Shown here piece by piece: positions 1 to 64,000 of a stretch of DNA of 64,000 nt. This stretch comes from Candidatus Poriferihabitaceae bacterium (GTDB lineage Bacteria; Pseudomonadota; Gammaproteobacteria; Arenicellales; Poriferihabitantaceae). The notes under the pieces are model-generated. The model did no database searches. It saw only the letters and a program-made list of their open reading frames with translations, and was not told the origin of the DNA. The number at the start of each line of letters is the position of its first letter. Position 1 is the first letter of the stretch. A program made the translations under genes and the position numbers. The stretch spans positions 570,387 through 634,386 of the forward strand of contig OZ251537.1 of the NCBI GenBank assembly GCA_965243285.1. The letters are read 5' to 3'.

Positions 1-1
1 C

Positions 2-445
2 GGTTTCATCCACATCATCGGCCGCTTGAAGGAAATCATCGTCACCGCCACCGGCGAGAAGGTGCCGCCGGCGGATATGGAAGCGGCGATATGCGCGCAT
101 CCGTTGTTCGACCAAGCCATGGTGGTCGGCGAAGGGCGGCCGTATTTGGCCGCGTTAATCGTGCTAAACCCGTTCAGCTGGCCGCGCTACGCCGAAAAAA
201 TCGGCTTAGACCCGCATGACGCCGCGGTCCTATCGAGGGCCGAATTGAGGCCATATATACTCGATATAATCGCCACCCAGCTGCGGGATTTTCCTGGCTA
301 TGCGGCAGTGCGGCGGGTGTGTTTGCTCACCGAGCCGTGGAGCGTGGCCTGCGGCGCCATGACGCCGACCTTAAAACTCAAGCGCCCGGCGCTGCGCCGG
401 CGTTTCGAGGCGCAGCTCCGGGCGCTGTACGCCCAACCTCGATGA
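2..445 (+). CDS. AMP-dependent acyl-CoA synthetase/ligase, C-terminal fragment (5' end outside window)
   Basis: Frame is open from the window edge (GFIHIIGRLKEIIVTATGEKVPPADME...). GRLKEII..TGEKV and the ...MTPTLKLKR tail are typical of the C-terminal subdomain of FadD-like ligases. Confidence 0.7.
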   Translation, partial: GFIHIIGRLKEIIVTATGEKVPPADMEAAICAHPLFDQAMVVGEGRPYLAALIVLNPFSWPRYAEKIGLDPHDAAVLSRAELRPYILDIIATQLRDFPGYAAVRRVCLLTEPWSVACGAMTPTLKLKRPALRRRFEAQLRALYAQPR

Positions 446-474
446 CCACCTTAGGCAATAGATTTACGCGATAA

Positions 475-1320
475 ATGTATTCGACCGAGAATCTATCGCC
501 CATGTTTTATCAACCCCAACCCTCGAGTAAACACAACATGTTAAAGACCGGAATTTATGTGGATGCGGAAAACATACGAATGGGCGGCGGCTATCGTATG
601 CGCTACGATGTGCTGTCGGCGCTGGCCAACACCGCCCAATCTTCGTTGTTGCGCGCCAATTGTTATCTGGCGGAAGACAAAGATCGCATCGACAAAGACT
701 ATGACTACCAGCAGCGGGTGTACACCTATCACAGCCAATTGCGCCGCTCTGGTTTCAAGCTCATTAAAAAACGCGTGCGCCGCTCCACCGATGAAGAAGG
801 CAATGTAACCACCAAGGCGAATGCGGATATGGACCTCGCCGTCGATGCCCTGTTGCAAGCCAGCAACCTCGACCGCATCATTTTGCTAACCGGCGATTCG
901 GATTTCGTGCGCCTGGTTATCGCCCTGCAAAACATGGGTTGCCGGGTAGAAGTCATCGGCTTCAACAATGTCAGTAAGAAATTGAAAGAGACCGCGGATT
1001 CCTTCCAATCCGGCTTTATGATTCCCGGTTTGCTGCCCATCGATGTACCGGCCGAAGAACGCGACCAGTGGCAACGCGGCCGAGTGAACCGCTGGGAGGC
1101 CGACAAGGGCTGGGGATTTTTCAGCTATTACAAAATAGTCGACAATCAAATGGTCGAGGACACGGTGTTTTTTCATGTCTCCAAGTCCACCTTAGAATCC
1201 GATCATTACTTCAAGAGCGAAGACCGGGTGTTTGAATTTTTCATCTACGAAGACAAAAAACCAGTCGTCGCCGGGCGTAGGTTTCAAGCCTGCGACATTC
1301 GCCTGCCCAGGTTCAGCTAA
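475..1320 (+). CDS. NYN/LabA-like (PIN-fold) domain protein with C-terminal cold-shock-like domain
   Basis: 281-aa ORF. GIYVDAENI...NADMDLAVD...ILLTGDSDF...VEVIGF fits the NYN acidic-residue pattern. The C-terminal GRVNRWEADKGWGFF...VFFHVS resembles a CSD OB fold. Confidence 0.65.
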   Translation: MYSTENLSPMFYQPQPSSKHNMLKTGIYVDAENIRMGGGYRMRYDVLSALANTAQSSLLRANCYLAEDKDRIDKDYDYQQRVYTYHSQLRRSGFKLIKKRVRRSTDEEGNVTTKANADMDLAVDALLQASNLDRIILLTGDSDFVRLVIALQNMGCRVEVIGFNNVSKKLKETADSFQSGFMIPGLLPIDVPAEERDQWQRGRVNRWEADKGWGFFSYYKIVDNQMVEDTVFFHVSKSTLESDHYFKSEDRVFEFFIYEDKKPVVAGRRFQACDIRLPRFS

Positions 1321-1362
1321 ATCGCCGCGCCGCGGCGGTCAAGCGGCCTAAGTTAAAGCCCG

Positions 1363-2064
1363 ATGGCCACCCTCGCCTTCGATGTATACGGCACTTTAAT
1401 CGACACCGCCGGCGTGCTCGACGCGGTGGAAGAGGTGCTCGGCGATGCGCCCGCGGCGCGCGCTTTCTGCGACGAGTGGCGTCGCAAGCAGCTCGAATAC
1501 ACCTTCCGCTACGGCCTCATGGGGCATTATCAAAACTTCCGCGTGTGCACCCGCCAAGCGCTGGATTATTGTTGCGCCGCGTTGCGCGCCAAGGTGTCGG
1601 TCGCGATGCGCGAACACCTCATGGGGCAATATTTATGCCTGCCGGCGTTCGCCGATGTGCCGGCCGGCTTGGCGCGCCTCAAGACGGACGGGTTTGCCAT
1701 GCACGCGCTATCCAACGGCCTGCCCGGTGATTTGGAAAAACTGCTAACCGGGGCCGGCATCCGCGATTACTTCGCCACCGTGGTCAGCGTCGATGAGGTG
1801 GCAACCTTCAAGCCGGCGCCAGCGGTGTATGCCCACTTCCTCAAGCGCACCAGCGCCACCGCCGCATCCAGCTGGCTGATTTCCAGCAATCCCTTCGACA
1901 TCTGCGGGGCGCGCGCCGCCGGCCTGCGCGCGGTGTGGATGCGTCGCCGCCAGGCGGAGGTGTTCGACCCATGGGAGTTCAGCGCGGATTTCGAGGCCGC
2001 CACTTGCGGCGAACTGGCGCAGCGCCTGCCCGGCCATCTGCGCGGCGATTCGGCTATGGCATAA
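1363..2064 (+). CDS. HAD-superfamily hydrolase, type II haloacid dehalogenase-like
   Basis: N-terminal FDVYGTLID nucleophile motif, followed by ALSNG, FKPAP and SSNPFD motifs in HAD order. Confidence 0.7.
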   Translation: MATLAFDVYGTLIDTAGVLDAVEEVLGDAPAARAFCDEWRRKQLEYTFRYGLMGHYQNFRVCTRQALDYCCAALRAKVSVAMREHLMGQYLCLPAFADVPAGLARLKTDGFAMHALSNGLPGDLEKLLTGAGIRDYFATVVSVDEVATFKPAPAVYAHFLKRTSATAASSWLISSNPFDICGARAAGLRAVWMRRRQAEVFDPWEFSADFEAATCGELAQRLPGHLRGDSAMA

Positions 2065-2132
2065 TCGCGGGCGCGACTTCCCTTATCCGGCGGCTGATTC
2101 GCCGCCCCCATCAAACCTTTTAGGAGATACCC

Positions 2133-2459
2133 ATGAATTTCTTTATTTCAGACGCTTGGGCGCAAAGCGAAGGCCTTTTCGGCGGCGGCCTAATCGGGTT
2201 ATTACCCATGGTGTTGATTTTCGTCATCTTCTATCTGCTGCTCATCCGCCCGCAGCAAAAACGCGCCAAACAACACAAACAAATGGTCGCCGAACTCGCC
2301 AAGGGCGATGAGATCGTCACCAACGGCGGCGCCTTAGGCAAAATCACCGCCGTAGACGACAATTTCGTCACCGTGGAAATCGCCGAGAGCGTGAAAATCA
2401 AAGTCCAACGCAGCGCCGTTGCCCAACTGATGCCCAAGGGGACGATTAAGTCGAAGTAA
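2133..2459 (+). CDS. yajC: preprotein translocase subunit YajC
   Basis: 108 aa. Single TM followed by IRPQQKRAKQHKQM and KGDEIVTNGGALGKI..., the canonical YajC layout. Confidence 0.9.
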   Translation: MNFFISDAWAQSEGLFGGGLIGLLPMVLIFVIFYLLLIRPQQKRAKQHKQMVAELAKGDEIVTNGGALGKITAVDDNFVTVEIAESVKIKVQRSAVAQLMPKGTIKSK

Positions 2460-2483
2460 GCGGCCGCTCGGCCGCATTATTTT
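2460..2483 (+). terminator. candidate rho-independent terminator after yajC
   Basis: GCGGCC-GCTC-GGCCGC hairpin followed by ATTATTTT. Confidence 0.45.
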
Positions 2484-2537
2484 GGGCAAGCCAGACGCTA
2501 CCCGCCCGCTGTTGCAGCACTAACGCCCCCATCCCGC

Positions 2538-3680
2538 ATGCTGATTATTTCCAGGCTGAGGCTGCAAAATTGGCGCAACTTCGAGGAAGTCGATATACGC
2601 CTGCGCGAGCGGGTGTTCATCGTCGGCGCCAACGCATCCGGTAAATCCAACCTACTGGACGCGATACGCTTTCTGCGAGATCTAGCCCGGAACGGCGGCG
2701 GGTTGATTCCCGCCACCCGAAGTCGCGGCGGCCTCAGCAAGGTGCGCTGTTTGGCGGCGCGGCGGAAACCCCATGTCATGTTAGAGGTCGAAATAAGCGA
2801 GAGCGCATCGGCCACCGATGAATGGGTGGAAAAATGGACTTACCACCTTGCGTTTAATCAAACCGGCGGCGGCATTCGCCAAACCAAACCGATTATCCAA
2901 GCGGAGCGCATCACCGCCGCTGGCGATGAGCTGCTTAACACCACGCCCGGCCAATCGCACACCAGCATCGAACAACCAGGCATGTTGAAAAATGGACTGC
3001 TCGAATTACGAGAATTTTTGAGCAGCATCACCTACCAGCATCTGGTGCCGCAGTTGTTGCGTTATCCACACCTTTTTTTGGACGCCAATCAGGGCGAAGA
3101 TCATTTTGGCCGCGCCTTCCTCGAAAGCATCAATCGCATCAACAAAAACACGCGCGCCTCGCATTTAAAAAAAATCCAGGAAGTGCTCGGCAAGTTCATC
3201 CCGATGTTAGACGAGCTAACATTAGGAAAAGATACGCAAGGACAGCCGCACCTGCAGACTCGCTACCGCCACTGGCGGTCGCGAGGCGACTTTCAACATG
3301 AAGATCAATTTTCCGACGGCACCTTGCGCTTGATAGGTTTCATGTGGTCTATCTTAGACGGCAGCCACCCGCTATTGTTGGAGGAGCCGGAATTATCGTT
3401 GCACCCAGCCCTGGTGCGCGCCCTGCCCGAAGCGATAGCAAAACTCCAAAAACGCCAGGATGGCAAGCGGCAAGTTATCCTCACTACGCACAGCCCCGAC
3501 ATGCTCAGCAATCGCGGCATCGCCCTGGAGGAAATCGTATTGCTAAAGACCGGCGAGAGCACCCAAGCAAAGCTAGCCAGTAATGTGAAAGAAGCGCGGG
3601 ATTTGCTGGAAGTCGACGCCACCCCAGCGGAGATAGTGGAGCAACAATTAGATGCTCCACAAAGTTCATCGATCTTTTAA
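2538..3680 (+). CDS. ABC/AAA-type ATPase (RecF/OLD-like, AAA_15/21-like)
   Basis: Walker A GANASGKSN; signature-like FSDGTLRLIG; Walker B LLLEEPELSLHP; H-loop TTHSP. N-terminus MLIISRLRLQNWRNF is typical of SMC/OLD-type ATPases. Confidence 0.75.
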   Translation: MLIISRLRLQNWRNFEEVDIRLRERVFIVGANASGKSNLLDAIRFLRDLARNGGGLIPATRSRGGLSKVRCLAARRKPHVMLEVEISESASATDEWVEKWTYHLAFNQTGGGIRQTKPIIQAERITAAGDELLNTTPGQSHTSIEQPGMLKNGLLELREFLSSITYQHLVPQLLRYPHLFLDANQGEDHFGRAFLESINRINKNTRASHLKKIQEVLGKFIPMLDELTLGKDTQGQPHLQTRYRHWRSRGDFQHEDQFSDGTLRLIGFMWSILDGSHPLLLEEPELSLHPALVRALPEAIAKLQKRQDGKRQVILTTHSPDMLSNRGIALEEIVLLKTGESTQAKLASNVKEARDLLEVDATPAEIVEQQLDAPQSSSIF

Positions 3681-3714
3681 ATAACTTGTTTTAGAATTTT
3701 TTTATAGCTAGCGG

Positions 3715-4314
3715 ATGATGTACTTATGCTTCGTGGAGGATGAATTGCATGAAGCATTAGTGTTGCGGGTATGTGACTATTTAAATCGTCAAGCGCCGAA
3801 AATTTTTATTAAAAAAGGCAAGACCAAACTCATCGACAAAACCCAGGTTCGCAAATTAAATCGCGATAACAACAACCAGCAGTTTTTTATGGTGGTGGAT
3901 CTTGATAATGACTCAGCCTGCGCAGCGGCGGAAAAACGCCGCCTATTAAATGGCGACACGCCATCCCCGGCGCTAAAAATCATCATCGCAGTGCGCGCCG
4001 CCGAAGCATGGCTGTTAGCCGACCGCCATGAATTGGCGACCTATCTCGGCGTCGCGCTAAAACATCTGCCGCAACGCCCGGAAGGCGAAACCAAGCCGAA
4101 AGAGACGCTCATCAATATCGCCAGGAAAAGTCGAAATCGGCATATTAAAACGGCCCTCGTGCCGATAACGGACACCGCCAAACAAGGCCCCGAATACAAC
4201 ACCCAAATCGCCGACTATGTGCGCGACCGCTGGAACCTAGAGGCCGCCAAAAACAACGCCGCTAGTTTGATTTATTTGTGCCGAATATTGACGGAAAACC
4301 TGCCAAAATCGTGA
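3715..4314 (+). CDS. DUF4276-like small protein (possible Toprim-like partner of the upstream ATPase)
   Basis: 199 aa, starting 35 bp after the ATPase stop. N-terminal acidic FVEDELHE, central VVDLDND, and AVRAAEAWLLADRHEL recalled as the DUF4276 pattern. Family assignment is from memory and not verified. Confidence 0.5.
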   Translation: MMYLCFVEDELHEALVLRVCDYLNRQAPKIFIKKGKTKLIDKTQVRKLNRDNNNQQFFMVVDLDNDSACAAAEKRRLLNGDTPSPALKIIIAVRAAEAWLLADRHELATYLGVALKHLPQRPEGETKPKETLINIARKSRNRHIKTALVPITDTAKQGPEYNTQIADYVRDRWNLEAAKNNAASLIYLCRILTENLPKS

Positions 4315-4371
4315 AGCAAGCGCGCTCCGCCAACGCCGTCCAGCGGGGAAATCGTTTATTCCTCGTCTATA

Positions 4372-5454
4372 TTACTTATTAGATTTTCGGCGGTTGCATT
4401 CCTTGCACAGCATTTGGCAATTTTCTTCGCTGGTTTTACCGCCTTCTGACCATGGCGTTACATGGTCGCCTTCCATATTATCTATGACGAACTGTTTTTT
4501 GCATTTTGGGCAATTCCCTTGTTGTTTTTCATACACTTTTTGTTTCATAGAATCGGTAAACGCCCGAAGGGACAGATGTTTTTCATCACGGGTTAAAATA
4601 TACGGATAAATGCCGCTAAGTTTTTTTACATCATCATCGGCGATCAATTTAGCGGTTTCTTTTTCTATCGCCTCTGGATCATGTTTTTTATCATGGCATT
4701 GGCGATATAGCGTTCCCCAATCCACCCCCTTCATGGGCTTTCTATAGGTAGTAAAAATCGCCTCCACCCATTCGATAACATCATTAAAATAGCCCCATAA
4801 TTCCAGGGCATTGTCATCGTGCTGGTGTTCGCCCATATAGGATTCTATTTTCCCATCGGACAGCCATTTGATAGCCGTTTCTAAATATTCTTGGCGAGAT
4901 GCGGCGCCTTTCAAATATTTTCCACCATTATCTTGAGCGGGGCAGTTGCTTTTACTAAAATAGGTTTTCGCATGAGTCACCCAAGAGCCTGAATAAACTG
5001 CATTTCTTAATTCTTGGTTTGTGAGTTCTTCGCCCGCTATATTAATCGTCTTAAACCAATTCAGTTTTTCGCTATCGGTTCCGCTACAAAAATAAACCAT
5101 CAATTTGTAGTTGAGAATTCCGACTTTCTCGTCATTTTGCAGGTTATGAAAACTTCTATCTTCAAAAGAAAATTTACGATTGACATACTGGCAAATCGAA
5201 ATAGTTCGCTGCTGTCCATCAATGATTTCATAATCGCCATCCTCCCGAACCGCCCAATACATAACATTGAGCGGGAAATCATTGATGACGGTGTTTATAA
5301 CAGCGTCTCTTTGTTTGCCGGTATAAATAAATTCGCGTTGATAGGGCGGGCGAATATCTAGCTTGCCACCATACCCGACCACGCCATCATCACCGCTGTC
5401 CTTATATCCGGCAACCAAATCTTTAACCGAAATTGCCTTTAGTTTGATTTTCAT
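4372..5454 (-). CDS. DUF262 (ParB-like/GmrSD N-terminal) + C-terminal HNH nuclease
   Basis: DGQQRTISI motif of DUF262. C-terminal CPKC...GDHVTPWSEGGKTSEENCQMLCKECNRRK is an HNH/zinc-ribbon. Start taken at MKIKLKAISV (5454), which overlaps the upstream MTase stop as ATGA. Confidence 0.8.
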   Translation of the reverse strand: MKIKLKAISVKDLVAGYKDSGDDGVVGYGGKLDIRPPYQREFIYTGKQRDAVINTVINDFPLNVMYWAVREDGDYEIIDGQQRTISICQYVNRKFSFEDRSFHNLQNDEKVGILNYKLMVYFCSGTDSEKLNWFKTINIAGEELTNQELRNAVYSGSWVTHAKTYFSKSNCPAQDNGGKYLKGAASRQEYLETAIKWLSDGKIESYMGEHQHDDNALELWGYFNDVIEWVEAIFTTYRKPMKGVDWGTLYRQCHDKKHDPEAIEKETAKLIADDDVKKLSGIYPYILTRDEKHLSLRAFTDSMKQKVYEKQQGNCPKCKKQFVIDNMEGDHVTPWSEGGKTSEENCQMLCKECNRRKSNK

Positions 5455-5711
5455 AGCATTTTGTTTTTGATGATAATGCGCCTGTATTTTGGCTTGCCAT
5501 TTATATCGGGGCCGCGACCTCGCCATTTAGGATATTCCATCCTATGGTCGTCCATCCCCAAGATATCAAATTGCTCGTGGTTGTATTTATCCATAAAACT
5601 AATGGGCACCCCCATAGCCCCTTTATAGTCCTTAGGGATGTATTCTGTTTTATCGACATTGATAGCGTCGTAGTTGTCATATTTTTGGTATTCCTCTCGA
5701 CTATATTTTCT
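5451..5711 (-). pseudogene. C-terminal fragment of an M.EcoRI-family N6-adenine DNA methyltransferase
   Basis: ...YSREEYQKYDNYDAINVDKTEYIPKDYKGAMGVPISFMDKYNHEQFDILG...KYRRIIIKNKML parallels the M.EcoRI C-terminus (SSYPKYDNYDAINVNKTKDIPLDYNGVMGVPITFLHKFNPEQFELI...YFRILIKNKRLQK). The upstream part is replaced by MITE sequence at 5712. Confidence 0.85.
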
Positions 5712-5912
5712 GGGGGGAGTCAAATCAGGCGGCTTTATCGCCTGATTTGGTGGGGGGCTGTTGATGTTGGTCTTTTTGTTTTTGGCTTTTAAATCTTCAA
5801 CTCATTAGCATTAATGAGGGGCAAGGTAAAAAGCAACAGCCAAGTCAAAAGCGAAAAGCCAAAACCAACCCCAACCCCAAACCCACCGTGCAGATTTAGG
5901 TATATAAATCCC
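5712..5912 (-). mobile_element. MITE half-copy (left arm with left TIR), truncated at an internal hairpin
   Basis: In reverse complement it starts GGGATTTATATACCTAAATCTGCACGGTGGG and ends ...CCTGATTTGACTCCCCCC. The outer flank at 5913-5920 is CTTAATTT when read in element orientation. Confidence 0.85.
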
Positions 5913-5948
5913 AAATTAAGCGTGTTATCCAAAATATTGCTACATTGA

Positions 5949-6215
5949 TTAGGGTTTAGCCATTTCTTTTGTGCCAGTAGGAATGGTGGAATTAAAAGAC
6001 GCAATCATATAACTCATGCTATCTTTTAATTTCACCAACTCGCCGTCGCTGAAAACACCGCCACGATTTATTTTAATGGCTAAATCGGGAAACATGCCCT
6101 TGCTCCTACACGACAGTAAACTGGTTTTATACGGGAATTTTTCAAGATTTTTTAAATCGCCAAAGTGCTTTTTTTGGGCGATTAAATCGGCAAAAAAATG
6201 GTAAATGGAATACAT
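5949..6215 (-). pseudogene. degraded ORF downstream of the PF01555-type MTase (possible cognate endonuclease remnant)
   Basis: About 89-aa ORF starting 12 bp after the MTase stop, AT-rich. It terminates about 35 bp before the MITE. Readable continuations exist only in other frames. The function call is inference from gene position. Confidence 0.3.
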
Positions 6216-6227
6216 GGCAATCAACCC

Positions 6228-7120
6228 TCAAGCGCTAAGAATATCCAGCGGCATGGGCGCGCCCCATATTATTTTTAATCCAGGGGTAAACACATAGTCA
6301 TTATAATAATCGCCAACGCAATCTCCGGCGCAGATATCATGCAGACGCGATTTTATGCACGCTACATTTTTTTTATCCAACTCAATGCCAATGTATTTGC
6401 GCCCGAGTTGTTTGGCTACGGTTAATGTAGTGCCTGTGCCGGCGAATGAATCTAACACTATATTATTATACTTAGATGACGATAAAATAATTCTCAACAG
6501 CAACGCAACTGGCGCCTGTTGTTTGTGAAACCGCGCGCCATCGGTTTGGCGAATGGCCTCTTTGCCGGCGAAAAACCCAGAAGTCAACTCTCTTATATCA
6601 TCCCAAACATCGGTCACGAAAATTCCATTTTCGCGTTTGAATTTATAATTCGCTGGCGGTTCTGGGTTTATTCGCAACCGATTAAAAATATTTGCCTTTG
6701 CGCCCTTGGTTGCATACACGATTACTTGATATTGCTTGCCGAATTTGCACGCCACCGGCACCGCTGAAGTTTTCTTTCGCCAAATAATTAAATTTTGGAA
6801 AGTCCAACCGGTTTCGCGCAATATGGTCATCACAAATTCAGCATTTTTTCGCGCTGCATAAAATAAATCGCGCCACCTGCCGTTGTGCAAGCGTAAATAT
6901 GTTGGCAAACATCCCGCATCATCCGCCCGTATTTTTCATCCTCCATTGCATCGTCATGCTTGGCATATTCCTGGCCTTGATTAAAGGGCGGGTCCATAAA
7001 AGTCAAGCCGATTTGATTGGCCGGCAACTGTTGCAGTCGGTCGCGACAATCGCCCAAATAAATCATGTCGGGGCGGAAGGTATCAAGATTTTTTATATTT
7101 TTCACGGGCCGATTTTTCAT
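6228..7120 (-). pseudogene. DNA methyltransferase (N4/N6, PF01555-like) with a frameshift in a homopolymer
   Basis: N-terminal part MKNRPVKN...LTFMDPPFNQG (motif IV) is in one frame (ends 6830). The rest, ...NAEFVMTILRETGW...LDSFAGTGTTLTVA (motif I), is in another. The frames meet at the T6 run 6844-6849. Confidence 0.75.
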
Positions 7121-7294
7121 GGCGGTTGCTGGAGGTATGTCGGCATGGAAAGCGGCCATACTACCATTAAAACCGCCCGAACGCATAAAACAGACATATA
7201 CAATGTATCCGTAATCATGCATGCGAATGGCGGCCGAATAAACCCGCGCAGCGCATCGATAATGATACCATTGCCGGCGATGGCGACTATAAAA

Positions 7295-8380
7295 ATGATC
7301 CGCGAAACCCGCGAGCTGGCCGAATTCATCGCCGCCGCCACGGCCAGCGGGTGGGCCGCGATGGACACCGAATTTTTGCGCGAGCGCACCTATTCGCCGG
7401 AGTTGTGCCTCATCCAAATCGCCCATGCGGACGCGGCGGCGTGTATCGACCCGCAGGCGGTGGAGGATTTATCGCCGCTCGGCGCGTTGTTGGCCAACCC
7501 CGCCGTGGTCAAAATTTTTCATTCTTGTCGGCAAGATCTCGAGGCCTTGGATACGCGCATGCCGTTGTGCGCCGCGGCGGTGTACGACACCCAGTTGGCG
7601 GCGGCGTTTTGCGGCTACGGCAGCCAAGCGAGCTACGCGGCGCTGGTGGCGGCGGTGTGCGCGGTGCATTTGCCGAAAACCCATACCCGCACCGACTGGA
7701 GTCGCCGCCCGCTATCGGCGGCGCAGTTGCAATACGCTATGGACGATGTCAAATATTTAGCGCCGTTGCGCCGCCACCTCGATGAGCTGCTAGCGCAACA
7801 CGGCCGCCAGCAGTGGCATCGCGATGAATGCGTCGCCGCCGCGCACCCAGCCAACTATCGCCCCGCTGCGGACCCATGGCAACGCTTGAAGGGCCTCGGC
7901 CGCCTCGATACCATGGGCCGCGCTTGCGCCCAGCGGCTAACCGGCTGGCGCGAGCAAAAAGCCCGCGACTGCAACCGACCGCGCGGCTGGATTCTGCCCA
8001 CACCGGCGCTGTTGGCAGTCTGCCGCCAGCGTCCGCGCACCATGGCTATGCTGGCGGAGGTCGACGATCTCAGCCCGGGCATCGTCAAAAACTCGGGGCG
8101 AGACATTTTGAACCTAGTCGAGCGCAGCGCCGCCGATGGTGGCGAAATGCGCGATGATTCCAGCACTCGGCCTGAACCGCTGAGCGCGGAACAACGCCAC
8201 CGCGTGAAAAAAATCATGGACTTGCTGGCGCGCCGGGCGGCGGAGACCGACATCAGCCAAGCGTTATTCGCCAACCGCCGCGAGGTCGAAAACTTCGTGC
8301 GCGGTGATTCCGAGCAGCCATTATTCCACGGCTGGCGCGCCCAACTGGCCGGCGATGAAATTCGCGCCGAGTATTCGTAG
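7295..8380 (+). CDS. rnd: ribonuclease D
   Basis: MIRETRELAEFI...AMDTEFLRERTYSPELCLIQIA (ExoI), HSCRQDLEAL and YAMDDVKYL are DEDDy motifs. Start chosen by alignment logic with E. coli Rnd; the longer ORF upstream overlaps the opposite-strand MTase. Confidence 0.85.
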   Translation: MIRETRELAEFIAAATASGWAAMDTEFLRERTYSPELCLIQIAHADAAACIDPQAVEDLSPLGALLANPAVVKIFHSCRQDLEALDTRMPLCAAAVYDTQLAAAFCGYGSQASYAALVAAVCAVHLPKTHTRTDWSRRPLSAAQLQYAMDDVKYLAPLRRHLDELLAQHGRQQWHRDECVAAAHPANYRPAADPWQRLKGLGRLDTMGRACAQRLTGWREQKARDCNRPRGWILPTPALLAVCRQRPRTMAMLAEVDDLSPGIVKNSGRDILNLVERSAADGGEMRDDSSTRPEPLSAEQRHRVKKIMDLLARRAAETDISQALFANRREVENFVRGDSEQPLFHGWRAQLAGDEIRAEYS

Positions 8381-8640
8381 GCCGGTCGATTATCCACACT
8401 AAGCGGCGGCGTTTTGTCAGTGGCGCCCTCCTTAGCTGGTGAAAATCCACCATCCAATCGGCCACTGAACCCTCGCCGCCCGATACAGCCGCCATCGGCG
8501 TCGATACCTCGTTATCGCATTGATTGAAACCGCGTTGTTTACTAAAATCGGCGGCTTATCGACGCTTAGCCATCGGCGGTTAGCGCATCGGCGCTGGCCA
8601 AAAAATCCCATTCGGTTGGTCTTATGTTTGTTTCAATTTA

Positions 8641-9198
8641 ATGTCAGCGCCCAGCGTCATCATCCTATCCGCGCCTTCCGGAGCCGGCAAAACCAGCCTA
8701 ACGCGAAAATTGGTCGCGCGACGGCCGGATGCGGCGGTGGTGGTTTCCCACACTACCCGCCCGCGGCGCGTTGCCGAAAAAGACGGCGTGGATTATTGCT
8801 TTGTCGACAAAGCGCGCTTCGAAGCGATGATCGCCGAGCGCAGTTTCATCGAATACGCCACCGTGTTCGGTCACTATTACGGCACTTCAGCGCAGGCGAT
8901 AGATGCGCTGATTTCCCGCGGCAAGCATGCTATTTTGGATATCGACTGGCAGGGCGCGCGCGCCGTGCGTCGCCAATATCCCCATGCCCAATCGGTGTTT
9001 GTCATGCCGCCTTCTCTTGGGGTGTTGGAACAACGCCTAAAATCCCGCCGCCAAGACGCCGACGAGGTCATCGCCGGACGCATGCGCGCCGCGCTGGACG
9101 AGATGAACCACCGCAACGAGTATGATCATGTCATCATCAATGATCGATTCGAGCGCGCCCTGGAAAATCTTGAAGCCATCCTGCCGGCGAATGGATGA
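8641..9198 (+). CDS. gmk: guanylate kinase
   Basis: P-loop [11 protein letters not shown], plus HTTRPRR and [12 protein letters not shown] motifs. Confidence 0.9.
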
Positions 9199-9283
9199 TG
9201 GTGCCGATTTATCGATAATGTTTAGCGATAATATTTATCGATGTTTTTTAATGTTTGATAATTTCAATTCCAGGAGAATCAAC

Positions 9284-9745
9284 ATGGCTCGCGTAACCGT
9301 GACTGACTGCTTAGCGCATGTCGACAATCGCTTTCAACTGGTGTTAGTCGCCTCCAAACGGGCGCGGCAACTGATCCTCGGCGCCGAGCCGCTGGTCGAG
9401 AGCAACCGCGATAAACCCACAGTGCTGGCATTGCGTGAAATCGCCGCCGGCCTGGTCGGGCCCTCCATCCTCGATGAGAAACCCATCGTCCCCGAATTGA
9501 GTTTCGACAACGACGAGGAATGGAATGAAAAACTGAATGATGAATTGATCAGTAAATTGAGCGACGAGCTGGAGAATCAACTGGACGACGAGCCGAACGC
9601 CGACGCCGATGCCGACGCCGATGCCGACGCCGATGCCGATGCCGACGCGGAAAGCCACCCGCCGCGCGGCGCATCGCTTGCGGACGATGCCGACCCATCC
9701 ACCGAAACCGCGGCCGCGGGCGAGCCGCCGTTAAGCCGCCGATGA
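9284..9745 (+). CDS. rpoZ: RNA polymerase omega subunit with long acidic C-terminal extension
   Basis: [30 protein letters not shown] is canonical RpoZ. GGAG-containing RBS upstream. gmk-rpoZ-spoT synteny. Confidence 0.9.
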
Positions 9746-9836
9746 AAACATAGCCGGCGCACGCGTCGCCCAAACCCTTGGGCGGCGCGCCCGACGGTTG
9801 GTCGTAGCGGCCGCGGTGGCGGCGCCGCGGGTGCCC

Positions 9837-12062
9837 ATGCAAAAAATCGCCATGCGCGGAATCGCCAGCAGAATCCCCTACCTCAGCCCCAGCCGCCCGG
9901 CGCTTGGCCGCTCTCCCCCTAGCCGAAATCGCATCGGCAAACCGCTGAGCGAACAAGCCGCCATCGACGATCTCATCGGCGAACTGGCGACCTACCTAGA
10001 CGCCGACGCCATCGCCAACATTCGCGAGGCGTGCCAATTCGGCATCGCCGCCCACGCCGGGCAAGTGCGCGAAAGCGGCGAAGCCTACATCCACCACCCG
10101 CTGGAGGTGGCGCGCATTCTCGGGCAAATGCGCGCCGACGGGCGCACCATCATCGCCGCCATTTTGCACGATGTGGTCGAAGACACCGCCATCACCCTGG
10201 CGCAACTGATGGCGCGCTTCGGCGATGATGTCGGCATGTTGGTGGACGGCGTCAGCAAGGTGGACGAGTTGGAACAGGAATCCAAAGCGCATGCCGAGGC
10301 GGCCTCCTTTCGCAAAATGTTCACCGCCATGTCCACCGATTATCGGGTGATTTTCATCAAATTATCCGACCGCCTGCATAACATGCGCACCCTAGGCTCG
10401 CTGCGAGAGGAGAAAAAACACCGCGTCGCCCGCCAAACCTTGGAGATTTACGCGCCCATCGCCGACCGCCTCGGCATGCGCGAATTGGCGCTGGAGTTGG
10501 CTGATTTAAGTCTGTTTAACTTAGACCCAAAACGCTATCGGGCCATCGCCAAAACCCTCAGCGCCAACTCGCGGCGGCGCCAATCCACCCTCGACGAATT
10601 GTGCGTCCACCTGAAACATGCTTTAAGCAAAGCCGGCCTCGAGGCGCGGGTGCATGGCCGCGAAAAAGAGATTTACAGCATTCATCGCAAGATGCGCCAA
10701 CAACACCTAGCGCTCAAAGATCTCCAGGACATCAACGCCATTCGCGTGGTCACCGAAAATCGCCTGCAGTGTTACCAAGCGCTCGGCATCATCCATCAGC
10801 TCTACAAACCGCGCCCGAGCAAATTCAAAGACTATATCGCCATCCCCAAAGCGAACGGTTATCAGTCGTTACATACCGTGGTCATCGATTCCATCGGGCG
10901 GCCGGTGGAGGTGCAAATCCGCAGCGACATGATGGATAAGGTGGCGAAAAACGGCCTCGCCTCGCACATCATGTATGAGATGGCGGCCACCGGCGAACAC
11001 GCCCCGGAGAAGTTAATGCGCACCGCCATCGATAACATTCTCGAATCGGCGCGCAAATCCCAAGACTTCGAGGAGTATTTCGAGAACTTGAAGGCCGAAC
11101 TGTCGCCGGACGCGGCCTATGTTTTCACTCCCAAAGGCGACATCAAGCGCCTGCCATGGGGCGCCACGGTGCTGGATTTCGCCTATGCGGTGCACACCGA
11201 CATCGGCCAGCGCTGCGTGTCGGCGCGCATCGGCCAACACATCGCCGCCGTGCACCAGGTATTAAAAGGCGGCGAGACCATCGAGATAATCACCTCGCGC
11301 ACCCGCCAGCCGCAAAAAAAATGGCTGAAATACGCGGTCACCTCCAAAGCGCGTTCGTCGATTCGCCATTTTCTCAATCAACAAAACGACAAAGAGGCCT
11401 TCACCCTCGGCCGCAAATTGCTAAAACAAGCGCTGCACGCCCAAGGCTACCGCCGCATGCGCATTCCCAGCGCGCATAAATTGGCGCTGCTGAAACATTT
11501 GCGGGTGGATGATTGGCGACCGTTGGTGCGCGACATCGGCTATGGCAAACGCGTGCCGGGGTTGGTGGCCAAGCAACTCATCGCCGAAAATCGCAGCGCC
11601 ACCGAGGCCGTGCCAACGCCGCCGGCGGCCATGATTATCGAAGGCACCGAGCGCCTGATGGTGACTTTCGCGCATTGCTGCCACCCGATTCCCGGCGACA
11701 AAATCACCGGCATCATGTTAAGCGGCCGCGGCCTCACCGTGCATCGCGCGCAATGCGTAAACCGCAAGGAAATCACCCCCCACATGGAAAATTATCATGA
11801 TTTAGCGTGGGCTGAAAACGCCAAAGGAAAATTCCAAGTGATGTTGCAAGCCGACCTCCACAACCGCCCCGGCGCCATCGCATCCATCAGCAGCGTCATC
11901 GCCCAACACAACTCCAACATTTACAACATCCAACTAGGCGAACCGCACCACGACATCATCAGCGTGCGCCTCGCCATCGAAGTGATCCACCGCCCGCACC
12001 TCGCCGCCATCATGCGTCAACTGCGGCATGAAGATTCCGTCATCAAACTGGCGCGTCCATGA
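9837..12062 (+). CDS. spoT: bifunctional (p)ppGpp synthetase/hydrolase
   Basis: HD hydrolase (HHPLEVARIL...HDVVEDT), synthetase (YIAIPKANGYQSLHT), TGS and ACT regions are collinear with E. coli SpoT. Start codon uncertain (ATG at 9837 or 9852; the ORF opens at 9798). Confidence 0.9.
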   Translation: MQKIAMRGIASRIPYLSPSRPALGRSPPSRNRIGKPLSEQAAIDDLIGELATYLDADAIANIREACQFGIAAHAGQVRESGEAYIHHPLEVARILGQMRADGRTIIAAILHDVVEDTAITLAQLMARFGDDVGMLVDGVSKVDELEQESKAHAEAASFRKMFTAMSTDYRVIFIKLSDRLHNMRTLGSLREEKKHRVARQTLEIYAPIADRLGMRELALELADLSLFNLDPKRYRAIAKTLSANSRRRQSTLDELCVHLKHALSKAGLEARVHGREKEIYSIHRKMRQQHLALKDLQDINAIRVVTENRLQCYQALGIIHQLYKPRPSKFKDYIAIPKANGYQSLHTVVIDSIGRPVEVQIRSDMMDKVAKNGLASHIMYEMAATGEHAPEKLMRTAIDNILESARKSQDFEEYFENLKAELSPDAAYVFTPKGDIKRLPWGATVLDFAYAVHTDIGQRCVSARIGQHIAAVHQVLKGGETIEIITSRTRQPQKKWLKYAVTSKARSSIRHFLNQQNDKEAFTLGRKLLKQALHAQGYRRMRIPSAHKLALLKHLRVDDWRPLVRDIGYGKRVPGLVAKQLIAENRSATEAVPTPPAAMIIEGTERLMVTFAHCCHPIPGDKITGIMLSGRGLTVHRAQCVNRKEITPHMENYHDLAWAENAKGKFQVMLQADLHNRPGAIASISSVIAQHNSNIYNIQLGEPHHDIISVRLAIEVIHRPHLAAIMRQLRHEDSVIKLARP

Positions 12063-12088
12063 CGGAAATTATCAATAGGCTAATTAAT

Positions 12089-12831
12089 GGGATTTATATA
12101 TCTAAATCCGCACGGTGGGTTTGCTTTTGATTTTGGCTTTTGCTTTTGCTTTTGCTTTTGGCTTTTGGCTGTTGATCTTCACTCCCCCCGCTTCATCATG
12201 AGGGGGAGTCAAAACTGGCATCTTTTTCGCCAGTTTTGGTGGGGGGTTTTGATCTGGCTTTCGCTTTTGATGTTGATTTTCGCTTTTCGCTTTTGATTTT
12301 GGCTTTTGCTTTTTTGTTTTTGCCTTTAAATCTTCAACTCATTAGACCAAATGAGGGCAAGTAAAAATCAAAAGCGAAGTCAAAAGCGAAGTCAAAAGCG
12401 AAAAGCAACAGTCCCCCCACCAAATCAGGCGATAAGGCCGCCTGATTTGACTCCCCCCAGATGAAGCACGGGGGGGAGTAAAGCGTTAAAAGCCAAAGCC
12501 AAAAGCAAAAGCCAAAGCAAAAGCCAAAGCCAAAAGCAAAAGCAAAAGCCAAAGCAAAAGCAAAATCAAAAGCTAACATCAAAAGCCAAATCAAAAGCTA
12601 ACATCAAAAGCTAACATCAAAAGCACCCCCCACCAAAACTGGCGATGTAGCCGCCAGTTTTGGCTCCCCCCTAAAAAGATAGGGTGGAGCGAAGCCTTAA
12701 CAGCAACAGCAAAAGCAAAAATCAAAATCAAACGCCAAAATCAAAAGCAAAAATCAAACGCAGCCGCCCTAAATCAGTCGCTGACCTCAAAAAAACGCCA
12801 ATCGAACTGCAGATTTAGGTATATAAACCCC
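12089..12831 (+). mobile_element. full-length MITE-like element (743 bp)
   Basis: Left TIR GGGATTTATATATCTAAATCCGCACGGTGGG. Right end ...CCCTAAATCAGTCGCTGACCTCAAAAAAACGCCAATCGAACTGCAGATTTAGGTATATAAACCCC. T-rich GCTTTT arm, central TTAAATCTTCAACTCATTAG module and A-rich AAAAGC arm. No ORF of coding quality. Confidence 0.85.
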
Positions 12832-13109
12832 AAAACAAAAGCCAAAGCCAAAGCCAAAAAGCAAAAGCCAAGTCAAAATCAAAAGGCCCCCCACCAAAAC
12901 TGGCGAAAAAGCCGCCAGTTTTGACTCCCCCCAGATGAAGCACGGGGGGGAGTAAAGCGTTAAAAACCAAAGCCAAAGCCAAAGCCAAAGCCAAAACCAA
13001 AACCAAAGCCAAAACCCAAAGCAAAAATCAAAGCCAAAGCAAAAATCCAAAAAACAAAATCGCCCCCCCAATAGCAACCTACCAATGGGGATTTAGGTAT
13101 ATAACTCCC
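12832..13109 (+). repeat. MITE-related fragment with variant right end, abutting the previous element
   Basis: AAAAGC-type arm plus a hairpin module, ending ...TAGCAACCTACCAATGGGGATTTAGGTATATAACTCCC. No left TIR. Confidence 0.7.
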
Positions 13110-13139
13110 TAAATTTTCATGGCGGTCTTGCATGAATAA

Positions 13140-13634
13140 ATGAATCCGCATCGCATCGACATCCACCTCCCCAGCCAGCGTTTGGAGTTGCGTGCGGTCG
13201 CGCAGCCGGACATACCGTTGCGGGTGTACGCCATCTCCAGCGCCGCCAATGGCTGCGGCGAGATCATGCACAGCGAGCGCACGCCGCGTGGCCGCCACCT
13301 CATTCGCGCCAAAATTGGCGCCGGCGCGCCCTTGGGCAGCGTGTTCGTCGGGCGGCGGCGCAGCGGTGAAATATTCAGCGCGCAAGCCCGCGCCGCGGCC
13401 CCAAACCGTGATTGGATATTGACGCGCATCCTGTGGCTGAGCGGCTGCCAGCCGGGCTTCAATCGCTTAGGCGCGGTGGACACCATGCGCCGCTACATCT
13501 ACCTACACGGCGCCGCGGACGATGTGGAAATGGGGCAAGCCGGCTCGCGTGGCTGCATTCGTATGCGCAATGATGAGATCGCCGAGTTGTTCGATTTAGT
13601 CGACATCGGCACGCCGGTACATATCCATGGTTGA
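13140..13634 (+). CDS. L,D-transpeptidase (YkuD) domain protein
   Basis: C-terminal LHGAAD...GQAGSRGCIRMRNDEIAELF is the YkuD catalytic H...GC(I/V)R motif. Confidence 0.75.
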   Translation: MNPHRIDIHLPSQRLELRAVAQPDIPLRVYAISSAANGCGEIMHSERTPRGRHLIRAKIGAGAPLGSVFVGRRRSGEIFSAQARAAAPNRDWILTRILWLSGCQPGFNRLGAVDTMRRYIYLHGAADDVEMGQAGSRGCIRMRNDEIAELFDLVDIGTPVHIHG

Positions 13635-14727
13635 AATGGCCAGCGCCACTTCCCCTACCGCCGCAACCGTATCGAAGCCGAGCCAACTCCCTCTCGGCCC
13701 GCTGATGGTGGATGTGCGCGGCGCCGAGTTGCGCGCCGAGGAGGCGGATTTTTTGCGCCATCCGGCGGTGGGCGCGGTCATTTTGTTCGCCCGCAACTGC
13801 CATGAGCCGGCGCAGGTGGCAGCCCTGACGCGCGCCATCCATGCCTTGCGCGCGCCGCCGTTGTGGGTGGCGGTGGACCAAGAGGGCGGGCGCGTGCAGC
13901 GCTTGACTAACGGGTTTTATGCCTTGCCGGCCGCGGCCCGCCTCGGCGCGCTATACGACCGCGACCGCGAAATGGGGGTGGCGATGGCGAGTGCCGCCGG
14001 CTGCCTGATGGCGGCGCAAGTGCGCCAAGTGGGGGTGGATTTCAGTTTCGCGCCGGTGTTGGATTGCCAGCGCCCGGGCAGCCAAGTATTGGGCGACCGC
14101 GCCTTTCACGCCCAACCGTCGAGCATCTGCGCCATCGCCGGGGCCTACATCGCCGGCATGCGCCGCGCCGGCATGGCCGCCACCGCCAAACACTTCCCCG
14201 GCCACGGCGGCGTCGAGGCCGACTCTCACACCGAACTGCCGGTGGATTCGCGTCCCTTATCGGCCCTGAAAAAACGCGATTTATGGCCTTTTGCGCAGTT
14301 GGCCGACCAACTCGGCGGCGTGATGACCGCGCATGTGTTGTTTGGCAAAATCCATGCCGATTTACCCACCTACTCGCCCTTTTGGCTGCGCGACATTTTA
14401 CGCACCCGACTCGGCTTCGCCGGCGTCATTTTTAGCGATGACTTGAGCATGAAAGGCGCCGCCGGCCATCTTGCCAACCCGGCCAGCAACCTCGCCGCCG
14501 ACGATGGCAACCTTGGCATCCGCGCCCAACGCGCCTTAGCCGCCGGCTGCGATATGGCGTTGATTTGCAACGCCCCAGAAGCCGCGCGTCGCGCCGCCGA
14601 CCACTTAGGCCAGCAACATCGCCCCGACTCATCCCGCTTAGCCGCCATGCAAGCCCGCGCCGCCGACATACCCACCGCCGAATTAGCCAAAATGGCGACA
14701 GATTTAGACCGCGAATTGCCCGCCTAA
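13627..14727 (+). CDS. nagZ: beta-N-acetylhexosaminidase (GH3)
   Basis: LMVDVRG..L..EEADFLRHP, VDQEGGRVQRL and KHFPGHGGVEADSH motifs of NagZ. Confidence 0.85.
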   Translation: MVEMASATSPTAATVSKPSQLPLGPLMVDVRGAELRAEEADFLRHPAVGAVILFARNCHEPAQVAALTRAIHALRAPPLWVAVDQEGGRVQRLTNGFYALPAAARLGALYDRDREMGVAMASAAGCLMAAQVRQVGVDFSFAPVLDCQRPGSQVLGDRAFHAQPSSICAIAGAYIAGMRRAGMAATAKHFPGHGGVEADSHTELPVDSRPLSALKKRDLWPFAQLADQLGGVMTAHVLFGKIHADLPTYSPFWLRDILRTRLGFAGVIFSDDLSMKGAAGHLANPASNLAADDGNLGIRAQRALAAGCDMALICNAPEAARRAADHLGQQHRPDSSRLAAMQARAADIPTAELAKMATDLDRELPA

Positions 14728-14739
14728 ACCATCCCAAAC

Positions 14740-14850
14740 TCGCTAAACCGACATTTCAGCCAAATTTCAGCCAAATTCGATCAAATTCGACCAAATTTAA
14801 GCGAAATTTACCGAATTTCACCTAAATTCACCGATTTTCCGTCAACTCCA
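14740..14850. repeat. phased A/T-tract array (10-11 bp period)
   Basis: CAGCCAAATTT CAGCCAAATTC GATCAAATTC GACCAAATTTA AGCGAAATTTA CCGAATTTCA CCTAAATTCA CCGATTTT, lying between convergent nagZ and the RND gene. Confidence 0.8.
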
Positions 14851-14867
14851 TCGCCATCCCCGCCACC

Positions 14868-17800
14868 TCACCCCCTTCTCCCCCGCCAAGCCGTACGAAT
14901 GCCCGCGTCGGCATTCTCATACACCAACAACAGCGACGGAATCACAATCAACACCAGCAGCGTGGCGAAGGCCAAGCCGAAGGCGATGGTGGTGGCCATG
15001 GGGATGAGAAATTGCGCCTGCAGCGAGGTTTCGAACAACAGCGGCGACAAGCCGGCGATGGTGGTGAGCGAGGTGAGCAGCACCGCCCGCAGGCGGCGGC
15101 AGGCGGCTTCGATGACGGCTTCGCGCGCCGCCCATCCGCGCCCGCGCAGGCGCTTGTAGAACACCACCAGGATGATGGAATCATTGACCACGATGCCCGA
15201 GAGCGCGAAAAAGCCGAACAGCGACAGCACCGTGACCTCCTGCCCCATCAGCACATGCCCCCACACCGCGCCGACCAAGCCGAACGGGATGACGGCCATC
15301 ACCACCACCGGTAAGCCGTACGAGCCGAACACCCACGCTAATACCAAGTAAATCAGCGCCAACGCCAGCAGCAGCCCGGTCTGCATATCGCCCAAGGTTT
15401 CGGTTTGCTCGGCGGCGCGGCCGCCGAATGAAAATTCCACGCCGTAGCGGTCAGCCAGTTGCGGCAAGATATCGGCCTCGAGGGCGGCGCGGATGCGGCC
15501 GGCGGTAGCGATGGTGTGGTCCACGCTGGCGGTGACGGTGATGCTGAGTTTGCCGTCCACATGCAGAATCGACTCGAAACCGCGCTCGGCGCTTAGGTCG
15601 ACTAAATTGCCTAACGGCGCGGCGTTGCCACCGGGCAGCACGATGGGAACTTGCGCCAAGCCACCCAGGGTGTCGCGCTCGGCCGGCGGCAGCGACACCC
15701 GCACCGTGATATCGCGATAGCCGTCCGACAATTCCAGTGCCTCGTAGCCGGTGTAGGCGGCGCGCAACTGGCGCGACACCTCGTCCACGCTCAGGCCCAG
15801 CGATTCGGCGGTGGGGGTGAGGCGCAGCAGCCATTGTTCGCGGCCATAGGGTGAATCATCGCCGATGCCGTTGACCCCGGGGATGGCCGCCAGCGCCGCC
15901 TGCAGTTGTAGCGCGGCCTTTTTTACCCGGGCGAGGTCGGGGCCGGAGATTTCGAGGTCGATATCCCGCCCCGGCGGGCCGGCTTGGGGTTCTAAGATAG
16001 CCAGGCTCTCGAGGCCCGGCCGCGGCGGCAGTTTGCTTTGCCAGGCGGCAATTAAATCTCGATTGCGGGTGTTTCGTTGGTCGGAATCCACCAACTCGAC
16101 GCGCACCCGGCCGGTGTGTTCGCCGTGGTGATGCAGCAATATCATGGCGATGAATGGTTCGCCGGATTCGGCCTCGATTTCGCCCATGGCGGCGGCCGCT
16201 TGCGCCAAATAATCGGTCACCGTGTCCGGCGGCGTGCCGGCCGCAAAACCGACTTGCGCGTATACCTGATTGCCCTCGCCCAACGGAAAAAAATGGAAGC
16301 CGATGCGCCCGGCTTGCATCCAGCCGAAGGTGAGGATGAGCGCCGCCGCCGCCGCCGCCAAAGTACTCCAGCGATGCCGCACCGCCAGGGTCAGCAGCGG
16401 GCGAAACCACGCCTCGCGAAATTGCGCGAAGGCGGCATCCAAAGCGCGTCGGGCGCGTTTTGGGCGATATTCGCCCAGGCTGCGAAAGGAATGCGTCAGA
16501 TGCCCCGGCAAAATCAAAAAACACTCGACCAGCGAAGCCACAATGATGCAAATCACCACCGTTGGAATCGCCCGCATGATGGTGCCGATGATGCCGCCCA
16601 CCAGCAGCAGCGGCATGAAGGCGGCGATGGTGGTCAGCGACGATGCGCACACCAGTCCGAGCATGCGGCGCGCCGCTTTCTCCGAGGCCGCGCTGGGCGC
16701 GGCGCCGCGTTCGTATTGCGACATGGCTTCCTCGCCCACCACGATGGCGTCGTCTACGATGATGCCGAGCGCCATAATCATGCCGAACAGGCTGATCATG
16801 TTGAGCGAGCCGCCGACCAAATACAGCGCCGCCATGGCGCCCATAAAGGACACCGGAATGCCCACCGCGGTCCACCACGCCACCCGCCCGTTCATAAATA
16901 AAAACAGGATCAACACCACCAACAATAGGCCGCCGAGGCCGTTTTTCAGCAATAGGTCGATGCGCTCGCGCAGCAATTCCCAGCTTTGGTTGTACGGCAA
17001 CAGCGCCACGCCCGGCGGCAAAGTCGGGCGCGTCTCGCGCAGCCAGTCGCTGAAAATAGTGGCGGCCTCGAGGCTGTCGCCGCCGGCGGCGCGGCGCAAC
17101 GACATACGCACTGCCGGGCCGCCGTTATGGGTGATGGTGGGCTGGCCGGTGGCCGCTTTGCGCTCGATGTGGGCGATGGAACCTAAGCTCAGCAGCCGCC
17201 CACCGGAGGCCGCCACCGGCACCGATTCGAACGCCAGCGCGGTTTGCCGGCGCTCGCGAAAACGCAGCTGCCGCGACACTTCGGCCTGCCCGACCACGCC
17301 CACCGGCGCGTCCTTCGACCACGCCGCCACCCGCCGCCCGATAGCGTCCAGCGACAGCCCCAGCCGGCGCAGCTGGTGGGATGGGATTTCGATGGCGATT
17401 TCCTCCTTCGGCAGCCCGGTGATTTGAATCGAGGCGATGCCGCGCGCCAGCAATTCGCGCTCAAAGCGCCGCACTAACGGGCGCAAATCATCGATATCGG
17501 CCGGCCCGGCGACCAGCAAACTGGCGATCTCCTCGTAATTTTGCAGCTGAGCGACGCGCGGCCGTTCGCTGCCCTCGGGCAAACCGCTGGCGGCATCCAC
17601 CTGCGCCTTGACGCGCGCCACCGCCAGTTCGATGTCGGCATCTTCGGCAAATTCTAAGGTGATGCGCGAATTCGCCTCGCTGGAGGTCGAGGTGATGCGT
17701 TTGACCGCATCGATGGCGCGCAAATCTTGCTCCAGCGGGGTGGTGATCAGGGCCTCGATATCGCCGGCGCTGGCGCCGCGCCACAGCGTGGTAACCGACA

Positions 17801-17980
17801 CCCTATCGACGCTAAAACTGGGGAAAAACTGGGTGTTGAGTTGCTTTACGCCCCAAACCCGGCCAGCAGCAACATCGCCATCAATAAATTCGCCGCCACC
17901 GGATGGTTGCAGAAAATGCCGAGCAAGCCGCCTCGGCTGGTGGCGCCGGCCTGGTCTTCGGTCTGGCGTGGCTCGCTCAT
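14868..17980 (-). pseudogene. RND (AcrB/HAE1-like) efflux transporter, N-terminal TM1 in a different frame (frameshift or sequencing error)
   Basis: The 1048-aa ORF has RND 12-TM architecture, but its first ~55 aa are Arg-rich nonsense. The true N-terminus MSEPRQTEDQAGATSRGGLLGIFCNHPVAANLLMAMLLLAGFGA is read from ATG 17980 and hits TAA at 17846-17848. The frames meet at the G-run near 17850-17860. Confidence 0.8.
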
Positions 17981-18213
17981 GGCGTCGTCCGTGGCGCGTC
18001 CATGTCCATGGCATCGCGCGGCGGCGTCATACGACGGTCATCACAACCGAAGCGGTGATGATTAATTAAGGTGCCGATGGTCGACATGTAATAGGTTTAA
18101 TCGAGGTACTGCCGTGGCCGGCAAAACGCCATCGCACGCCCTAAAAGTTGGGCCGGGAATGCCGCGCAAATTGCCGCTCATGCTCATGCGCATGCTGCTC
18201 GCCGACCTCCACA

Positions 18214-19515
18214 TTACCGCGCCACCCGCACTTTCAAGCCGTCCACGGCTTGCGGCAGGCGCGAGTTCAGCACTTGGTCGCCGGCCGCAAAAGCTGCGGC
18301 GGCGATGATCAATTTAGGCGGCCCGGCGCCGTCATGCACCAGCCCCAAGCGGCGCACCTCGATGGCTTGCAAAACGCCATCGCGCACCCGAAAAACTCGG
18401 TCGTTGCCGTATAGCGAATCGGTCGGCAACAGCACCACATTGTCGACCGGCGGCAATTCCAGATGCATCTCCAGCGCCTCGCCCAGCGCCGGCAGCGGCC
18501 CTTGGGCGACGCGGAAAAACCCATCGATGCCGCTTTGCCCGGCCACCACATTGGCCGCCAAACGGTGCAGCGTCAGGGTGATAGCGGCGCCGTTGGCATC
18601 GGCGGCGGCGGTCACCGCCTGGCGCGCATCGACCGCCTGGCGCAAGGCCGGCAGATGCGCGGCCGGCACTTGGGCCCGCACTTCGAGCTGGGAATCATCG
18701 TACATGCGCAGCAGCGGGCTGTTGGGCGCGACGCGATCGCCCTCGGATACCAGCACCTCGAGCACGCGCCCGGTGAATGGCGCCAACACGCGGCTTCGCG
18801 CTTGGGCGCGCTCGGCTTGTTTGAGGGCCGCGGCGGCGCGCTGGCGACGCGCTTGCAATTGGCGGCGGCGGGCGCCGGCCTCGTCGATGGCCAAGCGGCG
18901 TTTGGCTAAATCCAACAGGCGGCGTTGTTCCACCTCGCGGGTTTGGTCTAACGCGGCCTCGCTGCCGGCTTGGGTGCGCGCCAGTTGCTCGGCGCGCTGC
19001 ACGGCGCGGCGCGCCAGGGCGAGCAGGGCTTGCTCCGCCTGCAGCGCGGTTTGGTCGGCTTGTAGTCGAATGTGGTCGCTGTCGATGCGCGCCGCCGCTT
19101 CGGCCAGCTCGCTGCGGCGCTGCAAGACCACCAGCGCCGCATCGGCGTCGTCCAACACCATCATCTCTTGCCCGCGTTGCACGGCGGCGCCTTCGAGGGC
19201 TTTGATGGCGACGACATCGGCCTCGATGCCAGCCGTCAGCACGCTGGTGCGCGGCGATTCCACCTGCCCAAAAACCCGCAGCATGGGCGAGGCGGTGGTC
19301 GGCGACACCACCTGCACCGATACCACCGGCGCCCGGTCTGCGCTCGGCGGCGCCGGCGGCGGCTCGCCGGTGGCCGAAAATAGCGCCACCGCCACCGCGG
19401 CCAGCAACAGAATCAACAGCGGCACGCCGATTTTTCGCAACCACTTTTTGGCGTCGAGCTTGGTTAATCGACTGGTGTTGCGCCAGGATGATTCGGGCAT
19501 GGGTTTTGGCGGCAA
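18214..19515 (-). CDS. efflux membrane-fusion (HlyD/periplasmic adaptor) protein
   Basis: N-terminal TM anchor, long Ala/Arg/Gln coiled coil, then ...VLAPFTGRVLEVLVSEGDRV. Lies directly upstream of the RND pump. Confidence 0.8.
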   Translation of the reverse strand: MPPKPMPESSWRNTSRLTKLDAKKWLRKIGVPLLILLLAAVAVALFSATGEPPPAPPSADRAPVVSVQVVSPTTASPMLRVFGQVESPRTSVLTAGIEADVVAIKALEGAAVQRGQEMMVLDDADAALVVLQRRSELAEAAARIDSDHIRLQADQTALQAEQALLALARRAVQRAEQLARTQAGSEAALDQTREVEQRRLLDLAKRRLAIDEAGARRRQLQARRQRAAAALKQAERAQARSRVLAPFTGRVLEVLVSEGDRVAPNSPLLRMYDDSQLEVRAQVPAAHLPALRQAVDARQAVTAAADANGAAITLTLHRLAANVVAGQSGIDGFFRVAQGPLPALGEALEMHLELPPVDNVVLLPTDSLYGNDRVFRVRDGVLQAIEVRRLGLVHDGAGPPKLIIAAAAFAAGDQVLNSRLPQAVDGLKVRVAR

Positions 19516-19543
19516 TATCCGCGGTGTTTTCTAGCAAAAGTTA

Positions 19544-19590
19544 GGGCGTTATATACCTAAATCCGCACGCGCGGTTTGCTTTATCCGCAT
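19544..19590 (+). repeat. solo MITE left-end remnant
   Basis: GGGCGTTATATACCTAAATCCGCACGCGCGGTTTGCTTT resembles the left TIR plus the start of an arm. No partner end. Confidence 0.55.
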
Positions 19591-19768
19591 CGACTGCCCG
19601 GTCCGCATCACTAAAAATAAAACTTAAAAGATTAACTAAACCACCATGGCAACCCGACGGAAAACACCACCCCATTTAAGCGGATTTAAGCCAGCAACTC
19701 CCCTGAATTAAAGCATGCCAAATTTTTAACCACGCCATTGTTGCATCGACTTATATAACGCAAAAGAA

Positions 19769-19843
19769 TGGATTTATATATCTAAATCAGCCGCTGACCT
19801 CAAAAAAACGCCCATCGAACTGCAGATTTAGGACTATAAATCC
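19769..19843 (+). mobile_element. 75-bp minimal MITE derivative
   Basis: TGGATTTATATATCTAAATC joined directly to AGCCGCTGACCTCAAAAAAACGCCCATCGAACTGCAGATTTAGGACTATAAATCC. Flanked by identical GCAAAAGAA at 19760-19768 and 19844-19852. Confidence 0.8.
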
Positions 19844-20079
19844 GCAAAAGAACATGGTTTTAATCGACCGTGGCGATGCGGTTTTAAGCGGCGCTGCTGG
19901 GCGGTGATGGTTACGCCGGATGAAACGATGCCGATTTTTCGCTTGCCGGCTAGTGCCATGGCGGCCCAATCACATCGACCATCGCCATCATCGCCATTCA
20001 CCAACCCGGCATTTCCTGCGCCATTCGAAGCAGCGGCGGCATTATACAATACGCCGAGCCGCCGCTTAAATATCAGCCC

Positions 20080-20706
20080 ATGCCCGCCGCCGCCATCGAC
20101 CGCTACCTGCAACCCTTCGCTGGCCGTCGGGTTACGTTGCTCGGGCCGATGCTGACCGCGACGCCGCCGCGCCGCGCCCTCGAGGAACCGTTGATTTGGG
20201 TGGATGGCGGCGCCGACTTTTCGGCCGGACACGGCGGTTTGTCGGTGGGCGATGGCGATTCGGCGCGCCGCCCATTGCAACAACGCTTGCCGGCGAACAA
20301 AGATTATTCCGATTTGGCTTATGTGTTGCGGCGCTTGCCGGGGAATTTTCGCGAGGTAGTGTTGCTCGGTTTTCTCGGCGGGCGGCGCGACCATGAGCTC
20401 TTCAATTTCGGCGAAGTGCACCACTTTTTGGCCGCGAAAACGCACACCCAGGCGCGCTTCGAACGCGCCGCTTACGGCTATTCCCAAGGCGAGTGGCGCT
20501 TTTGCGCGCATGGCGTGTTCAGCCTGGCGACCTTTGCGGCGACCACGGCGACGCTGCTCGGGGCGTGCGAATTCCCCTTATCGACGCCCACCGAAATCCG
20601 GCCGCTCACTTCCTTAGGCTTGAGCAATCGCGGCTACGGCGACATCACCTTGCGCGCCCACGGGCCGGTTTTCATCTTCCACCCGAACGGCGCTTCGGCT
20701 GAATAA
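20080..20706 (+). CDS. thiamine pyrophosphokinase-like protein
   Basis: GDGDS, KDYSDL and GGRRDHE motifs in the order seen in TPK enzymes. Confidence 0.55.
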   Translation: MPAAAIDRYLQPFAGRRVTLLGPMLTATPPRRALEEPLIWVDGGADFSAGHGGLSVGDGDSARRPLQQRLPANKDYSDLAYVLRRLPGNFREVVLLGFLGGRRDHELFNFGEVHHFLAAKTHTQARFERAAYGYSQGEWRFCAHGVFSLATFAATTATLLGACEFPLSTPTEIRPLTSLGLSNRGYGDITLRAHGPVFIFHPNGASAE

Positions 20707-20761
20707 TTTGCCCCGCCCTGATTCGCTGCCGCCCTGATTCGCTGCCGTCTTGATTCGCGCC

Positions 20762-21652
20762 ATGCCCGATTTATTCGACTTCGCCGCCCCATCCAATCAC
20801 TTTGCGGTGCTGGGCAATCCGGTTGCGCACAGCCAATCGCCGCGCATCCACCAATTATTCGCCCAGCAGTTCGCCCTCGACCTCGACTATCGCCGCATCC
20901 AAGTCGATGTCGGCGGTTTTGCCCAGGCGGTCAGCCACTTTGCCGCCCACGGCGGCGCCGGGCTGAATATAACCCTGCCGTTCAAGGTGGAGGCGTGGCG
21001 GTTGTGCCGTCAGCCAGGCAACCAGATGAGCGACCGGGCCGGCCGCGCCGAGGCCGTCAATACATTGCGGTTCGCGCCCGACCAGAGCGTGTTCGGCGAC
21101 AACACCGATGGCATCGGCATGCGCCGCGACCTCGAAAACAACCTCGGCCTCGCCATCGCCGGCAAGCATGTGCTGCTGTTAGGCGCTGGCGGGGCGGCGC
21201 GTGGCGTGCTCGGGCCCTTGGCGCAGCGCCGCCCGGCCAGCCTGCGCATCGCCAATCGCACCGCCGATAAAGCGCAGGCGCTGGCGGCGCGCTTCAGCCT
21301 CGCCGGCGAACACGGCGACTCCCAGCCGGTGCGCGGCTACGGCTACCAGCGGCTCGCCGATGCGGCGCCCGACTGGCCGGCTTTTGACCTCGTCATCAAC
21401 GCCTCGGCCGCCAGTTTGGCCGGTGAACTGCCGGATTTGGGCGCCCTGCGCCTGGCCGCCGATAGCCTCGCCTATGATTTGATGTACGCCGCCGAGCCCA
21501 CCGTATTCATGCGCTGGGGGCAAGCCCATGGCGCGCGTTTGGTCAGCGACGGGCTGGGCATGTTAGTGGAGCAAGCGGCCGAGTCATTTAATCTATGGCA
21601 TGACCGACGCCCGGATTCGGCCGCGGTGATTCGCGCCTTGCGGGGCGTTTGA
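20762..21652 (+). CDS. aroE: shikimate dehydrogenase
   Basis: FAVLGNPVAHSQSPRIH, NITLPFK, NTDGIG and GAGGAARG motifs. Confidence 0.85.
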   Translation: MPDLFDFAAPSNHFAVLGNPVAHSQSPRIHQLFAQQFALDLDYRRIQVDVGGFAQAVSHFAAHGGAGLNITLPFKVEAWRLCRQPGNQMSDRAGRAEAVNTLRFAPDQSVFGDNTDGIGMRRDLENNLGLAIAGKHVLLLGAGGAARGVLGPLAQRRPASLRIANRTADKAQALAARFSLAGEHGDSQPVRGYGYQRLADAAPDWPAFDLVINASAASLAGELPDLGALRLAADSLAYDLMYAAEPTVFMRWGQAHGARLVSDGLGMLVEQAAESFNLWHDRRPDSAAVIRALRGV

Positions 21653-21706
21653 AATCCTGCCGGCATCGAAATCCCCCCTTATATCCTTCGAAAATTCGCG
21701 CAGCCC

Positions 21707-22678
21707 ATGTCGATTTCCTCGCCGACTTCCCGGCCGACCGCCCCATCGCGCCCGCGCGCCTTGGGCCGCCCGCTGCCGGGCAACGCCCTGGTCATCGCGA
21801 TTTCATCGCGCGCCTTGTTCGCCCTCGAAGACAGCCATGCGGTGTTCGAGAAACAAGGGCTGGCGGCGTACGCCCGCTATCAAATCGAGCATGAAAACGA
21901 ACCTTTGGCGGAAGGCGTGGCGTTTTCCATGGTCAAGAAATTTCTCGCCCTCAACGACGACCATCGGCAAGCGGTGGAGGTGGTGCTGATCTCGAAAAAC
22001 AGCGCCGACACCGGCCTGCGGGTGTTCAATTCCATCGCCCATTACGGCTTGAATATCAGCCGCGCCGCGTTCACCGGCGGCCAATCGCCCTACCCCTACG
22101 CGCGCCCCTTCGGCGCCGATTTATTTTTGTCCGCCGACCAGCAGGATGTGGCGCGCGCTTTGGAATCCGGCATCGCCGCCGCCACCATCTTGCCGTCGCG
22201 GGTGGACGCCGCCGCCTCGCCGCAGCTGAAAATCGCCTTCGACGGCGACGCGGTGCTGTTTTCCGATGAGGCCGAGCAAGTTTTTCAGCGCCACGGTCTG
22301 CAAGCCTTCTCCGACACCGAAAAAAACGCCGCCGAGCGCCCGCTGTCCAGCGGCCCGTTCAAAAATGTACTCAACGCCTTGCACCTCATCCAGCAAAACT
22401 ACGCCGCCGAAGAATCCCCGCTTCGAACCGCCTTGATCACCGCCCGCTCGGCCCCGGCGCACGAACGCGTCATCAAAACCCTACGCGCCTGGGATATCCG
22501 CATCGACGAAAGCTACTTCTTAGGCGGCATGGACAAAGGCGAATTCCTACGTGCCTTCGGCGCCGACATTTATTTCGACGACCACCGCGGCCACTGCGAC
22601 TCAGCCCGCCAACATGTACCCACCGCCCATGTCCCGCACGGCATCGTCAATGAAAAAGATTCCGCCGACAAGGTCTAA
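21707..22678 (+). CDS. 5'-nucleotidase-like HAD-type protein
   Basis: Recalled similarity to the bacterial 5'-nucleotidase family (IAISSRALF..., KIAFDGDAVLFSDEAE DxD-type motif). Not verified by search. Confidence 0.5.
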   Translation: MSISSPTSRPTAPSRPRALGRPLPGNALVIAISSRALFALEDSHAVFEKQGLAAYARYQIEHENEPLAEGVAFSMVKKFLALNDDHRQAVEVVLISKNSADTGLRVFNSIAHYGLNISRAAFTGGQSPYPYARPFGADLFLSADQQDVARALESGIAAATILPSRVDAAASPQLKIAFDGDAVLFSDEAEQVFQRHGLQAFSDTEKNAAERPLSSGPFKNVLNALHLIQQNYAAEESPLRTALITARSAPAHERVIKTLRAWDIRIDESYFLGGMDKGEFLRAFGADIYFDDHRGHCDSARQHVPTAHVPHGIVNEKDSADKV

Positions 22679-22752
22679 AATATTGGGTATAATCGCGCCA
22701 TCGACGATATGCTGATTGCATCCAATTCAACCAAAACATCGAGACCACCGCC

Positions 22753-23488
22753 ATGACATCGCAAAACCAAAACCTCAGAAAAGCGAAAAAAGCCAAAAGT
22801 GATGAGTTTTATACTCAACTCGCTGATATTTAAAAAGAATTAAATCACTATGAAAGTCACTTTGCCGGCAAGGTGGTGTATTGCAATTGCGACGACCCCG
22901 CGCGAGTAAATTTTTTCATTATTTTTCATACAACTTTGAACATTTGAAACTTAAAAAACTGGTTACGACCTGCTATAAAAGCCAACATCGTGATTTATTA
23001 AGTAAGCATGATTCAGAAAAAGCAATTTACTTGCACTATGATGGATTTAAGAAAGGGGAAGTGGTGCCAGACCCAGAGGATATTGGCATAAACCATTTGG
23101 AAAGCGACGGCGACTTCCGCAGTGATGAATGTATCGAGTTGTTAAAACAAGTCGATATTGTGGTTACTAACCCGCCGTTTTCACTGTTCCGCGAATATGT
23201 CGCCCAGCTGATTGAACATAATAAAAAATTTCTAATTATAGGAAATATGAATGCTGTAACCTATAAGGAAATTTTTAATTTAATTAAACAAAATAAATGC
23301 TGGTTCGGGCCGAGTATCCACAGTGGGGATAGAGAATTTGGAGTTCCCAATGAGTACCCGCTAAACGCCGCCAATAGTAGGGTTGATGATAATGGCAACA
23401 AATACATTAGAGTCAAAGGAGTTCGTTGGTTTACAAATTTAGACTATAAAGAGCGCCACGAAAATTTATTCCTTTATAAAAAAAGTAA
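22753..23488 (+). pseudogene. N-terminal ~245 codons of an M.EcoRI-family N6-adenine DNA methyltransferase (nonsense + frameshift + truncation)
   Basis: MTSQNQNLRKAKKAKSDEFYTQLADI-TAA(22831)-KELNHYESHFAGKVVYCNCDDPARVNFF, frame change in the T6 run 22911-22916, then HYFSYNFEHLKLKKLVTTCY...DIVVTNPPFSLFREY...WFTNLD...LFLYKK. Collinear with M.EcoRI (AKKSKSDEFYTQ..VVYCNCDDPRVSNFFKYFAVNF..GLKKLIASCY..IVVTNPPFSLFREY). Fused to MITE sequence at 23489. Confidence 0.85.
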
Positions 23489-23617
23489 GGGGGAGTAAAA
23501 CGTTAAAAGCAAAAGCAAAAGCCCAAAAGCAAAAACAAAAATCAACCGCAACCCCCTAACTCAGCCGCTGACCTCAAAAACCGCCAATCTAACTGCAGAT
23601 TTAGGTATATAAATCCC
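23489..23617 (+). mobile_element. MITE half-copy (right arm with right TIR)
   Basis: Starts GGGGGAGTAAAACGTTAAAAGC and ends ...CTCAGCCGCTGACCTCAAAAACCGCCAATCTAACTGCAGATTTAGGTATATAAATCCC. The outer flank at 23618-23625 is CTTAATTT. Confidence 0.85.
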
Positions 23618-23817
23618 CTTAATTTCATTGTGCCGTTGCACATCTGATGCAGATGAGGAACTTATTTATGAAAAAGCACGGTTAATTTTTGATAACAATC
23701 ATTTTGCCGAGATAAAAAAACTTAAAATAAAACATCATTTTAACGGCTGGTTTTGTGTCTTCCAAGTCGGTCTATGAACAACCCGCTCATCCATCCACCC
23801 GACCAGGCTATAAAAAC

Positions 23818-24369
23818 ATGACCGATATAAGAATCGCGCTGCGCTGGTTGCTGGCCTTGTGCTTGTTTCGGGCAAAACCTCAAGACGCGCCGGCGGCGGC
23901 GGCGTGGTTGGCGGCCGGAGTGGCGGTGTCGTGGCTGGGGTTTGCGGTAGGTGATGCGTTGTTGTCCAGCGCTATGAATGTGGTGGTGCTGGCGACGGCG
24001 CAGACCGCATTGCTGGGCGGCGGGTGGTGGGTGGTGTTGGCGCTGTCTAAAAAAGGTACGCGCTGGCTGCAGTCGGCGACGGCGTTATTCGGGGCGTGCG
24101 CGTTGACGCATGTTTTTGCGGTGCCGGTGATTGAGTGGATTTCGCGCAGCGCGCAGCCGCTGGAGCTGTTATCCGCCGGGGTGTTGTTGTTGGCGGTGCG
24201 ATTGTGGTTTTTCGCCATCATCGTGCATATTATGAAAGATACTTTGGAAATTTCCACCGGGCGCGCCATCGTAACCGCGCTGGCGTTGCATCTTTTTATC
24301 GGCTTGGCGCTGCTTTCTGTGTTCATCAACCCGGGGGACATCAGCCCGGGGGACATCAGCGGCGGTTGA
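23818..24369 (+). CDS. hypothetical multi-pass membrane protein
   Basis: About 183 aa from MTDIRIAL with 4-5 hydrophobic helices and a C-terminal NPGDISPGDISGG duplication. No recognisable family. Confidence 0.45.
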   Translation: MTDIRIALRWLLALCLFRAKPQDAPAAAAWLAAGVAVSWLGFAVGDALLSSAMNVVVLATAQTALLGGGWWVVLALSKKGTRWLQSATALFGACALTHVFAVPVIEWISRSAQPLELLSAGVLLLAVRLWFFAIIVHIMKDTLEISTGRAIVTALALHLFIGLALLSVFINPGDISPGDISGG

Positions 24370-24545
24370 TTTGGCTGTTGCTGTTAAGGCTTTGCTCCAC
24401 CCTATCTTTTTAGGGGGGAGCCAAAACTGGCGGCTTCATCGCCAGTTTTGGTGGGGGGTGCTTTTGATTTAGCTTTTGATTTGGCTTTTGATTTAGCTTT
24501 TGGCTTTCGCTTTCGCTTTTGACTTTTCGCTTTTGATTTAAAATG
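24370..24545. repeat. TIR-less cluster of MITE-type modules (hairpin + GCTTTT arm)
   Basis: GCTCCACCCTATCTTTTTAGGGGGGAGCCAAAACTGGCGGCTTCATCGCCAGTTTTGGTGGGGGG followed by GCTTTTGATTT-type repeats. Confidence 0.75.
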
Positions 24546-24568
24546 TTTTGCCAGGGCTATTTTGGGCT

Positions 24569-25390
24569 TCAATCGTTGTCGTGTAGCCCGGCGCCGGCGC
24601 CGCTTAGGCGGGATTCTGCGCTTGCTTCCACATAGGTCAGATGAGCGTATTGCTCCAAGCGCCGCCACACATCGGCCTCGACGCCGATGGCGTGCTGCGC
24701 GCCGGCTGATTCCGACCTCGCGCCTGTTTTCGCGGCAACATTGGCGGCCGCGCCGGCGGCGCCGGCATGTTGCCAACAGCGCATGCCCACCGCGGTTTCG
24801 ATGTTCACATCGCGGCGCGCGCCGTGTATTTGCGCGCCGCCGCCGCGGTAATGCACGCGCACCCGCGGCCAAGCGAGCGTTAACTCGAGGTCTTCGCTAG
24901 CTGCGGCCAGACCGACAAACCCCGCCACCAGCAAGGGATAGGCGATTTCGCCGATTTCAGCGAGTTCGACGCCAGATTCGGTGCCAGGGTCGATGCCAGA
25001 TTCGGTGGGATGGTCGATGCCAGATTCGGTGCCATGGTCGGTGCCATGGTCGGTGCCAGGACCAGTGAAATGGTCGACGGCGCCATCTACATCGGGCCGC
25101 GCCAGGCAGTCGCTCAATGCGGCTCCTACCGCCAGCGGGTTGGTCACGCCGCCGCGGCCGCGCCACACCCCGCGCCACTGCGCCGGGGCGGTGGCCACAT
25201 AGCCGCGCTCGCGGTACTCATCCAGCCAATTCACCAGCGCCGCGGCGCCGTCCAAGCCATGGTCGCACAGCCACCGCACCGCGTATCCGGCGTCATCCGC
25301 CAGCCCCCAGGGCAGCCCGGCGCCGCGCGTCGCCTTGCGCGCCGTGTGCTGAATTTGGTTGCGCGAACAGGGTATGGATGGGGTGGTCAT
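24569..25390 (-). CDS. DUF3726-like protein with internal 12-nt tandem repeat
   Basis: The N-terminus ...ARKATRGAGLPWGLADDAGYAVRWLCDHGLDG matches my recollection of the DUF3726 N-terminal motif (unverified). Central GTDHGTDHGTESGIDHPTESGIDPGTESG repeat. Confidence 0.5.
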   Translation of the reverse strand: MTTPSIPCSRNQIQHTARKATRGAGLPWGLADDAGYAVRWLCDHGLDGAAALVNWLDEYRERGYVATAPAQWRGVWRGRGGVTNPLAVGAALSDCLARPDVDGAVDHFTGPGTDHGTDHGTESGIDHPTESGIDPGTESGVELAEIGEIAYPLLVAGFVGLAAASEDLELTLAWPRVRVHYRGGGAQIHGARRDVNIETAVGMRCWQHAGAAGAAANVAAKTGARSESAGAQHAIGVEADVWRRLEQYAHLTYVEASAESRLSGAGAGLHDND

Positions 25391-25401
25391 GGCGGCTCAT
25401 G

Positions 25402-25935
25402 TTAAAGAAAAAGCGAAAAGCAACAGCAAAATCGACATTAAAAGCAACATCAAAATCAACAACCAAAGCGAAGTCTAAAGCGAAATCTAAAGCTAAGTCT
25501 AAAGCGAAATCTAAAGCTAAGTCAAAAGCGAAAAGCAACAGCCCCCCACCAAATCAGCCCGAGTCTATCGGCTCGGGCTGATTTGACTCCCCCCAGATGA
25601 AGCGGGGGAGTAAAACAAAAGCCAAAGCCAAAAGCGAAAAGAAAAATTAAAAGCAACAGCAACAGCAACATCAACATCAAAAGCAACCCCTCCCCACCAA
25701 AACTGGCTAAAAGACGCCAGTTTTGACTCCCCGCCCAGCGGGGAGTCAAGAAAAAGCCCAAAAGCGAAAATCAAAATCAAAAACGAAAGCACCCCCCACC
25801 AAAACTGGCGATGAAACCGCCAGTTTTGGCTCCCCCCTAAAAAGATAGGGTGGAACAAAGCCTTGAACAGCCACAGCAAAAGCGAAAGCAAAAGCCAAAA
25901 ACCAAAATCAACAGCCAAAGCAAAAAACCAAAATC
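25402..25935. repeat. cluster of MITE-type modules (several hairpins, AAAAGC arms), no TIR
   Basis: At least three G6/C6-flanked hairpins (25545-25590, 25677-25725, 25793-25835) embedded in AAAAGC-type microsatellite. Confidence 0.75.
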
Positions 25936-25939
25936 AAAG

Positions 25940-26045
25940 GCCACCAAATTTACTGCCCATCGGCCCGAATCCGACTCGAATCCGGCCAAATTCCCCCGAA
26001 TCCGGCCTGAATCCACCCAAATCCACCCAAATCTGCCTAACTCCG
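25940..26045. repeat. phased A/T-tract array
   Basis: CCGAATCCGACTCGAATCCGGCCAAATTCCCCCGAATCCGGCCTGAATCCACCCAAATCCACCCAAATCTGCC. Confidence 0.65.
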
Positions 26046-26054
26046 TGGCCGTAT

Positions 26055-27767
26055 TTAGCTGACCTCCGCCAGTGGGGGATAAATCCAGTCGTCGGCCGGC
26101 ATGGTGGCGAGTTCGTCGGGGAATGGGGCCTGCTGATACATGGTGATGCGGACCCAGCGGTCGGATTTTGGGTCGAATTGGGTGGCGCCGAAAAAGGCCA
26201 ATTTGCAGCGCAGCAAGTCCACCGGCCGCAGTTGAGCGGAAATCAGGTTGTCGCGGATTTCGGCGTAGGGCAGGCGCGCCGCCAGTTGGGCGCGGCGTAC
26301 GGCGTGGCGGTGGCATGGATGGGCGAGCAGGAATTCGGCCACCGATTGCGCCGCCGGGCAGGCCGCTAAGGCTTCCGCCAGGGCGACTACATCGCGGGCG
26401 AAGGCGAGCGGCAATTCTTGCTCGGCGCCGGGCTCGGCGAAACGCTCGCCGAGGCGCGGTTCGAGTTTTTCCTCCGACACATACCAAAAACGCGCGCACT
26501 GCGCCGCCTCCGCGAAATCCACGCCGCGCGCCCAGCGGTAGTCGGCCTCGATGGCGCGCCGCAACTCGCCCACGCGTTGCGCGCCGCGAATGCGCCAGTG
26601 GCGGCTCTCGTCCACCGCCATGGCGTCGGCGAGGTCATCCACCAAATCACCGTGCGGCTCCAACGCCAAGGTCACCACCATTTCTTGGCCTTCCAGCGAC
26701 AGCGCGGATTCCGACCAGCGCAGCAGCTCATCCCATGGCGCGCGGCGCCGCAAGGCTTGCGCCTGCACGCGGCCTTGCAGTTGCGCCAGGTCGATTTTCA
26801 ATTCCTCGATTCGCTGCTGTTGGATGCGGTCGGCGGTGCGCCACCGGCTCACGGCGTGTTGCGCGCGCGCCAAAAATTCACCGAACTGGCGGCGGCTTTG
26901 CGCGCTGCTAGCGGCCTGTGCGCGCACCCGCGCTAACGCCGTCTCGCGCGCGTGCATCCAGCGATGCAGCAGCGCCGGGTGGTGCACTAAAAACGGCGCC
27001 ATGCCGAGCCCGGTGGCGTTGCCCACGCCCAGTCGCCGCGCCAGGCCGCGCTGCAGTTTTACCGCGCGCTCGGGGGCGGCGAGTTGCGCCAGATGCTCGA
27101 CTATATCGAGGGTAAACCAGCGAATCAGCCATACCGTGAGCAATTCGACGCGAAACGGGGCGCTGAATTCGGCGCGCTCGGCGATGCGCTCGCGGTCGCT
27201 CAGCCCGAATTTGCCGTTGCCGTATACCGCCGTGGTGCGCATCAGATAGCCGCTGGCATCCAGCCGCTGGCGACACGGCTGACGGCCGCTGGCGAGTTGC
27301 GCGACCACATAATCGAACAGCCGCACGCTGCGGTTGGCGCGCGATAAAACCAACTCGGTGGGGTGATATTGGCCGCCCTCTTGGCGCGGCACATGCCGAC
27401 CTAAACGGGTGATTTCATCCGCGTCGGGAATGCCGTCGTAGAGCGCGAAGGTGGCGTCCCAGGCTTGCGCGATGACGCGGTCGGAGCGCTGCTCGGGCGG
27501 CAAATCATGCGCAAAACACAGCAGCGTATAGCAGCGCCGCGGGCCATGGGCGCGATACTGGGCGAGCCCGGCGCCGCGCCCATCTACCTGCCAGGCGACG
27601 CGCTCGAAGCGCCAGTGCTCGTGCTTGACGGCGCGCATCAGGGCGCGCATAAAACTCAAGCGGGTTTGATGGAAGCAGCCCATGCGCGCCAGCCGCATCA
27701 CCTGACTCGGCGGGCGCAGCGCCAGGGCGGGCGGATTCATCGGCGCCGCGGGCTTGAAATCCGGCAT
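26055..27767 (-). CDS. conserved-looking hypothetical protein (570 aa), function unknown
   Basis: Long ORF with normal amino-acid composition for this GC content. The opposite or overlapping ORFs are Arg/Pro-rich shadows. No motif I can assign. Confidence 0.6.
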   Translation of the reverse strand: MPDFKPAAPMNPPALALRPPSQVMRLARMGCFHQTRLSFMRALMRAVKHEHWRFERVAWQVDGRGAGLAQYRAHGPRRCYTLLCFAHDLPPEQRSDRVIAQAWDATFALYDGIPDADEITRLGRHVPRQEGGQYHPTELVLSRANRSVRLFDYVVAQLASGRQPCRQRLDASGYLMRTTAVYGNGKFGLSDRERIAERAEFSAPFRVELLTVWLIRWFTLDIVEHLAQLAAPERAVKLQRGLARRLGVGNATGLGMAPFLVHHPALLHRWMHARETALARVRAQAASSAQSRRQFGEFLARAQHAVSRWRTADRIQQQRIEELKIDLAQLQGRVQAQALRRRAPWDELLRWSESALSLEGQEMVVTLALEPHGDLVDDLADAMAVDESRHWRIRGAQRVGELRRAIEADYRWARGVDFAEAAQCARFWYVSEEKLEPRLGERFAEPGAEQELPLAFARDVVALAEALAACPAAQSVAEFLLAHPCHRHAVRRAQLAARLPYAEIRDNLISAQLRPVDLLRCKLAFFGATQFDPKSDRWVRITMYQQAPFPDELATMPADDWIYPPLAEVS

Positions 27768-27844
27768 CGGCTAACGAGCATGAGGAAATGATTCCATGCC
27801 GATTAACCGAATCGGCGCGGTGCGAGGGGGGCGCGAAGATGACG

Positions 27845-28168
<324 letters not shown>

Positions 28169-28306
28169 TTTCGCCTTTGAGTCTTCACTCCCCCCCTGCT
28201 TTTTTCGAGGGGGAGTGAAACGTTAAAAGCCAAAGCCAAAGCCAACATCACCCCCACCGAGTAGCAACCTCTGCTGGGGATTTAGGTATAGGCCTGCCAA
28301 ATTAAA

Positions 28307-28665
28307 AGTGGGAGCCGGCCGATAAGCCGGGTTCTGTCGAGGACAGTCATTCATCTGCGGCATTCGTCGCCGAATGCCTCGAGCGACCTACCCGGACCCG
28401 TAGACGAGGGCGGCGCCGTGGGTCCCTATTCGGTCTTGCTCCAGGCGGGGTTTGCCATGCCGCCGCTGTTGCCAGCGACGCGGTGCGCTCTTACCGCACC
28501 ATTTCACCCTTACCCCCACCTTGTCGACTCGGGGCGGTATATTTTCTGTGGCACTTTCCGTCGGCTCGCGCCGCCCAGGAATTACCTGGCACCTTGCCCA
28601 ATGGAGCCCGGACTTTCCTCCTCGTTAGGCGTGGCCTAACGAAGCGACTGCCTGGCCGACTCCCG
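28307..28665 (-). ncRNA. rnpB: RNase P RNA, bacterial type A
   Basis: The reverse complement contains GGAGGAAAGTCCGGGCTCCATTGGGCAAGGTGCCAGGTAA, ...GGGTAAGGGTGAAATGGTGCGGTAAGAGCGCACC, ...ACAGAACCCGGCTTATCGGCCGGCTCCC. It is collinear with E. coli M1 RNA, including P1 pairing of GGGAGTCGGCC with GGCCGGCTCCC. Confidence 0.92.
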
Positions 28666-28703
28666 CGCCGAGCATACCACACCGCCGCGGCATCGATTAA
28701 GCC

Positions 28704-28733
28704 AAAAAAAAGGGCGATCGGTGAAGATCGCCC
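28704..28733 (-). terminator. rho-independent terminator downstream of the DUF1127 gene
   Basis: On the minus strand: GGGCGATC-TTCACC-GATCGCCC followed by T8. Confidence 0.6.
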
Positions 28734-28844
28734 GAAACACCAACGGAGGAATAAACTGGTAAATCCTGACTGAATAACCTGCTTGAGCGCTCCCTTTTTG
28801 GATAAAATCAGGCAATCAACAAACGGGCTTCAGCCGGCGGCTGG

Positions 28845-29174
28845 TCACGCCGCCTGCTTGATTTGCGCGCTGATTTGCGTGTTGATTTGCGACTCGGCCG
28901 AGCGAGAAAAACGCTCGATATGCATGCGGCGAACCGGCGCGCGTTGGCCGCCGCTGGCGACCACTTCGGAGATTTGGCTGCGTTCGATGCCGATGTCGCG
29001 CAACAACGCATCCGGCATGCTGTGCAATTCGCGCATCGCGGCGCTGCGGCTGCGCCAGCCTTTGACCGCCGCCACGACTTTGGAAAGCATGGTCGGGCGA
29101 AACAGGCCGTGCAAGATATTGCTATTGCCGGCGTAGAGGCTATCGATACGGCTGGCGTAGGTTTGTGTGTTCAT
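28845..29174 (-). CDS. DUF1127 domain protein
   Basis: W..RSAAMRELHSMPDALLRDIGIERSQI matches the DUF1127 pattern (L..L.D..L.DIGI.R..I). Confidence 0.65.
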   Translation of the reverse strand: MNTQTYASRIDSLYAGNSNILHGLFRPTMLSKVVAAVKGWRSRSAAMRELHSMPDALLRDIGIERSQISEVVASGGQRAPVRRMHIERFSRSAESQINTQISAQIKQAA

Positions 29175-29462
29175 GGTCGGTTACCCTCTATTTAATGGAT
29201 CATTGCGATCGCCAAAATTGCTGTGGCGTCCGTTAAGAGTGAGACGCCGCCGGATTGAGTCAAACGATGGCCTGACTATTTTTTCGCCACCGATACATCA
29301 CTTGCATTTCATCGACTTGAATCTCATCGACTTGAATCGCGTCGAATGGGGGTTGGTCAAATGAATTTATCGATGGCGGGTAAAATTAATCATGCTCATG
29401 AGTGACCGATGCCAATTTAGGGGCTATGGCGCTTGAAAACAAACGATTTATATTCATAATAA

Positions 29463-29482
29463 CTATGAGCTATTGGTCATAG
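29463..29482. promoter_or_regulatory. candidate LysR-type operator (palindrome) in the divergent promoter region
   Basis: CTATGA-N8-TCATAG (contains a T-N11-A core) about 60 bp upstream of the LysR-family gene. Inference only. Confidence 0.3.
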
Positions 29483-29540
29483 ATTAAAATCGCGGCGCGC
29501 TGCCAACGCCCGCCCCGCCGCGCCCGACCAGCCCGCCGCC

Positions 29541-30494
29541 ATGAGCATACGCTTCCCGCCCATTTCCGCCTTGCGCGCCCTCGAGGCGGCGGCGCGGCAC
29601 TTGAGTTTCAGCCGCGCCGCCGAGGAGTTGTTCGTGACCCAGAGCGCCATCAGCCATCAGGTCAAGCGCGCCGAGGAGTTATGGGGGCTGAAGTTGTTCG
29701 AGCAGCGCGGTCGCCGCGTGGCGCTCACCGAAGCCGGGCATGCGTTAGCGCCGGTGATTCGCGATTTCATCCGCCGCATCACCCTCACGTTGGAAGACCT
29801 CAACGAAAAAAACACCGCCACGGCGCTGCGCGTCACCTTGTTGCAATCCTTCGCCTTCAAATGGCTGGTGCATCGCCTCGGCCACTTCAACCAAGATTAC
29901 CCGGACATCGCGGTGTGGATTTCCACCTCGGACGACTTGGTGGATTTCGACGCCAAAAACGCCGATGTGGGCATTCGCTTAGGCTATGGCGGATGGAGCA
30001 ATCTGCACGAGGAATTGCTGCTCACCGAGTATGTTTTTCCGGTGTGCAGTCCAGCATTTTTGCGCAGCCACCCCATGCCGAGCAGCCCGGTCGGGCTGCT
30101 CAAATTGCCGCTGTTGCGCCGCAGCGCGGTGGACATCTGCCCGCGCTGGCGGGATTGGTTTCGCGATGCTGGCGTGACCGTGGCGCGCATGCCGGCCGGC
30201 GGCCAGTTTCCGCAGACCAGCCTGGCGGTGCAGGCCGCCATCGACGACCAAGGCGTAGCCCTGGCGCGCAGCGCGCATGTGTTAGACGACCTAAACGCCG
30301 GGCGGTTGACGCGCCTATTCCCGCAAGTATTGAGCCGCTCCAGCGTGTCGTATTATTTTGTATGCGTGCCGGGGCGGGAAAGCGAGCCGCAAATCGCCGC
30401 CTTCCACGAATGGCTACTGCGCGAGGCGAAAAAATCCCAACGCGAATTCGACCACATGGCGCACACCGCCGAGGCTCCGCTGCTGGCTATTTGA
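29541..30494 (+). CDS. LysR-family transcriptional regulator (GcvA/AmpR-like)
   Basis: N-terminal wHTH LRALEAAARHLSFSRAAEELFVTQSAISHQVKRAEE..G..LF.R followed by a LysR substrate domain. Confidence 0.85.
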   Translation: MSIRFPPISALRALEAAARHLSFSRAAEELFVTQSAISHQVKRAEELWGLKLFEQRGRRVALTEAGHALAPVIRDFIRRITLTLEDLNEKNTATALRVTLLQSFAFKWLVHRLGHFNQDYPDIAVWISTSDDLVDFDAKNADVGIRLGYGGWSNLHEELLLTEYVFPVCSPAFLRSHPMPSSPVGLLKLPLLRRSAVDICPRWRDWFRDAGVTVARMPAGGQFPQTSLAVQAAIDDQGVALARSAHVLDDLNAGRLTRLFPQVLSRSSVSYYFVCVPGRESEPQIAAFHEWLLREAKKSQREFDHMAHTAEAPLLAI

Positions 30495-30599
30495 GGAGTG
30501 CTTTATCCCTAAATCCGCATGTTGGAATGAGTTGAAGATTTAAAGGCAACAGCAAAAAGACCAACAGCAACAGCCCCCCACCCAAAACTGGCGAATGTC

Positions 30600-30725
30600 G
30601 TGGCGGATGGCGCGAGATTCAGCGAAATTTCCCCGCGATTCAGGCGGATTTTAGGTGGATTCCCTCAAATTCCACCGGATTCAGGCGGATTCAGCCAGAT
30701 TCACCGCCCAATTTCGCCGATTTCA
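30600..30725. repeat. phased A/T-tract array overlapping the 3' end of wrbA
   Basis: GCGAGATTCAGCGAAATTTCCCCGCGATTCAGGCGGATTTTAGGTGGATTCCCTCAAATTCCACCGGATTCAGGCGGATTCAGCCAGATTCACCGCCCAATTTCGCCGATTTC. Confidence 0.7.
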
Positions 30726-31308
30726 ACGCCACGGCGCATGTGGCGACGCGTCGACCTAAAATTTCGGCGCTGGCGATTTCGTCGGCGCTGATGGGGCGAT
30801 GGGCGCCGCTGCCGGCCACATGGCTGGCGCCGTACGGCGTGCCGCCGGTGGTGGTCTGACCGATGGGGGAGGCGTAAAACGGGATGCCGACTAGCACCAT
30901 GCCGTGGTGGATGAGCGGCAGCATCATCGCCAGCAGGGTGCTTTCTTGCCCGCCGTGCAGGCTGCCGCTGGAGGTGAATACGCCGCCCGGTTTGCCGTCC
31001 AACGCGCCGGATAACCACAGCGCCGTGCTTTGCTCGAAAAAATGCTTGAGCGCCGCCGCCGCCGTGCCGAACCGCGTCGGGCTGCCGAGAATCAAGCCAT
31101 CGCAGGCGGCCAAATCGTCCAGCGTGGCATAGACATCGCCCCGCGGCGGGATGGGCGGCGCGGTGGCTTCGCAGGTGGTCGACACCGCCGGCACGGTGCG
31201 CACCACCGCCTCGCACTGCGCGACGCCCTCCACCCCAGCGGCGATGTGTCGCGCCAACTGCGCCACCGCGCCGTGGCGGCTGTAATACAAAATCAGCAGT
31301 TTTGCCAC
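30691..31308 (-). CDS. wrbA: NAD(P)H:quinone oxidoreductase, WrbA-type flavodoxin-like
   Basis: From GTG: VAKLLILYYSRHGAVAQLARHIAAG... parallels E. coli WrbA MAKVLVLYYSMYGHIE... Also GSPTRFG and GGQESTLL motifs. Confidence 0.8.
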   Translation of the reverse strand: MAKLLILYYSRHGAVAQLARHIAAGVEGVAQCEAVVRTVPAVSTTCEATAPPIPPRGDVYATLDDLAACDGLILGSPTRFGTAAAALKHFFEQSTALWLSGALDGKPGGVFTSSGSLHGGQESTLLAMMLPLIHHGMVLVGIPFYASPIGQTTTGGTPYGASHVAGSGAHRPISADEIASAEILGRRVATCAVALKSAKLGGESG

Positions 31309-31409
31309 AAGGGATTTTGTCGGGCTATTAAATTCCAAAATCAACAGCGAAAATCAACAGCGAAGTCAAAAGCAAAATCAAAATTAACAGCCCCCACCAA
31401 CCCTCCCCC

Positions 31410-32354
31410 TCAGGTAAGCAAAAACTCCATCAGCGCTTTTTGGGCGTGTAGGCGATTTTCGGCTTGCTCCCACACTACGCTGTGCTCGCCGTCGATGACT
31501 TCGGCGCTGACTTCATAGCCGCGATAGGCTGGCAGGCAGTGCATGAACAAGGCGCCGCTGGTGGCGCGTGACATCATGGCTTGGTCTACGCAAAAGCCGG
31601 CAAAATCGGCCTCGCGGCGCTTTTTTTCATCCTCTTGACCCATGCTTATCCAGGCATCGGTGACCACTAAATCAGCGCCTTGGACGGCCGCCGCCGGGTC
31701 GGTGCCAATCTCTACGCAGTGCGCGCATTGGCGAGATAAATCGGCCTGCGGCGCATACCCTTTGGGGGTGGCGATGGCGAGGTCGAAATCCAACTGGCGG
31801 GCCGCGTTCATCCACGAATGGCACACATTATTGCCATCGCCTATCCACGCCACGCGCCGCCCGCGTAAATCACCGCGACGCTCGTGGTAGGTTTGAATAT
31901 CAGCCAACAACTGGCACGGATGGTTGAAATCGGACAGCCCGTTTATCACCGGCACGGTGGCGTATTTCGCCATGCGCTCGACGCGCTCGTGCGGCCCGGT
32001 GCGCATGATGATGAGGCGCGCCATGCGCGATAGCACGCGCGCCGTGTCTTCCACCGGCTCGCCGCGCCCGAGGTGGGAATCCGCGGCCTCCAAAAAGACC
32101 GCGCCGCCGCCCATTTGCGTCACCCCGGCGGCGAAGGATACCCGCGTGCGGGTGGATGATTTCTCGAACACCAAGGCCGCGCTTTGGTTGCGCAACAAAC
32201 CCGCCACGCTGCGCGGCGACGGCGTCTCGCCCTTGGATTTGGCCTTCGATTTGCTGTTGGATTTCGCCTTCAGCTCGGTGGCGCGCGCGACCATGCGCCG
32301 CAACTCGTCCGGCAGCACATCCATCAGCGATAAAAAGTGGCGAAGTGGCGTCAT
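31410..32354 (-). CDS. argF: ornithine carbamoyltransferase
   Basis: FEKSSTRTRVSF, DFNHPCQLLAD and FMHCLPAYRG motifs. Confidence 0.85.
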   Translation of the reverse strand: MTPLRHFLSLMDVLPDELRRMVARATELKAKSNSKSKAKSKGETPSPRSVAGLLRNQSAALVFEKSSTRTRVSFAAGVTQMGGGAVFLEAADSHLGRGEPVEDTARVLSRMARLIIMRTGPHERVERMAKYATVPVINGLSDFNHPCQLLADIQTYHERRGDLRGRRVAWIGDGNNVCHSWMNAARQLDFDLAIATPKGYAPQADLSRQCAHCVEIGTDPAAAVQGADLVVTDAWISMGQEDEKKRREADFAGFCVDQAMMSRATSGALFMHCLPAYRGYEVSAEVIDGEHSVVWEQAENRLHAQKALMEFLLT

Positions 32355-32583
32355 TAATGTCCTCCTGCGTGGATTATAGCCCAGCGGCCGCCAAACCTAG
32401 CTCGGCGCGTTATCGCCCAGCCCGAGAGCCGCGCCAGATGAGCCGACCGCTTCCCATAAAACTGCGCTAATGATACCCTCTTGGGCGCGCCGTGGGGCAT
32501 TTGCCGATGCTGCCGCCGCCACCGCCGTCGCCGCCGGCCCCTTAGCGCGGCTCGCTCGCTTAAAACTGCCCCGCCTGCCCGTT

Positions 32584-33801
<1,218 letters not shown>

Positions 33802-33992
33802 AGTGTGGAATTAGGGTTTTTGGCCGCCGGGCGGGGTTTCATTGACGGCGAAAGGCGCGAGTTTTGGTCGCCGCCCGGGCAAATTCACCCTTGTTTCTTT
33901 GCCCATTTTTAATACGCCGAGCAGTGCGGGCGGGATTTAACTAGGCAATTCCCTTAAAATCCCCAACCTATCTTAACGCCGCGCTTAATCCA

Positions 33993-34484
33993 GTGAAAAA
34001 AACCAACCTGGCGCTGCTTGTCATCGGCGGTTTTGTGCTGATGGCGGCATTAATTTACTATCTGGCGCGCCCGCAGCCGGCCGCCCAAGTCGCGTTTGTC
34101 GGTCAACATGCGGTGCGATTATTGCCCGAGCAGGCCTTGGTTGTCGCCCAAGGCGCGGTGGTGTACGCCCAACATTGCGCCGCCTGTCATGGCGCTGACC
34201 TGCGCGGCCAACCGAATTGGCGCGCTCGCTCCGCCGACGGCAGATTGCCGGCGCCACCGCATGACGAAAGCGGCCACACCTGGCACCACTCGGATTCCAA
34301 CCTGTTCAACCTCACCAAATACGGCATCGAAGCCATGCTCGGCAAACAATACCCCAACAACATGCCGGCCTATGCAAACCGGCTCACCGATGCGGACATC
34401 ATCGCCGCGCTGTCCTTCATCAAAAGCCAGTGGCCGGACCACATTAAACGCCAGCACGCGCAAATAAATGCGGCCGAAAAATAA
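33993..34484 (+). CDS. membrane-anchored c-type cytochrome
   Basis: N-terminal TM/signal anchor, a single CAACHG heme site and a distal NMPAY Met region. Confidence 0.7.
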   Translation: MKKTNLALLVIGGFVLMAALIYYLARPQPAAQVAFVGQHAVRLLPEQALVVAQGAVVYAQHCAACHGADLRGQPNWRARSADGRLPAPPHDESGHTWHHSDSNLFNLTKYGIEAMLGKQYPNNMPAYANRLTDADIIAALSFIKSQWPDHIKRQHAQINAAEK

Positions 34485-34489
34485 CTCAT

Positions 34490-35030
34490 AACCTGATTTG
34501 GGATTTTGATTTTCGATTGTCGTTTTGGCCTTTAAATTTTCACCCCATCAGCCACAAAAGATGAGTTAAAAGATACAACATCAACATCAACATCAACATC
34601 AACATCAACATCAACATCAACATCAACATCAACAGAAAAATCAAAGTCAAAGCAACATCAAAAGCGAACAGCAACAGCAACAGCGGAAATCAAAAGCGAA
34701 AAGTAACAGCCACAACCACAGCGGAAATCAAACGCACCCCCCACCAAAACTGGCGATGAAACCGCCAGTTTTGGCTCCCCCCTAAAAAGATAGGGTGGAG
34801 CAAAGCCTTAACAGCAAAATCAAAAGCCAAAGCGAAATCAATAGCCAGATCAAAGCCCCCCCACCAAAGCAGCTCACGCCGGTCGGCGCGGCTCTGCTTT
34901 GACTCCCTCATGATGTACGCGGGGGGAGTGAAGATTAAAAGCCAAAGCCAAAGCCAACGCGAAAAGCAACATCAAAAGCCAAGAACCAAGCTAAACCCAA
35001 ACCGCAAACCCTAAAATCAAAAACCAAAAA
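34490..35030. repeat. cluster of MITE-type modules, including a (CAACAT)~10 microsatellite at 34576-34634
   Basis: Central-module variant TTTAAATTTTCACCCCATCAGCC, a CAACAT array, two hairpin modules (34737-34785, 34850-34900) and AAAAGC arms. No TIR seen. Confidence 0.75.
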
Positions 35031-35051
35031 CAACGGCCGCCGCTCTCCGTC

Positions 35052-35756
35052 GTGGTGCCGTTGTATAACGAGGGCGGGCGCGCCATCTCGGTGGCGACGC
35101 ATGTATTGCGGCTGCCGAATGTGGCCGAAGCGGTGTTAGTCGATGCCAGCGATGACCCGGCCTCGCGCGCCATCATCGCGCGTTTGCGGCGGCGCTTGCG
35201 CGCCCACCCCCGCCTGCGCGTGCTTACCAGCGCGGCCATCGGGCGCGGCTGCCAAATGAATGTGGGCGCCGCGCACTGCGCCGGCGCGCGCTTATTATTC
35301 TTGCACTGCGACACCCGCCTGCCCGCAGACGCCGCGGCGCGCGTGGCCCAAGCCTTATCCGCCGGCGCCGATTGGGGCTGGTTCGAAGTGCGGCTGGAGG
35401 CGCGCGGTGCGGCCTATCGCATCATCGAGCGCATGGTAAACCTGCGCACCCGCGCCAGCGGCATCGCCAGCGGCGACCAAGCCATGTTCATGCGGCGCTC
35501 GGTTTTCGCGGCCCACGGCGGCTTTGCCGACCTCGCCCTGATGGAAGACCTCGACCTATCGCGGCGCCTAAAACGCCGCAGCCGCCCGGCCCGCATCACC
35601 ACCCCAGCGCGCACTTCAGCCCGCCGCTGGCAACAACACGGCGTACTACGCACCGTGCTCCTGATGTGGAATCTGCGCGCGCAGTATTATCTCGGCGCCG
35701 ACCCGGCGCGCCTCGCCGCCCGCTACCGCCAGACGCGCCGTGGCGATGCAGGATGA
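35052..35756 (+). CDS. family-2 glycosyltransferase (TIGR04283-like)
   Basis: (LSV)VVPLYNE...VLVDASDD start typical of GT2. Paired with a DUF2064 gene downstream. The only available start is GTG at the very edge of the repeat cluster. Confidence 0.6.
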   Translation: MVPLYNEGGRAISVATHVLRLPNVAEAVLVDASDDPASRAIIARLRRRLRAHPRLRVLTSAAIGRGCQMNVGAAHCAGARLLFLHCDTRLPADAAARVAQALSAGADWGWFEVRLEARGAAYRIIERMVNLRTRASGIASGDQAMFMRRSVFAAHGGFADLALMEDLDLSRRLKRRSRPARITTPARTSARRWQQHGVLRTVLLMWNLRAQYYLGADPARLAARYRQTRRGDAG

Positions 35757-35934
35757 ATGGCGGCGGCGAGCGGCGAATGCCTAGCAATCGCCCCGGCGGT
35801 CAATCCATGCGAGTGAATCAGCCATAAACCGCGCCCTGACAGCAAAACTCAGCCGGCCTCGACCCCCGCTACCGCCAAGCGCGCTGTGGCGATGCGAGGT
35901 GAATGGCAGCGCGAGCGGCGAATGCCTAGCAATC

Positions 35935-36035
35935 GCCCGGCGAGCCAGGAATTTGGGCTGAATTCGGGCGAAACTAGTCTGAATCCAGGTGAATTCCAGT
36001 GAATTCCAGTGAATTCCGGCAAATCCAGACCGAAT
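35935..36035. repeat. phased A/T-tract array with three GAATTCCAGT-type units
   Basis: GGAATTTGGGCTGAATTCGGGCGAAACTAGTCTGAATCCAGGTGAATTCCAGTGAATTCCAGTGAATTCCGGCAAATCCAGACCGAATCTGCG, upstream of the DUF2064 gene. Confidence 0.7.
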
Positions 36036-36061
36036 CTGCGACATTTTGCCATCCCGCCCCC

Positions 36062-36721
36062 ATGCCCGCCGACTCCGCATCCACCGCCCGCATTCCCTTG
36101 TGTTTGATGGCGAAAGCGCCAGTCGCCGGCGCAGTGAAAACCCGCATGGCGCCGCCGCTCAGCCCGGCGCAGGCGGCGCAACTGGCGGCGCAAATGCTGC
36201 GCCAAACGGTGCGCGCCGCGTGTCGCCACTGGCCGGGCGAGGTGATGTTGTGGGTATCGCCGCGCCCCGACCACCCGCTCTTCGTCCAACTCGCGGCGCG
36301 CTGGCGGCTGACCGTCGTCACCCAAACCGATGGCGATTTGGGGACGCGCATGGCGCACGCATTGCGCGGTGCCATGGCGCGCCGCGGTGCCGACGCGGCC
36401 GCGGTGATGGGCTGCGACACGCCGCATTGCCCGCCGGCCACCTTCGCCGCGGCGCACGCCATGCTGGCGCGCCGCGAGTGCCCGGTCGGCCCCGCGGCCG
36501 ATGGCGGCTTCTACCTATTAGGCCTGCAGCGCGGCGACCCCATGCCGTTCGCCAACATCGATTGGCTCGCCGAGCAAACCCTGCCCGCAGTGCGCGCCCA
36601 CGCCCGCGACCTCACCCTGTCGCTGCGCGATTTGCCGCCGCTACGCGACATCGACCGCTACTGCGACCTCGAATACCTCGCCACCATCGAGCCGGCCTAT
36701 CGCGCCTTCGTCGCCACCTAA
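36062..36721 (+). CDS. DUF2064 (TIGR04282-like) glycosyltransferase-associated protein
   Basis: CLMAKAPVAGAVKTRMAPPLSP... fits the DUF2064 N-terminal pattern (aK.P.pG.vKTRl). Adjacent to the GT2 gene. Confidence 0.6.
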   Translation: MPADSASTARIPLCLMAKAPVAGAVKTRMAPPLSPAQAAQLAAQMLRQTVRAACRHWPGEVMLWVSPRPDHPLFVQLAARWRLTVVTQTDGDLGTRMAHALRGAMARRGADAAAVMGCDTPHCPPATFAAAHAMLARRECPVGPAADGGFYLLGLQRGDPMPFANIDWLAEQTLPAVRAHARDLTLSLRDLPPLRDIDRYCDLEYLATIEPAYRAFVAT

Positions 36722-36759
36722 TCATCGGCTATGATTCCAGTCACCCGATTTGGATGCGG

Positions 36760-37200
<441 letters not shown>

Positions 37201-37229
37201 AGACCGCCACCTCCCTAAAAACACCTACC

Positions 37230-38216
37230 ATGACATCCGCTCGGCGTAAATTCGCGCACTTTGCCAAACCGGCCATACCGCGCTTCCAAGCGGCCTTCCT
37301 CGGGCCGCGGTTTTGGGCGACTTGGGGGCTGATGTTGATATTGCGCATCACCATGCATCTGCCGCGGCGGTGGGTGATGGCGGCCGGCGGGGCGTTAGGC
37401 GACCATTTGCGGCGCCGCAATCACAAGCGGCGGCGCATCGCCGAGATTAATTTGGCGATGTGTTTTCCCGAGCGCAGTGCGGCGCGGCGGCAGCGCATGC
37501 TGAGGTCGCATTTCCGCCAACACGGCCGCGGGCTGCTCGACATGGGGCTGGCGCTGTGGGCCTCGCAAGCGCGCATCGACCGCCTGTGCCGGCTGTGCCA
37601 CGCGCAGCGGCTACGCGAGGTGCCGCCGCAAACCCCCATCATCATCCTCGCCTATCACCTCACCACGCTGGACATCAGCGGCCGCATCCTCGCCGGGCGG
37701 CGCGATTTTGTCTCCATGATGAAGCGCGACCGCAACCCGCTGCTGAATTGGCTGTTGTGGCGGGGGCGCAGCAAAAAAGTCCAACTAAAAATGGTGATGC
37801 GCGACCAGGGCCTGCGCCCGCTGTTGCGGCGGATGAAAGCCGGCGACTCGTGCATGTTTATTCCGGATGAGGATTTCGGGCAAAAAAAACGCGCCGTATT
37901 CACGCCATTTTTCGGCGTGCAAACCTCCACATTAACCGTGGTCGCCCGCTTGGCGCAGCTCAGCGGCGCCCGCGTGATGCCCTGCGCCGCCTTCTTGGAG
38001 CCGCGCACCGGCCATTATGAAATGATTCTCGGCCAGCCGCTGCAGAATTTCCCCAGCGCCGACCCCGGCGCCGACGCGGCGGCTATAAACCGCGCCATGG
38101 AAACTTTGATTCGCCACGCCCCGGAACATTACATGTGGACTTTTCGCTGGTTCAAAACCCGTCCCGACGGGCAACCCAACCCGTATAAATCCCGCGCCGG
38201 TCGTCACCACCCGTGA
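37230..38216 (+). CDS. lpxL: lipid A biosynthesis (lauroyl/myristoyl) acyltransferase
   Basis: N-terminal F..P.FWATW TM region, HX4D-type AYHLTTLD and FIPDEDFG (PDQD-like) motifs of the LpxL/HtrB family. Confidence 0.75.
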   Translation: MTSARRKFAHFAKPAIPRFQAAFLGPRFWATWGLMLILRITMHLPRRWVMAAGGALGDHLRRRNHKRRRIAEINLAMCFPERSAARRQRMLRSHFRQHGRGLLDMGLALWASQARIDRLCRLCHAQRLREVPPQTPIIILAYHLTTLDISGRILAGRRDFVSMMKRDRNPLLNWLLWRGRSKKVQLKMVMRDQGLRPLLRRMKAGDSCMFIPDEDFGQKKRAVFTPFFGVQTSTLTVVARLAQLSGARVMPCAAFLEPRTGHYEMILGQPLQNFPSADPGADAAAINRAMETLIRHAPEHYMWTFRWFKTRPDGQPNPYKSRAGRHHP

Positions 38217-38331
38217 AGTATGCCGGCCAACGAGCCGGCTAGTCGGCAAAACGTCATTTAGACTCCCGCCAATCCCGGCTCACCCAGCGACGCTAAAACG
38301 AATCAGCACCGCATTCATTGGAAATTTATTA

Positions 38332-39249
38332 GTGTCAAACCAAACCCAGCATGTCGATGGCCACGCCATCAAAACGGACGCTGCCGCTTATCGACAACAA
38401 CTCGCTATCGGTAATGCGCCCACATGCGAGAGCAAAACATCGCATATTAATTGTTTGACGGCTAAGCAATGGCTTAAAAGTCAACTAGGTGTATGGCAAT
38501 TCACCTATGAAAAAAGGGACATAAGAAAAAAAGACTTGCACCCCGCCACCTTCCCTATCGGCATGGCCAAAAAAATCATAGCGTTATTTACTCATCAAGG
38601 CGAGTTGGTTTTAGATCCATTCGTGGGTAGCGGTACCACTTTGGTGGCGGCGCAAGATTTGAATCGAAACGCACTCGGTTTTGATTTACAAGAAACCTAT
38701 ATCGATTTGTGCGAGCAACGCCTTGCCAGTGAAAACTTATTTAATAAATCAATGCAAATCGCCATTCAAGATGATGCGATTGGCATCCCCGCTTATTTAA
38801 GTGAAGGCGCGGCGAGTTTGATTTGGACTTCGCCACCGTATGCCAACATGCTCAACAGAAAACGCACCAATAAATCCCGCCGCGACAGAAAAAACGAGCA
38901 ATATTTGCAGGTCGAGCAATACTCTCAAGACCCGCGGGATTTAGGCACCATGGAACTGCCCGAATACACTGCAGCGATGGGCGATATTTACGAATCCCTG
39001 CTGCCGTTGCTCAAACCAAAAGGCCATTGCGTGATAAATGTTCCCGATATGTGGTGGGATAATCAACGCATAACTTTGCATGTTTCGTTGATTCAAGAAT
39101 TGCGAAACCGTGGCTATGAATTTCGTAACACCATCATTTGGGACCGCACCAACATCGTTAACAAAGTGGGAATTTTCGGCTGGCCGAGCAATTACATCAC
39201 TCTGGGAACCACCTTCGAATACCTACTGGATTTTTGGAAGCCGGCATAA
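38332..39249 (+). CDS. DNA methyltransferase, PF01555-type with motif I before motif IV (SPPY; possibly N4-cytosine)
   Basis: LDPFVGSGTTLVAA (FxGxG) precedes LIWTSPPYANM. AT-rich island. The gene downstream is a BcnI/MvaI-family endonuclease, whose known partners are m4C MTases. Confidence 0.8.
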   Translation: MSNQTQHVDGHAIKTDAAAYRQQLAIGNAPTCESKTSHINCLTAKQWLKSQLGVWQFTYEKRDIRKKDLHPATFPIGMAKKIIALFTHQGELVLDPFVGSGTTLVAAQDLNRNALGFDLQETYIDLCEQRLASENLFNKSMQIAIQDDAIGIPAYLSEGAASLIWTSPPYANMLNRKRTNKSRRDRKNEQYLQVEQYSQDPRDLGTMELPEYTAAMGDIYESLLPLLKPKGHCVINVPDMWWDNQRITLHVSLIQELRNRGYEFRNTIIWDRTNIVNKVGIFGWPSNYITLGTTFEYLLDFWKPA

Positions 39250-39254
39250 AACGG

Positions 39255-40034
39255 ATGAAAATTTATACCAAAGCGGAACTGATTTCCGACCTGAAGAACA
39301 TCCGCGAACGCGGCTGGATAGCCAGCACCAGGCCAGGCAATGCCGACAGCGTCGGCAACACCCTCGAAGACTTGCTCGGACTAGCAGAAAACAATTTACC
39401 CATCCCTAACGCCGGGGAGTGGGAGTTGAAGGGTCAAAGAAAAAACACTACTTCGTTGCTTACGCTTTTTCACATGGAACCTTCGCTGCGAGCTATACGG
39501 TTTGTCCCACAAGTGTTTTTGCCTAATTATGGTTGGCCGCATAAAGAGGCCGGGCGAAAATATCCTGCTACCGAAATGAGTTTTCGCCAGACCATTCACG
39601 GCACCAGAAGTGAGCGTGGATTCAAGCTTGTTGCGGCTAGAAAAAGTAAAAAAATTCTCGTCTCCTTTGATGCCGAATCCGTGCACGACAAGCATGCGCA
39701 GTGGCTCGATTCAGTCGACCGCAAGGTTGGGGTTGATGAGATAAACCCGCAACCCTAGTGGGGATTTGACGATCTTTTTTATAAAGCGGGCACTAAATTA
39801 TTGCGTTGCTTTTATTTGCAGGCTAAAGTCAAGCAAATTCGCGGCAAAACCCATTTTCGCTATGACGACATAACCATTCTTCAAGATTTTTCTATGGATA
39901 ACTTGGTCGCTGCGTTGGAAAATGGCGAGATGTTGATTGATTTTGATGCGCGAACTGGGCATAACCATGGCACTAAATTTCGTTTGCGACAGAACTCGTT
40001 ACCGGCGTTGTATTTCAGCGTTGATAAGATTTAA
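39255..40034 (+). pseudogene. BcnI/MvaI-family type II restriction endonuclease with an in-frame TAG at 39756-39758
   Basis: MKIYTKAELISDLKNIRERGW...GEWELKGQRKNTTSLLTLFHMEP parallels R.BcnI (MKIWSKEEVVNKLHEIKNKGY...GEFELKGMRNRKAKSNLTLFHKKP). The same frame continues after the TAG (WGFDDLF...GHNHGTKFRLRQNSLPALY versus GPHDRGPHLRIPISKLDKLY). Confidence 0.8.
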
Positions 40035-40202
40035 CGGGCCGGGATTTATTGCTTGGATTGGCATTAATTCGGCGTTGGTGTGGCGAGTTTTTATGGCGGT
40101 GATGGCGGATTCGAAGCCACCGCTAAACTCCACCCGTCAATGCCACTTAAAGTGTCATCCCAAATTCCTCAAATTCACTCACTTCAATATAGGAATATCG
40201 TT

Positions 40203-42713
40203 ATGAAATCCGAGGCTAAAGTGGTTGTTATCGGCGGCGGCGTGGTTGGCGTTAGTACGCTTTATCATCTGGCTAAAAAGGGCTGGAGCGATGTGGCGTT
40301 GGTGGAGCGGCGGGAGTTGACCTCCGGCTCTACCTGGCACGCTGCTGGCTTGTTGCCGCTGTTTAATATGAGTTATTCGGTGGGCAAGTTGCACCAATAT
40401 TCGGTGGATTTTTATCAGGCGTTGGAGCGCGAGACCGGGCTGTCGGTGGGCTTTAGCCAGGTCAGCAATATCCGCCTGGCGTGCACTGAAGAGCGCATGG
40501 ATGAATATCGCTATTACGCCGGGGTGGGCAAAACCGTGGGCGTGGACATCAAATTCCTAAGCCCCGATGAGGTCGGGGAAATCTGGCCGATGTGCAACAC
40601 CGCCGGCTTGCTCGGCGCCATTCAGCACCCTCAAGACGGCTACATTCAGCCCAATGATTTGACCACCGCACTGGCCAAAGGGGCGCGTAATTTAGGCGCG
40701 CAAATTTATCGCCACACCACCGTCACCGCCATCGAACGCCGCGCCGATGGCTGGCTGGTGCGCACCGATAAGGGCGACATAGCGTGCCAGCATGTGGTCT
40801 CGGCCAGCGGCAATTTCGCCCGCCAAACCGGCGCCATGGTGGGGTTGGATGTGCCGGTGATTCCGGTGCAACATCAATACATCGTCACCGAGCCGCACCC
40901 GGAGATTTTGGCGCGTCGCGCCAAAGGTTTGCCCGAGCAGGGCGTATTGCGCGAATCCGACGCTGGCTATTATCTGCGCGAAGAGGCCGGCGGCATGATT
41001 CTCGGCATCTATGAGCGCGGCGCGCCGTGTTGTTATGTGGATGGGCCGGCGGTTGATTGCGAAAATGAACTTTTCCCCGACGAATTAGAGCGCCTCGAGC
41101 CGCATATCAAGGCCTGCATCAAGCGCGTGCCGGCGTTCGGTGAGGTCGGCATGAAGCAAATCTACAACGGCGCGATTGCTTATACCCCGGATGGCAATCC
41201 CATCGTCGGTCCGGCCTGGGGATTGCCGAATTTTTGGCTCAACGAAGGGCATAGTTTTGGCATCACCGCCGCCGGCGGCGCCGGCTGGCAGTTGGCGGAG
41301 TGGATGGTAAGCGGCGAGCCGACGGTGGACATGATGGGCGTGGATCCGCGCCGTTTCGGGCCCTACGCCGGGCGTGGTTACTTGCGCGAAAAAAATGAGG
41401 AAGCCTATCGCAATGTGTTCACCAATCACTTTCCGGACGAAGAACGCGCCGGCGCCACGCCGCTGAAAACCTCGCCGTGCTATGACCGCATGCGCGATTT
41501 GGGCGCGGTGTTCGGGCATTTATACGGCTGGGAGCGGCCGAATTGGTTTGCCCCGCCCGAGTATGAATTGCCGGCGAGTGAAATCGGCAGCGGCGAGGTT
41601 TTGCTCAACACCAACACCTCGCCGCCATTGGCGGATGGGCGCGTGGTCGAGCGCTATTCCTTCCGCCGCTCGAATTATTTCCCCTTTGTCGGCGCCGAAT
41701 GTTTGCATGTGCGCGACCATGTCGGATTGTTGGATATGTCGGCCTTTTCCAAATTTTTGGTGCGTGGCGATGGCGCCGGGCAGTGGTTGGAAGCGCTATT
41801 TTGCAATCGCATCCCCAAAACCATCGGCCGCGTCGGGCTGTGCCATATGCTGGCCAAAAATGGCGGCGTGCGCGCCGAATTCACGGTGTGCAAAGTGGGC
41901 GAAAATCACTATTATCTGGTCTCGGCCGGCGCCATGGAGCGCCATGATTGGGATTGCTTGGGCAAAAATCTGCCGGCCGATGGCAGCGTGCGCATCAGCA
42001 ACATCACCACCCAAAACGGCGTGTTGGTGCTGGCCGGGCCACAATCGCGCGCGTTGCTGCAAAAACTCACCGATACGGATTTGAGCGGCGACAATTTCAA
42101 GTGGCTAACGGCGCAAACCATCAACCTCGGGGCCGCCACGGCGCGCGCCTTGCGGGTCAATTTTGTCGGCGAACTGGGCTTTGAGTTACACCACCCCATC
42201 GAGATGCAGAATTACATTTTCGATCAATTAATGGCCGCCGGGGCGGAATTCGACCTCAAACCGTTCGGCATTCGCGCCATGGATTCCATGCGCTTGGAAA
42301 AATCCTACCGCCTCATCGCGCGCGAGATGTCCATCGAATACGCGGCGCTGGAATCCGGCTTAGAGCGCTTTGTGCGCCTCGATAAAGAGACCGACTTCAT
42401 CGGCAAAACCGCCTTGCTGGCGTGGCAAAAACGCGGCTTCGAAAACGCCTTCGTCACCTTAGCGGTGCACGATGTGACCGATGCCGATGCGCGCGGCTCC
42501 GAAGCGCTGTACCAAAACGGCGCATTGGTCGGGCGCGCCACCTCCGGCGGCTATGGTTTTCGCGTGCAAAAATCCATGGCCTTAGGTTTGGTGAAAACCG
42601 AGTTGGCGAAAATCGGCACCGAACTGGAGATCGAAATCCTCGGCAAAACCTATCCGGCCACGGTTATCGAGGAATCGCCCTACGACTCAGGCAATCGCGC
42701 GCTGCGGGCCTAA
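40203..42713 (+). CDS. dimethylglycine/sarcosine dehydrogenase-like FAD oxidoreductase fused to a GcvT aminomethyltransferase domain
   Basis: KVVVIGGGVVGVSTLYHLAK dinucleotide fold. 836 aa with a C-terminal folate-binding GcvT-like region. Confidence 0.8.
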   Translation: MKSEAKVVVIGGGVVGVSTLYHLAKKGWSDVALVERRELTSGSTWHAAGLLPLFNMSYSVGKLHQYSVDFYQALERETGLSVGFSQVSNIRLACTEERMDEYRYYAGVGKTVGVDIKFLSPDEVGEIWPMCNTAGLLGAIQHPQDGYIQPNDLTTALAKGARNLGAQIYRHTTVTAIERRADGWLVRTDKGDIACQHVVSASGNFARQTGAMVGLDVPVIPVQHQYIVTEPHPEILARRAKGLPEQGVLRESDAGYYLREEAGGMILGIYERGAPCCYVDGPAVDCENELFPDELERLEPHIKACIKRVPAFGEVGMKQIYNGAIAYTPDGNPIVGPAWGLPNFWLNEGHSFGITAAGGAGWQLAEWMVSGEPTVDMMGVDPRRFGPYAGRGYLREKNEEAYRNVFTNHFPDEERAGATPLKTSPCYDRMRDLGAVFGHLYGWERPNWFAPPEYELPASEIGSGEVLLNTNTSPPLADGRVVERYSFRRSNYFPFVGAECLHVRDHVGLLDMSAFSKFLVRGDGAGQWLEALFCNRIPKTIGRVGLCHMLAKNGGVRAEFTVCKVGENHYYLVSAGAMERHDWDCLGKNLPADGSVRISNITTQNGVLVLAGPQSRALLQKLTDTDLSGDNFKWLTAQTINLGAATARALRVNFVGELGFELHHPIEMQNYIFDQLMAAGAEFDLKPFGIRAMDSMRLEKSYRLIAREMSIEYAALESGLERFVRLDKETDFIGKTALLAWQKRGFENAFVTLAVHDVTDADARGSEALYQNGALVGRATSGGYGFRVQKSMALGLVKTELAKIGTELEIEILGKTYPATVIEESPYDSGNRALRA

Positions 42714-42714
42714 T

Positions 42715-42800
42715 TTTTAGCGGTGAAAATGGCGTTTTTCGCGGAATCAGCGAGATTTACGGCGAATCGGCGGAATTTATGGAGAACTCGCCAGCCTTAA
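42715..42800. repeat. short phased A/T-tract array between convergent genes
   Basis: TTTTTAGCGGTGAAAATGGCGTTTTTCGCGGAATCAGCGAGATTTACGGCGAATCGGCGGAATTTATGG. Confidence 0.6.
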
Positions 42801-42810
42801 TCCGTCACCC

Positions 42811-43434
42811 CTAAACCGCCACCACTTCGGCCCCCAACGCATCGGCGTCGCGTTGCTGATGGGTGGCGGTCAGCACGGTGAGGGCGTGGCTTTTTTGCAG
42901 CGCCAAAATCAGCGCCAGGATGTCAGCGCGTAGGGCTTCGTCCAGCCCATTGAATGGCTCATCCAACAGCAGCAGCGGTCGCTCGCCGCTCATGCAGCGC
43001 GCCATGCAACGCGCCAGCGCCACGCGTTGTTGTTGGCCGCCGGACAGGCTGTACGGCTTGCGGTGCGCGAATTTTGTTAGCGCAACCCATTCCAGCGCCT
43101 CGTCGATGACGGCCTTTTGCGCCGCCGAGAGGCGCAGCCCGGGGTGTAAGCCGATGGCGATGTTGTGGCGCGCGCTGAGGTGCGGGAATAAGTTGTGCGC
43201 CTGCAATAAATAAGTGAGCGGTCGCTCGGCCGGCTTTAAGCTAAGCAAACTGCGCCCACCGAATCTCACCTCGCCGCTGTGTGGCTGCAAAAAACCGGCG
43301 ATGAGGTTGAGCACGGTGGATTTGCCGGCCCCGCTCGACCCCATCAGCGCCGCCGAGCCGCCAGCGGCGAGCGTGAAATGGGCGCGGATTATCGCCTCGG
43401 GATAATCAAACCGCAGGTGGTGGATTTCAAGCAT
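42811..43434 (-). CDS. thiQ: thiamine ABC transporter ATP-binding protein
   Basis: MLEIHHLRF...GSSGAGKSTVLNLIAGFLQP...LSGGQQQRVALARC...LLLDEPF is collinear with E. coli ThiQ. Confidence 0.85.
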   Translation of the reverse strand: MLEIHHLRFDYPEAIIRAHFTLAAGGSAALMGSSGAGKSTVLNLIAGFLQPHSGEVRFGGRSLLSLKPAERPLTYLLQAHNLFPHLSARHNIAIGLHPGLRLSAAQKAVIDEALEWVALTKFAHRKPYSLSGGQQQRVALARCMARCMSGERPLLLLDEPFNGLDEALRADILALILALQKSHALTVLTATHQQRDADALGAEVVAV

Positions 43435-45061
43435 GGCGGTGGCTGGAGCGCGGCTTAATGCCGCTCTCCGAGGGCGATTTTGCCGCCGAATCCCGGCCGC
43501 CGAGTCGCTCGATAAACCAAAACAGGGCAAAGCACAGCAGGCATAGCGCCACTGCCGTCACCGCCGCTTGTTCGAGCCGATAACCGCCGAGCAAGCGGTG
43601 CGTAAGCAGCGGCAAGGTGGTGAGATTGTCGGTGCCAAATAGCGCGATCACGCCCATGTCGCCGGCCGATAAAGTGGTGGCGATGGCCAGCGCGTAGGTG
43701 ATGGGCTGGCGCAGCGCCGGCCACAGAATGCGCCGCCATCGATTCCAGCCGCTGATGCCGAGGGCGGCGCATAGATCATCGTAGCGGGCGCGTTGGGCGC
43801 GCAACGCCGGCACCACGATGCGGATGCCGAACGCCAAGGCGAGCAGCGCGTTTAGCAAGATAACCAGCAGCGGGCCGAGGGATAAGGCATCGCCATGCTC
43901 GACTGTGTTGCGAAAAAACACGAACAAACCGGTGCCGAGGGTGATCGGCGGCGCCATTAAAGTGAGCGCGCCGATAATTTCCACGCCGCCGGCCGCTCGC
44001 CGCCAGCCGCTGCGCTGCACGGTGACGATGGCATCGGCGACGGCTACCGCCGCAACGCAAGACAGCGCCCCGGCGCACAGCGCGATGAACAGCGTCTGGC
44101 GCGTCGCCCGCCAGAAATCAGCCGCCATGAGAATCGACCAGCCGCTCGGCGCCAGCGCCTTGCCTAACGCCGCCGCCAGCGGCGACAGCAGAAAAATCGC
44201 CGCCACTGTGATGACGGCGGCGTCGATGAATTTCGGTCGGCGGGCGGTGGAATCCGGGCGCTCGAGGCCGGCAAAATCACCGGCGCGCAAGGGAAAAACC
44301 CCGCCGCCGGCGAAAAACGCCACGCCTAAGGAGGCGCAAATGGCGAGTTGAATCAACGCCAGCGCCGCGGCTTTATTTAAGTCGAAATCGAAGCGCACCG
44401 CTTGGTAGATGGCCACTTCCAAGGTGGTGGATTTCGGCCCGCCGCCCAAAGTCAGCACGATAGCGAAGGAGGTGAAGCACAGCAAAAAAATCATGCCGCA
44501 CACGGCGGGCATCAAACCACGCAGCAGCGGCCATTCGATGCGCCAAAAAATATGTCGCGGCGCTAAGCCGTACAGCGCCGCCAGATTCCAACTGTGCTGC
44601 GGCAGCGTGAGCAATCCGTTGAGAAAAATGCGCGTCGCCAGCGGCAGATTAAAAAACACATGGGCGAGCAAAATACCGCCGAGCCCGTATAGATAATCGA
44701 GGCGCCCGGCCCCGAGCCCCTCTAACGCCTGATTGACCCAGCCGCGCCGCCCATGCACCGCCACCATGCCTAATACCACCACCATGCTGGGGATGATTAG
44801 CGAAATGCTGCTGATGCGGATGAGCAACCGCCGCCCAAAAAATCGCCCGCGCCGCGCCAACGCACGCGCCAACGGCACCGCCAGCACCACGCTCAATAGC
44901 GTAGACAGCCCGGCCTGCCACAAAGTGAAGCCGATAATCGCCCGCGTACGCGGGTTTTTCAGCGCGGCTAATACATCGACCTGCCCCGCCTCGGCCAGCA
45001 GCCCGGCAAAGGCGCCCACCATAATCAGCGCTACCGCCGCGACCACGATTAATCCGAGCAT
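43427..45061 (-). CDS. thiP: thiamine ABC transporter permease (two-domain)
   Basis: 544 aa, 12-TM duplicated permease. Overlaps thiQ by 8 nt as in thiBPQ operons. Confidence 0.8.
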   Translation of the reverse strand: MLGLIVVAAVALIMVGAFAGLLAEAGQVDVLAALKNPRTRAIIGFTLWQAGLSTLLSVVLAVPLARALARRGRFFGRRLLIRISSISLIIPSMVVVLGMVAVHGRRGWVNQALEGLGAGRLDYLYGLGGILLAHVFFNLPLATRIFLNGLLTLPQHSWNLAALYGLAPRHIFWRIEWPLLRGLMPAVCGMIFLLCFTSFAIVLTLGGGPKSTTLEVAIYQAVRFDFDLNKAAALALIQLAICASLGVAFFAGGGVFPLRAGDFAGLERPDSTARRPKFIDAAVITVAAIFLLSPLAAALGKALAPSGWSILMAADFWRATRQTLFIALCAGALSCVAAVAVADAIVTVQRSGWRRAAGGVEIIGALTLMAPPITLGTGLFVFFRNTVEHGDALSLGPLLVILLNALLALAFGIRIVVPALRAQRARYDDLCAALGISGWNRWRRILWPALRQPITYALAIATTLSAGDMGVIALFGTDNLTTLPLLTHRLLGGYRLEQAAVTAVALCLLCFALFWFIERLGGRDSAAKSPSESGIKPRSSHRHA

Positions 45062-45525
45062 GGGGGTGATGGATAGGAAGGTGGGGGTTGCCGGGTGGCT
45101 TTGATTTGCTTTTGCTGTTGCTTTTGCTTTTGCTTTTGCTTTTGGGCTTTTTCTTACTCCCCGCTGGGCGGGGAGTCAAATCAGGCGGCTCTATCGCCTG
45201 ATTTGGTGGGGAGGGGTGGCTCTTGATGTTGCTTTTGATGTGGCTTTTGATGTGGCTTTTGATGTGGCTTTTGATGTGGCTCTTGATGTTGCTTTTGATG
45301 TGGCTCTTGATGTTGCTTTTGATGTGGCTTTTGATGTGGCTTTTGATGTGGCTTTTGATGTGGCTTTTGATGTGGCTTTGGCTTTTTGCCTTTAGTCTTC
45401 ACTCCCCCCGCTTCATCATGAGGGGGAGTCAAAACTGGCGTCTTTTTGCCAGTTTTGGTGGGGGGGTTTGAGCTGGCTTTGAGCTTTTGATTTTGGCTTT
45501 TGATGTTGCCGCCCCCCATCATGCG
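45062..45525. repeat. cluster of MITE-type modules, including a 12-bp tandem array (TGATGTGGCTTT)~13 at 45225-45375
   Basis: GCTTTT arms and two hairpin modules (45175-45215 CAAATCAGGCG type; 45420-45460 CAAAACTGGCG type). Abuts the thiP start codon. Confidence 0.8.
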
Positions 45526-45533
45526 TCAAGCCC

Positions 45534-45562
45534 AAAAAAAGCGGCGACTGGATGGTCACCGC
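45534..45562 (-). terminator. rho-independent terminator after the Type ISP gene
   Basis: Minus strand: GCGGTGAC-CATCCA-GTCGCCGC followed by T7. Confidence 0.6.
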
Positions 45563-45586
45563 TTGATGTTGTGAAGGTGGGGTGGT

Positions 45587-48500
45587 TTATTTTTCGATGG
45601 CGGCCGGGCGATTGGTGATGGTAGGTTCAGCGGCGAGGAGTTTTCGCCACTCAGCAGTTTTGGCGGGGTCCACGCCCAAACATTTGGCGGCGGCATGGTC
45701 TAATATTTTGCGCGCCGGGTCAGTGTGACATTGGGATATGCGTTCGAGGGGAGTGTCTTTGGTTTTCTCGAAGGCTTTGAGAAGGGGGGATAAATCTAGT
45801 GCCGGGTCGGGCAAGCGTATGGTTTTTAGATGCTCATATTCATATGCAGGCAAATCCAATCGGCCTGAACGACGATTTAACATTTGGATAATGCCAAATG
45901 TTGAGTTCATAAAGACCGCATAGGCTTTGGCTGTGTTTTTATCTTTGGCTTTAATCGGGCGAAATACAGTTCCTATTGCCGGGGTTTCACTATAAACAGC
46001 CATTAATCGGCTAGTGGTTGTTCTTAATAAGCACCCAATAAGAAAATGCGATGCTTTTTTTTGTGTTCTTTTAGCTTGCCTTTCTGATCCAGTCTTGGGC
46101 GTAACTTTGGTTTCTGGTTGACTATTGATGGTTAGCATAACGTTCGTTTTAATGGTGCAAAACGCATTGCCGTTTTCGCTTGGTTTTTTGTTAAAAAATT
46201 CATGTGTATCAGCGGTGCGAAATTGCATCTCAAAAGAATCGCCAGCGCTCGAACAATTCGGCAAAGTATTCATGTCCTCGGCGATATGGGCAAGGGCGGG
46301 ATTAAACCATTGTACCGGTGACCAATTGCCGTCTTTCACTCTTTCGGCTGGCCATAAGGTTCGAGTAAATGATTCGCTTGGCTTGCCGGACTGGATGGCG
46401 GCGATTAATTCAAATGCAGATAAGACCTCGGTGGGGTATTTTGCTAACTGAATAAATCGTGTTGGTTTAGGAGTACCAAGTCCGCGACGGCCAATAATCA
46501 TAGATGTGAAAATGCTATCAGCCCCGTTTGCAAAGTTTTTATGATATTTGTCATGCGAAGTGAGCACTATATCAATATGGAAATGTTTAGCCAGGTATTG
46601 GCGTTGCCCACGGGCATTTTCAGCAGTGCAAACCGTGGTAGGAACGATCATGCCAAATACGCCTTTAGTTTTATTAATCAGCCGGTGGACTACTGGAATG
46701 AAATACGGTTGAATACTTCCTTCGGCGAGTGCATGTGCAGAATCTGCTTCGTTATCAATCAAATGCTGACGAAGTTGTGTCAAGCGTTCACGCATGCTTT
46801 TTACGGTGGCATCATTAAAATGAGTATTTTGCTCCGTGGTTTTTGTAAACGGCGGATTGAAAATCATCGCATCTAAATTTTGCGGCGGGCGGAATTCTTT
46901 GCGGCGGCGCTCGGCGTCGGCGCCATAAATCACCTCGTCATCCAAATCGGCGATGCATACTTGCACGGATTCTTCCCCGGCCTTGCCCAATAATATTTCC
47001 AATGCGCCATGGCGTACATCCTCTGGTTTGTCGCCGGCGGTATTGCGCAATGGCCCGTGTTGCAGGGTATACAGATTCATGCCGCGATAATCGGTGTTGG
47101 GGGCGCCGATGGTTAAATTGCAAGCCGCCAATTGAATCGCCTGTAGGTTGATGTCGAAGCCGTGAATAACATTCTCCACCAAATGTTTGTGCAGGTGTTC
47201 TTGCTGGGCATCGGAGAGACCTTGCGCTGCGGCCGCTTTATCTTTGATGGCTTTCAGTGCCGCCATCAGCAAGGTGCCGGTGCCGCAGGCCGGGTCGGCG
47301 ATTTTTAATTTCTGCACTGCTTTTTTATCCGACCAATCTACGAAGGAATCGTCAAACGCCAAGCCCGCCAACAAATAGGCTGACCGGTTTTTGGTGTAAT
47401 AGGCACCAGAACTTTTGGCGGAACCCAAGATTAGGTGATACAGGTGGCCAGCGTGGTCGAAGCCCAGATCATTCAGGCGCTCGGCCTTGGTCATGGCGCA
47501 CATCGCCAACAATTTAATGGCGGTACGACATTTCTTGAGACCGATAAATTTTTGCATCAAGGCGGTGGCATCTTGAAAAATTGGGCGGTAATCCTTTTCC
47601 AAAATGGTAAGCCATGCGGCATAAAAGGCGGTCGCAGTCTCCGCGTCGCGCTTCGCATCTTCTAAGTTGGTGAGGCCATATAAATTGCCGGTGGAATCTA
47701 AACGCTTATGCATGATGCAGGCGTTGACGATGAGCAGGGCGGCGGTGGTGCAACTCTCGGTGGCATTATCCAGCGGCGTGCCGATGGTCTCGGCGATGCG
47801 GTGGGCTACGCCGGCTTCTTTGAACATGGTAGCGGCTTTTTCCACCTCAGAAGCAATTTCATCGGCCACAGTTTCACCGGGGTTGTCCTTGATGCCGACA
47901 TTTTTTGCCATCTGTGCGGATAGGGCGTTTTTGGCTTGCTCGGTCAGCATGGGGATGTTATCCGGCGTAACCGGGCCCGATGTGGGCGGTGCTTTTTTAG
48001 TGCCATCGGGCTCATCCAGCACTTCACCCATCACCACATGTAACTTGGTGTCAAAACTGCCATCATGCGAACGCATGGCATTGAGTATCACGCCCAAGGA
48101 TTCAAAACGAGAGTTATTTTTCTGCAAAGTGGTCAACAAGTTCTCGCCCGGCGCCATGATCACCGGGGCGATGACATAGCCGAATTTTTTATGCGGGTTT
48201 TTGCGGTCGATGCGCATGGCACGGCCGACTGCTTGCACAGTATCCACCTTGCTTTGGCGTGGGTCCAAAAAGGCGATGGCGTTTAGCGCCGGCACATCGA
48301 TGCCTTCGGTGAATAGTCTGGCATTGCTGATGAGGCGTGGCTGCACATCATCGGCGTCTCGCAACCAATCCAAACCGGTGCGGCGCTGGGCGGCGTTATA
48401 GGTGCCGTCTAAATGCTTGGCATCGATGTCCAGCACCGAACGGTCATCGCTTTTTTGCGCCACCCATTTTTTAATGCCGGGGCTATTCACCGCTTTGGTC

Positions 48501-50023
48501 AGCCATTTAGAGCGGCGGATATTATTAGCAAACACGATGGTGCGGGCGATGGAATCCGGATGATCATCGCCTTTTATAAAGCCATTGATAGCCATGGCGA
48601 TAGCGCCTAAGGCGAGCACCGATTGCGCATCGGCTTCTTCACCGACGCCATCTTTATCGTCATTTAATTCGAGCAATTGATCGATTAATTCGGCGCTGAT
48701 AATTGACTCGGTCAAGCCTAAGGCGATGACACGGTAATCGCACAAAATGTCCGCTTCCACGGCTTGTTTGAAAGTGATATTGGCGAAGGTTTCGCCGTAA
48801 AAAATCTCGTCGTTCATCTCCACCAGTTGCTGATTTTCATCGGCGGCGATGTTTTTCTTAACCTTGCTTTCGCCATAAATTCGCGGCGTGGCCGTCATGT
48901 ACAGACGGTAGTCGGCACGCAGTTGGGCGGCGTCATGGATGGTTTTGAATCCCTCATAGGTGAAGTCACTTTCGTCGTCTTTTTTCTTCAATAGGCCGGC
49001 GGTGCGATGGGCTTCATCGACGATGGCTAAATCAAATTTCGGCGCTTGATGCTTATGTTGGGCCTCGATTAATTTCGGCAGGGATTGATAGGTGCAGAAA
49101 GTTACCTGGGCCTCATCGGCTCGGATGGGGCTGTTTAGGTAGGCGGCGATTTTTTTCGGCTCGGTAGTCACGCGGCCGGCGATTTCATTGGGCTGGATTT
49201 CTTCATTGTCGCCGGCGGTTTCGTCCGAGCAGATGACCAAGGTGCGCAAGCGACGAAGGCTTTGTTCCCGCCATTCGCGGCGGGCTTGGGCCACCAAAGC
49301 GATGGACGGTGCGATGAATAAGATATTGGCGGCGGTGTTTTCATCGGCCGGCGGAATCTGCTCGGCGATGCGCAAGGCGGTGAAGGTTTTGCCGGTGCCG
49401 CAAGCCATGATTAAGGTACCGCGACGGTCGCCATGTTTGCCGGGTTCGGCATTTTTCAAACCGTTTGCTACGGTATTTATGGCCGGCTTTTGTAATTTTA
49501 GGGGTTCATGGATTTTTCGAGGTTCGATGGTGAGTACGGTGTCGCTGTAATTGCGCATGTCGATGACTTTCACATCGTCAAAACCGGCATCTGTGGTGAC
49601 TGCATTGATAGAGAATCCGAGGGCGCCGAATACCAGCCATTTTTCTGCTATATCGGCCTGTTTGGCGGCGCCGATGAAGGTGGAAATGTCCTTCCATGTG
49701 ATATTTCGGGTAGTCCAAAATTTGCATTGAATGGCGATTTGGTAGCCATCCTCATGGGTGGCGATTAAATCCACGCCGATGTCGGTGCTACGGGGGCTTT
49801 TTACGCTGGTGATTCCCAGGTCACTAATCAACGGCAATGCCCATTGGGTTAATTGCTCAAACTTCTTGCCTTTCTCCACATTGGCATCAGAAATTTGGGC
49901 GAATTCATCCAACTTTTCACCAACGGTTTTACCGTCAAAATCATGCAATTGCAGGTGTTTTTCATACTCGGCGGCGGTGAATCCAGGGAGAAATTCCGAC
50001 TGCTTATGGGTTTTATTTGACAT
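45587..50023 (-). CDS. Type ISP-like single-polypeptide restriction-modification enzyme (Mrr-like nuclease + SF2 helicase + N6-adenine MTase + TRD)
   Basis: N-terminal PD-(D/E)xK-like DIGVDLIA...IAIQCKF. Helicase motifs MACGTGKTFT, VDEAHR, TATPR and QAVGRAMR. MTase motifs DPACGTGTLL and IFNPPFTK. 1478 aa, comparable with LlaGI/LlaBIII architecture. AT-richer than the flanks. Confidence 0.8.
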   Translation of the reverse strand: MSNKTHKQSEFLPGFTAAEYEKHLQLHDFDGKTVGEKLDEFAQISDANVEKGKKFEQLTQWALPLISDLGITSVKSPRSTDIGVDLIATHEDGYQIAIQCKFWTTRNITWKDISTFIGAAKQADIAEKWLVFGALGFSINAVTTDAGFDDVKVIDMRNYSDTVLTIEPRKIHEPLKLQKPAINTVANGLKNAEPGKHGDRRGTLIMACGTGKTFTALRIAEQIPPADENTAANILFIAPSIALVAQARREWREQSLRRLRTLVICSDETAGDNEEIQPNEIAGRVTTEPKKIAAYLNSPIRADEAQVTFCTYQSLPKLIEAQHKHQAPKFDLAIVDEAHRTAGLLKKKDDESDFTYEGFKTIHDAAQLRADYRLYMTATPRIYGESKVKKNIAADENQQLVEMNDEIFYGETFANITFKQAVEADILCDYRVIALGLTESIISAELIDQLLELNDDKDGVGEEADAQSVLALGAIAMAINGFIKGDDHPDSIARTIVFANNIRRSKWLTKAVNSPGIKKWVAQKSDDRSVLDIDAKHLDGTYNAAQRRTGLDWLRDADDVQPRLISNARLFTEGIDVPALNAIAFLDPRQSKVDTVQAVGRAMRIDRKNPHKKFGYVIAPVIMAPGENLLTTLQKNNSRFESLGVILNAMRSHDGSFDTKLHVVMGEVLDEPDGTKKAPPTSGPVTPDNIPMLTEQAKNALSAQMAKNVGIKDNPGETVADEIASEVEKAATMFKEAGVAHRIAETIGTPLDNATESCTTAALLIVNACIMHKRLDSTGNLYGLTNLEDAKRDAETATAFYAAWLTILEKDYRPIFQDATALMQKFIGLKKCRTAIKLLAMCAMTKAERLNDLGFDHAGHLYHLILGSAKSSGAYYTKNRSAYLLAGLAFDDSFVDWSDKKAVQKLKIADPACGTGTLLMAALKAIKDKAAAAQGLSDAQQEHLHKHLVENVIHGFDINLQAIQLAACNLTIGAPNTDYRGMNLYTLQHGPLRNTAGDKPEDVRHGALEILLGKAGEESVQVCIADLDDEVIYGADAERRRKEFRPPQNLDAMIFNPPFTKTTEQNTHFNDATVKSMRERLTQLRQHLIDNEADSAHALAEGSIQPYFIPVVHRLINKTKGVFGMIVPTTVCTAENARGQRQYLAKHFHIDIVLTSHDKYHKNFANGADSIFTSMIIGRRGLGTPKPTRFIQLAKYPTEVLSAFELIAAIQSGKPSESFTRTLWPAERVKDGNWSPVQWFNPALAHIAEDMNTLPNCSSAGDSFEMQFRTADTHEFFNKKPSENGNAFCTIKTNVMLTINSQPETKVTPKTGSERQAKRTQKKASHFLIGCLLRTTTSRLMAVYSETPAIGTVFRPIKAKDKNTAKAYAVFMNSTFGIIQMLNRRSGRLDLPAYEYEHLKTIRLPDPALDLSPLLKAFEKTKDTPLERISQCHTDPARKILDHAAAKCLGVDPAKTAEWRKLLAAEPTITNRPAAIEK

Positions 50024-50025
50024 GG

Positions 50026-50085
50026 GTGGATTTTAGTGGGGTGGATTTTAGTGGGGTGAATTTTAGTGGGGTGAATTTGACTGCG
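50026..50085. repeat. tandem 17-bp units (GGGTGRATTTTAGTGGG) upstream of the Type ISP gene
   Basis: GGGTGGATTTTAGTGGGGTGGATTTTAGTGGGGTGAATTTTAGTGGGGTGAATTTGACTG. Confidence 0.8.
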
Positions 50086-50202
50086 GGGGCGGGAATATAA
50101 AACCCACCCGCTTGTTCGTGTGCATCAGGTGGCAAAAAAGGGTGGCAAAAAAATCAACATCAACAAAAAATAAAACATCACCCAAAATAAAGTGAGAACA
50201 TC

Positions 50203-51228
50203 TCATTCACTCAAGGCGCGGCTGAATTCATCTACCCAAGCGGTTTTGTTGGCGGCGATGCGTTGCGGGTCGAGGTGCAAGGTGATGGCCGGCTGGACTA
50301 GCCTGGCGAAGGCTGGCGGCAGGCCGGCGGTCGGGGTGACCGCCGGGTACATCCAATTACCGGTGGGGATGGCGGATTGGAAGGCGTCGGTGGTGATGAA
50401 ATCCATAAAGCGCTGCGCCAGCGCTGGCTGCCGGGCGGCGGCGAGTTGCGCCGCTACTTCGATTTGCAGGCCGTGGCCATCGCCAAAGGCGGCGGCGGCG
50501 TAGCGGTCATCACCCTCGACCATGCGGTGGTAGGCCGGCGAGGTGGTGTAACTCAACACCATATCGGCTTCGCGGTCCAAAAATAAGCCGTACGCCTCGG
50601 CCCAACTGCGGGTGACGGTGATGATTTTGCCGGACAGCCGCCGCCAGGCATCGCCGGCGGCGGCGCCGTACAGCGCCTTGACCCACAGCAGCAGGCCGAT
50701 GCCGGGAGTCGAGCTGCGCGGGTCTTGGATGACGATTTTCAGCGAATCGTCGGCCGCTAATAATTCGTCAAAACTGGTCGGCGGCATCGGCAGATCATCG
50801 CGCCGATAAATGAAGGCGAAATAGCCGTAGTCGAACGGCAAAAACATCGGGTCGCGCCAGAGCACCGGCAAATCGAGGGCCTCCAGCGAGACATTGTGAG
50901 GTTTTAGCAAGCCGGTGGCGCGCGCTTCGACCAGCAGGCTGTGGTCTAAGCCGAGCACCACATCGGCGCGCGAGCCGGCGCCTTCCAACTGCACTCGGCT
51001 GAGAATGCCGGTGGAACTGTCCACCGCCACATAGTTTATTTCGCACGCGCATTGCGCCTCGAACGCGGCTTTGATTTTCGGCCCCGGGCCCCATTTGGAG
51101 GCGAAGGAATCATAGGTGTAGATGTTCAAAACCGGCCCCTCGGCGCGCCCGGCGCCGGCCCAGCAACAGCCGGCCAACAACACGCCGGCGCAACACACCG
51201 CACAAAAAAAACATCGTCGATTGCGCAT
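50203..51228 (-). CDS. thiB: thiamine ABC transporter periplasmic binding protein
   Basis: PVLNIYTYDSFASKWGPGPKIKAAFEAQC.C...FLPFDYGYFAFIY...QDPRSSTPGIGLLLW...LSYTTSPAYH...IPTGNWMYP is near-collinear with E. coli TbpA. Confidence 0.9.
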   Translation of the reverse strand: MRNRRCFFCAVCCAGVLLAGCCWAGAGRAEGPVLNIYTYDSFASKWGPGPKIKAAFEAQCACEINYVAVDSSTGILSRVQLEGAGSRADVVLGLDHSLLVEARATGLLKPHNVSLEALDLPVLWRDPMFLPFDYGYFAFIYRRDDLPMPPTSFDELLAADDSLKIVIQDPRSSTPGIGLLLWVKALYGAAAGDAWRRLSGKIITVTRSWAEAYGLFLDREADMVLSYTTSPAYHRMVEGDDRYAAAAFGDGHGLQIEVAAQLAAARQPALAQRFMDFITTDAFQSAIPTGNWMYPAVTPTAGLPPAFARLVQPAITLHLDPQRIAANKTAWVDEFSRALSE

Positions 51229-51813
51229 GATTCGGAGGGAGAGATGGGGCAGTTGTGGCCGAATGCAGAGCCGCTATTGCCCTCGGTTGCCGCCTGCCGC
51301 TGGGCTTTAATCGGTCCAGTCCGCTTGCCGGGCGGCCTCCAATTCCACCGCGCCGGTCGACCACTTCCAGCGCGGTTTGACCATGCTCGCAGTCCAACCA
51401 TTCGCCCCGCATCAGGTCAGCGGGCAACGCCAGCGGGGCGTCGCATACCGGGCAATTTCGCAGCGGCGGCTTATTCGAGCGGCGGCTTATTCGGTTGTGT
51501 GCTCATGGCAAGATGAATCCGAAGCCTGAATATCTCGTCTGCGATGGCGGCGGGCATCAAGAATGTATCGCTGGTTGCCGCCGGCAAACCGGCGCCCGCC
51601 AAACGCCCGATTCCACAAATGCGGCGCGCAGGTCAATAACGGGCGATAATTCTACCTTGATTTTCCGCCGTGCCAGACGATGTTGTTGGCGTGGTTGCCC
51701 AAGCGGCGTCCCCCTATCATCCGCCAAGGCCGGGGTTTCGCTTAAAATCAGCGCCCTTGGCGCCATTTCCGCACCGCCTTAAACCGCCCGCAGGCATTTC
51801 CAGCCCCACCGCT

Positions 51814-53451
51814 ATGACCATGCCCATCAGCGTCGCCGAACTCGCCCGCAGTCTCAGTCGTTGCGGCATCCATGGGGCGGTGGAAATACTCCACAACCCC
51901 AGCTATGACACCTTGCGCGATGAAGAAACCCGCGCCGATTTGACTGGCTTCGAGCGCGGCCGCATAACCGCCAGCGGCGCCGTGGCGGTGGATACCGGGG
52001 TGTTCACCGGGCGCTCGCCCAAGGATAAATACATCGTGCGCGACGACCTTACCCGCGATACTTTGTGGTGGGCTGAACAAGGGCAAAACGACAACAAGCC
52101 GCTCAGCGCCGGCCATTGGAATCACTTAAAAAAATTGGCGGCGGCGCAGCTGAGCGGCAAGCGCTTGTTCGTGGTGGATGCCTTTTGCGGCGCCGATGCC
52201 GGCACCCGTTTGGGCGTGCGTTTCATCATGGAGGTGGCGTGGCAGGCGCACTTCGTAACCAACATGTTCATCCGCCCGAGCGCGGCCGAGCTGGCGGATT
52301 TCACGCCGGATTTCACGGTGCTAAACAGCGCCCGCGCCGTCAACCCGCAATGGCGCGATATGGGGCTGAACTCCGAGAACTTCATCGCCTTTAATCTGAC
52401 CGAAAAAATGCAGTTGATCGGCGGCAGTTGGTATGGCGGCGAGATGAAAAAGGGCCTGTTTTCAGTGATGAATTACCGGCTGCCGCAACGCGGCATCGCC
52501 TCCATGCATTGCGCCGCCAATATCGGCGCGGCGGGCGATGTGGCGATCTTTTTCGGCTTGTCCGGCACCGGCAAAACCACCCTTTCCACCGACCCGCGCC
52601 GCCGCCTTATCGGCGATGACGAGCACGGCTGGGACGAGCGCGGCGTGTTCAATTTCGAGGGCGGCTGCTACGCCAAGACCATCCGCCTAGAGGCCGCCGC
52701 CGAGCCCGACATCCACCACGCCATCCGCCGCGATGCCCTGCTCGAGAATGTGGTGCTGGGCGCCGACGGCGAAGTGGATTACGCGGATGGCTCGAAAACC
52801 GAAAACACCCGCGTCTCGTACCCGCTGCATCACATCGACAATATCGTCACGCCCATCTCGCGCGGCGGTCATGCCAAGCGGGTGATTTTCCTCTCGGCCG
52901 ACGCTTTCGGCGTGTTGCCGCCGGTGTCGCGCTTAGATGCGGCGCAGACTCAATACCATTTTTTATCCGGCTTCACCGCCAAACTGGCCGGCACCGAACG
53001 CGGCGTACAGCAGCCGACGCCGACTTTTTCGGCCTGTTTCGGGGCCGCTTTTTTGAGCCTGCACCCGCTCCAATACGGCGCCGTGCTGGCGCAAAAAATG
53101 CAAGCCGCCGGGGCGCGCGCCTATCTGGTCAACACCGGCTGGAACGGCCGCGGGGCGCGCATTCGCCTCCAAGACAGCCGCGCTATCGTCAATGCCATCC
53201 TCGCCGGCGAGTTCGAACGCGCCGCCACTGACACCCTTCCCATATTCCATCTGCAAATCCCTCGCGCCTTGCCGGGCGTGGAATCGGCCCTCTTAGACCC
53301 GCGCAACAGTTACCCCGAGGCGGCGCAATGGCAGATTAAAGCGGAGCATTTGGCGGCTTTGTTCATCGACAATTTCAAACAATACCAAGACCATGAAGCG
53401 GCCCGGCGACTCACCGCCGCCGGACCGGTGTTGCCGCCGCAACGGGCTTAA
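51814..53451 (+). CDS. pckA: phosphoenolpyruvate carboxykinase (ATP)
   Basis: [24 protein letters not shown] and IGDDEHGW motifs. Start at MTMPISV by comparison with known PckA length. Confidence 0.9.
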
Positions 53452-53754
53452 AACCGCGCCGCCCAGCCGCATTCTGCCGCCAAACTTGCCGCCAAACTTG
53501 CCGCCAAACCACCCGCCGCTCGGTCGCCGCTGGCCATATCGGCCGCCGGGCCGCATCGGCGACGGTGGCTCGGGGTTTGACATGACGGCTGGGGTTGTAT
53601 TAAATTCGGCTACCGTTACTGAAATCCCCGGCCAATTTGCTTTTGCTTTAGGCGACTTTTGGTAGACATTCGCCAAAACAATCGTCAAATACAGTCGTCA
53701 CTAGGGCCGGCGGCTTCACCCCCCCCTTTGCACTCCCCAACCGAGCATCGACCC

Positions 53755-56700
53755 ATGAAAAAATCACCCATAGCCACTCGCCAGCCCCACTGGTTGTTGC
53801 AAATCGCCTTAGGCGTATTGATTTTTGGCGGCTCCATCAGTACCACAACGGCGAGCATAACCATCAACATAACCGATGGTATCGCCCCCACTTTGGAGGT
53901 TGATCCGCCGGTCATCGATTTCAACGCCGAAACCATCACCTTTGATTTTGATGAGGTGATCGATGTATCTGAAATCGATACCAGTAATTATATGGATGGG
54001 CCTCGCACGCGTTTTCATATGGGTATTGTTGACCGTAGACAAGTAGACGCAGTGTCGCTGGACGGCGCCCTGCTGACCAGCGTCGATTCAGACATAGTAG
54101 TCATGTCGATAAGCAGATCTCTAAAGCAGAGGGCGCTGCGGATACTTGACCGCACCTCTGCCGTCTACATAGATGTCTCTAACACCGCCATACAAGACCT
54201 CGCCGGCAACCACTTCGCCGGGCTGGATATTGTCCAATTAACTGTCGTCGAAGACACCACAGCGCCTACCCTAAGGGACACGGCGCCGGCTTTTAACCTC
54301 AGCACCGGGGTTATCACCTTTAATTTTGATGATTTCCTTGAGTTCGGCAGTTTCCGCAGTATCGGCCTCTCCAAAATCACCATCACCGACAACAATGGCG
54401 AAAACGGCGTATCACTTACCGGCGCCGCCATCGTGCCTCTGAACGACTCTGAAACCTTCGTAGTAACTCTGACTGAAGAACAACGGCAGCAAGCCATCCG
54501 GCTCCAATACGGGGCGAATACCCCGATTCGAGTGGATATTGCTGCAGACGCATTTTTCGATTTAAGCGGCAACGGCAACGCCAGCGTGGTTGGTTTAGCG
54601 TTTACGCTCACCCGGGACGACCCTTTTCATTTTCTGCCCGCCCATGATGACATTGGCATTCCATTGAACGAGTTTTTTACGACCACTTTGCCGGCCATCG
54701 TCACCACCAATGCCGACCCGAGTGCCTTCACATACCGCCTCGATGGCGACTTGCCCCCCGGGATGAGTTTCGTTGCCGACACCCGAATTTTAAGCGGCAC
54801 GCCAACTCAATCAGTGGTTGATGTCGCATTGTCATACGTCGCCACGGTCGGCACGGTAACACGCGGTGCCGAGTTGTTCCTCCTCTCCGTAGGCTCAGAC
54901 CTTGTCCTTATTGATAATCCGGGCGACATGACTTTTGCAGTGGGGCAGGCGGTAGACATGACATTGCCGAAGGCGAGTGGTGGTTATGGCGACATCGTCT
55001 ACCGCCTCACCGATAATAATGGCGACGCTTTTGCCAGCGATACGGTGCCGGGCTTGATGTTTGCCTCCACCGACGATGGCGGTGTTTTAAGCGGCACGCC
55101 GAGCCTGAGCGCCGCCGGCGTGCATACGCTCACCTACAACGCCACGGATGAGCGCACCCCGGTCAATGCATCGCCGCCTTCTTTCACCGTGACCATCACA
55201 CTGCCGGAGTTCACCACCACCCCCCCGAGCGGCAACCTCATCTATAGGGTGGGCGAACCATACGATGCCGTGCCTTTGCCGGATGCGACCCAAGGCGCCG
55301 GGTCGATCATCGGTTACACCTTGATTTGGGATTGCACTATATTGAACGGTGCCACGCTGACCCTTGAGCAATGCGGCCGCATCAAAGACATGGTCGGGAT
55401 AGATGATGAGTCTTCATCGACCCCCCAATCCCTAAACGCCATCACCTCAACGCATTGGGCTGCCCTCGCCGCCGCCGTGCCGAATTTTAATGCGATGTTG
55501 CCGTTGAGTTTTCCGCTGGTCTACACCGCCACCGATAATTTCGGCAATACCGCAGTCGGCAATTTCAATATCGTCATCACCATACTGCCGGCGCCGGTGT
55601 TTGCCACCACCCCGACCGCCCGTACCTATCGGGTGAACCTCCCATCCCCCGCCATGCCTTTGCAGCAGGTGGTCAGCGATTCCCCCAATCTCAGTTACGC
55701 CTTGGCTTGGGATTGCGGTCTAGTGGACAACACCACGCTGGCGGATACGCCATGCGACGCCATCAAAACCATGTTGGGGCTGGTTGATTCGGCTTCATCG
55801 ACCGCCATCACCCTACCGGCGATAACCCAAACGCAGTGGGATACCTTCGCTGTCGCCGTGTCGGATTTTAATGCGCTGCCGCTGAGTTTTTCGCTGGTCT
55901 ACACGGCGGACGATAACACCGGCAACGACCCGGCCATGGTCTCGTACGCCATCACCATCACACTGCCGGCGCCGGAGTTCGACAGCACTGCCTTCGAAGA
56001 CCTCGTCTATACGGTGGGCCAGCCAGCCGAGGCCACGCCGTTGCAAGCGGCGGACAGCCTGGCTGAATCGCTCACTTACGCCCTGCTGACTTGGGATTGC
56101 GGTCTATTGGACAACACCACCACGCTGCCGGATACGCCATGCAACGCCATCAAAACCCTATTAGGGCTGGATGGAATGGATGTAATGGATTCACCGACCC
56201 CCATCACCCTACCGGCGATAACCCAAATGCAGTGGGATGACCTCGCTGACGTGCCGGATTTTAATACGCTGCTGCCGCTGAGTTTTTCGCTGACCTACAC
56301 GGCGGACGATAATATCTCCGTCAACGGCCCGACCACGGTTTCTTTCACCATCACCATCAGGGCATCCTCCACCTTCGCCGAGACCAACGAAGTGATTTTG
56401 CCGGAGGTCATGCGGGCGATTACCAACAGCGCCACGGCCGCCATCACCGACCGCATCGGGCAGGCTGCTGGGCGAGCCGCTGGGCCGGCCGGCGGTTCGG
56501 GCGCCAGTTTCAGCCTGGCTGGGCATGACAATATCGCCAGCCTATTGGCCGGGCGTGGCGAGGAGATGACAGCCGATGACTTCGATGCCAAAAAACTGCT
56601 GGCCGGGGCCCAATTCGCCATACCGCTCAAGGGCGTGGGCGGTGACGGCGGGGTTGTCCCCGGCTCGGCGGTGTTCTGGGCCAGCGGCGAATACTCGGCG

Positions 56701-57744
56701 TTAGACGGCGAGGATGATGCGGTGGATTGGGATGGCGATTTGCTCGGCTTTCAGGTCGGCGTCGATGCCAAAGTGCGGCAAAATCTGTTGCTCGGGCTGT
56801 CCATATCCCGCTTGGCGAGCGATTTGGAATATGAAACACCCGTAGCCGGCGGCGATTATGAAATCGACATGACCAGCGTGCATCCGTACCTCGCCTGGCG
56901 CGCCGGGGCGCTGGATTTATGGGCCTCGGTGGGCCTCGGCGAGGGTGATTTACGCATCAAACCCGCCGTCGGCGTGGCCCAATCCGCCGACCTCAACATG
57001 ACTTCCCTAAACGGCGGTTTGAGCGGCTCGGTGTGGCAACAAAGCGCCGCCGACATGCGATTCAAGGGCGAACTCGGGGTAAGCGAACTGAAAACCGACG
57101 CCGCCGGCAATATGGATGACACCTCCGTCACCACCACCCGCATTCGCGTCGCCTTGGAAGCCAGCCTGCCCCGCCGGTTGGCCAGCGGCGCCTCATTAGC
57201 GCCGTCTATGCAAGTCGGCTTGCGCCATGACGGCGGCGACGGCAACACCGGCGGCGGCGTCGAGGTCGGCGGCGTTTTGCGCTACCACAATCCGGCTACC
57301 AACTTCACCGCCGAAGGGCGAGTTCGCGCCCTGCTCGCCCACAGCGCCGAGCAAGAAGAATGGGGCTTGCAAGGCACTGTGATATTAGGCGCCGGCGCCG
57401 ACGGGCAAGGTTTGTCGCTGAACTTAACCCCCAGCTACGGCGACGCCGCCAGCGCCCAGCAGCAGTTATGGCATGACGGCGTGGCCAGCGCCACCACCGC
57501 CGCTGCCGACAAAACCGCCGACTACAGCGCCACCCTAAACAGCCGAGTAGGGTACGGCGTAGCTTTGCGCGACGGCTCATTATTAGAGCCATACAGCGCG
57601 TTGACTTTGGGCGCCGCCGACACCTACCGCATCGGCATGCGCTGGAAAAGCAGCCAAAACCTCACCCTGAATTTACTCGGCGAACGCCACCAGACCGCCA
57701 CCGCCAACAACGCCATCATCCTAAAAGGCGCAATGCAGTTTTAG
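53755..57744 (+). CDS. autotransporter outer-membrane protein with repetitive passenger domain
   Basis: Signal peptide MKKSPIATRQPHWLLQIALGVLIFGGSISTTTA. Passenger with Ig/cadherin-like LPPGMSF...LSGTPT segments and three ~125-aa tandem repeats. C-terminal beta-barrel region ending ...LKGAMQF. Confidence 0.8.
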   Translation: MKKSPIATRQPHWLLQIALGVLIFGGSISTTTASITINITDGIAPTLEVDPPVIDFNAETITFDFDEVIDVSEIDTSNYMDGPRTRFHMGIVDRRQVDAVSLDGALLTSVDSDIVVMSISRSLKQRALRILDRTSAVYIDVSNTAIQDLAGNHFAGLDIVQLTVVEDTTAPTLRDTAPAFNLSTGVITFNFDDFLEFGSFRSIGLSKITITDNNGENGVSLTGAAIVPLNDSETFVVTLTEEQRQQAIRLQYGANTPIRVDIAADAFFDLSGNGNASVVGLAFTLTRDDPFHFLPAHDDIGIPLNEFFTTTLPAIVTTNADPSAFTYRLDGDLPPGMSFVADTRILSGTPTQSVVDVALSYVATVGTVTRGAELFLLSVGSDLVLIDNPGDMTFAVGQAVDMTLPKASGGYGDIVYRLTDNNGDAFASDTVPGLMFASTDDGGVLSGTPSLSAAGVHTLTYNATDERTPVNASPPSFTVTITLPEFTTTPPSGNLIYRVGEPYDAVPLPDATQGAGSIIGYTLIWDCTILNGATLTLEQCGRIKDMVGIDDESSSTPQSLNAITSTHWAALAAAVPNFNAMLPLSFPLVYTATDNFGNTAVGNFNIVITILPAPVFATTPTARTYRVNLPSPAMPLQQVVSDSPNLSYALAWDCGLVDNTTLADTPCDAIKTMLGLVDSASSTAITLPAITQTQWDTFAVAVSDFNALPLSFSLVYTADDNTGNDPAMVSYAITITLPAPEFDSTAFEDLVYTVGQPAEATPLQAADSLAESLTYALLTWDCGLLDNTTTLPDTPCNAIKTLLGLDGMDVMDSPTPITLPAITQMQWDDLADVPDFNTLLPLSFSLTYTADDNISVNGPTTVSFTITIRASSTFAETNEVILPEVMRAITNSATAAITDRIGQAAGRAAGPAGGSGASFSLAGHDNIASLLAGRGEEMTADDFDAKKLLAGAQFAIPLKGVGGDGGVVPGSAVFWASGEYSALDGEDDAVDWDGDLLGFQVGVDAKVRQNLLLGLSISRLASDLEYETPVAGGDYEIDMTSVHPYLAWRAGALDLWASVGLGEGDLRIKPAVGVAQSADLNMTSLNGGLSGSVWQQSAADMRFKGELGVSELKTDAAGNMDDTSVTTTRIRVALEASLPRRLASGASLAPSMQVGLRHDGGDGNTGGGVEVGGVLRYHNPATNFTAEGRVRALLAHSAEQEEWGLQGTVILGAGADGQGLSLNLTPSYGDAASAQQQLWHDGVASATTAAADKTADYSATLNSRVGYGVALRDGSLLEPYSALTLGAADTYRIGMRWKSSQNLTLNLLGERHQTATANNAIILKGAMQF

Positions 57745-57796
57745 CGAGGGCAGTTTTGGCGAGGCGACATTCAGCCGACCGAAAAGCAACCGTTAC

Positions 57797-57828
57797 GGGC
57801 GACTCAGCCATGAGTCGCCCTTTTTTAT
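57797..57828 (+). terminator. rho-independent terminator of the autotransporter gene
   Basis: GGGCGACTC-AGCCAT-GAGTCGCCC followed by TTTTTTAT. Confidence 0.75.
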
Positions 57829-58043
57829 GGGATTTATATATCTAAATCTACACGGTGGCTTTGGCTTTGACTTTTCGCCTTTTTAGTCTTTAGTCTTTAG
57901 TCTTTGCTCACCCCATCAGCCACAAAGAGAGTTAAGAGATACAACATCAACAGAAAAATCAAAGTCAAACCCATCTCCCCCTAAATCAGCCGCTGACCTC
58001 AAAAAAACGCCAATCGAACTGCAGATTTAAGTATATAAATCCC
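57829..58043 (+). mobile_element. complete MITE copy (215 bp)
   Basis: Left TIR GGGATTTATATATCTAAATCTACACGGTGG. Right end ...CTGACCTCAAAAAAACGCCAATCGAACTGCAGATTTAAGTATATAAATCCC. Flanks TTTTTTAT / TTTTTTAG. Confidence 0.9.
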
Positions 58044-58075
58044 TTTTTTAGGGGAATGGCCGACCTAAATCCCCT

Positions 58076-58939
58076 TTATTTCAACGCCGCCAGACAGGCT
58101 ACCCAGGCCGGGTCGTTGTAGCCGAGGCGGGTTAATTCATAGCGGGTTTGGCGTTTTTCCTCGATGCACCAGAACACGCGAATGTCGGCGAAGCCGGCTT
58201 CGCGCAATAGGTCGATGATTTCGGGCATAGACCAGATGCGCCAGCGGTATTCGAAGGCGCCGCGCAACTGCGAGCCATCGGGGAAGCGAAAGTGCAGGGC
58301 GAGGTCGGCGCTGTTATCCACCGGGCAGAGGCCGGTTTGGTGGCAGATGAGGTCGAAATCGCCGCAGTCGGTGATTTGCTCTTGTTCAGAAAAAGCCTCG
58401 CCGCCGCCGTGTACATCCAACGCCAGCACGCCGCCGGCGGCGAGGTCGTCGCGGGCGCCGCGGAAGTACGCCAGCAGCGTCTCGCGCTCGCGGAAAATCC
58501 AATAAGAGAAGTTGAAGGCGCAGCGAATGTCCGGCGCGATGGCGCTGCTCTCGCGGGCGTCGGCTAAGCGCAACATAGCGCGCCGCCGGCGGCTGTTGCG
58601 GCCGGCGGCGGACGGAAAATGATTTTCTTGCGCCCAGCGCAAGGTTGCGCTGTCGATGTCGCAGCCTTCGCCGGTGTACCTCGGGCCTTGTTCCAGCCAG
58701 GCGCGCAAGGTGGCGGCGCTGCCGCAAAAATCCTCGCGCAAGCGCCGCGCCTTCTTGCCGCGGGCTTGCCGATAGATTTGCTGCAGTAACTCCACATCGA
58801 CATGCGGCGATTGCACGCTGAGCTCATACAGCCGATGCTTGTCGGCGGACTCGGCCAAGGTCGGGGCGCGAGGCCGGTTTCGCTTCCCGCGCGTGGTCGA
58901 TTTCAGCGCGGTCGATTTTGCGGATGATTGGCGCGCCAT
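58076..58939 (-). CDS. class I SAM-dependent methyltransferase (substrate unknown)
   Basis: 287 aa with an LREDFCGSA motif-I-like segment and the typical Rossmann MTase spacing. No finer assignment possible. Confidence 0.55.
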   Translation of the reverse strand: MARQSSAKSTALKSTTRGKRNRPRAPTLAESADKHRLYELSVQSPHVDVELLQQIYRQARGKKARRLREDFCGSAATLRAWLEQGPRYTGEGCDIDSATLRWAQENHFPSAAGRNSRRRRAMLRLADARESSAIAPDIRCAFNFSYWIFRERETLLAYFRGARDDLAAGGVLALDVHGGGEAFSEQEQITDCGDFDLICHQTGLCPVDNSADLALHFRFPDGSQLRGAFEYRWRIWSMPEIIDLLREAGFADIRVFWCIEEKRQTRYELTRLGYNDPAWVACLAALK

Positions 58940-58995
58940 GTTTGCGGGGCGGAAAAGGCGGGGATAGGGCGGCGGGGAATTGCTATGATGGCGAA

Positions 58996-59802
58996 ATGAA
59001 GGCCGCCGCCACCGCTTCGCCGCGCCCTGTGGCGGCGGAATTTAACACAGATAGACTCGCGCCAGGTTGCGCGCAACTCGGCATTGTCTTATCCGCCGCC
59101 CAGCACGCGCAGTTGCGGCGGCACTTGCAACTGCTGGCGAAATGGAATCGCGGCTTGAATTTGACCGCCATCCACAAAGCAGACGACATGGTGACCCGGC
59201 ATGTACTCGATTGCCTCGCCATCGCGCCTTTTGTGCGCGGCCAGGCGCTGCTCGATATCGGCAGCGGCGGCGGCTTTCCCGGCCTGCCCTTAGCCATCGC
59301 CAAGCCCGAATTGCGCGTCACTTTGCTCGATAGCCGCGGCAAGCGCGTCGAATTTTTGCGCCATGTTTGCGCCGACTTGGGGTTGAGCAACGCCGCTGTC
59401 GTGCACCGGCGGGTTGAGGATTACAGGCCGGCGCGAAAATTTGATACCCTGGCGGCGCGCGCCTTCGCGCCCCTGGCCGATGCGGTGGCCGCCTGCGCCG
59501 GGCTGCACCGCCGCGACGGTCGATTGCTGGCGATGAAGGGCAAAATGCCCGAGGCCGAAATTGCCGCTCTGCAGGCGCGGCGCGGCGGAAATGCCCCAGC
59601 CATCGCGGCCGGCGCGCTTAGCAAAACCGATGCCGCTGGCGGCGGCAAACTCGCTGCCGTCAAATTCAATCGCCTCGCCTCCAAAAGTCTCGCATCCAAA
59701 AGTCCCGCATCCAAAAACATCGCCTTCAAAAGCCTAACCACGGAGCGGCTGGATGTTCCCTTTCTAGCGGCGCAGCGCCACCTGACCATCGTCCAATTTT
59801 AA
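58996..59802 (+). CDS. rsmG: 16S rRNA (guanine527-N7)-methyltransferase with a ~45-aa internal insertion
   Basis: LLAKWNRGLNLTAI...RHVLDCL...LLDIGSGGGFPGLPLAI...LLDSRGKRVEFL...LAMKG.MPEAEI...ERLDVPFLAAQRHLTIV is collinear with E. coli RsmG. rsmG-parA-parB synteny. Confidence 0.85.
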   Translation: MKAAATASPRPVAAEFNTDRLAPGCAQLGIVLSAAQHAQLRRHLQLLAKWNRGLNLTAIHKADDMVTRHVLDCLAIAPFVRGQALLDIGSGGGFPGLPLAIAKPELRVTLLDSRGKRVEFLRHVCADLGLSNAAVVHRRVEDYRPARKFDTLAARAFAPLADAVAACAGLHRRDGRLLAMKGKMPEAEIAALQARRGGNAPAIAAGALSKTDAAGGGKLAAVKFNRLASKSLASKSPASKNIAFKSLTTERLDVPFLAAQRHLTIVQF

Positions 59803-59820
59803 CCCAGGATTTAAGCATCG

Positions 59821-60588
59821 ATGACGCGGGTAATCGCCATCACCAATCAAAAAGGCGGGGTCGGCAAAACCACCACCGCCATCAACCTGTGCGCATCCTT
59901 GCACTGCGCCGGGCAGCGCGCCTTGTTGGTGGATATGGACCCGCAGGGCAACGCCACGGTGGGCAGCGGCGTGACCATGCGCGAGGCGGAATTGGGCGCC
60001 TATGAGGTGTTGCTGGGGGCAGGGGCGATGGGCGATGCCATTATGCCCACCGTCGGCGGCTATGAATTGCTGCCGGCGCACCCCGACCTGGCCGGCGCGC
60101 AAGTGGAGATGGCGGAATTGCCGCACCGCGATTTTCGCCTGGCGCGCGCCCTGGATGATGTTTGCAGTCGCTATGATTTAATCATCATCGATTGCCCGCC
60201 GGCGCTGAATGTATTGACCGTAAACGCGCTGACCGCGGCGGCCGAAGTGTTGATTCCGGTGCAATGCGAGTATTATGCCCTCGAAGGCTTGACCAGTTTG
60301 ATGGAGACCATCGCCCTGGTGCGCGGCGGCTTGAATCCGGCGTTGCGGGTGCTGGGGTTGGTGCGCACCATGTTCGATGCCCGCAATTCGTTGTCGTCGG
60401 AAGTCTCGGCGCAGTTGCAGGCGCACTTCGCAAGCCAGCTGTTTCGCACCGTCATCCCGCGCAATGTACGCCTGGCCGAGGCCCCCAGCCATGGCCTGCC
60501 GGTGTTGCAATACGACCGCGGTTGCGGCGGTGCCCAAGCCTATGTGGCGTTGGCCAGCGAAGTGCTGCGCCGCCGCGGCGCCGATTAG
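59821..60588 (+). CDS. parA: chromosome partitioning ATPase ParA/Soj
   Basis: Deviant Walker A NQKGGVGKTTTAINL. Confidence 0.9.
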   Translation: MTRVIAITNQKGGVGKTTTAINLCASLHCAGQRALLVDMDPQGNATVGSGVTMREAELGAYEVLLGAGAMGDAIMPTVGGYELLPAHPDLAGAQVEMAELPHRDFRLARALDDVCSRYDLIIIDCPPALNVLTVNALTAAAEVLIPVQCEYYALEGLTSLMETIALVRGGLNPALRVLGLVRTMFDARNSLSSEVSAQLQAHFASQLFRTVIPRNVRLAEAPSHGLPVLQYDRGCGGAQAYVALASEVLRRRGAD

Positions 60589-60635
60589 CCTATCCGCCGG
60601 TTTAAGCCCCCAAACTCAGCCCCCCCAAACCCGCC

Positions 60636-61514
60636 ATGGCGAGAAAGAAAAAGGCGCGGCTTGGGCGCGGCTTGGGCGCCCTGCTGGGCGAGGTTCAGCA
60701 CGGCGTCGCGGCGACCGCGGCGTCGACGGCCGGCGGCTTGCGGCAGCTGCCCATCGAGCATTTGCGGCGCGGCAAGTATCAACCACGCCGCACCATGGCG
60801 CAGCCAGCCCTCGAGGAATTGGCCGAATCCATCCGCGTGGAGGGCGTCATTCAGCCCTTGTTAGTGCGGGAAATCGAGCCTGGTTGTTTCGAGATAATCG
60901 CCGGCGAGCGGCGCTGGCGGGGCGCCCAGTTGGCCGGCTTGGCGACCGTGCCGGCGGTGGTCAGGGAAGTGAGCGACCAAAGCGCCATGGCGGTGGCGTT
61001 GATAGAAAACATCCAGCGCGAAGACCTAAACGCCCTCGAAGAGGCCGGCGGCTTTGCGCGCTTGCTGGACGAATTCGGCTTGACTCACCAGCAAATCGCC
61101 GATGCCGTGGGCCGCTCGCGCGCCGCCATCAGCAACATTTTGCGCCTGCTGGGCTTGCACGCCGCCGTAAAAAAACTTCTCGAGGCCGGGAAAATCGACA
61201 TGGGACACGCCCGCGCGTTGCTCGCCCTGCCCACCTCGCGCCAGCCCGAAGCCGCGGCCCAAGTGGTCGCCGCCGGCATGACGGTGCGCGCCGCCGAGCA
61301 ACTAGTGAAGCGCATGCAGGCCGCCGCCGCCGGCGCCGACGACAAGCGCCAGGTCGCAGCCGAAAACAACCCCGATGTACTGCGCTTCGAAGAAGACCTA
61401 TCCACCCGCCTCGGCGCCCGAGTATCCATCCAACACGGCGCCAAAAAAGGCAAAGTGGTCATCCACTATCACTCCTTGGACGAACTGGACGGCATTATCG
61501 CGCGGATTAAATAA
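60636..61514 (+). CDS. parB: chromosome partitioning protein ParB/Spo0J
   Basis: ParB box GERRWRGAQLAG and IENIQREDLN; HTH THQQIADAVGRSRAAISNILRLL. Confidence 0.9.
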   Translation: MARKKKARLGRGLGALLGEVQHGVAATAASTAGGLRQLPIEHLRRGKYQPRRTMAQPALEELAESIRVEGVIQPLLVREIEPGCFEIIAGERRWRGAQLAGLATVPAVVREVSDQSAMAVALIENIQREDLNALEEAGGFARLLDEFGLTHQQIADAVGRSRAAISNILRLLGLHAAVKKLLEAGKIDMGHARALLALPTSRQPEAAAQVVAAGMTVRAAEQLVKRMQAAAAGADDKRQVAAENNPDVLRFEEDLSTRLGARVSIQHGAKKGKVVIHYHSLDELDGIIARIK

Positions 61515-61515
61515 A

Positions 61516-61722
61516 GGGATTTATATATCTAAATCTGCACGGTGGGGTTGATTTTTGCTGTTGCTTTTACTGTTAATGCTTTGCTCCCCCAGATGAAGCG
61601 GGGGGGAGTAAAACGTTAAAAGCCAAAGCCAAAGCAAAAGCAAAAGCCAAACGCAACCCCTAAATCAGCCGCTGACCTCAAAAAAACACCAATCGAACTG
61701 CAGCTTTAGGTATATAAACCCC
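61516..61722 (+). mobile_element. complete MITE copy (207 bp) inserted at the parB stop codon
   Basis: Left TIR GGGATTTATATATCTAAATCTGCACGGTGGGG. Right end ...CTGACCTCAAAAAAACACCAATCGAACTGCAGCTTTAGGTATATAAACCCC. Exact 8-bp TSD TAAATAAA at 61508-61515 and 61723-61730. Confidence 0.9.
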
Positions 61723-61814
61723 TAAATAAACATCTCTATTAGCGATAACGGTGGCATGGTTAGAATCAACCGCATTATCCATGCTTAATTAATATTTTTC
61801 GAGGCCTATAACAG

Positions 61815-62456
61815 ATGCAAAAATCTCCACAGGAAACCCCAAATTCTAGTTATAAAATTTATAACGCCAAGGTGCTAAAAAAAACAAAACATAGCGTCCT
61901 TGATGGGTTTTTTCCGCCACTGCCGGACGAAAAATATTCGATAATATACGCCGACCCGCCGTGGCATTATAACGGCAAAGTACAATTCGATAAATCGGGT
62001 AACAGTGATTGTAATAAAGACTGGCAAAAAGACGTTTTTGTCAGCGCCGCATCGTTCAAATATCCAACCATTAAAACCAAAGAATTGATAACTTTGGATT
62101 TAGAAAAAATTGCCGAAAAAAATTCGCTATTGTTTATGTGGACAACCAATCCGCATTTGCAACAAGCCATAAATCTCGGCTCCGCGTGGGGGTTTGAATA
62201 TAAAACTGTGGCTTTTGTATGGAACAAAATGGCGCACAACCCCGGGCAATACACACTTTCATACTGTGAGCTATGCCTGCTTTTTAAAAAAGGAAAAATA
62301 CCGACCCCAAGAGGCACCAGAAATATAAAACAACTACTCAATATCGCGCGCTCAGCATTTGTCGCCAATGCATCGCTTTCATCTTGCCAAAGATCACGCT
62401 TCCTTAATTCGTTGGTGCCCATGCTTGAAAGTGCTATCTGTAGATTATTAAATAAG
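61815..62456 (+). pseudogene. MT-A70-family (DPPW) N6-adenine DNA methyltransferase, 3' end interrupted by a MITE
   Basis: IIYADPPWHY motif IV, then FMWTTNPHL and GFEYKTVAFVWNK. AT-rich. After ...RGTRNIKQLL I cannot find the expected HS.KP/ELFAR motifs in any frame, and the ORF runs into MITE sequence at 62457. Confidence 0.65.
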
Positions 62457-62940
62457 GGGAGTTATATACCTAAATCTGCAGTTCGATTGGCGTTTTTTTG
62501 AGGTCAGCGACTGATTTAGGGGGCTACTTTTGCTTTTGGCTTTTGGCTTTTGGCTTTGGCTTTTGGCTTTGGCTTTTAACTTTTTACTCCCCCCCGTGCT
62601 TCATCTGGGGGGAGTCAAATCAGGCGGCTTTATCGCCTGATTTGGTGGGGGGCTGTTGATGTTGGTCTTTTTGTTTTTGCCTTTAAATCTTCAACCCATC
62701 AGCCCAAATGAGGAATGAGGTAAAAACCAACAGCCAAGTCAACAGCCAAATCAATAGCCAAATCAATAGCAACAGCCAAATCAAAAGCCAACATCAAAAG
62801 CCAACATCAAAAGCAACCTCTCCCCACCAAAACTGGCGATGAAGCCCGCCAGTTTTTGACTTATCCCGCATTAAAACCGGGGGAGTAAAGCGTAACAGCC
62901 AAAATCAAACCCACCGTGCAGATTTAGGTATATAACTCCC
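62457..62940 (-). mobile_element. complete MITE copy (484 bp), reverse orientation
   Basis: Starts GGGAGTTATATACCTAAATCTGCAGTTCGATTGGCGTTTTTTTGAGGTCAGCGACTGATTTAGGG (right end, reverse complement) and ends CCCACCGTGCAGATTTAGGTATATAACTCCC (left end, reverse complement). Exact TSD TAAATAAG at 62449-62456 and 62941-62948. Confidence 0.9.
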
Positions 62941-63034
62941 TAAATAAGAATACGGAGTTTATGTTTTTTACAAAAAACGATGGCAAAAGTCAAATGCGCG
63001 CCAAGTGTCCACCGCATATCGATAAATTTAAACC

Positions 63035-63631
63035 ATGAGCGCTTTTTATGCCGGTTTCTCGCTGGGGCTCTCTTTGATTAGCGCCATCGGCGCGCAAAAT
63101 GCCTTTGTGTTGAAACAAGGGTTGCTCAAGCAGCATTTACTCGCGGTGGCGTTGCTGTGCGCATGCTCAGATGCAGTGCTGATCGCCGCCGGCGTATTTG
63201 GTTTCGACATTTTGACCACGCGTTTGCCGGGGTTTGCGGATATCGCGCGCTATGGCGGGGCGGTGTTTCTGCTTATTTACGGCGCGCGTCATTTTTACGC
63301 CGCCTGGCGCGCCACATCGCGGCCAACCATGGCCCGCGGCGAGTCTTCCTTAGGCGTGACCATAGCCGCCTGCGCGGCGTTGACCTGGCTAAATCCGCAT
63401 GTCTATTTGGACACCGTGGTGCTGCTCGGCTCGGTATCGACCCAATATCCAGACGGCAAAATGGCCTTTGCCGGCGGCGCTAGCGTCGGTTCGTTCGCGT
63501 TTTTTTTCAGCCTCGCCTATGGCGCTCGGGTATTGGCGCCGATTTTCCAAAGCGCGCGCGCCTGGCGTCTGCTGGATGTTTTTATCGGCCTGGTGATGTG
63601 GACGATAGCCGCCAGCCTGCTGCTCAGTTGA
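63035..63631 (+). CDS. argO: LysE/ArgO-family amino-acid exporter
   Basis: 198 aa, 6 TM. N-terminal GFSLGLSLISAIGAQNAFVLKQG is typical of ArgO/LysE. Confidence 0.8.
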   Translation: MSAFYAGFSLGLSLISAIGAQNAFVLKQGLLKQHLLAVALLCACSDAVLIAAGVFGFDILTTRLPGFADIARYGGAVFLLIYGARHFYAAWRATSRPTMARGESSLGVTIAACAALTWLNPHVYLDTVVLLGSVSTQYPDGKMAFAGGASVGSFAFFFSLAYGARVLAPIFQSARAWRLLDVFIGLVMWTIAASLLLS

Positions 63632-64000
63632 TGGCGCCGCCGACATTAAAACAACTGACGCTACGCGTGCTGGCGCGACAGCTGATTATCGCCGCCGTGC
63701 TGCTGGGGCTGTCGGCATTGGCCACCGCGCTGGGGGCGGACGCGGAATCGGCGCGCGGGCTGGGGCGCGCTAAATCCCTGGCCTTCGGCGCCGCGCTCGG
63801 CCTGGCGGCCACCGCCATCACCGCGCGCAGCGTGCTAAAATCTTGTCGCGCCGTTTTCCAGCGCCCGCAGTGGGGCGCCGGGGTCGGTATGGCGCCGCTT
63901 TATGCTGGGCTGGCGCTTAAATTGATGGCGGTCGCCGGCGGCGTGTTGTTCGGCGCGCTCCATCTGCGGCTCGCCCTGCCCTATGTTATAATCGGTTATC
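63631..64000 (+). CDS. small membrane protein, possibly ATP synthase protein I (3' end outside window)
   Basis: ATG overlaps the argO stop (TGATG). The frame is open to the window end (MAPPTLKQLTLRVLARQLIIAAVLLGLSAL...). Hydrophobic AtpI-like profile and position after parAB. It is absent from the ORF track because there is no stop within the window. Confidence 0.4.
   Translation, partial: MAPPTLKQLTLRVLARQLIIAAVLLGLSALATALGADAESARGLGRAKSLAFGAALGLAATAITARSVLKSCRAVFQRPQWGAGVGMAPLYAGLALKLMAVAGGVLFGALHLRLALPYVIIGY

Follow-up and report, generated by a model that had tools for sequence, protein, structure and literature searches.

A divergent HEC-01-type pair of a predicted ABC ATPase and a putative Toprim-fold nuclease downstream of yajC

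Two adjacent open reading frames, encoding predicted proteins of 380 aa (43 kDa) and 199 aa (23 kDa), were found downstream of yajC in the window, that is, in the whole stretch of 64,000 nucleotides that was analysed (Table 1). Both frames carried the motifs quoted for them in a preliminary description of this DNA, which had placed them 35 bp apart, in agreement with the observed spacer of 34 nt. When translation of the small protein is started at the second ATG (3718), a product of 198 aa is obtained, and the public gene call P0001 is also 198 aa long. The ATPase gene is parted from yajC by a hairpin, for which the terminator scan gave 6 G-C pairs, a loop of 4 and the tail ATTATTTTGG. The gene starts 62 nt after this terminator. 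No sigma-70-like promoter was found by the promoter scan between the yajC terminator and the ATG at 2538, and no clear Shine-Dalgarno sequence was seen ahead of the ATPase gene.

Table 1. Coordinates of the gene pair, its sequence motifs and the flanking features in the window
Feature	Position	Strand	Basis
yajC	2133..2459		Pfam YajC 3.9e-33
Intrinsic-terminator-like hairpin and T-run, directly after the yajC stop	2460..2485	+	GCGGCCG-CTC-GGCCGC
HEC-01A-type ABC ATPase gene	2538..3680	+	380 aa, AAA_21/AAA_15 ORF
Walker A / P-loop, G30-A-N-A-S-G-K36-S-N38	2625..2651	+	alignment
Most divergent ATPase stretch, ~residues 125-155, including a 3-residue deletion	2910..3002	+	alignment
ABC signature-like motif, F258-S-D-G-T-L-R264	3309..3329	+	>=90% conserved
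Walker B, L280-L-E282-E283-P-E285	3375..3392	+	alignment
H-loop histidine H318 in T-T-H-S-P	3489..3491	+	H in 76/77 homologs
AT-rich spacer of 34 nt separating the ATPase and small-protein genes	3681..3714	+	sequence
HEC-01B-type small-protein gene	3715..4314	+	199 aa ORF
Putative Toprim catalytic Glu E8, straight after beta1 (residues 3-7)	3736..3738	+	alignment, AF2 model
Toprim DxD, D62-L-D64, closing beta3 (residues 56-62)	3898..3906	+	alignment, AF2 model
Helix E97-A-W99-L-L-A-D103-R104, after beta4	4003..4026	+	conservation
Context: convergent DUF262(GmrSD_N)+HNH nuclease gene	4372..5526	-	Pfam, PADLOC
Context: decayed R-M remnants	5451..7120	-	Pfam, repeat search
EcoRI-like methylase C-terminal fragment	5451..5723	-	EcoRI_methylase 1.1e-24, profile 248-345/345
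Host dispersed repeat within the R-M remnants	5701-5925		repeat search
N6_N4 methylase in two frames	6228..6908 + ~6830..7120	-	N6_N4_Mtase 1.9e-31, profile 57-218/221

The larger protein was recognised as an ABC ATPase by its Walker A, signature, Walker B and H-loop motifs together with Pfam matches above cutoff to AAA_21 (1.2e-32, 114.7 bits, cutoff 27) and AAA_15 (2e-19, 70.9 bits, cutoff 32.1). The strings pointed out earlier, G30-ANASGKSN-38, L279-LLEEPE-285 and T316-THSP-320, were all present. They are not chance strings, since Walker A, FSDGTLR, the Walker B EE and H318 were invariant or nearly so among 65-87 homologs. Within Walker A, residues G30, N32, A33, G35, K36, S37 and N38 were invariant in 76 of the 77 aligned ATPase homologs. 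R264 of the signature motif occurred in all 77 and T262 in 76, while in Walker B E283, P284 and E285 were present in all 77 and E282 was at least 90% conserved. The canonical aspartate of Walker B is replaced by glutamate family-wide, and an S-L-H D-loop region then follows. The highest identity of the ATPase to any homolog was 49%, and the nearest solved ATPases were all defence ATPases (GajA, PtuA, retron Ec83 and TsOLD).

Further, both window proteins matched over their full length the two-gene candidate system HEC-01 (Hma-embedded candidate 1, PADLOC-DB v2), which comprises an ABC ATPase plus a TOPRIM protein with an OLD-like metal site, the ABC fold of HEC-01A being given in the same work (Payne et al., bioRxiv 10.1101/2024.01.29.577857). 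In PADLOC, ATPase residues 3-375 aligned with profile positions 2-374/382 of HEC-01A PDLC04180 (2.8e-119), and residues 5-194 of the small protein with positions 8-196/204 of HEC-01B PDLC04194 (3.6e-44). All 12 PADLOC matches of the small protein were HEC-01 models. The gene order was also that of HEC-01, with A first and B adjacent on the same (+) strand. Neither protein scored above cutoff in NCBIfam. The Pfam and PADLOC searches proposed in the preliminary description thus returned an AAA_21/AAA_15 ATPase and matches to HEC-01A and HEC-01B, and its question whether the pairing corresponded to a named system was settled by the PADLOC candidate HEC-01 of Payne et al. Judged from its sequence, the window pair is a divergent member of this already catalogued candidate anti-phage family.

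The small protein, whose best identity to anything found was 39%, was predicted to have a Toprim-like domain at its N-terminus (residues 1-~105) and a helical domain at its C-terminus. Its AlphaFold (AF2) model, with a pLDDT of 88.6 and a pTM of 0.84, showed the order beta1-E-alpha-beta2-alpha-beta3-DxD-alpha-beta4 along the chain. The Toprim hallmark is a Glu after strand 1 and a DxD after strand 3 in an alpha/beta fold with the strand order beta2-beta1-beta3-beta4 (PMC12065111). In the model E8 came after beta1 and D62-L-D64 at the end of beta3. The motifs that had been reported for this protein, F6-VEDE-10, V60-VDLDND-66 and A95-AEAWLLAD-103, were found in place, and E8, D62/D64, E97, W99 and D103 were invariant or nearly so in 65-87 homologs. 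E8 and D62-L-D64 were invariant in both small-protein alignments (A1 and A2). E8 was kept in 62 of 63 aligned genome copies, and among 81 such copies D62 was present in all and D64 in 74, the others having N. Among 87 small-protein homologs E97 and W99 occurred in every one and D103 in 86, and an alignment of 65 small proteins gave C69, W99, D103 and K129 as invariant and E97 as at least 90% conserved. The acidic residues of the E97-D103 helix may assist metal binding; a conserved metal-binding site is common to HEC-01B and BpOLD (Payne et al., bioRxiv 10.1101/2024.01.29.577857).

The structure comparison that had been suggested for this protein was carried out with the AF2 model and Foldseek. 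OLD Toprim regions (6nk8/6njx/6njv/6njw) filled the top five places against the PDB, followed by PARIS 8ux9, which ranked sixth (prob 0.25), and RNase M5. These matches were statistically weak, the best having an E of 0.016 and a prob of 0.92 with TM values of 0.40-0.49, and none reached E<=0.001. According to the OLD review, 6NK8/6NJx belong to class 2 (Gabija-type) OLD. The best structural match in BFVD was an RloB-like viral protein, also weak (E 0.24, TM 0.42). The small-protein family profile gave no Toprim link among PDB sequences, where a spurious RpoZ match at E 0.69 stood alone. Pfam DUF4276 (PF14103) scored 18.8 bits on the window protein (E 0.0021), under the gathering threshold of 30.2 bits. 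As the protein itself is sub-threshold while 53 of 65 family members matched DUF4276 at E<=0.01 (best 1.3e-8), it was regarded as belonging to a peripheral DUF4276 subfamily. Hence, of the earlier description as a Toprim/DUF4276-like protein, the Toprim topology with its E and DxD stood, while DUF4276 stayed below cutoff and the Foldseek match was weak. We infer that the small protein is a putative nuclease effector and that the ATPase probably acts as its sensor or regulator subunit.

The association of the two genes was followed in loci drawn from a scan of GTDB-representative genomes, with gap estimates made over 83 loci. An ATPase homolog lay directly upstream of the small-protein gene in 78 of 79 evaluable loci from many phyla, so that the co-occurrence of the two proteins, on which the preliminary description had hinged, is essentially obligate. 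The distances of the two proteins were correlated across loci (Mantel r 0.82, p ~0.001). The 34-nt spacer of the window contrasts with most homologous loci, where one gene directly adjoins or overlaps the other. It was concluded that in many phyla the two genes are passed on together and co-evolve as a unit. The HEC-01/DUF4276 branch to which it belongs contained ~2,900 clusters at 50% identity from Acidobacteriota, Chloroflexota, Planctomycetota, Bacteroidota, Pseudomonadota and others. The distribution of the pair was patchy across phyla and without synteny. No third conserved gene was found beside the pair across the loci, more than 70% of which were without conserved partner genes. In ~10/83 loci (~12%) the pair was flanked by Type III genes, a methylase on one side and a restriction helicase on the other, and in 3 further loci it stood beside a DUF1156 (Hma-type) methylase. 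A scan of 2.9 million viral contigs with the family profile returned no relatives.

The pair had been described as occupying the place of secDF after yajC, and this was borne out by the comparison of the region downstream of yajC. The closest relatives have the order yajC, a recombinase with or without variable cargo, and secD-secF; secDF was absent from the entire 64-kb window. The cargo at one of these loci (L088) was an HKD+Snf2 defence-type protein, and the pair was absent from the yajC locus of the three closest relatives. Given the recombinase and the changing cargo in the yajC-secD gap of the relatives, the pair was considered to lie in a variable integration spot. This spot, with yajC on one side and the remainder of the chromosome on the other, is variable and horizontally acquired. 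Neither repeats, direct or inverted, nor att-like sites were found at the borders of the pair, and no integrase or other mobility gene was linked to it in the window. The analysis marks the yajC 3' flank as a defence and integration hotspot in the source genome. A Toprim-like fold was thus predicted, the two proteins co-occurred, and the context was a non-conserved one, so that the observations which would have counted against the original proposal were not made.

A housekeeping function, in repairing DNA or maintaining the chromosome as Cran1 or the RecF/Rad50-type ABC ATPases do, was judged very improbable. The N-terminus of the ATPase does match SMC_N, RecF and Rad50 profiles, and a non-defence role of the archaeal OLD-family ATPase Cran1 is described in the available part of PMC12796447. 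However, those profile matches spanned only P-loop residues 4-46 and were far under the cutoffs, and a gene pair that is missing from this locus in the three closest relatives, patchy across phyla, without synteny and often nested in R-M systems does not fit such a role. A mobile, variable spot would also suit a selfish addiction or stabilisation module, in which a nuclease toxin restrained by the ATPase would mainly stabilise the island. The Pfam description of AAA_21 ties the domain to AbiEii/type IV TA systems, and in the MADS literature mad5 was undeletable unless mad2 or mad3 was removed, which indicates that a related system can be toxic to its own cell in an ATPase-dependent way. The lack of relatives on the viral contigs, the absence of a linked integrase or mobility gene within the window, and the phage protection reported for one HEC-01 representative in the available part of a cold-seep study all speak against the addiction module. 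It was considered a weak and quite improbable alternative, also because one module may serve both abortive-infection defence and addiction.

Downstream of the pair, the DUF262-HNH nuclease and the two decayed R-M systems that had been noticed before were recovered as a GmrSD_N+HNH gene and two broken methylases. The nuclease gene matched GmrSD_N (5e-18) and HNH (2.8e-17) in Pfam and, from residue 24, REase_II PDLC03418 (1.2e-132); its true start is likely M25, at 5454. A DPPF motif was located in the ORF 6830..7426. The GC content of the ATPase and small-protein genes was 0.544 and 0.497 (GC3 0.64 and 0.585), as compared with 0.40-0.44 (GC3 0.41-0.45) for the R-M remnants and a GC3 of 0.67-0.80 for host genes. 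The AT-richer island that had been proposed is therefore real, but it is a mosaic, and the pair itself is merely moderately GC-poor. The difference in GC and the convergent orientation of the blocks argue for separate acquisition of the pair and the R-M remnants.

The copy in the window was strongly divergent. Its ATPase was the most deviant of 77, differing in 18 of 100 conserved columns (median 2), and the small protein was the second most deviant, differing in 10 of 42 (median 0). The ATPase deviations were concentrated in a non-catalytic insert (residues 125-155) and in the C-terminal regions, with 9 of the 18 deviations at columns conserved to at least 90% falling in the former. This stretch is possibly a sensor or partner-contact insert; inserts are the most variable part among HEC ATPases (Payne et al., bioRxiv 10.1101/2024.01.29.577857). 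The small protein showed six private substitutions, including R90I (R in 81/87), while G9D, D12H and W57F were common to a sub-clade. The residues predicted to be catalytic were all kept, namely K36, E282/E283, the signature motif and H318 in the ATPase and E8, D62xD64 and E97 in the small protein. The high deviance of the pair could reflect relaxed constraint.

Such deviance, with private changes of the R90I kind, would be expected if the pair were an orphaned or decaying accessory module, left behind by a bigger methylation-based system (Type III R-M, Hma or MADS-like) that has since been destroyed, with the pair itself no longer functional or else drifting. The relatives placed inside Type III R-M operons or beside DUF1156 methylases are in line with this, as are the restriction of MAD3/MAD4 function to the 8-gene MADS operon, the truncated or frameshifted methylases with an inserted host repeat next to the pair, and the negative promoter scan. 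Against decay, both frames were intact and full length relative to the profiles with their catalytic residues retained, the ATPase deviations clustered in non-catalytic regions, and three of the small-protein deviations were common to the sub-clade. Moreover, the pair appears to be normally autonomous, since most loci were without conserved partner genes, and the R-M remnants would have arrived separately. Decay was therefore considered unlikely.

We proposed with moderate confidence that the pair is a self-contained HEC-01-type module, a split OLD-like machine with a separate ABC ATPase and Toprim-fold nuclease that would be triggered by phage. If the pair works like OLD, Gabija and PARIS, its ATPase would oligomerise and keep the nuclease inactive. 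A cue from the phage, either one of its proteins or nucleic acid of aberrant structure, would alter how the ATPase binds or hydrolyses ATP, and this change would free or activate the Toprim subunit. The latter would cut nucleic acid by two-metal chemistry, thus halting phage replication and possibly killing the cell. For the substrate of HEC-01B we lean slightly towards DNA, because ~12% of the relatives sit within Type III R-M operons and the closest structures are those of DNA-cutting OLD Toprim regions; by comparison with AriB and P2 OLD, which target tRNA, tRNA would be nearly as likely. A bolder proposal, which we regard as doubtful, is that the window holds a long-branch HEC-01 pair with a sensor surface re-tuned for a different phage trigger, and that HEC-01B is a trigger-released tRNase and not a DNase. 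The re-tuning is suggested by the deviance of the ATPase in the insert and C-terminus and by the six private changes in the nuclease. If true, a tRNase HEC-01B would extend the paradigm of AriB and P2-OLD to the large DUF4276 branch.

The self-contained module was compared with the known systems that combine an ABC ATPase with a Toprim nuclease. The preliminary description had proposed an OLD/PARIS-like split of ATPase and Toprim-like nuclease; the architecture agreed with this, while membership in PARIS or OLD did not hold (no AriB/DUF4435, a partial AriA match, unfused genes). In OLD classes 1-3 (P2 Old, TsOLD, GajA of Gabija, retron Eco8 effector) the same ABC ATPase and Toprim E/DxD are found, and the small protein came closest in structure to the Toprim regions of BpOLD and XccOLD. 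However, OLD proteins carry both domains in one polypeptide of ~530-600 aa, whereas the window has two ORFs divided by a stop codon and the 34-nt spacer, with only partial PADLOC matches to Old and GajA. No Toprim_OLD Pfam match was obtained for the window pair, and no UvrD-like GajB or reverse transcriptase was present near it.

PARIS resembles the window pair in having an AAA_15/21-group ABC ATPase plus a Toprim nuclease in separate adjacent genes, an arrangement met also in HEC-01, AbiL and MAD3/4. AriA and AriB co-evolve, as do the proteins of the window pair, and the logic of a sensor ATPase controlling a Toprim effector is likely common to both. In contrast, AriA and AriB are proteins of ~55 and 35 kDa, much larger than those of the window, and PARIS is often satellite-borne, whereas the window pair had no relatives on the viral contigs searched. 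The AriA models covered only ATPase residues 168-323 (8.7e-32) and 255-323 (3.2e-21), far weaker than HEC-01A, and neither DUF4435 (Pfam) nor AriB (PADLOC) was matched at E<=0.01.

MADS contains an AAA_15/21-type ATPase, MAD3, and a DUF4276 homolog, MAD4, akin to the window pair, and both are required for defence, functioning within the 8-gene operon only. The window ATPase matched the mad3/MAD3 models weakly (PADLOC 1.8e-22, NCBIfam 2e-18; 66.8 bits against the cutoff of 420 for MAD3 NF047739), and mad4 was not matched. The mandatory MAD6-8 or an intact methylase were not adjacent either, the neighbours being yajC and the convergent DUF262-HNH gene. AbiL, which is grouped with MADS3-4, is a two-gene abortive-infection pair of an ABC ATPase (AbiLi) and an RloB-like Toprim protein (AbiLii). 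Its AbiLi match to the window was partial (1.1e-25, profile 50-262/326), with no match to AbiLii (PADLOC) or RloB (Pfam).

HEC-01 itself is like the window pair in gene order, strand and the conserved acidic residues of the metal-binding site. The window pair differs in lying outside any Hma system, in its 34-nt spacer and in identities of at most 49% (ATPase) and 39% (small protein). The two published phage tests of this large HEC-01/DUF4276 branch disagree: those who discovered HEC-01 saw no defence from the representative that they tested (Payne et al., bioRxiv 10.1101/2024.01.29.577857), whereas another one protected E. coli B against at least one of T4, T5 and T7, as stated in the available part of the cold-seep study. 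The near-obligate pairing, the co-evolution and the recurrent nesting between Type III mod and res genes offer experimental handles on the class. If active, the window pair would be a divergent and compact example among the ABC-ATPase/Toprim immune machines.

The ATPase and small-protein genes were located where the preliminary description had placed them. They lie 34 nt apart, and each of the motifs quoted there was found in the two ORFs. In public gene calls (P0001) the small protein is 198 aa long, which corresponds to a start at the second ATG. The promoter scan detected neither a sigma-70-like promoter nor a clear ribosome-binding site in the 62 nt upstream of the ATPase start.

Positions and base composition of the features discussed (window coordinates unless another locus is named)
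Feature	Position	Strand	GC	GC3	Basis or remark
NYN-domain gene	475-1320	+	0.515		Pfam 3.9e-25; PADLOC NYN 3.8e-9
yajC	2133..2459	+			ORF list
Terminator-like hairpin, strong, with T-run	2460-2475				Directly 3' of yajC stop; sequence and terminator scan
ATPase gene, 380 aa	2538..3680	+	0.544	0.64	ORF list
Small-protein gene, 199 aa	3715..4314	+	0.497	0.585	ORF list
DUF262(GmrSD_N)+HNH nuclease gene	within 4372-5723	-			Probable start M25, 5454
N6_N4 DNA methylase	6228-7120	-			N-terminal part (DPPF) in ORF 6830..7426, likely start ~7120; C-terminal part in 6228..6908
Nuclease and methylase remnants			0.40-0.44	0.41-0.45	
rnd	about 7280-8380				3' of island; Pfam DNA_pol_A_exo1 + HRDC
rpoZ-like ORF	9122-9745	+			GACGCC/GATGCC tandem repeat at 9584-9643
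Low-GC ORF, 205 aa	22881-23498	+			PADLOC MTase_II 2.4e-68, profile 51-242/332
Dispersed composite repeat	5701-5925; 12087-13120; 19544-19856; 23486-23630; 24366-24550; 25400-25970; 28060-28310				
Host genes				0.67-0.80	
yajC-secD gap, L088	10346-17924				Recombinase + variable cargo
yajC-secD gap, L089	10586-13345				Recombinase + variable cargo
yajC-secD gap, L090	10324-11531				Recombinase + variable cargo

The ATPase matched AAA_21 (1.2e-32) and AAA_15 (2e-19) in Pfam, together with short N-terminal matches to SMC_N, AAA_23 and AAA_29. Its top PADLOC match was HEC-01A (PDLC04180, 2.8e-119, end to end), whereas the AriA, AbiLi, GajA, Old and mad3 models reached only 1e-21 to 1e-32 with partial coverage. 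No NCBIfam model scored above its cutoff (MAD3, 66.8 bits vs 420). In an alignment with 76 genomic homologs, Walker A GxNASGKSN, R63, the signature FSDGTLR, Walker B LLEEPE and H318 were invariant or nearly so. As judged from this alignment, the Walker B Glu in place of the canonical Asp is a trait of the whole family and not a lesion.

The small protein matched PADLOC HEC-01B over its full length (3.6e-44), and all 12 of its PADLOC matches were HEC-01 models. Its Pfam DUF4276 match was below threshold (18.8 bits vs a cutoff of 30.2); 53 of 65 relatives matched DUF4276 at E<=0.01, and the family was therefore regarded as a peripheral DUF4276 branch. Residues E8, D62-L-D64, C69, W99, L100, D103, K129 and W173 were invariant in the family alignments, and R94, E97 and R137 were at least 90% conserved. 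An AlphaFold2 model built from a 65-sequence alignment (pLDDT 88.6, pTM 0.84) comprised beta1 (3-7), E8, an alpha helix (10-22), beta2 (29-32), alpha (42-51), beta3 (56-62), the DxD motif, alpha (70-78), beta4 (87-93), E97 and a helical C-terminal domain, an order that agrees with the description of the Toprim signature in PMC12065111. In a Foldseek search of the PDB the top five places were taken by the OLD Toprim regions 6nk8, 6njx, 6njv and 6njw (best E 0.016, prob 0.92, TM 0.40-0.49), which are class 2, Gabija-type structures (review PMC10568477); PARIS 8ux9 ranked sixth and the RNase M5 Toprim 26th, and none of the PDB matches reached E<=0.001. The top BFVD structural match was an RloB-like protein (E 0.24), and a PDB sequence profile search with the family gave no match. 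The predicted Toprim assignment was well supported by topology, catalytic residues and literature taken together, and weakly by the structural statistics.

A word-based search recovered only 14 small-protein relatives (best non-self identity 39%) and a profile search 2,167. When 1.84 billion cluster representatives were searched exhaustively by HMM, 2,896 clusters passed E<=1e-3 and 1,373 passed E<=1e-30; almost all were standalone proteins of ~200 aa. A profile scan of 2.9 million viral contigs found no relatives of the family. Among GTDB species representatives, 80 loci were found in Acidobacteriota, Chloroflexota, Planctomycetota, Bacteroidota, Desulfobacterota, Pseudomonadota, Verrucomicrobiota and others; 77 of these loci had an ATPase homolog immediately upstream on the same strand (phmmer 1e-57 to 1e-110). 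In the three exceptions the ATPase was present but frameshifted (L066), the locus was interrupted by a contig end (L055), or a truncated orphan fragment remained in an archaeal MAG (L060); the pairing thus held in 78 of 79 evaluable loci. The same arrangement was seen in seven metagenomic contexts (L001-L007). Pairwise identities of the two proteins were correlated over 77 loci (Pearson 0.82, Mantel p ~0.001; 0.56 among pairs with ATPase identity <60%), as would be expected for a co-inherited, co-evolving two-gene unit. AriA and AriB were likewise reported to co-evolve (PARIS paper).

Within this family the window copy was divergent. Its ATPase was the most deviant, differing at 18 of 100 columns conserved at >=90% (median 2), and its small protein the second most deviant (10 of 42 columns, median 0). 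An orphaned or decaying module, with which such deviations would agree, was the main rival reading, and it was considered rather unlikely. The ATPase deviations clustered in two non-catalytic stretches, residues 125-155 (including a 3-residue deletion) and 338-379; inserts and the C-terminal extension are the most variable parts of HEC ATPases (Payne et al., bioRxiv 10.1101/2024.01.29.577857). Of the small-protein changes, G9D, D12H and W57F were common to a sub-clade, and G32I, A51D, A52N, P56Q, R90I and R187Y were private. Such changes agree with a functional lineage on a long branch, and are also compatible with relaxed constraint.

The 1,321 flanking ORFs of 83 loci were clustered, and no universally conserved third gene was found among them. 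A Type III restriction helicase (ResIII; PADLOC REase_III) lay 4 bp 3' of the pair in 10 loci, a Type III methylase (PADLOC MTase_III 2.1e-23) overlapped on the upstream side in 7, a SNF2+NOV_C helicase stood beside it in 4 and a DUF1156 (Hma-type) methylase in 3. From these counts the pair is usually autonomous, and it is nested inside methylation-based systems in roughly 12-25% of cases; such "embedded" nesting led to the discovery of HEC-01 (bioRxiv 10.1101/2024.01.29.577857). Nesting between the Type III methylase and restriction helicase occurred in ~10 genomes (L005-L007, L074 and ~6 other loci). Locus L003 (3972-7643) carried two tandem ATPase + small-partner pairs 3' of a SNF2/NOV_C helicase, the first of them HEC-01-like and the second AAA_15/AAA_21 + DUF3226.

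The proteins of the window genome were singletons in the cluster database, and named YajC relatives (73-79% identity) came from Gammaproteobacteria or Pseudomonadota MAGs. In the loci of the three closest YajC relatives (L088-L090; 82-86% identity, contigs up to 2.8 Mb), acyl-CoA ligase, HAD and yajC were followed, in order, by a tyrosine recombinase, cargo if any, and secD-secF-nrdR-ribD. The L088 cargo included an HKD+Snf2 defence-type protein (PADLOC C3a139, 2.7e-109) together with one sigma-70-like and one AAA_16 protein; that of L089 was an HTH protein. In L090, ~45 nt 3' of yajC resembled the 5' end of the L088 HKD+Snf2 gene (ATTCTCGATAAC...AAACCAGC), suggestive of a remnant left by a deletion. 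The window had only ligase, HAD and yajC in common with these relatives; no secD, secF or recombinase was found anywhere in the 64 kb, and rnd, gmk, rpoZ and spoT lay beyond the island. The 3' flank of yajC was therefore interpreted as a variable integration spot in this lineage, additionally rearranged in the window genome, and the yajC-secD spot is, on comparative gene order, a lineage-specific integration and defence hotspot. Island composition was mosaic, and the pair and the restriction-modification remnants, convergently oriented, were probably acquired separately.

Several neighbouring features were also recorded. The NYN gene, whose product has a cold-shock-domain-like C-terminal tail, is inserted between acyl-CoA ligase and HAD, which are directly adjacent in L089 and L090, and may represent a second, small defence-type acquisition. 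The DUF262-HNH nuclease was intact (full length vs the Type II REase model of PADLOC, 1.2e-132), and its probable start overlapped the stop of an EcoRI-like methylase lying upstream, now reduced to its last 89 aa; it is thus a restriction-type nuclease without its apparent cognate methylase. The enzyme could be modification-dependent in the manner of GmrSD, could lack activity, or could be protected by a different methylase. The split of the N6_N4 methylase over two reading frames reflects either a pseudogene with a frameshift or a sequencing error. The 205-aa ORF, with an NPPF motif, matches the central part of a Type II methyltransferase, another truncated methylase, and ends at a copy of the dispersed repeat. 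This MITE/REP-like-looking repeat consists of a G6/C6-capped hairpin (GGGGGGAGTCAAAWCWGGCG-N6-CGCCWGWTTTGGTGGGGGG), the end motif CTGCAGATTTAGGTATATAAATCCC and (AAAAGC/AAAGCC)n arrays of 12-nt periodicity; it explains the low-GC, high-AT-skew patches of the window, and one copy lies in the island exactly at the truncation of the EcoRI-like methylase. The rpoZ-like ORF has a long acidic C-terminal extension with an (Asp-Ala)n run encoded by its tandem repeat.

The hedged preliminary reading of an OLD/PARIS-like split ATPase + Toprim-like pair was supported. PARIS, OLD, MADS and AbiL were ruled out as its identity by the tested criteria. We proposed a role in anti-phage defence in which the ATPase acts as a sensor and gates the Toprim nuclease as its effector; this seems the most likely mechanism by analogy, with moderate confidence. 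DNA is cut in vitro by class 1/2 OLD Toprim effectors (review PMC10568477), and tRNA by AriB and, in vivo, by P2 OLD. The MAD4 family is DUF4276 (PMC12065111); MADS defence requires MAD3/MAD4. AbiL and MADS3-4 are further ABC ATPase + TOPRIM systems (PARIS paper). HEC-01 was defined as an ABC ATPase with a TOPRIM-like protein bearing an OLD-like metal site, and the representative chosen in that study did not protect E. coli (Payne et al., bioRxiv 10.1101/2024.01.29.577857); in a cold-seep study, one such cluster is reported to have protected E. coli B from at least one of the phages T4, T5 and T7 (bioRxiv 10.1101/2024.09.26.614923; PMC12881386). By its profile matches, the pair is a divergent member of this named candidate family.

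What the first reader, a model, noticed from the sequence alone, without database searches (positions are those of the whole stretch)
4372..7120. Two back-to-back decayed R-M operons; an intact DUF262-HNH nuclease is translationally coupled (ATGA) to a dead M.EcoRI-like methyltransferase
The minus-strand order is: PF01555 MTase (frameshift at the T6 run 6844-6849), a degraded ~89-aa ORF, a MITE half, the M.EcoRI-like C-terminal fragment, then DUF262-HNH. The MTase fragment stop and the nuclease start overlap as ATGA (5451-5454), so the two were once one operon. A DUF262 + HNH protein paired with an EcoRI-family m6A MTase is not a textbook R-M architecture, because DUF262 proteins are usually seen as GmrSD-like, modification-dependent enzymes. 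The nuclease ORF looks intact while its partner MTase carries a nonsense codon, a frameshift and a physical split. That is tolerable only if the nuclease is modification-dependent, silenced (the inversion removed its promoter-proximal half-operon), or inactive.
Basis: partly seen in the sequence, partly recalled or inferred. Interest (0 to 1): 0.6.

Follow-up and report, generated by a model that had tools for sequence, protein, structure and literature searches.

The report
Dead restriction-modification pair split by inversion
This is the wreck of two ordinary bacterial DNA-defence modules that a 17.8-kb inversion pushed together; one nuclease gene is still readable although its protective methylase is destroyed, most likely because it is no longer expressed.

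Summary
Every sequence claim checks out. An intact 360-aa DUF262+HNH nuclease gene (4372-5454, minus strand) overlaps by ATGA the last 86 codons of an EcoRI-family methylase. The methylase's first 242 codons lie 17 kb away (22753-23483, plus strand) and carry a TAA codon and a 1-nt deletion. Inverting about 5710-23484 restores three things: a 328-aa methylase, a complete MITE with the family's 8-bp target duplication, and the reading frame of a second, PD-(D/E)XK restriction gene that the MITE had interrupted. The two operons are therefore neighbours only because of the inversion.

The methylase-nuclease pair is a widespread conserved module. The methylase lies directly upstream in 77 of 80 species genomes, with a 4-nt overlap in 37. 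The pair also occurs on plasmids and in a phage. PADLOC files the nuclease as a Type II restriction enzyme (E 9e-133). A modification-dependent nuclease is therefore unlikely.

The intact orphan is not a strong paradox. It is cut off from its likely promoter and from translational coupling. Chance alone gives p about 0.12. Five other genomes also have a broken methylase with an intact nuclease.

This is an ordinary decayed copy. I found no biochemical study of the family.

The parts
4372..5454 (-). Intact 360-aa nuclease ORF (called N here): ParB-like DUF262 domain, a helical middle region, and a C-terminal HNH domain with CxxC...CxxC
   Evidence: Pfam GmrSD_N E 4e-18 and HNH E 2e-17. PADLOC REase_II PDLC03418 matches the full length, E 9e-133. 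N differs from the consensus at only 2 of 139 columns that are at least 95% conserved; the family median is 1.5.
5451..5454 (-). ATGA overlap of the methylase stop codon and the nuclease start codon
   Evidence: Read from the sequence. The same 4-nt overlap occurs in 37 of 77 homologous loci.
5451..5711 (-). C-terminal fragment (codons about 243-328) of the EcoRI-family m6A methylase M1. The breakpoint lies in the A-run 5706-5711
   Evidence: PF13651 profile positions 248-345 of 345; tblastn; reconstruction.
5712..5912 (-). Left half of a MITE: terminal inverted repeat GGGATTTATATACCTAAATC at 5912-5893, down to the C6-hairpin-C6 centre at 5757-5712
   Evidence: Repeat families. Joined to the other half, it aligns without a break to the intact copy at 62450-62750. 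The hairpin folds at -11.9 kcal/mol, z -6.7.
5913..5920 (-). One copy of the 8-bp target-site duplication CTTAATTT
   Evidence: Other complete copies of this MITE carry duplications of 7 or 8 bp, mostly 8.
5913..6215 (-). N-terminal remnant of the second restriction gene R2 (PD-(D/E)XK type). The ORF 5949-6215 is followed by an out-of-frame piece encoding ILDNTLN. The catalytic motif ELIELK of the homologues reads ELVKLK here, and about 130 codons are deleted
   Evidence: Homologues always lie directly downstream of a PF01555 methylase; tblastn.
6228..7120 (-). PF01555 (N6/N4) methylase M2, with a -1 frameshift in the A6 run 6844-6849. The start is at 7066 or 7120
   Evidence: Pfam E 2e-31 for the part after the shift and 0.002 (below Pfam's cut-off) for the part before it. 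53-67% identical to the intact homologue L088 in two frames.
5710..23484 (.). Inverted segment of about 17.8 kb. It carries rnd, gmk, rpoZ, spoT, a MITE cluster, a 5'-nucleotidase gene and other genes
   Evidence: Inverting it restores M1, the MITE and R2 together.
22665..22693 (+). Promoter-like site (CCGACA, 17-nt spacer, TATAAT) 60 nt upstream of the M1 start. It is the likely operon promoter and is now separated from N
   Evidence: Consensus scan, 10 of 12 positions. This is a consensus match only.
22753..23484 (+). N-terminal fragment (codons 1-242) of methylase M1, with TAA at 22831-22833 (codon 27, GAA in relatives) and a 1-nt deletion in the C-run 22896-22899
   Evidence: tblastn in two frames. 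After repair the protein is 328 aa, covers PF13651 positions 1-345 of 345 with E 9e-135, and is 51% identical to genuine M.EcoRI.
23484..23617 (+). Right half of the same MITE, ending in the terminal inverted repeat
23618..23777 (+). Second copy of the target duplication (23618-25) and the C-terminal remnant of R2 (...KIKHHFNGWFCVFQVGL*)
   Evidence: tblastn against residues 106-159 of the C-terminal ORF of split R2 in L088, E 3e-6. Removing the MITE and one duplication copy gives ILDNTLNFIVPLH; the homologue reads ILDNTLNFVLPYH.

Best explanation
The locus holds the remains of two horizontally acquired restriction-modification (R-M) modules.

Module 1 was a two-gene operon. An EcoRI-family N6-adenine methylase (M1) came first. 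A DUF262-HNH nuclease (N) followed, overlapping it by ATGA. In intact copies the methylase most likely marks host DNA, and the nuclease, made only when the methylase gene is translated, most likely cuts unmarked DNA.

Module 2 was a PF01555 methylase (M2) followed by a PD-(D/E)XK restriction enzyme (R2). It sat about 17 kb away in the opposite orientation. R2 was killed first, by a MITE insertion with the 8-bp duplication CTTAATTT.

Later, an illegitimate recombination joined a run of A in M1 codon about 242 to the A-rich spacer next to the MITE's central hairpin. This inverted about 17.8 kb. It separated N and the last 86 codons of M1 from the promoter and the first 242 codons.

Shown here: the anatomy, the reciprocal reconstruction, and the conservation of the pair.

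Inferred: the nuclease is blocked by methylation; it is now untranscribed or untranslated because it lost both its promoter and its translational coupling; and its ORF survives because the event is recent.
For: Pair conservation:
- The methylase lies directly upstream on the same strand in 77 of 80 species-representative genomes from many phyla, including CPR bacteria and an archaeon. There is a 4-nt overlap in 37 and a spacing of 20 nt or less in 33 more.
- The same pair is found in relatives only about 40-47% identical: on Enterococcus faecium and Lactiplantibacillus pentosus plasmids and in Flavobacterium phage laban6-1, where the overlap is again 4 nt.
- One fused methylase-DUF262-HNH protein of 688 aa exists.
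- PADLOC models labelled Type II restriction enzyme and Type II methylase match over the full length.

Inversion:
- The two M1 fragments join into a 328-aa protein that covers the whole PF13651 profile.
- The two MITE halves align as one unbroken stretch to an intact copy and carry the family's 8-bp duplication.
- The R2 remnants on the outer sides of the two halves continue one another.

Silencing:
- The only good promoter-like site lies upstream of the M1 start at 22665-22693.
- No promoter-like site lies on the minus strand between the N start and 6349.
- There is no Shine-Dalgarno-like sequence upstream of N.

Recency:
- GC3 is 0.38-0.51 in the module against 0.67-0.78 in host genes.
- M1 is no more diverged from its relatives than intact methylases are from each other (59.5% against a mean of 59.3%).

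Recurrence:
- A broken methylase with an intact nuclease ORF occurs in L006, L008 (a transposase gene is inserted in the methylase), L009, L065 and L068. A solitary nuclease occurs in L018 and L057.
Against: I found no biochemical study of this nuclease family. 'Blocked by methylation' rests on gene context only.

Read-through from the M2 promoter is possible, because M2, the R2 remnant, the MITE half, the M1 tail and N all lie on the minus strand, and no convincing terminator lies between them.

Promoter scans were no richer than shuffled sequence.

Shine-Dalgarno absence is weak evidence, since only 26 of 80 homologues have such a sequence.

No related genome or metagenome contig with either the un-inverted or the inverted junction was found, so the inversion rests on this one assembly.
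Confidence: 0.7

Rival explanations
1. N is a modification-dependent (Type IV, GmrSD-like) nuclease. It never needed the methylase for self-protection, so losing the methylase is harmless.
For: The N-terminal domain is DUF262/GmrSD_N. All characterised DUF262 nucleases (GmrSD, BrxU, SspE) sense modified DNA (reviews PMC12707154 and PMC12065111). Genomes with a broken methylase and an intact nuclease ORF (5) are at least as frequent as those with a nonsense codon in the nuclease and an intact methylase (3).
Against: There is near-obligate same-operon linkage and translational overlap with an m6A methylase in 77 of 80 genomes, and across relatives down to about 40% identity. A fused methylase-nuclease protein exists. 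A nuclease that attacked its partner's own mark would kill the cell. The nuclease domain is PF01844 HNH, not DUF1524. PADLOC's Type IV model scores only E 0.002 on the HNH part, against E 9e-133 for the Type II model.
Confidence: 0.07
2. N is still expressed and active. The host is protected by another methylase of the same specificity elsewhere in the genome, or N has been kept as a solitary defence nuclease.
For: The ORF is intact and shows no excess of changes at conserved positions. Solitary copies exist in L018 and L057. The genome is rich in R-M genes, with at least three further methylase domains in this window.
Against: No second PF13651 methylase is present in the 64-kb window. N has lost its operon promoter. 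N is slightly more diverged from the family than average (67.2% against 71.1%, sd 2.6), which does not suggest special preservation. The rest of the genome could not be examined.
Confidence: 0.12
3. N is translated but was disabled by a missense change before or after the methylase died.
For: D161H is a private, non-conservative change at a position that is Asp in all 77 other members of the 78-sequence clade alignment (Asp in 27 and Glu in 1 of another 28-member sample). N's mean identity to the family is about 1.5 sd below average.
Against: The same column is Leu, Lys, Ala or Met in the 387-aa sister clade, so it is not a catalytic residue. The DGQQR motif and the HNH residues D330, H331, N345 and N354 and the cysteines are all present. 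23 of 78 family members carry a private change at an otherwise invariant column.
Confidence: 0.12
4. The split methylase is an assembly artefact caused by the many MITE copies.
For: The window holds at least 18 matches to the MITE terminal repeat and 15 hairpin modules. No independent contig confirms either junction.
Against: One breakpoint lies in unique coding sequence (M1), not in a repeat. Both reciprocal junctions are present. The two MITE halves lie in direct orientation, so a repeat-driven mis-join would not produce this pattern. The M1 5' fragment also carries independent lesions, as expected of a real pseudogene.
Confidence: 0.03

Closest known systems
EcoRI restriction-modification system (M.EcoRI, PF13651)
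   Same: The repaired M1 is 51% identical to genuine M.EcoRI over its full length, and the Kangiella partner is 49.6% identical. M.EcoRI was identified in an E. coli plasmid next to the annotated R.EcoRI gene. M1 has the NPPF motif and covers the whole profile. REBASE predicted GAATTC for the Kangiella homologue M.Kaq16071ORFDP (Blow et al. 2016, PMC4752239, Table S3).
   Different: The gene order is methylase then nuclease, not nuclease then methylase. The nuclease is unrelated to R.EcoRI, which is a PD-(D/E)XK enzyme. The recognition site is unproven: the Kangiella methylome records the methylase only as 'possibly active' and leaves the m6A motifs AGTACT (56% methylated) and CYGATG unassigned.
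GmrSD / BrxU / SspE (DUF262 + DUF1524 nucleases: GmrSD and BrxU are Type IV; SspE senses phosphorothioate)
   Same: An N-terminal ParB-like DUF262 domain with the DGQQR motif. An all-helical middle region of about eight predicted helices, which resembles the 'ParBDB' domain described in PMC12065111. A C-terminal His-Me-finger nuclease. BrxU (PDB 7p9k) gives a weak hit, E 0.28.
   Different: The nuclease domain is a zinc-binding PF01844 HNH, not DUF1524. The protein is 360 aa, against about 590 for BrxU. It is encoded with a cognate methylase, which implies the opposite logic: modification protects rather than triggers.
HNH-type Type II restriction enzymes (KpnI, Hpy99I, PacI, NlaIII and others)
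   Same: An HNH catalytic module paired with a methylase. PADLOC's Type II restriction-enzyme model matches N over the full length.
   Different: To my knowledge, none of the HNH restriction enzymes listed in PMC2441816 has a DUF262 NTPase-like domain. In this family the nuclease is more conserved than the methylase: 71% against 59% mean pairwise identity, and higher in 96% of pairs. To my knowledge that is the reverse of the usual pattern.
Menshen NsnA and PD-T4-2 (other DUF262 defence proteins)
   Same: The DUF262 domain matches the PADLOC models NsnA (E 5e-26) and PD-T4-2_A (E 9e-13).
   Different: The similarity is limited to that domain. There are no NsnB or NsnC partners, and here the nuclease domain is in the same polypeptide.

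Membership tests
Type II-like R-M module: EcoRI-family methylase + DUF262-HNH nuclease (PADLOC PDLC03297 / PDLC03418) | Full-length profile match of the nuclease | tested here: met
   PDLC03418 REase_II: residues 1-360 against profile 1-372 of 372, E 9e-133.
Type II-like R-M module: EcoRI-family methylase + DUF262-HNH nuclease (PADLOC PDLC03297 / PDLC03418) | Cognate methylase gene directly upstream in the same operon | tested here: met
   Met as a relic: the last 86 codons overlap N by ATGA, and the rest lies at 22753-23484. It is intact in 77 of 80 homologous loci. The methylase is not functional in this window.
Type II-like R-M module: EcoRI-family methylase + DUF262-HNH nuclease (PADLOC PDLC03297 / PDLC03418) | Site-specific cleavage of unmethylated DNA that is blocked by the partner's methylation | not testable with these tools
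   No biochemical report was found in five literature searches.
GmrSD family (Type IV) | N-terminal DUF262 (ParB/Srx-like) domain | tested here: met
   PF03235, E 4e-18, with IDGQQR present.
GmrSD family (Type IV) | C-terminal DUF1524 nuclease domain | tested here: not met
   No PF07510 hit. The C-terminus is PF01844 HNH, E 2e-17.
GmrSD family (Type IV) | Stand-alone gene without a cognate methylase | tested here: not met
   A methylase lies upstream in 77 of 80 loci.
GmrSD family (Type IV) | Cleavage depends on DNA modification | not testable with these tools
   This needs an enzyme assay.
EcoRI-family N6-adenine methylase (PF13651) | Whole-profile match with the NPPF catalytic motif | tested here: met
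   Met only after joining the two fragments and repairing two lesions: profile 1-345 of 345, E 9e-135. As it stands, the gene is a three-fold pseudogene.
MITE (non-autonomous transposable element) | Terminal inverted repeats, a target-site duplication, multiple copies and no coding capacity | tested here: met
   18 matches to the terminal repeat against 0.01 expected. Target duplications of 7-8 bp (mostly 8) at four complete copies and at the reconstructed copy. The reconstructed copy is 85% identical to the intact copy at 62450-62750.
PF01555 methylase + PD-(D/E)XK restriction enzyme module (M2/R2) | Methylase profile match, with the restriction gene directly downstream | tested here: met
   M2 matches PF01555 in two frames. 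Homologues of R2 always follow such a methylase. Both genes are broken here.

The most novel reading that the evidence does not exclude
The DUF262-HNH proteins may be a very widespread nuclease family with GmrSD architecture that works the opposite way from every characterised DUF262 nuclease. They would attack unmodified DNA and be held off by an EcoRI-family m6A mark. Their activity would be conditional, either gated by NTP through the ParB-like domain or dependent on translational coupling, so that losing the methylase is not lethal. On this reading the orphan in this window could still be a working, conditionally active nuclease rather than a relic.
Probability: 0.15. Interest if true: 0.6.

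Novelty: new member of a known kind. Interest (0 to 1): 0.3.

Why it matters
For this genome the finding matters little. It is a tidy, fully reconstructable example of how mobile DNA and an illegitimate inversion dismantle R-M modules. It also shows that an 'intact' restriction gene next to a dead methylase need not be a paradox.

The wider value is a pointer. The EcoRI-family methylase plus DUF262-HNH pair is one of the more common R-M-like modules in public data. There are 490 clusters at 50% identity with E of 1e-30 or better. The pair was found in 380 species genomes, 96 plasmids and a few phages. I found no biochemical study of it. The nuclease is more conserved than the methylase, and it contains a domain otherwise known only from modification-sensing enzymes. 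Characterising one intact pair, for example that of Kangiella aquimarina DSM 16071, would settle what a DUF262 domain does in a modification-blocked enzyme.

Tried and rejected
- Structure: the AlphaFold2 model of N built on 32 homologues was too poor to use (mean pLDDT 49.5). No fold search was run.
- Solved structures: sequence and profile searches found only generic HNH domains and a non-significant BrxU hit.
- D161H as an inactivating mutation: rejected, because that column varies freely in the sister clade.
- Promoter and terminator scans of 4200-7400: no more sites than in shuffled sequence.
- Metagenome scans for the ancestral and the present M1 junction: 0 hits each.
- Source organism: look-ups of three window proteins found no record, so the organism was not identified.
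- Rfam scan of 3500-25000: nothing. No tRNA gene in the window.
- Literature: five searches for a characterised DUF262-HNH restriction enzyme found none.
- Recognition site: counts of GAATTC (18 observed, 24.6 expected) and AGTACT (1 observed, 1.1 expected) in the window are uninformative.
- Programmed (phase-variable) inversion: rejected. The recombining sites share only an A-run, and no inverted repeats flank the segment.
Full report
**What is in the region**

The minus strand of 4372-7120 carries five features in order:
- A PF01555 methylase (M2, 6228 to about 7066 or 7120). It is readable only in two frames, which meet at the A6 run 6844-6849.
- An 88-aa ORF (5949-6215).
- 201 nt of repeat DNA (5712-5912).
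- A 90-codon ORF (5451-5723). It matches only positions 248-345 of the 345-position EcoRI_methylase profile PF13651.
- An unbroken 360-codon ORF (called N here, 4372-5454) with GmrSD_N/DUF262 and HNH domains.

The stop codon of the methylase fragment and the start codon of N overlap as ATGA at 5451-5454. The stretch has 41-44% GC in a genome of about 60% GC. GC3 is 0.38-0.51, against 0.67-0.78 in neighbouring housekeeping genes.

**The missing part of the methylase**

An intact homologue of the pair was found in Kangiella aquimarina: methylase 4952-6004 and nuclease 6001-7086 of locus L001. A tblastn search of the window with that methylase places its residues 2-242 at 22750-23483 on the plus strand and residues 236-350 at 5726-5454 on the minus strand.

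The 5' fragment starts at ATG 22753. It has TAA at 22831-22833 where relatives have GAA. It has lost one C from the run 22896-22899. Joining the two fragments at their shared A-run and repairing these two lesions gives a 328-aa protein. That protein covers the whole PF13651 profile with E 9e-135. It is 57% identical to the Kangiella methylase and 51% identical to genuine M.EcoRI. M.EcoRI was taken from an E. coli plasmid, where it lies next to the annotated EcoRI restriction gene.

**The inversion**

The repeat DNA next to each methylase fragment is half of one MITE.
- The reverse complement of 5712-5916 joined to 23484-23624 aligns as one unbroken stretch across the junction with an intact copy at 62450-62750. 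The alignment is 302 nt long at 85% identity.
- Each methylase fragment abuts the centre of the element, beside an 11-bp hairpin (-11.9 kcal/mol, z -6.7). The terminal inverted repeats point outwards.
- Outside those repeats lies the same 8 bp, CTTAATTT, at 5913-5920 (minus strand) and at 23618-23625. Of four other complete copies in the window, three carry 8-bp duplications and one a 7-bp duplication.

The DNA beyond the duplication belongs to one gene.
- The 88-aa ORF has homologues that always sit directly downstream of a PF01555 methylase.
- The rest of such a homologue (L088) matches the window at 23643-23774, with E 3e-6.
- Its sequence ILDNTLNF|VLPYH is split exactly by the MITE. Removing the MITE and one duplication copy gives ILDNTLNFIVPLH.

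Inverting about 5710-23484 therefore restores three separate things at once: M1, the MITE, and the frame of the second restriction gene R2. I take that as strong evidence for a real inversion of 17.8 kb. One breakpoint lies in the A-run of M1 codon about 242. The other lies in the A-rich spacer at the MITE centre. The crossover shares only a few A residues, so this was illegitimate recombination and not a programmed switch.

Before the inversion the two modules were about 17 kb apart and pointed in opposite directions. R2 was already dead. It had the MITE insertion, about 130 codons are missing, and the PD...ExK motif ELIELK of the homologues reads ELVKLK here.

**Is the methylase-nuclease pair real elsewhere?**

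A scan of one genome per species found 380 relatives of N, and the best 80 loci were fetched.
- In 77 of the 80 loci an EcoRI-family methylase gene lies directly upstream on the same strand.
- In 37 of these the overlap is 4 nt (36 ATGA, 1 GTGA). In 1 it is 1 nt. In 32 the gap is 0-20 nt. In 7 the gap is larger.
- The hosts span Bacteroidota, Planctomycetota, Chloroflexota, Acidobacteriota, Pseudomonadota, Spirochaetota, CPR bacteria and a Nitrosopumilus archaeon.
- The pair also occurs on plasmids. 96 plasmid records carry N, and those inspected carry the methylase as well.
- It occurs in Flavobacterium phage laban6-1, again with a 4-nt overlap, although that N is only 40% identical to the window's.
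- One 688-aa protein fuses the methylase, DUF262 and HNH domains.
- PADLOC's 'Type II restriction enzyme' model PDLC03418 matches N end to end (E 9e-133). Its 'Type II methyltransferase' model PDLC03297 matches the Kangiella methylase (E 8e-125).

**What kind of enzyme is N?**

The architecture resembles GmrSD. It has a ParB-like DUF262 domain with the DGQQR motif, then a helical middle region, then a His-Me-finger nuclease. The nuclease domain, however, is a zinc-binding PF01844 HNH and not DUF1524.

All characterised DUF262 nucleases sense modified DNA. Here the near-obligate operon link to a methylase makes a modification-blocked enzyme far more likely. This is an inference. I found no biochemical study.

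The one methylome available for a genome with an intact pair is that of Kangiella aquimarina DSM 16071 (Blow et al. 2016, PMC4752239). It lists the methylase as M.Kaq16071ORFDP, predicted to recognise GAATTC and scored 'possibly active', with no cognate restriction enzyme named. It leaves the m6A motifs AGTACT (56% methylated) and CYGATG unassigned. The recognition site is therefore open.

**Why is an intact nuclease tolerated next to a dead methylase?**

Four observations lower the paradox.

1. N has lost its likely promoter. The best promoter-like site is CCGACA, 17 nt, TATAAT at 22665-22693, 60 nt upstream of the M1 start. No promoter-like site lies on the minus strand between the N start and 6349. 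N has no Shine-Dalgarno-like sequence. Its translation probably depended on ribosomes finishing the methylase. These are consensus-level arguments, and read-through from M2 cannot be excluded.

2. Chance. If the two point lesions fell at random over the 2071 nt of dead operon, both would land in the 730-nt 5' fragment with p about 0.12. The module is un-ameliorated, which suggests recent acquisition. M1 is no more diverged from its relatives than intact methylases are from each other (59.5% against 59.3%). N is, if anything, slightly more diverged than average (67.2% against 71.1%, sd 2.6).

3. The state recurs in other genomes.
   - The methylase is broken and the N ORF is intact in L006, L008, L009, L065 and L068. 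In L008 a 451-aa transposase gene is inserted at methylase codon 162.
   - N is solitary in L018 and L057.
   - The reverse state, a nonsense codon in N with an intact methylase, occurs in L036, L073 and L078.
   - Some of the frameshifts in metagenome-assembled genomes may be assembly errors.

4. N shows no clear disabling change. It differs from the consensus at 2 of 139 strongly conserved columns, against a family median of 1.5. Its one private, non-conservative change, D161H, lies in a column that is Leu, Lys, Ala or Met in the 387-aa sister clade.

**An unusual feature of the family**

Among 52 intact pairs the nuclease is more conserved than the methylase. Mean pairwise identity is 71% against 59%. 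The nuclease is the more conserved partner in 96% of comparisons. The two sets of distances correlate only weakly (r 0.33). The closest relative of the window's N among 5.8 billion proteins is only 73% identical, and the next 119 hits all lie at 68-73%.

**Verdict**

This locus is a decayed copy of a common, computationally catalogued R-M module. The family itself would repay a biochemical study.

Noticed in passing
window 2538-4314 (+): A two-gene defence pair lies next to N: an AAA_21/ABC-type ATPase (380 aa) and a DUF4276-like protein (199 aa). They match PADLOC HEC-01A (E 3e-119) and HEC-01B (E 4e-44). Together with the R-M relics they form a small defence island.
   Followed up: partly
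window 38332-39758 (+): A third R-M module in another low-GC patch: a PF01555 methylase (305 aa) overlapping a MvaI/BcnI-family restriction gene. That gene is only 174 aa and covers profile positions 1-136 of 227, so it may be truncated.
   Followed up: partly
window 45587-50023 (-): An unbroken 1478-aa ORF with Mrr-like nuclease, helicase (ResIII / Helicase_C) and N6 methylase / Eco57I domains. This is the architecture of a Type ISP single-polypeptide R-M enzyme.
   Followed up: no
whole window: GATC is about five times rarer than expected: 63 sites against about 305 from a maximal-order Markov model. GAATTC, AATT and AGTACT are near expectation. This suggests a past or present restriction activity against GATC in this lineage.
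   Followed up: no
window 12087-13110, 19545-19843, 24366-24540, 25540-25810, 57829-58043, 61516-61722, 62457-62940: An abundant family of modular MITEs. It has terminal repeats GGGATTTATATAYCTAAATC (18 hits against 0.01 expected), a C6-hairpin-C6 module (15 hits), arrays of AAAAGC-like hexamers and target duplications of 7-8 bp. Copies are nested or tandem at 12-13 kb. No transposase that could move them was seen in the window.
   Followed up: partly
loci L005-L084 (52 intact pairs): In this R-M family the nuclease is more conserved than the methylase (71% against 59% mean pairwise identity, r 0.33). Identities of the nuclease plateau at about 65-73% across phyla and domains. To my knowledge this is the reverse of what is usual for Type II systems.
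   Followed up: partly
protein P0269 (688 aa, from the representative library): A single polypeptide carrying the EcoRI_methylase, DUF262 and HNH domains. It is either a natural fusion of the two genes or read-through at the ATGA overlap.
   Followed up: partly
L008 3412-7086: In an uncultured Saccharicrinis genome the methylase of the same module is interrupted at codon 162 by a 451-aa transposase gene, while the nuclease ORF downstream stays intact. This is an independent parallel to the window.
   Followed up: yes
L041 3545-5990: A Leptonemataceae genome carries two tandem EcoRI-family methylase genes (55% and 67% identical to the query) upstream of one nuclease gene, with a 95-residue nuclease fragment between them.
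   Followed up: no

Follow-up and report, generated by a model that had tools for sequence, protein, structure and literature searches.

A probable 17.8-kb inversion that divided an M.EcoRI-family methylase gene and a single MITE copy in a bacterial chromosome

Several described systems rearrange chromosomes in ways that bear on the locus reported here. In the human PATRR translocations (PMC4940405) and in the SbcCD-dependent processing of interrupted palindromes in E. coli (PMC3315005), a strong hairpin or cruciform breaks in its apical loop, the tip loses a few nucleotides, and joining proceeds without homology. Accounts of the Galileo and BuT5 inversions in Drosophila (PMC2775673, PMC3698922) use the target-site duplication (TSD) as a forensic marker of sites that were once adjacent, and attribute the inversions to ectopic recombination of two copies or to aberrant end transposition. 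Intramolecular replicative transposition of IS26 (PMC10501869) produces a short inversion that has mobile-element sequence at its borders and the TSD split between its ends, and leaves two complete inverted copies. In restriction-modification-linked rearrangements (Furuta, Abe and Kobayashi 2010, PMC2853133), both breakpoints lie in restriction-modification modules flanking core genes, and the methylase is inactivated by the event.

The window analysed here, a stretch of DNA of 64,000 nucleotides in all, contains an M.EcoRI-family methylase gene and a miniature element (MITE), each present as two halves. We consider it highly probable that a single chromosomal inversion of ~17.78 kb separated them, with two non-homologous breaks whose ends were rejoined flipped, and this reading of the split methylase and the split MITE is well supported. 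The locus has in common with these systems, respectively, the loop break with loss at the tip and joining without homology, the TSD as a marker of former adjacency, the short inversion bordered by mobile-element sequence with a split TSD, and the breakpoints inside restriction-modification modules with an inactivated methylase; it also departs from each. Unlike the PATRR and SbcCD cases, only one partner is palindromic and the second break lies in a plain A-run; at 9 bp with a 12-nt loop, the stem is short; and the event is an intrachromosomal inversion in a bacterium. Unlike the Galileo and BuT5 inversions, a single copy was broken mid-element and joined to unique DNA, and in contrast to the two complete copies left by IS26 the element is present as two complementary halves, with no second copy. 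The link to restriction-modification may be coincidental here, in a genome dense with restriction-modification debris. The type of event is already known, and the present case is a clean example, of modest interest, of an ordinary rearrangement.

The N-terminal fragment of the methylase (22753..23484, plus strand) was delimited by translation, Pfam and homologue alignment, and its 3' end is an A-run at 23478-23484. Its last residues, within the bounds of 22753-23488 (plus strand) given in the preliminary description, are ...RHENLFLYKK. The C-terminal fragment (5451..5709, minus strand), delimited by translation and homologue alignment, reads (K)YSREEYQKYDNYDAINV...IIIKNKML* and includes ...RKYSREEYQKYDNYDAINV... 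on the minus strand. The joined fragments match positions 1-345 of 345 of the Pfam profile EcoRI_methylase (PF13651) in one stretch (E=8e-134), with 446.8 bits against a cut-off of 26.4, and carry the catalytic motif NPPF as DIVVTNPPF. At the joint, the 11 full-length homologues read ...LYKKY[ST]PEEYPKYDNYDAINV. The C fragment aligns from homologue residue ~243/247 to the end; in homologue P0003, residues 5-246 are matched by the N fragment (74% identity) and residues 247-328 by the C fragment (77%). The two halves thus meet without gap or overlap on full-length homologues, as had been claimed for them. Identity to homologues P0002-P0004 is equal for the two fragments, and the residues matched are contiguous; the objection that the halves derive from different paralogues therefore fails. 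Two lesions of the N fragment had been missed earlier, namely a nonsense codon (GAA to TAA) at 22831-22833 and a frameshift caused by a 1-nt deletion near 22897-22900. With its halves 17.8 kb apart, its TAA codon and its 1-nt deletion, the methylase is a pseudogene.

Downstream of the split methylase, and partnered with it, lies an intact gene of 363 aa with the Pfam domains GmrSD_N and HNH (4372..5463, minus strand), whose ATG overlaps the methylase stop codon (ATGA). The two genes form one operon, which the preliminary description did not record. The nuclease is matched over its full length by PADLOC REase_II (E=1e-132). In L087/L088, the gene after a 73%-identical EcoRI-family methylase is 58% identical to this nuclease, again over the full length, and in the relatives L081/L082 a restriction-modification pair likewise lies directly downstream of a 5'-nucleotidase gene. 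Before the inversion, the methylase followed by the GmrSD_N-HNH nuclease constituted a two-gene restriction-modification operon directly downstream of the 5'-nucleotidase gene.

Each methylase half abuts half of a MITE. The left arm (5710..5912, minus strand) is reversed and comprises an AG loop remnant (5710-5711), a C6 stem, an 11-bp hairpin (5721-5749), satellites and a terminal inverted repeat (TIR, 5890-5912); its signature ..CCCACCGT plus TIR is found, reversed, at 5712-5912. The right arm (23489..23617, plus strand) comprises a G5 stem, AGTAAAACGTTAAAAGC, satellites and a TIR (23595-23617), with the signature ..CCAATCTAACT plus TIR at 23489-23617. The 23-nt TIR is the same in both arms. 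In three intact copies, only AGATGAAGCACG lies between CCTGATTTGACTCCCCCC and GGGGGAGTAAA.CGTTAAAAGC, and the joined arms align with copy B as one HSP of 291 columns that spans the joint. These data bear out the earlier assignment of a left and a right arm that are adjacent in intact copies, with the loop alone between them.

The outer flanks of the two arms had been proposed to be the TSD of one insertion. On the plus strand, one copy (5913..5920, minus strand) has the sequence AAATTAAG; in element orientation this becomes CTTAATTT, and it is the reverse complement of the other copy, CTTAATTT (23618..23625, plus strand). The TIR ends of the window can be paired in 91 ways, and the flanks are identical at 8/8 in only four of these pairs, the three intact elements and the split pair (TAAATAAA, TAAATAAG, CAAAAGAA and CTTAATTT), and one more pair agrees at 7/8; a shared TSD is accordingly upheld. 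The 23-nt TIR has 14 matches in the window, with 0 expected by chance. The copies are built of hexamer satellites and hairpin modules and range from 76 to 743 bp; with its TIRs, a TSD of fixed length and variable sequence, and its small, non-coding, multicopy character, the element is a MITE. No transposase was present among the window ORFs scanned. A scan of metagenomes with the TIR returned 8 low-GC contigs, and the sole contig with ORFs listed, L091, has no obvious transposase.

This MITE, of 340-350 bp, had inserted in the 3' remnant of a second, nuclease-like gene and duplicated CTTAATTT there. The remnant (5913..6224, minus strand) belongs to a family of ~275 aa and retains residues 1-88 at 6215-5955 and residues ~212-228 at 5959-5913, ending in the duplicated 8-mer; ~120 codons are deleted internally. 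Its C-terminal end (23626..23777, plus strand; homologue residues ~231-278 by tblastn and profile HMM) reads IVPLH, a frameshift near 23641, then TSDADEEL...HHFNGWFCVFQVGL*. Within the conserved DNTLNF motif of this gene, CTTAATTT supplies the codons for L-N-F, and since it is host coding DNA, the objection that the flanks are part of the element does not hold. At the rebuilt empty site, 'LNPNQCSNILDNT-LNF-IVPLH' reads through the joint, and homologue P0437 is 71% identical over 21 aa. Against a profile of 45 homologues, the piece across the joint with exactly one copy of the 8-mer scores 12.2 bits, versus 2.0 and -2.0 bits for the unreconstructed halves and -2.1 bits for a site with zero copies. 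Because the homologues align across the rebuilt site only with one copy of the 8-mer, this gene provides independent evidence for the inversion. The degraded ORF at 5949-6215 and the remnants at 23626-23735, previously suggested to be in line, are indeed the same gene restored across the joint. Its upstream partner is an N6_N4 DNA methylase gene (6228..7130, minus strand; Pfam) that is frameshifted near 6830-6908 and whose upper bound of ~7130 comes from ORF translation; positions 3-218 of 221 of the Pfam profile N6_N4_Mtase are covered only with both frames joined. In L089/L090, a homologue of the nuclease-like gene lies directly downstream of a methylase that is 61% identical to window positions 6228-6908. 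The N6_N4 methylase and the ~275-aa nuclease-like gene after it formed, before the inversion, an already decaying module at the other end of the block.

The window contains the two reciprocal junctions, junction 1 consisting of methylase C and MITE left arm and junction 2 of methylase N and MITE right arm. The element broke in the 12-nt apical loop of a central 9-bp G/C hairpin (dG -22.5 kcal/mol, z = -7.2), of which only AG is retained, on one side. The gene broke in the AAAAAA of the methylase codons K-K, at about residue 245. The GTAA at 23485..23488 (plus strand) is junction filler, with no counterpart in the gene or in the loop of the intact copies listed. In sum, ~11-12 nt of the hairpin apex were lost, 4-5 nt of filler are present, and 3-4 A are duplicated, occurring at both junctions. 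Junction 1 lies 2 nt to the left of where the preliminary description put it, the AG at 5710-5711 being MITE loop; its end of the N fragment at 23488 likewise moves, to 23484. The earlier view that the breakpoints are non-homologous is sustained, as the junctions have no homology in common: what the two regions share is limited to a 24-nt TIR, which lies more than 100 nt off, and a stem of 8 nt. With no repeat at the junctions, a repeat-mediated misjoin or homologous recombination has nothing to act on.

Breakage at a hairpin apex, as in palindrome-centre breakage, is found at the MITE, and the gene offers no partner palindrome; near the gene break there is only one inverted repeat, and that a weak one (16 nt, 75% complementary, 50 nt apart). 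As for the enzymology of breakage and joining, which we infer entirely, the tip of the hairpin or cruciform may have been cut by a structure-specific nuclease, or replication may have stalled. The A-run may have suffered a staggered break and then fill-in, and the four ends would have been joined through end-joining or a microhomology/template-switch process.

Flipping ~5710..23484 back makes three independent features colinear again: the methylase frame at the break, the MITE and the nuclease-like gene. The earlier proposal that re-inverting 5712..23488 restores the methylase ORF, the MITE and its TSD is therefore right in substance but not in its bounds, nor is the restoration perfect, with a portion of the loop gone, filler present and two further lesions in the methylase. 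The pre-inversion sequence can be reconstructed almost to single bases.

It is improbable, in our estimate, that the block is flipped only in the assembly, through a chimeric join or a collapsed strain variant, with an intact-length methylase and an intact MITE on the true chromosome. In its favour, the source appears to be a single 2.79-Mb contig without a second member in the protein database, other contigs of the set bear names in the style of metagenome assemblers, and the genome is rich in repeats. Against this, each junction joins unique coding sequence to half a repeat, with only the distant TIR and the stem in common, which also speaks against simple repeat-mediated misassembly, as the preliminary description argued. 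Both reciprocal junctions are in place, and their loss, filler and short duplication fit a biological break-and-join, whereas misassembly would give a clean swap bounded by repeats.

Slightly less probable still is a rearrangement catalysed by an enzyme, hence programmed or reversible, be it through aberrant or alternative transposition by the MITE's transposase, through intramolecular replicative transposition, or through a site-specific invertase. At the gene breakpoint, TATAAAAAATATAG resembles the element's preferred 8-bp targets TAAATAAA, TTTTTTAT and CAAAAGAA in being AT-rich, and the 3-4 A at both junctions are a short duplication, but one of 3-4 nt and not 8. The element was broken at its centre rather than at a TIR, both TIRs keep their original flanks, and what remains is two complementary halves, one left and one right arm, instead of two full copies. 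Inverted recombination sites are absent from the junctions, no transposase or recombinase occurs among the window ORFs examined or beside the TIR matches in metagenomes, and a recombinase domain was not found among the larger ORFs scanned from 1 to 28 kb. Hardly credible at all are independent events, in which unrelated truncated methylase paralogues and unrelated partial MITEs would be complementary by appearance only. Partial or degenerate repeat modules are indeed numerous in the genome, which also has several decayed methylase genes, and the best match of the N fragment (P0005, 78%) differs from that of the C fragment (P0003, 77%). Yet the equal, contiguous matches of P0002-P0004 to both fragments, the pairing of one left-type with one right-type arm with identical TIRs and 8/8 flanks, and the flanking host gene also restored across the joint are three exact-base coincidences not credible by chance, and effectively refute this alternative.

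The inversion destroyed the methylase, separated the intact nuclease gene from its upstream DNA, the presumable site of its promoter, and flipped the genes from RNase D through gmk-rpoZ-spoT to aroE and the 5'-nucleotidase gene. By Pfam, the core genes of the block (7292..22678) encode RNase D, guanylate kinase, rpoZ, spoT, L,D-transpeptidase, nagZ, an RND pump with its membrane-fusion protein, a thiamin pyrophosphokinase-like protein, aroE and 5'-nucleotidase, all on the plus strand except the RND pump with its membrane-fusion protein (minus); the content listed earlier (rnd-gmk-rpoZ-spoT, nagZ, RND pump, aroE) is confirmed. The order from gmk to 5'-nucleotidase is colinear in relatives L001-L006 and L083, where the neighbours of RNase D differ. 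In the protein database searched, amino-acid identity to the closest relatives is at most 83% for 5'-nucleotidase and 66% for RNase D, and on neither side do their flanks match the window; the genes that adjoin 5'-nucleotidase (lysA-argH-aroB-aroK) and RNase D (mpl, mltA) in these relatives do not occur in the window, whichever way the block is turned. The un-inverted gene order was not found in any close relative in that database, and synteny gave no polarity because the nearest relatives are distant and their flanks unlike those of the window. As now arranged, the block genes point the same way as the left flank, and strand bias therefore gives no sign that the block is derived. Raw GC skew, which is driven by codon usage, does not flip at either junction. 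The strand-specific part of third-position GC skew is -0.11±0.05 in the block, with two minus-strand block genes only, versus +0.03±0.03 outside (p=0.015), a difference that lends weak support to the inversion.

The M.EcoRI-family DNA methylase gene is carried by two fragments that lie at opposite ends of a ~17.78-kb block (~5710 to 23484). About 245 N-terminal residues are encoded at 22753-23488 (+), where the reading ends in ...DYKERHENLFLYKK followed by SKGE and a stop codon, and the minus-strand reading of 5723-5451, which contains the C fragment (5451-5709), runs LTPP-RKYSREEYQKYDNYDAINV...IIIKNKML to its stop. When concatenated, the two fragments give a single-stretch match to the Pfam EcoRI_methylase profile over positions 1-345 of 345 (E=8e-134). 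The nearest database proteins are 324-346 aa long with at most 74% identity, and 11 of the nearest homologues read ...LYKKY[ST]PEEYPKYDNYDAINV at the fragment joint. Residues 5-246 of the database protein P0003 are matched by the N fragment and 247-328 by the C fragment, while in P0004 the corresponding ranges are 3-242 and 243-324, with equal identities for both fragments (73-77%). Contiguous residues and equal identities on the same homologues identify the fragments as halves of one gene, as the preliminary description had claimed, with neither gap nor overlap at the protein level, and rule out an origin from two paralogues. That description had missed a nonsense codon (GAA to TAA, 22831-22833) and a 1-nt deletion in a Pro codon (near 22897-22900), both in the N fragment relative to homologues, as well as the overlap of the methylase stop codon with the ATG of a GmrSD_N + HNH nuclease gene. 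The latter is intact (4372-5463, -; 363 aa; domains from Pfam; PADLOC REase_II, 1e-132). The same methylase-then-nuclease pair is found in two unrelated contigs (L087 and L088), where the nuclease shows 58% identity over its entire length.

The block ends also carry the two arms of a MITE, a small TIR element. Its 23-nt TIR end, GCAGATTTAGGTATATAAATCCC, is present at 14 places in the window, where chance predicts 0, and true elements combine one left-type end (...CCCACCGT before the TIR) with one right-type end (...CCAATCGAACT). Two identical TIR copies, at 5890-5912 and 23595-23617, are of left and right type, respectively. Further inward, the left arm has CCTGATTTGACTCCCCCC in reverse at 5712-5729 and the right arm has GGGGGAGTAAAACGTTAAAAGC at 23489-23510; in three intact copies only AGATGAAGCACG lies between these two sequences. 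Once joined, the arms match intact copy B (62457-62940, reversed) over a single 291-column alignment spanning the joint. The proposal that 5712-5912 (reverse) and 23489-23617 are complementary left and right halves is thereby borne out by colinearity with the intact copies and by the identical TIRs. The centre of the intact MITE folds into an 11-bp hairpin and then a 9-bp G/C hairpin with a 12-nt loop (-22.5 kcal/mol, z = -7.2 versus shuffles), and the element is broken in this 12-nt loop.

The outer flanks of the two arms share an 8-mer, AAATTAAG at 5913-5920 being the reverse complement of CTTAATTT at 23618-23625. In other MITE copies, both ends carry an AT-rich 8-mer of another sequence (TAAATAAA, TAAATAAG and CAAAAGAA, plus one 7/8 case). 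Among 91 TIR end pairs compared, 8/8 flank identity was found only in three intact elements and in this pair, 17.7 kb apart, which agrees with the earlier view of the 8-mer as the target duplication of one ancestral insertion. The insertion had interrupted a gene whose remnants lie at 5913-6224 (-) and 23626-23777 (+). The ORF at 5949-6224 (-) encodes the first 88 residues of a member of an unnamed nuclease-like family with 116 representatives, whose full-length members have ~270-300 aa and which gave no match in sequence searches of Pfam, PADLOC, NCBIfam or PDB. The empty site was rebuilt from the reverse complement of 5921-6300, one CTTAATTT and the sequence from 23626 onward, and the C-terminal region of the homologues aligns over the resulting joint. 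The rebuilt reading 'LNPNQCSNILDNT LNF IVPLH' has 71% identity to 'LNPNQYPEIGDNTLNFAVPCH' in the homologue P0437, and past a frameshift 23640-23777 reads 'TSDADEEL...HHFNGWFCVFQVGL' to a stop. Scored with a profile built from 45 homologues, the cross-joint segment reached 12.2 bits with exactly one 8-mer copy, compared with 2.0 bits for the unreconstructed left half, -2.0 bits for the right half and -2.1 bits with zero copies; the ORF remnants on both outer flanks do fall into line once the block is re-inverted. Since the 8-mer encodes L-N-F within the conserved motif of the host gene, it is host DNA, and a status as part of the MITE is ruled out. The interrupted gene has also undergone an internal deletion of ~120 codons. 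In two fetched loci (L089 and L090), a family member lies directly 3' of a methylase that shares 61% identity with the frameshifted N6_N4 methylase (6228-6908), so that the latter and the nuclease-like remnant make up a second restriction-modification-like pair, now decayed.

Both junctions are resolved to single bases. On the minus strand, junction 1 (~5710) reads ...GACTCCCCCC AG followed directly by AAAATATAGTCGAG..., where the loop begins with AG and 3-4 A mark the resumption of the gene. At junction 2 (~23485), the sequence is ...CCTTTATAAAAAA(A) GTAA GGGGGAGTAAAACG...; here the gene stops within its own A-run, GTAA matches neither partner, and the stem retains 5 G compared with up to 7 in intact copies. 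In total, ~11-12 nt of the hairpin apex were lost and 4-5 nt of filler are present, with 3-4 A at each junction. The rebuilt un-inverted joins read GAAAATTTATTCCTTTATAAAAAATATAGTCGAGAGGAATACC and ...GACTCCCCCCAGATGAAGCACGGGGGGGAGTAAAACG....

Re-inversion restores the methylase, the MITE and the interrupted gene, which confirms the observation of the preliminary description, and judging from the sequence the block very probably arose by a reciprocal two-break inversion, with non-homologous junctions and one break at a hairpin apex. In such an event, the extruded hairpin may have been cleaved, or replication may have stalled there; a staggered break in the methylase A-run would then have been filled in, and the ends could have been joined via end-joining or template switching. 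The remaining probability falls mostly to an assembly artefact. Within 300 nt of the breaks, however, the only sequence common to the junction regions is the 24-nt TIR and the 8-nt stem, which upholds the reading of the breakpoints as non-homologous and makes both homologous recombination and repeat-driven misassembly implausible. A rearrangement mediated by a transposase or an invertase would place the break at an element end and involve a second element copy, an 8-nt duplication or inverted recombination sites, whereas here the break lies away from the element end, the second copy and the inverted sites are absent, and the duplication is 3-4 nt; on these four mismatches such models fail.

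The inversion is a fresh instance of a well-documented type of event, unsurprising as such and not a new kind of system. Its closest analogues are breaks at palindrome centres that were rejoined without homology (PMC4940405) and the palindromes processed by SbcCD in E. coli (PMC3315005). Genome rearrangements linked to restriction-modification are known (PMC2853133), but there is no sign here that restriction made the breaks. The inversion provides a clean natural example of the illegitimate (non-homologous) type, with the ancestral order backed by three independent markers, and such cases help to understand the breakage and rejoining of bacterial chromosomes, for instance hairpin-tip fragility, junction filler and duplication.

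Database relatives of the proteins of the 2.79-Mb source contig are distant (best 83% for 5'-nucleotidase, 66% for RNase D) and come from Arenicellales, Candidatus Spongiihabitans or Poriferihabitaceae-type metagenome genomes. In these genomes the order gmk-rpoZ-spoT-ykuD-nagZ-(RND)-TPK-aroE-5'-nucleotidase is preserved as a colinear run. Neither their genes beyond 5'-nucleotidase (lysA, argH, aroB, aroK, mrcA) nor those around RNase D (mpl, mltA, aspartate aminotransferase, rpsU, gpmI, rph) have a homologue in the 64-kb window, and outgroup synteny therefore cannot polarise the inversion. In the loci L081 and L082, a different methylase-nuclease pair lies directly 3' of the 5'-nucleotidase gene, and the rebuilt order places the EcoRI-family operon at the matching position. 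When 6899-9198 is compared with the loci L084 and L085, RNase D lies directly 5' of gmk here and between mpl and mltA-aspAT-rpsU-gpmI-rdgB-rph in the nearest relatives. As judged from gene order, synteny breakpoints at both ends of the blocks compared with these loci indicate extensive reshuffling in the lineage. The GC-skew discontinuity anticipated at the junctions did not materialise, as the raw skew does not flip. Third-position GC skew in the coding regions of the window tracks the coding strand (C > G in nearly all genes of either orientation), so raw skew in this genome reflects gene direction, not replication direction. The residual strand component from regression, which depends on two genes, is -0.11±0.05 inside the block versus +0.03±0.03 outside (p=0.015), a change of sign that offers a weak hint in support of the inversion.

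The apical loop of the central G/C hairpin might be a recurrent fragile site of this MITE family that drives the extensive shuffling of gene order separating this sponge-associated, Arenicellales-like lineage from its relatives, which we consider improbable. Compatible with it are the 4 of 14 TIR ends in the window whose flank is matched by no partner, and the fact that each synteny block compared stops at a different neighbour; against it, there is only one documented hairpin-tip break. If true, the inversion would be a caught-in-the-act bacterial counterpart of the human PATRR palindrome-centre rearrangements. A candidate second break or half-element at 36990-37190 was rejected, its upstream sequence being a variant repeat module.

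The TIR ends without a partner bearing a matching 8-bp flank are at 12089, 12809, 13087 and 19544. The composite 12089-13109 contains left-type, right-type and third-type ends in succession; these may have come about by nested insertion or be left over from further rearrangements. A 76-bp mini-element at 19769-19844, barely more than two TIRs and the right-arm core with a perfect 8-bp duplication (CAAAAGAA), illustrates how small a mobilisable unit can be. The MITE TIR has no occurrence in any of the 83 loci fetched from relatives, and an Rfam search of the repeats gave no match. A metagenome scan for the TIR led to 8 low-GC contigs. In three of these from other samples (L091, L094, L097), the 20-nt TIR core GGATTTAGGTATATAAATCCC, itself a near-palindrome, ends a different repeat (...ggcagtaagggttt...), which could reflect either relationship or convergence. 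In L091, the one of the 8 whose ORFs were examined for a parent element, no obvious transposase was found, including between its two TIR-core copies.

The inversion killed a restriction-modification methylase and spared its nuclease partner, raising the question of how an orphan nuclease gene is tolerated. The nuclease ORF at 4372-5463 (-) is full length and carries no disabling mutation, in spite of the destruction of its partner methylase; silence, inactivity or protection by another methylase may account for this. Adjoining the split operon, an AAA ATPase (PADLOC HEC-01A, 3e-119) and a DUF4276-like protein (HEC-01B, 4e-44) form a two-gene defence pair at 2538-4314 (+), which together with the nuclease gene makes up a small low-GC defence island. 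A third restriction-modification pair, likewise decayed, lies at 38332-39758 (+) and consists of an N6_N4 methylase fragment (profile 124-220/221) and then a truncated MvaI/BcnI-family nuclease (profile 1-136/227); orthology of this module with the MvaI/BcnI pair beside the 5'-nucleotidase gene in L081/L082 was rejected, given 42% identity over a short stretch and unrelated methylases. At 45590-50032 (-), a 1481-aa single-chain enzyme with Mrr_cat_2, ResIII/helicase, N6_Mtase and Eco57I domains resembles Type ISP restriction-modification enzymes in domain content, not by a family match, and its gene has lower third-position GC content than its neighbours. An MT-A70-family methylase fragment (61815-62501, +; profile 1-80/172) lies between two MITE copies, and its reading frame continues into the MITE starting at 62457. 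The inversion is one more trait of a symbiont-type genome strewn with defence genes in decay and with small repeats that proliferate. A full-length class A bacterial RNase P RNA (28307-28663, -; Rfam, 330 bits) directly adjoins a degenerate MITE end and a (TTGCTG)n satellite at 28075-28290. Many intergenic regions mix hexamer-type satellites (AAAAGC, AAAGCC, CAACAG, CAACAT) with REP-like hairpin modules of the pattern CCCCCCACCAAA.C.GGCG...CGCC.G.TTTG.CTCCCCCC, with and without TIRs, for example at 12120-13044, 24459-24539, 25403-25943, 34576-34682, 37024-37179, 45216-45379 and 62527-62814.

Follow-up and report, generated by a model that had tools for sequence, protein, structure and literature searches.

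The intergenic DNA around 12181-12246 carries a hairpin module flanked by runs of six G and six C, and similar modules recur elsewhere in the window, by which we mean the whole 64-kb stretch of DNA that was analysed. The locus thus raises the question of what these modules are, and of whether the paired changes in their stems reflect selection on a folded structure. A sequence-only reading had proposed a selected DNA or RNA structure, possibly acting as a fragile site; as a whole, that interpretation was partly supported by the results described below.

The two-hairpin unit and its copies

The window contains 15 full or nearly full copies of one two-hairpin unit, together with several fragments. 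On its C-rich strand, the unit (roughly 50-70 bp) comprises a C6ACC head, hairpin A, one G and hairpin B. Hairpin A has the form AAA-stem-loop-stem-TTT, in which the stem sequence is free and the AAA...TTT frame constant, while hairpin B has the form (R)CTC5-6/loop/G5-7AG(Y). The strings that make up the unit were counted in the window against chance expectation, giving 15 versus 0.06 for CAAAACTGGCG, 8 versus 0.06 for CAAATCAGGCG, 14 versus 0.16 for ACTCCCCCC and 14 versus 0 for the composite CCCCACCAAA-N14-44-TTTGRCTCCC. A covariance model (R1) built from 22 non-window copies only recovered 15/15 window copies with E-values of 2.5e-12 to 4e-4. The string counts and the model thus confirmed the modules as originally observed, and the layout at 12181-12246, ACTCCCCCC-N12-GGGGGAGT-C-stem/loop/stem-GGTGGGGGG, was exactly as described. 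The N12 loop of hairpin B holds for that copy; across the window copies this loop varies from 3 to 13 nt.

Four versions of the hairpin-A stem had been reported, and all four exist in the window. Version V1 (AAAACTGGCG) is carried by the units at 12181-12246 (minus strand; R1 54.0 bits, E 4.4e-12; DNA fold z -4.9 on one strand and -5.5 on the other), 12626-12690 (plus; 43.4 bits; hairpin B of type GCTCCCCCC..GGGTGGAGC), 12887-12953 (plus; 49.2 bits), 24394-24458 (minus; 43.4 bits), 25688-25746 (plus; 52.6 bits), 25792-25856 (plus; 36.1 bits), 34737-34801 (plus; 43.4 bits) and 45401-45466 (minus; 54.9 bits, E 2.5e-12), and by a degenerate unit with indels at 62818-62886 (plus; 22.8 bits). Version V2 (AAATCAGGCG) is found at 12413-12479 (plus; 48.7 bits), 45156-45213 (minus; 51.2 bits) and 62586-62652 (minus; 48.7 bits), and in a unit at 5712-5757 (minus; R1 match 5700-5757, 29.2 bits) that is cut in its hairpin-B loop at an inversion breakpoint, 5711/5712. 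The V3 unit at 25542-25611 (plus; 34.8 bits; fold z -7.2) has a long stem of 13-16 bp (AAATCAGCCCGAG...). The earlier statement that every stem is perfectly paired held for most versions and failed for V4 (34856-34929, plus; 23.6 bits), whose imperfect hairpin A retains 7 outer pairs and an inner 4-bp helix and folds no better than shuffled sequence (z -1.27); the copy at 62818 carries indels. A third hairpin-B type, ACTCCCCGC-CCA-GCGGGGAGT, is present in the V1 unit at 25688-25746 and the V2 unit at 45156-45213; indeed, V1 and V2 each combine with the same hairpin-B types, a mosaic recombination of A and B variants. The fragments comprise a truncated unit at 30574-30593 (plus strand; string counts) with only the C6ACC head and the left arm of hairpin A, a solo hairpin B at 28187-28216 located where a T-rich hexamer array switches to an A-rich one (partial model match, positions 32-52), and a solo hairpin B read from the sequence at 61583-61611.

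All window copies are intergenic, with up to four in one intergenic region, and their orientation relative to the flanking genes is mixed (antisense at 25391-26054, sense at 45062-45586). Folded as single-stranded DNA, units gave z-scores of -4.9 to -7.2 on either strand.

Covariation of the stems

In the 22-sequence alignment 98.9% of cells were paired, and five variable pairs of hairpin A each showed 3-4 Watson-Crick types. The R..Y pair that closes hairpin B covaries as well (GC 11, AU 10). The covariation score of 0.48 compared with 0.107 for shuffles, 0/500 of which reached 0.48, and with at most 0.127 for slid controls; the covariation signal thus holds among genomic copies from outside the window. 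In other genomes more than 25 different hairpin-A stems were found, every one of them pairing. Nine window copies with a 27-nt hairpin A had 7/63 changes in loops versus 0/180 in stems (p = 6e-5). The helices contain few non-Watson-Crick pairs, as seen in a check of wobble asymmetry directed at RNA versus DNA and at the functional strand. The argument from paired changes to a selected structure is therefore upheld across genomes, where stems vary yet pair and the closing pair covaries, and not by the window alone, whose stems go back to only about 3-4 founder subfamilies. Selection would act on the ability to fold and leave the sequence of stem A free, so that stem A varies among copies and genomes yet always pairs.

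The enclosing MITE mosaic and an inversion

The units are embedded here in hexamer arrays, whose A-rich strand is the C strand of the unit, and lie in a larger mosaic, bounded by TIRs and TSDs, that the sequence-only reading had missed. The local MITE has TIRs of 19-31 bp (GGGATTTATATA...) and TSDs of 8 bp, with 14 M1 ends in the window, and the mosaic fills most of the window's long intergenic gaps. TIRs with direct TSDs were found, the TSDs being TAAATAAA, TAAATAAG, TTTTTTAT/G and GCAAAAGAA, to which re-inversion adds CTTAATTT. A complete MITE at 61516-61722, flanked by the 8-bp TSD TAAATAAA, runs from TIR through T-rich hexamers, hairpin B and A-rich hexamers to TIR, the solo hairpin B at 61583-61611 forming the centre of its 207 bp. 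Another complete MITE at 62457-62940 (TSD TAAATAAG) holds two units (62586, minus, and 62818, plus) around an M2 centre, and a MITE of the same family at 57829-58043 (TSD TTTTTTAT/TTTTTTAG) is devoid of any G6/C6 hairpin. The mosaic at 12089-13109, between spoT/relA and a YkuD-family gene, contains three M1 ends, four units, hexamer arrays and an M2 centre at 12323; because it shows no matching TSD, it probably consists of fused or rearranged elements.

The mosaic that carries the units is lineage-specific and transposon-like. The TIR 19-mer of the MITE ends had 0 matches in JGI metagenome contigs and was absent from all other fetched loci, and a search for an autonomous partner element found none. 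In the relative with the closest ArgG (82% identical, compared with only about 73% for the named relatives Ca. Spongiihabitans and Inmirania) the gene order is the same, and a 58-nt spacer without units stands in place of 508 nt of mosaic in the window. The mosaic resembles bacterial MITEs, which have TIRs and TSDs and depend on a DDE transposase in trans, whereas the double-hairpin unit has no TSD of its own. Since the units sit within a MITE with TIRs and TSDs, their local copy number probably grew by MITE transposition and by recombination or conversion between copies.

A segment of about 17.8 kb is inverted between breakpoints at 5711/5712 and 23488/23489, one of which falls in the loop of a hairpin B while the other interrupts a pseudogene for an EcoRI-type methylase. 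Half of a MITE, the right one, occupies 23489-23617 (plus strand; TSD 23618-23625); it opens with the hairpin-B 3' arm (GGGGGAGT) and adjoins the N-terminal half of the pseudogene (22881-23488). The remaining left-half sequence of this MITE, with arrays, M2 centre and TIR, lies at 5758-5912 on the minus strand, and its TSD CTTAATTT (5913-5920, minus strand) matches 23618-23625 only once 5712-23488 is re-inverted. Re-inversion thus gives back a MITE whose 8-bp target duplication is perfect, and the split gene halves rejoin as one continuous PF13651 match (E 1.2e-107). The placement of the breakpoint 5712/23489 in a hairpin loop was borne out in this way; the broader suggestion that such hairpins are fragile or recombinogenic sites was not sustained, a single inversion event being its basis.

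Inverted doublets and G runs

Units also occur as inverted doublets, either head-to-head or tail-to-tail, in the loci L001, L003, L012, L033, L034, L041, L049, L050, L052 and L069. The window has two, 62586/62818 and 12181/12413, in the latter of which 12413-12479 is the head-to-head partner of 12181-12246 across an expanded spacer. Doublet folds gave z-scores of -10.8 and -12.1, the latter for the 299-nt doublet 12181/12413, so that doublets, as in REPINs, can fold as one long structure. The single-stranded doublet is predicted to fold into an outer stem (hairpin B:B') and three hairpins, namely A', a G6/C6 central stem and A, a fold that would account for every conserved G and C run.

Each unit has two runs of 6-7 G, and it had been suggested that the G6 runs form intermolecular G-quadruplexes. 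Although runs of this length, present twice in every unit, would suit such an action, two tracts per unit fall short of the four closely spaced tracts on one strand that make up a G-quadruplex motif, and for every G run its own unit or the doublet partner supplies a complementary C run with which it is predicted to pair. Compensatory changes in hairpin B, GCCCACCC/GGGTGGGC in L078 and CCCCGC/GCGGGG in the window, fit a duplex and not G-tetrads. The G runs are thus better explained as partners of C6 in hairpin-B stems and in the central stem of the doublet, and a role through G-quadruplexes is hardly credible.

Units in other bacteria

The modules proved to be part of a family spread over bacterial classes, which the sequence-only reading had not recognised. 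Two-hairpin units were genuine in about 58/73 loci among the matches listed, several pattern matches being due to chance. The carriers among these matches include a Gammaproteobacteria MAG, Pseudohongiella, Pseudohongiellaceae and Arenicellales, and also several Rickettsiales MAGs, an 'Azospirillum' MAG and the alphaproteobacterial UBA998. Three matches among 2.9 million viral contigs were all chance matches without hairpin B, so the element is not phage-borne.

Single units in gammaproteobacterial genomes often lie directly after stop codons. In alphaproteobacterial MAGs, inverted doublets are inserted in frame inside MutS (48 aa lying between positions 603 and 606 of the E. coli protein), PheS (56 aa, at residue 161) and UvrD (75 aa in place of 8), and LysRS-I of a relative also has an in-frame insertion. 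The NCBI annotation of the PheS gene runs through the insert (P0121), and PheS homologues are empty at the same loop (356 aa) or carry other palindromic inserts. The ORFs spanning units at DksA (L050) and IGPS (L002) were rejected as in-gene insertions, since the units precede the Pfam domains and probably also the true start codon.

Comparison of loci gave no direct repeat flanking single units or doublets in L010, L011, L017, L054, L012, L052 and L069, and no conserved target sequence was seen for unit or doublet in the loci compared, the comparison of occupied and empty PheS genes being ambiguous as to a target duplication. All-versus-all BLAST of the ORFs of all loci produced clusters only from repeat translation and common families. 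A phmmer search with approximate IS608 TnpA and E. coli RAYT sequences found no Y1/RAYT-like ORF among those of the window and L001-L073, which represent a few percent of each host genome. The conserved sequence strings matched only unrelated primers in the full-text literature.

Relation to whalefall-1

Among described families, Rfam whalefall-1 (RF01762) comes nearest, and the units are distantly related to it. This motif was presented as an sRNA found in whale-fall metagenomes only, and Weinberg et al. (2010) scored it 'RNA: Y' (certainly RNA) on covariation and tetraloops (PMC2864571). In the window, RF01762 had no match at its gathering threshold of 37 bits, at which RNase P was the only Rfam hit, and no match in 12060-13140 at E <= 10; the miRNA-precursor matches obtained there in E-value mode were rejected as spurious, being an effect of the long inverted repeat. 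Against this gathering score of 37, the copies of C6/G6 type examined in relatives scored 19-26 bits. Among them, L012 reached 25.6 bits in a full-model cmscan alignment (positions 1-56). Only L069 passes the threshold, at 4918-4971 (45 bits) and 4998-5054 (41.4 bits), and one Rickettsiales MAG has both true whalefall-1 matches and C6/G6 units.

The two share an architecture, as the L012 alignment and the seed alignment indicate, the window units having the same order of parts with longer loops. On the G-rich strand, a hairpin with one C/U-rich and one G-rich arm and a loop of 4-5 nt is followed, after a linker of 1-2 nt, by a variable covarying hairpin and then by a purine-rich tail in which the first hairpin's 3' arm recurs. 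RF01762 seed sequences, too, form inverted pairs on the same contigs. In contrast, stems of the window family are C6/G6 and those of whalefall-1 UCUCCCC/UCCCUCC, the AAA/TTT frame is specific to the window-type variant, the window loops are much longer, and whalefall-1 was not presented as a multi-copy repeat within genes.

Nature of the repeat

We consider that the modules are probably copies of a non-coding double-hairpin repeat, belonging to a selfish, structure-dependent family of REP/REPIN or RPE type that occurs in many Alpha- and Gammaproteobacteria and has whalefall-1 as distant kin. This reading draws on homologous copies elsewhere, on covariation and doublets, on insertions that keep the frame of essential genes in other bacteria, on MITE ends with TSDs and on one inversion through a hairpin-B loop. 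In particular, the in-frame inverted doublets in MutS, PheS and UvrD indicate that the family behaves like selfish DNA of REPIN or RPE type and not like a single-copy sRNA. A structure-specific enzyme may recognise the fold in single-stranded DNA, and the elements would have no function for the host.

In REP/REPIN systems, whose RAYT proteins are Y1 HUH transposases, the cognate RAYT gene is typically flanked by repeats. The units resemble REPs and REPINs as short high-copy palindromes that form inverted doublets, conserve structure more than sequence, lack a target duplication and often lie just downstream of genes. They differ in having two different hairpins per unit, doublets within ORFs and no GTAG/GTGG tetranucleotide 5' of the hairpin; GGTGG stands 3' of both hairpins on its strand, the 5' side of the unit being C6ACC. 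Palindromic elements of Rickettsia (RPE), reportedly described by Ogata et al. in 2000, are likewise inserted in frame within housekeeping genes with the ORF kept, as in MutS, PheS, UvrD and LysRS-I of relatives, though not in the window. RPE are AT-rich whereas the present elements are GC-rich, and the hosts extend beyond Rickettsia to Gammaproteobacteria; judged from base composition alone, sequence identity with the RPE consensus is thus unlikely. Rickettsia palindromic elements are also a topic of PMC1779305. Mitochondrial double-hairpin and other repetitive hairpin-forming elements of fungi and sponges are short, mobile-looking repeats that inflate intergenic regions, whose sizes differ greatly between close relatives (PMC2800124); being organellar and unrelated in sequence, they offer an analogy only.

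The units could instead be structured-RNA genes or cis-elements, such as an sRNA akin to whalefall-1, a terminator, or a signal for processing or stability, with covariation arising from RNA folding. Both helices covary, the architecture is common to a family scored as RNA by its authors, and the position of gammaproteobacterial single units just past stop codons would suit this explanation. However, the units lie in both orientations relative to neighbouring genes, as many as four share one intergenic region, the two strands fold equally well, and inverted doublets are formed, also inside ORFs. A scan found no promoter-like sites, and terminator-like sites, GC-rich hairpins leading straight into a U/T run, were not enriched (4 in 12000-13200 versus 2.8 +/- 1.5 in shuffles), with 0/4 using hairpin A or B as stem. 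An RNA role is thus unlikely. Retention for the benefit of the host, as REP-like architectural sites for gyrase, IHF or nucleoid proteins or as cruciform insulators, could be envisaged from the intergenic position of the units in this genome, where they fill most long gaps, and from the associated phased A-tract hexamer arrays, which could bend DNA. Yet a relative with the same gene order is entirely without units, and essential genes are interrupted in other bacteria, so that we hold such recruitment to be very unlikely.

Finally, the paired changes themselves may be a mutational by-product, template switching or hairpin-templated repair perfecting palindromes and gene conversion spreading the variants. 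Such repair can keep palindromes perfect with no need of selection, and the window has just 3-4 founder stems, hairpin-A and hairpin-B variants shuffled mosaic-wise (V1 and V2 share hairpin-B types) and left and right MITE arms that mirror each other. This explanation nevertheless fails to account for the constancy of the AAA/TTT frame, C6ACC head and hairpin B from one bacterial class to another, beside a stem A that varies freely, or for the different stems retained in the two units of one doublet, and we regard it as distinctly improbable.

For this genome, the double-hairpin mosaic explains intergenic regions several-fold longer than in a syntenic relative, and for its annotation it means that hundreds of bp per gap are unfit for promoter, sRNA or CRISPR-like array mining. 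The inversion, about 17.8 kb long and broken at one end within a hairpin loop, is a testable starting point for asking how repeats of this kind remodel genomes. The in-frame spread of RPE-like repeats into essential genes (MutS, PheS, UvrD) is not limited to Rickettsia, and an environmental Rfam family that has been an orphan since 2010 gains a likely identity, as repeated and probably mobile palindromic DNA, together with real host taxa. More tentatively, and with considerable doubt, the whalefall-1-like doublets with their cloverleaf fold may represent an unrecognised class of structure-dependent mobile DNA in Alpha- and Gammaproteobacteria, one without TSD, protein or GTAG that enters permissive loops of essential genes in frame and uses the hairpin-B loop as its site of strand breakage or joining. 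If so, the Rfam 'sRNA' whalefall-1 would be a mere footprint of such elements, and the inversion 5712/23489 a by-product of their cleavage chemistry.

Structure of the repeat unit

The stretch at 12181-12246 reads ACTCCCCCC-GCTTCATCATGA-GGGGGAGT-C-AAAACTGGC-ATCTTTTTC-GCCAGTTTT-GGTGGGGGG, as the sequence-only reading had described the recurrent unit. On its C-rich strand the unit comprises a C6ACC head, hairpin A (AAA, stem, loop, stem, TTT), a single G and hairpin B ((R)CTC5-6, loop, G5-7AG(Y)). Its component words occur in the window much more often than expected by chance, with 15 occurrences of CAAAACTGGCG (0.06 expected), 8 of CAAATCAGGCG (0.06) and 14 of ACTCCCCCC (0.16), while the composite CCCCACCAAA-N14-44-TTTGRCTCCC was found 14 times against 0 expected. 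Modules lie in 14 or more of the window's intergenic regions, in mixed orientation to the flanking genes, and a scan of the unit region for promoter and terminator signals returned nothing beyond chance.

Four versions of the hairpin-A stem, each with perfect pairing, had been proposed. All four are present, but version 4 pairs only partially and its fold (z -1.27) is no better than shuffles. Single-stranded DNA folds of the other units gave z values of -4.9 to -7.2, the two strands being equally good, and the 299 nt at 12181-12479 form one long folded structure (z -12.1). Among the window copies alone, 98.1% of cells are paired and five pairs show changes on both sides; in nine 27-nt copies of hairpin A, substitutions were found at 0/180 stem positions against 7/63 loop positions (p = 6e-5). 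Hairpin-A and hairpin-B variants are mixed in mosaic combinations among these copies.

Copies in other bacteria and covariation

A degenerate pattern scan of 185,579 species-representative genomes yielded at least 73 loci. Among the matches listed (73 loci), about 58 carry genuine two-hairpin units and several others are chance matches without hairpin B; by record title, these listed matches include a Gammaproteobacteria MAG (dozens of contigs), Pseudohongiella, Pseudohongiellaceae, Arenicellales, several Rickettsiales MAGs, an 'Azospirillum' MAG and Alphaproteobacteria UBA998. There the unit is compact (49-54 nt), with the form CCCCCCACC-AAA-stem-loop-stem-TTT-G-(R)CTCCCCC-TCAA/GCAA-GGGGGGAG(Y).

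An alignment (A1) was made from 22 compact copies of 52 nt each, none of them from the window. In A1, 98.9% of cells are paired, the three AAA/TTT pairs are invariant, each of the five inner hairpin-A pairs occurs in three or four Watson-Crick types, and hairpin B is closed by G-C in 11 sequences and by A-U in 10. A covariation test, of the kind that the sequence-only reading had called for, gave a score of 0.48, against 0.107 +/- 0.018 for shuffles (0/500 reached 0.48) and at most 0.127 for slid partners. With more than 25 different hairpin-A stems across genomes, against three or four founders in the window, the proposal that paired changes preserve the stem was upheld. A covariance model built from A1 recovered 15 full-length window copies (E 2.5e-12 to 4e-4), so the modules of the window are homologous to this cross-class family.

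Relation to whalefall-1

An Rfam search of the window matched RNase P RNA only. RF01762, whalefall-1, is matched over its whole length by compact copies from a Rickettsiales MAG; one of them (L012) scores 25.6 bits and falls short of the gathering score (37), and in the same MAG two adjacent inverted copies, closer to the canonical form, exceed it (45 and 41.4 bits). On its G-rich strand the unit shares the architecture of whalefall-1: hairpin 1 (UCUCCCC/GGGGAGA), a linker, a second, variable hairpin and a purine-rich tail. Passages of Weinberg et al. 2010 (PMC2864571) describe whalefall-1 as known only from whale-fall metagenomes and class it as a non-coding RNA; a doublet organisation goes unmentioned in these main-text and summary-table passages. 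In the supplementary seed alignment of that paper, 12 of the 16 sequences form six inverted pairs on the same contigs, 33-57 nt apart, each pair combining two different subtypes. In the literature searched, the name whalefall-1 was found in this original description only.

Inverted doublets within genes

In alphaproteobacterial MAGs the units occur as inverted doublets whose hairpin-A stems differ between the halves. The doublet folds into an outer stem (hairpin B with hairpin B') and three hairpins, the middle one being GGTGGGGGG/CCCCCCACC (z -10.8). Each conserved run of G is thereby matched by a run of C, and the earlier idea of G-quadruplexes finds no support.

Several doublets lie within long ORFs with Pfam domains on either side, and alignment to solved structures showed them to be clean in-frame insertions: 48 residues between E. 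coli MutS 603 and 606 (L052), 56 residues at residue 161 of PheS (L041) and 75 residues in place of E. coli UvrD 466-473 (L003). No target duplication was seen beside units or doublets in the flanks examined. The PheS loop varies between homologues, many of which are empty (356 aa), and the closest relative (81% identical) has a different palindromic insert there. In a third lineage (L078) PheS has, at the same codon, a whalefall-1-like doublet whose total length is exactly the same; all of its stems are different and all pair, hairpin B being GCCCACCC/GGGTGGGC. The two inserts may represent one old insertion with later compensatory change, or independent hits. In related Alphaproteobacteria four states of this surface loop after FYLxG were seen (L041 5151-5270, L078 about 619-738, L079, L080), namely empty, a C6/G6 doublet, a whalefall-1-like doublet of identical length and an unrelated GGCCAGAGG-type palindrome. 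The loop is thus either a preferred target for palindromic insertions or one that tolerates them.

A local MITE family carries the units

Window units are never solitary, being embedded in hexamer arrays (CAAAAG, CCAAAG, CAACAG, CAACAT and some 12-mers) that are always A-rich on the strand giving the neighbouring unit as C6ACC. Examples lie at 12130-12180, 12480-12625, 28075-28165, 34570-34640, 37040-37170 and 45240-45390, among others, and the 12-mer GTGGCTTTTGAT occurs in about 12 copies; slippage and a by-product of element propagation are both possible origins.

At their borders the mosaics of arrays and units have an inverted terminal sequence of 19-31 bp, GGGATTTATATA(C/T)CTAAATCTGC..., of which the window contains 14 ends, and they are flanked by 8-bp direct target duplications; they are MITEs. 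Copies lie at 61516-61722 (duplication TAAATAAA, a solo hairpin B at the centre), 62457-62940 (TAAATAAG), 57829-58043 (TTTTTTAT/TTTTTTAG, without any G6/C6 hairpin) and about 19770-19843 (GCAAAAGAA); the mosaic at 12089-13109 also belongs to the family, as does a split copy at 5712-5912 plus 23489-23617. Larger MITEs have a unit in either arm and a small central hairpin, CCTTTAAATCTTCAAC..., between. The bacterial class A RNase P RNA gene at 28307-28663 (-; 330 bits) adjoins a mosaic containing both a solo hairpin B and a degenerate end of the MITE.

None of the other loci checked (L001-L074) has the MITE end, the hexamer arrays or the AAACGTTAAAAGCC module, and the end sequence was also absent from JGI metagenome contigs; the family is lineage-specific, and no autonomous partner was found. 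In a relative with the same gene order (ArgG 82% identical), 58 nt separate the DUF2064 gene from the Lip_A_acyltrans-family (lipid A acyltransferase) gene, where the window has 508 nt of mosaic, and a search of the relative's 21-kb locus found no unit. The gene at 53659-57744 (+) encodes an autotransporter-like protein of 1361 aa that has a He_PIG Ig domain, and a homologous gene type lies near argG in the relative's locus, L074. Restriction-modification and defence genes are unusually abundant in the window (2538-3680, 4372-5526, 6228-6908, 38332-39249, 45587-50023 and 61815-62501): an AAA_21 ATPase, a GmrSD/HNH nuclease, two N6_N4 methylases, a 1478-aa helicase-methylase fusion and an MT-A70 methylase; several adjoin repeat mosaics.

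An inversion with a breakpoint in hairpin B

An EcoRI-type adenine methylase lies in two halves, an ORF at 22881-23488 (+) and the minus strand from 5708 down, which when joined give a single uninterrupted PF13651 match (profile positions 43-345, E 1.2e-107). It is a pseudogene (22750-23488 (+) and 5708 to about 5455 (-)) with an in-frame TAA and a frameshift near the 5' end. At 23489 it adjoins GGGGGAGT-AAAACGTTAAAAGC..., the 3' arm of hairpin B, and at 5712 ...TTTGACTCCCCCC, the 5' arm, in agreement with the inversion breakpoint that had been placed in a hairpin loop. Turning 5712-23488 back restores both the methylase gene and a complete MITE flanked by an identical 8-bp duplication, CTTAATTT, and therefore a single inversion of about 17.8 kb took place with one breakpoint in the hairpin-B loop. 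The junctions appear compatible with AG microhomology. Of the suggestion that the hairpins are fragile or recombinogenic, the loop breakpoint is thus seen, in one event, which suggests that hairpin-B loops may be break-prone.

Nature of the repeat

A role at the RNA level, as assumed for whalefall-1, is conceivable but fits poorly with units that lie in mixed orientation, form inverted doublets, occur in multiple copies in one gap and are located within ORFs. Template switching that maintains palindromes could contribute to the 'compensatory' pattern, but leaves unexplained the class-wide conserved frame around a free stem. Approximate queries (IS608 TnpA, E. coli RAYT) found no Y1/RAYT-like ORF in the window and loci L001-L073, and the unit was not found on viral contigs. 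On balance, we consider the unit to be, probably, a selfish repeat of the REP/REPIN/RPE kind that depends on its structure and is divergently related to whalefall-1. In this genome it would have spread as cargo of the local MITE and may have been amplified further through recombination between copies.
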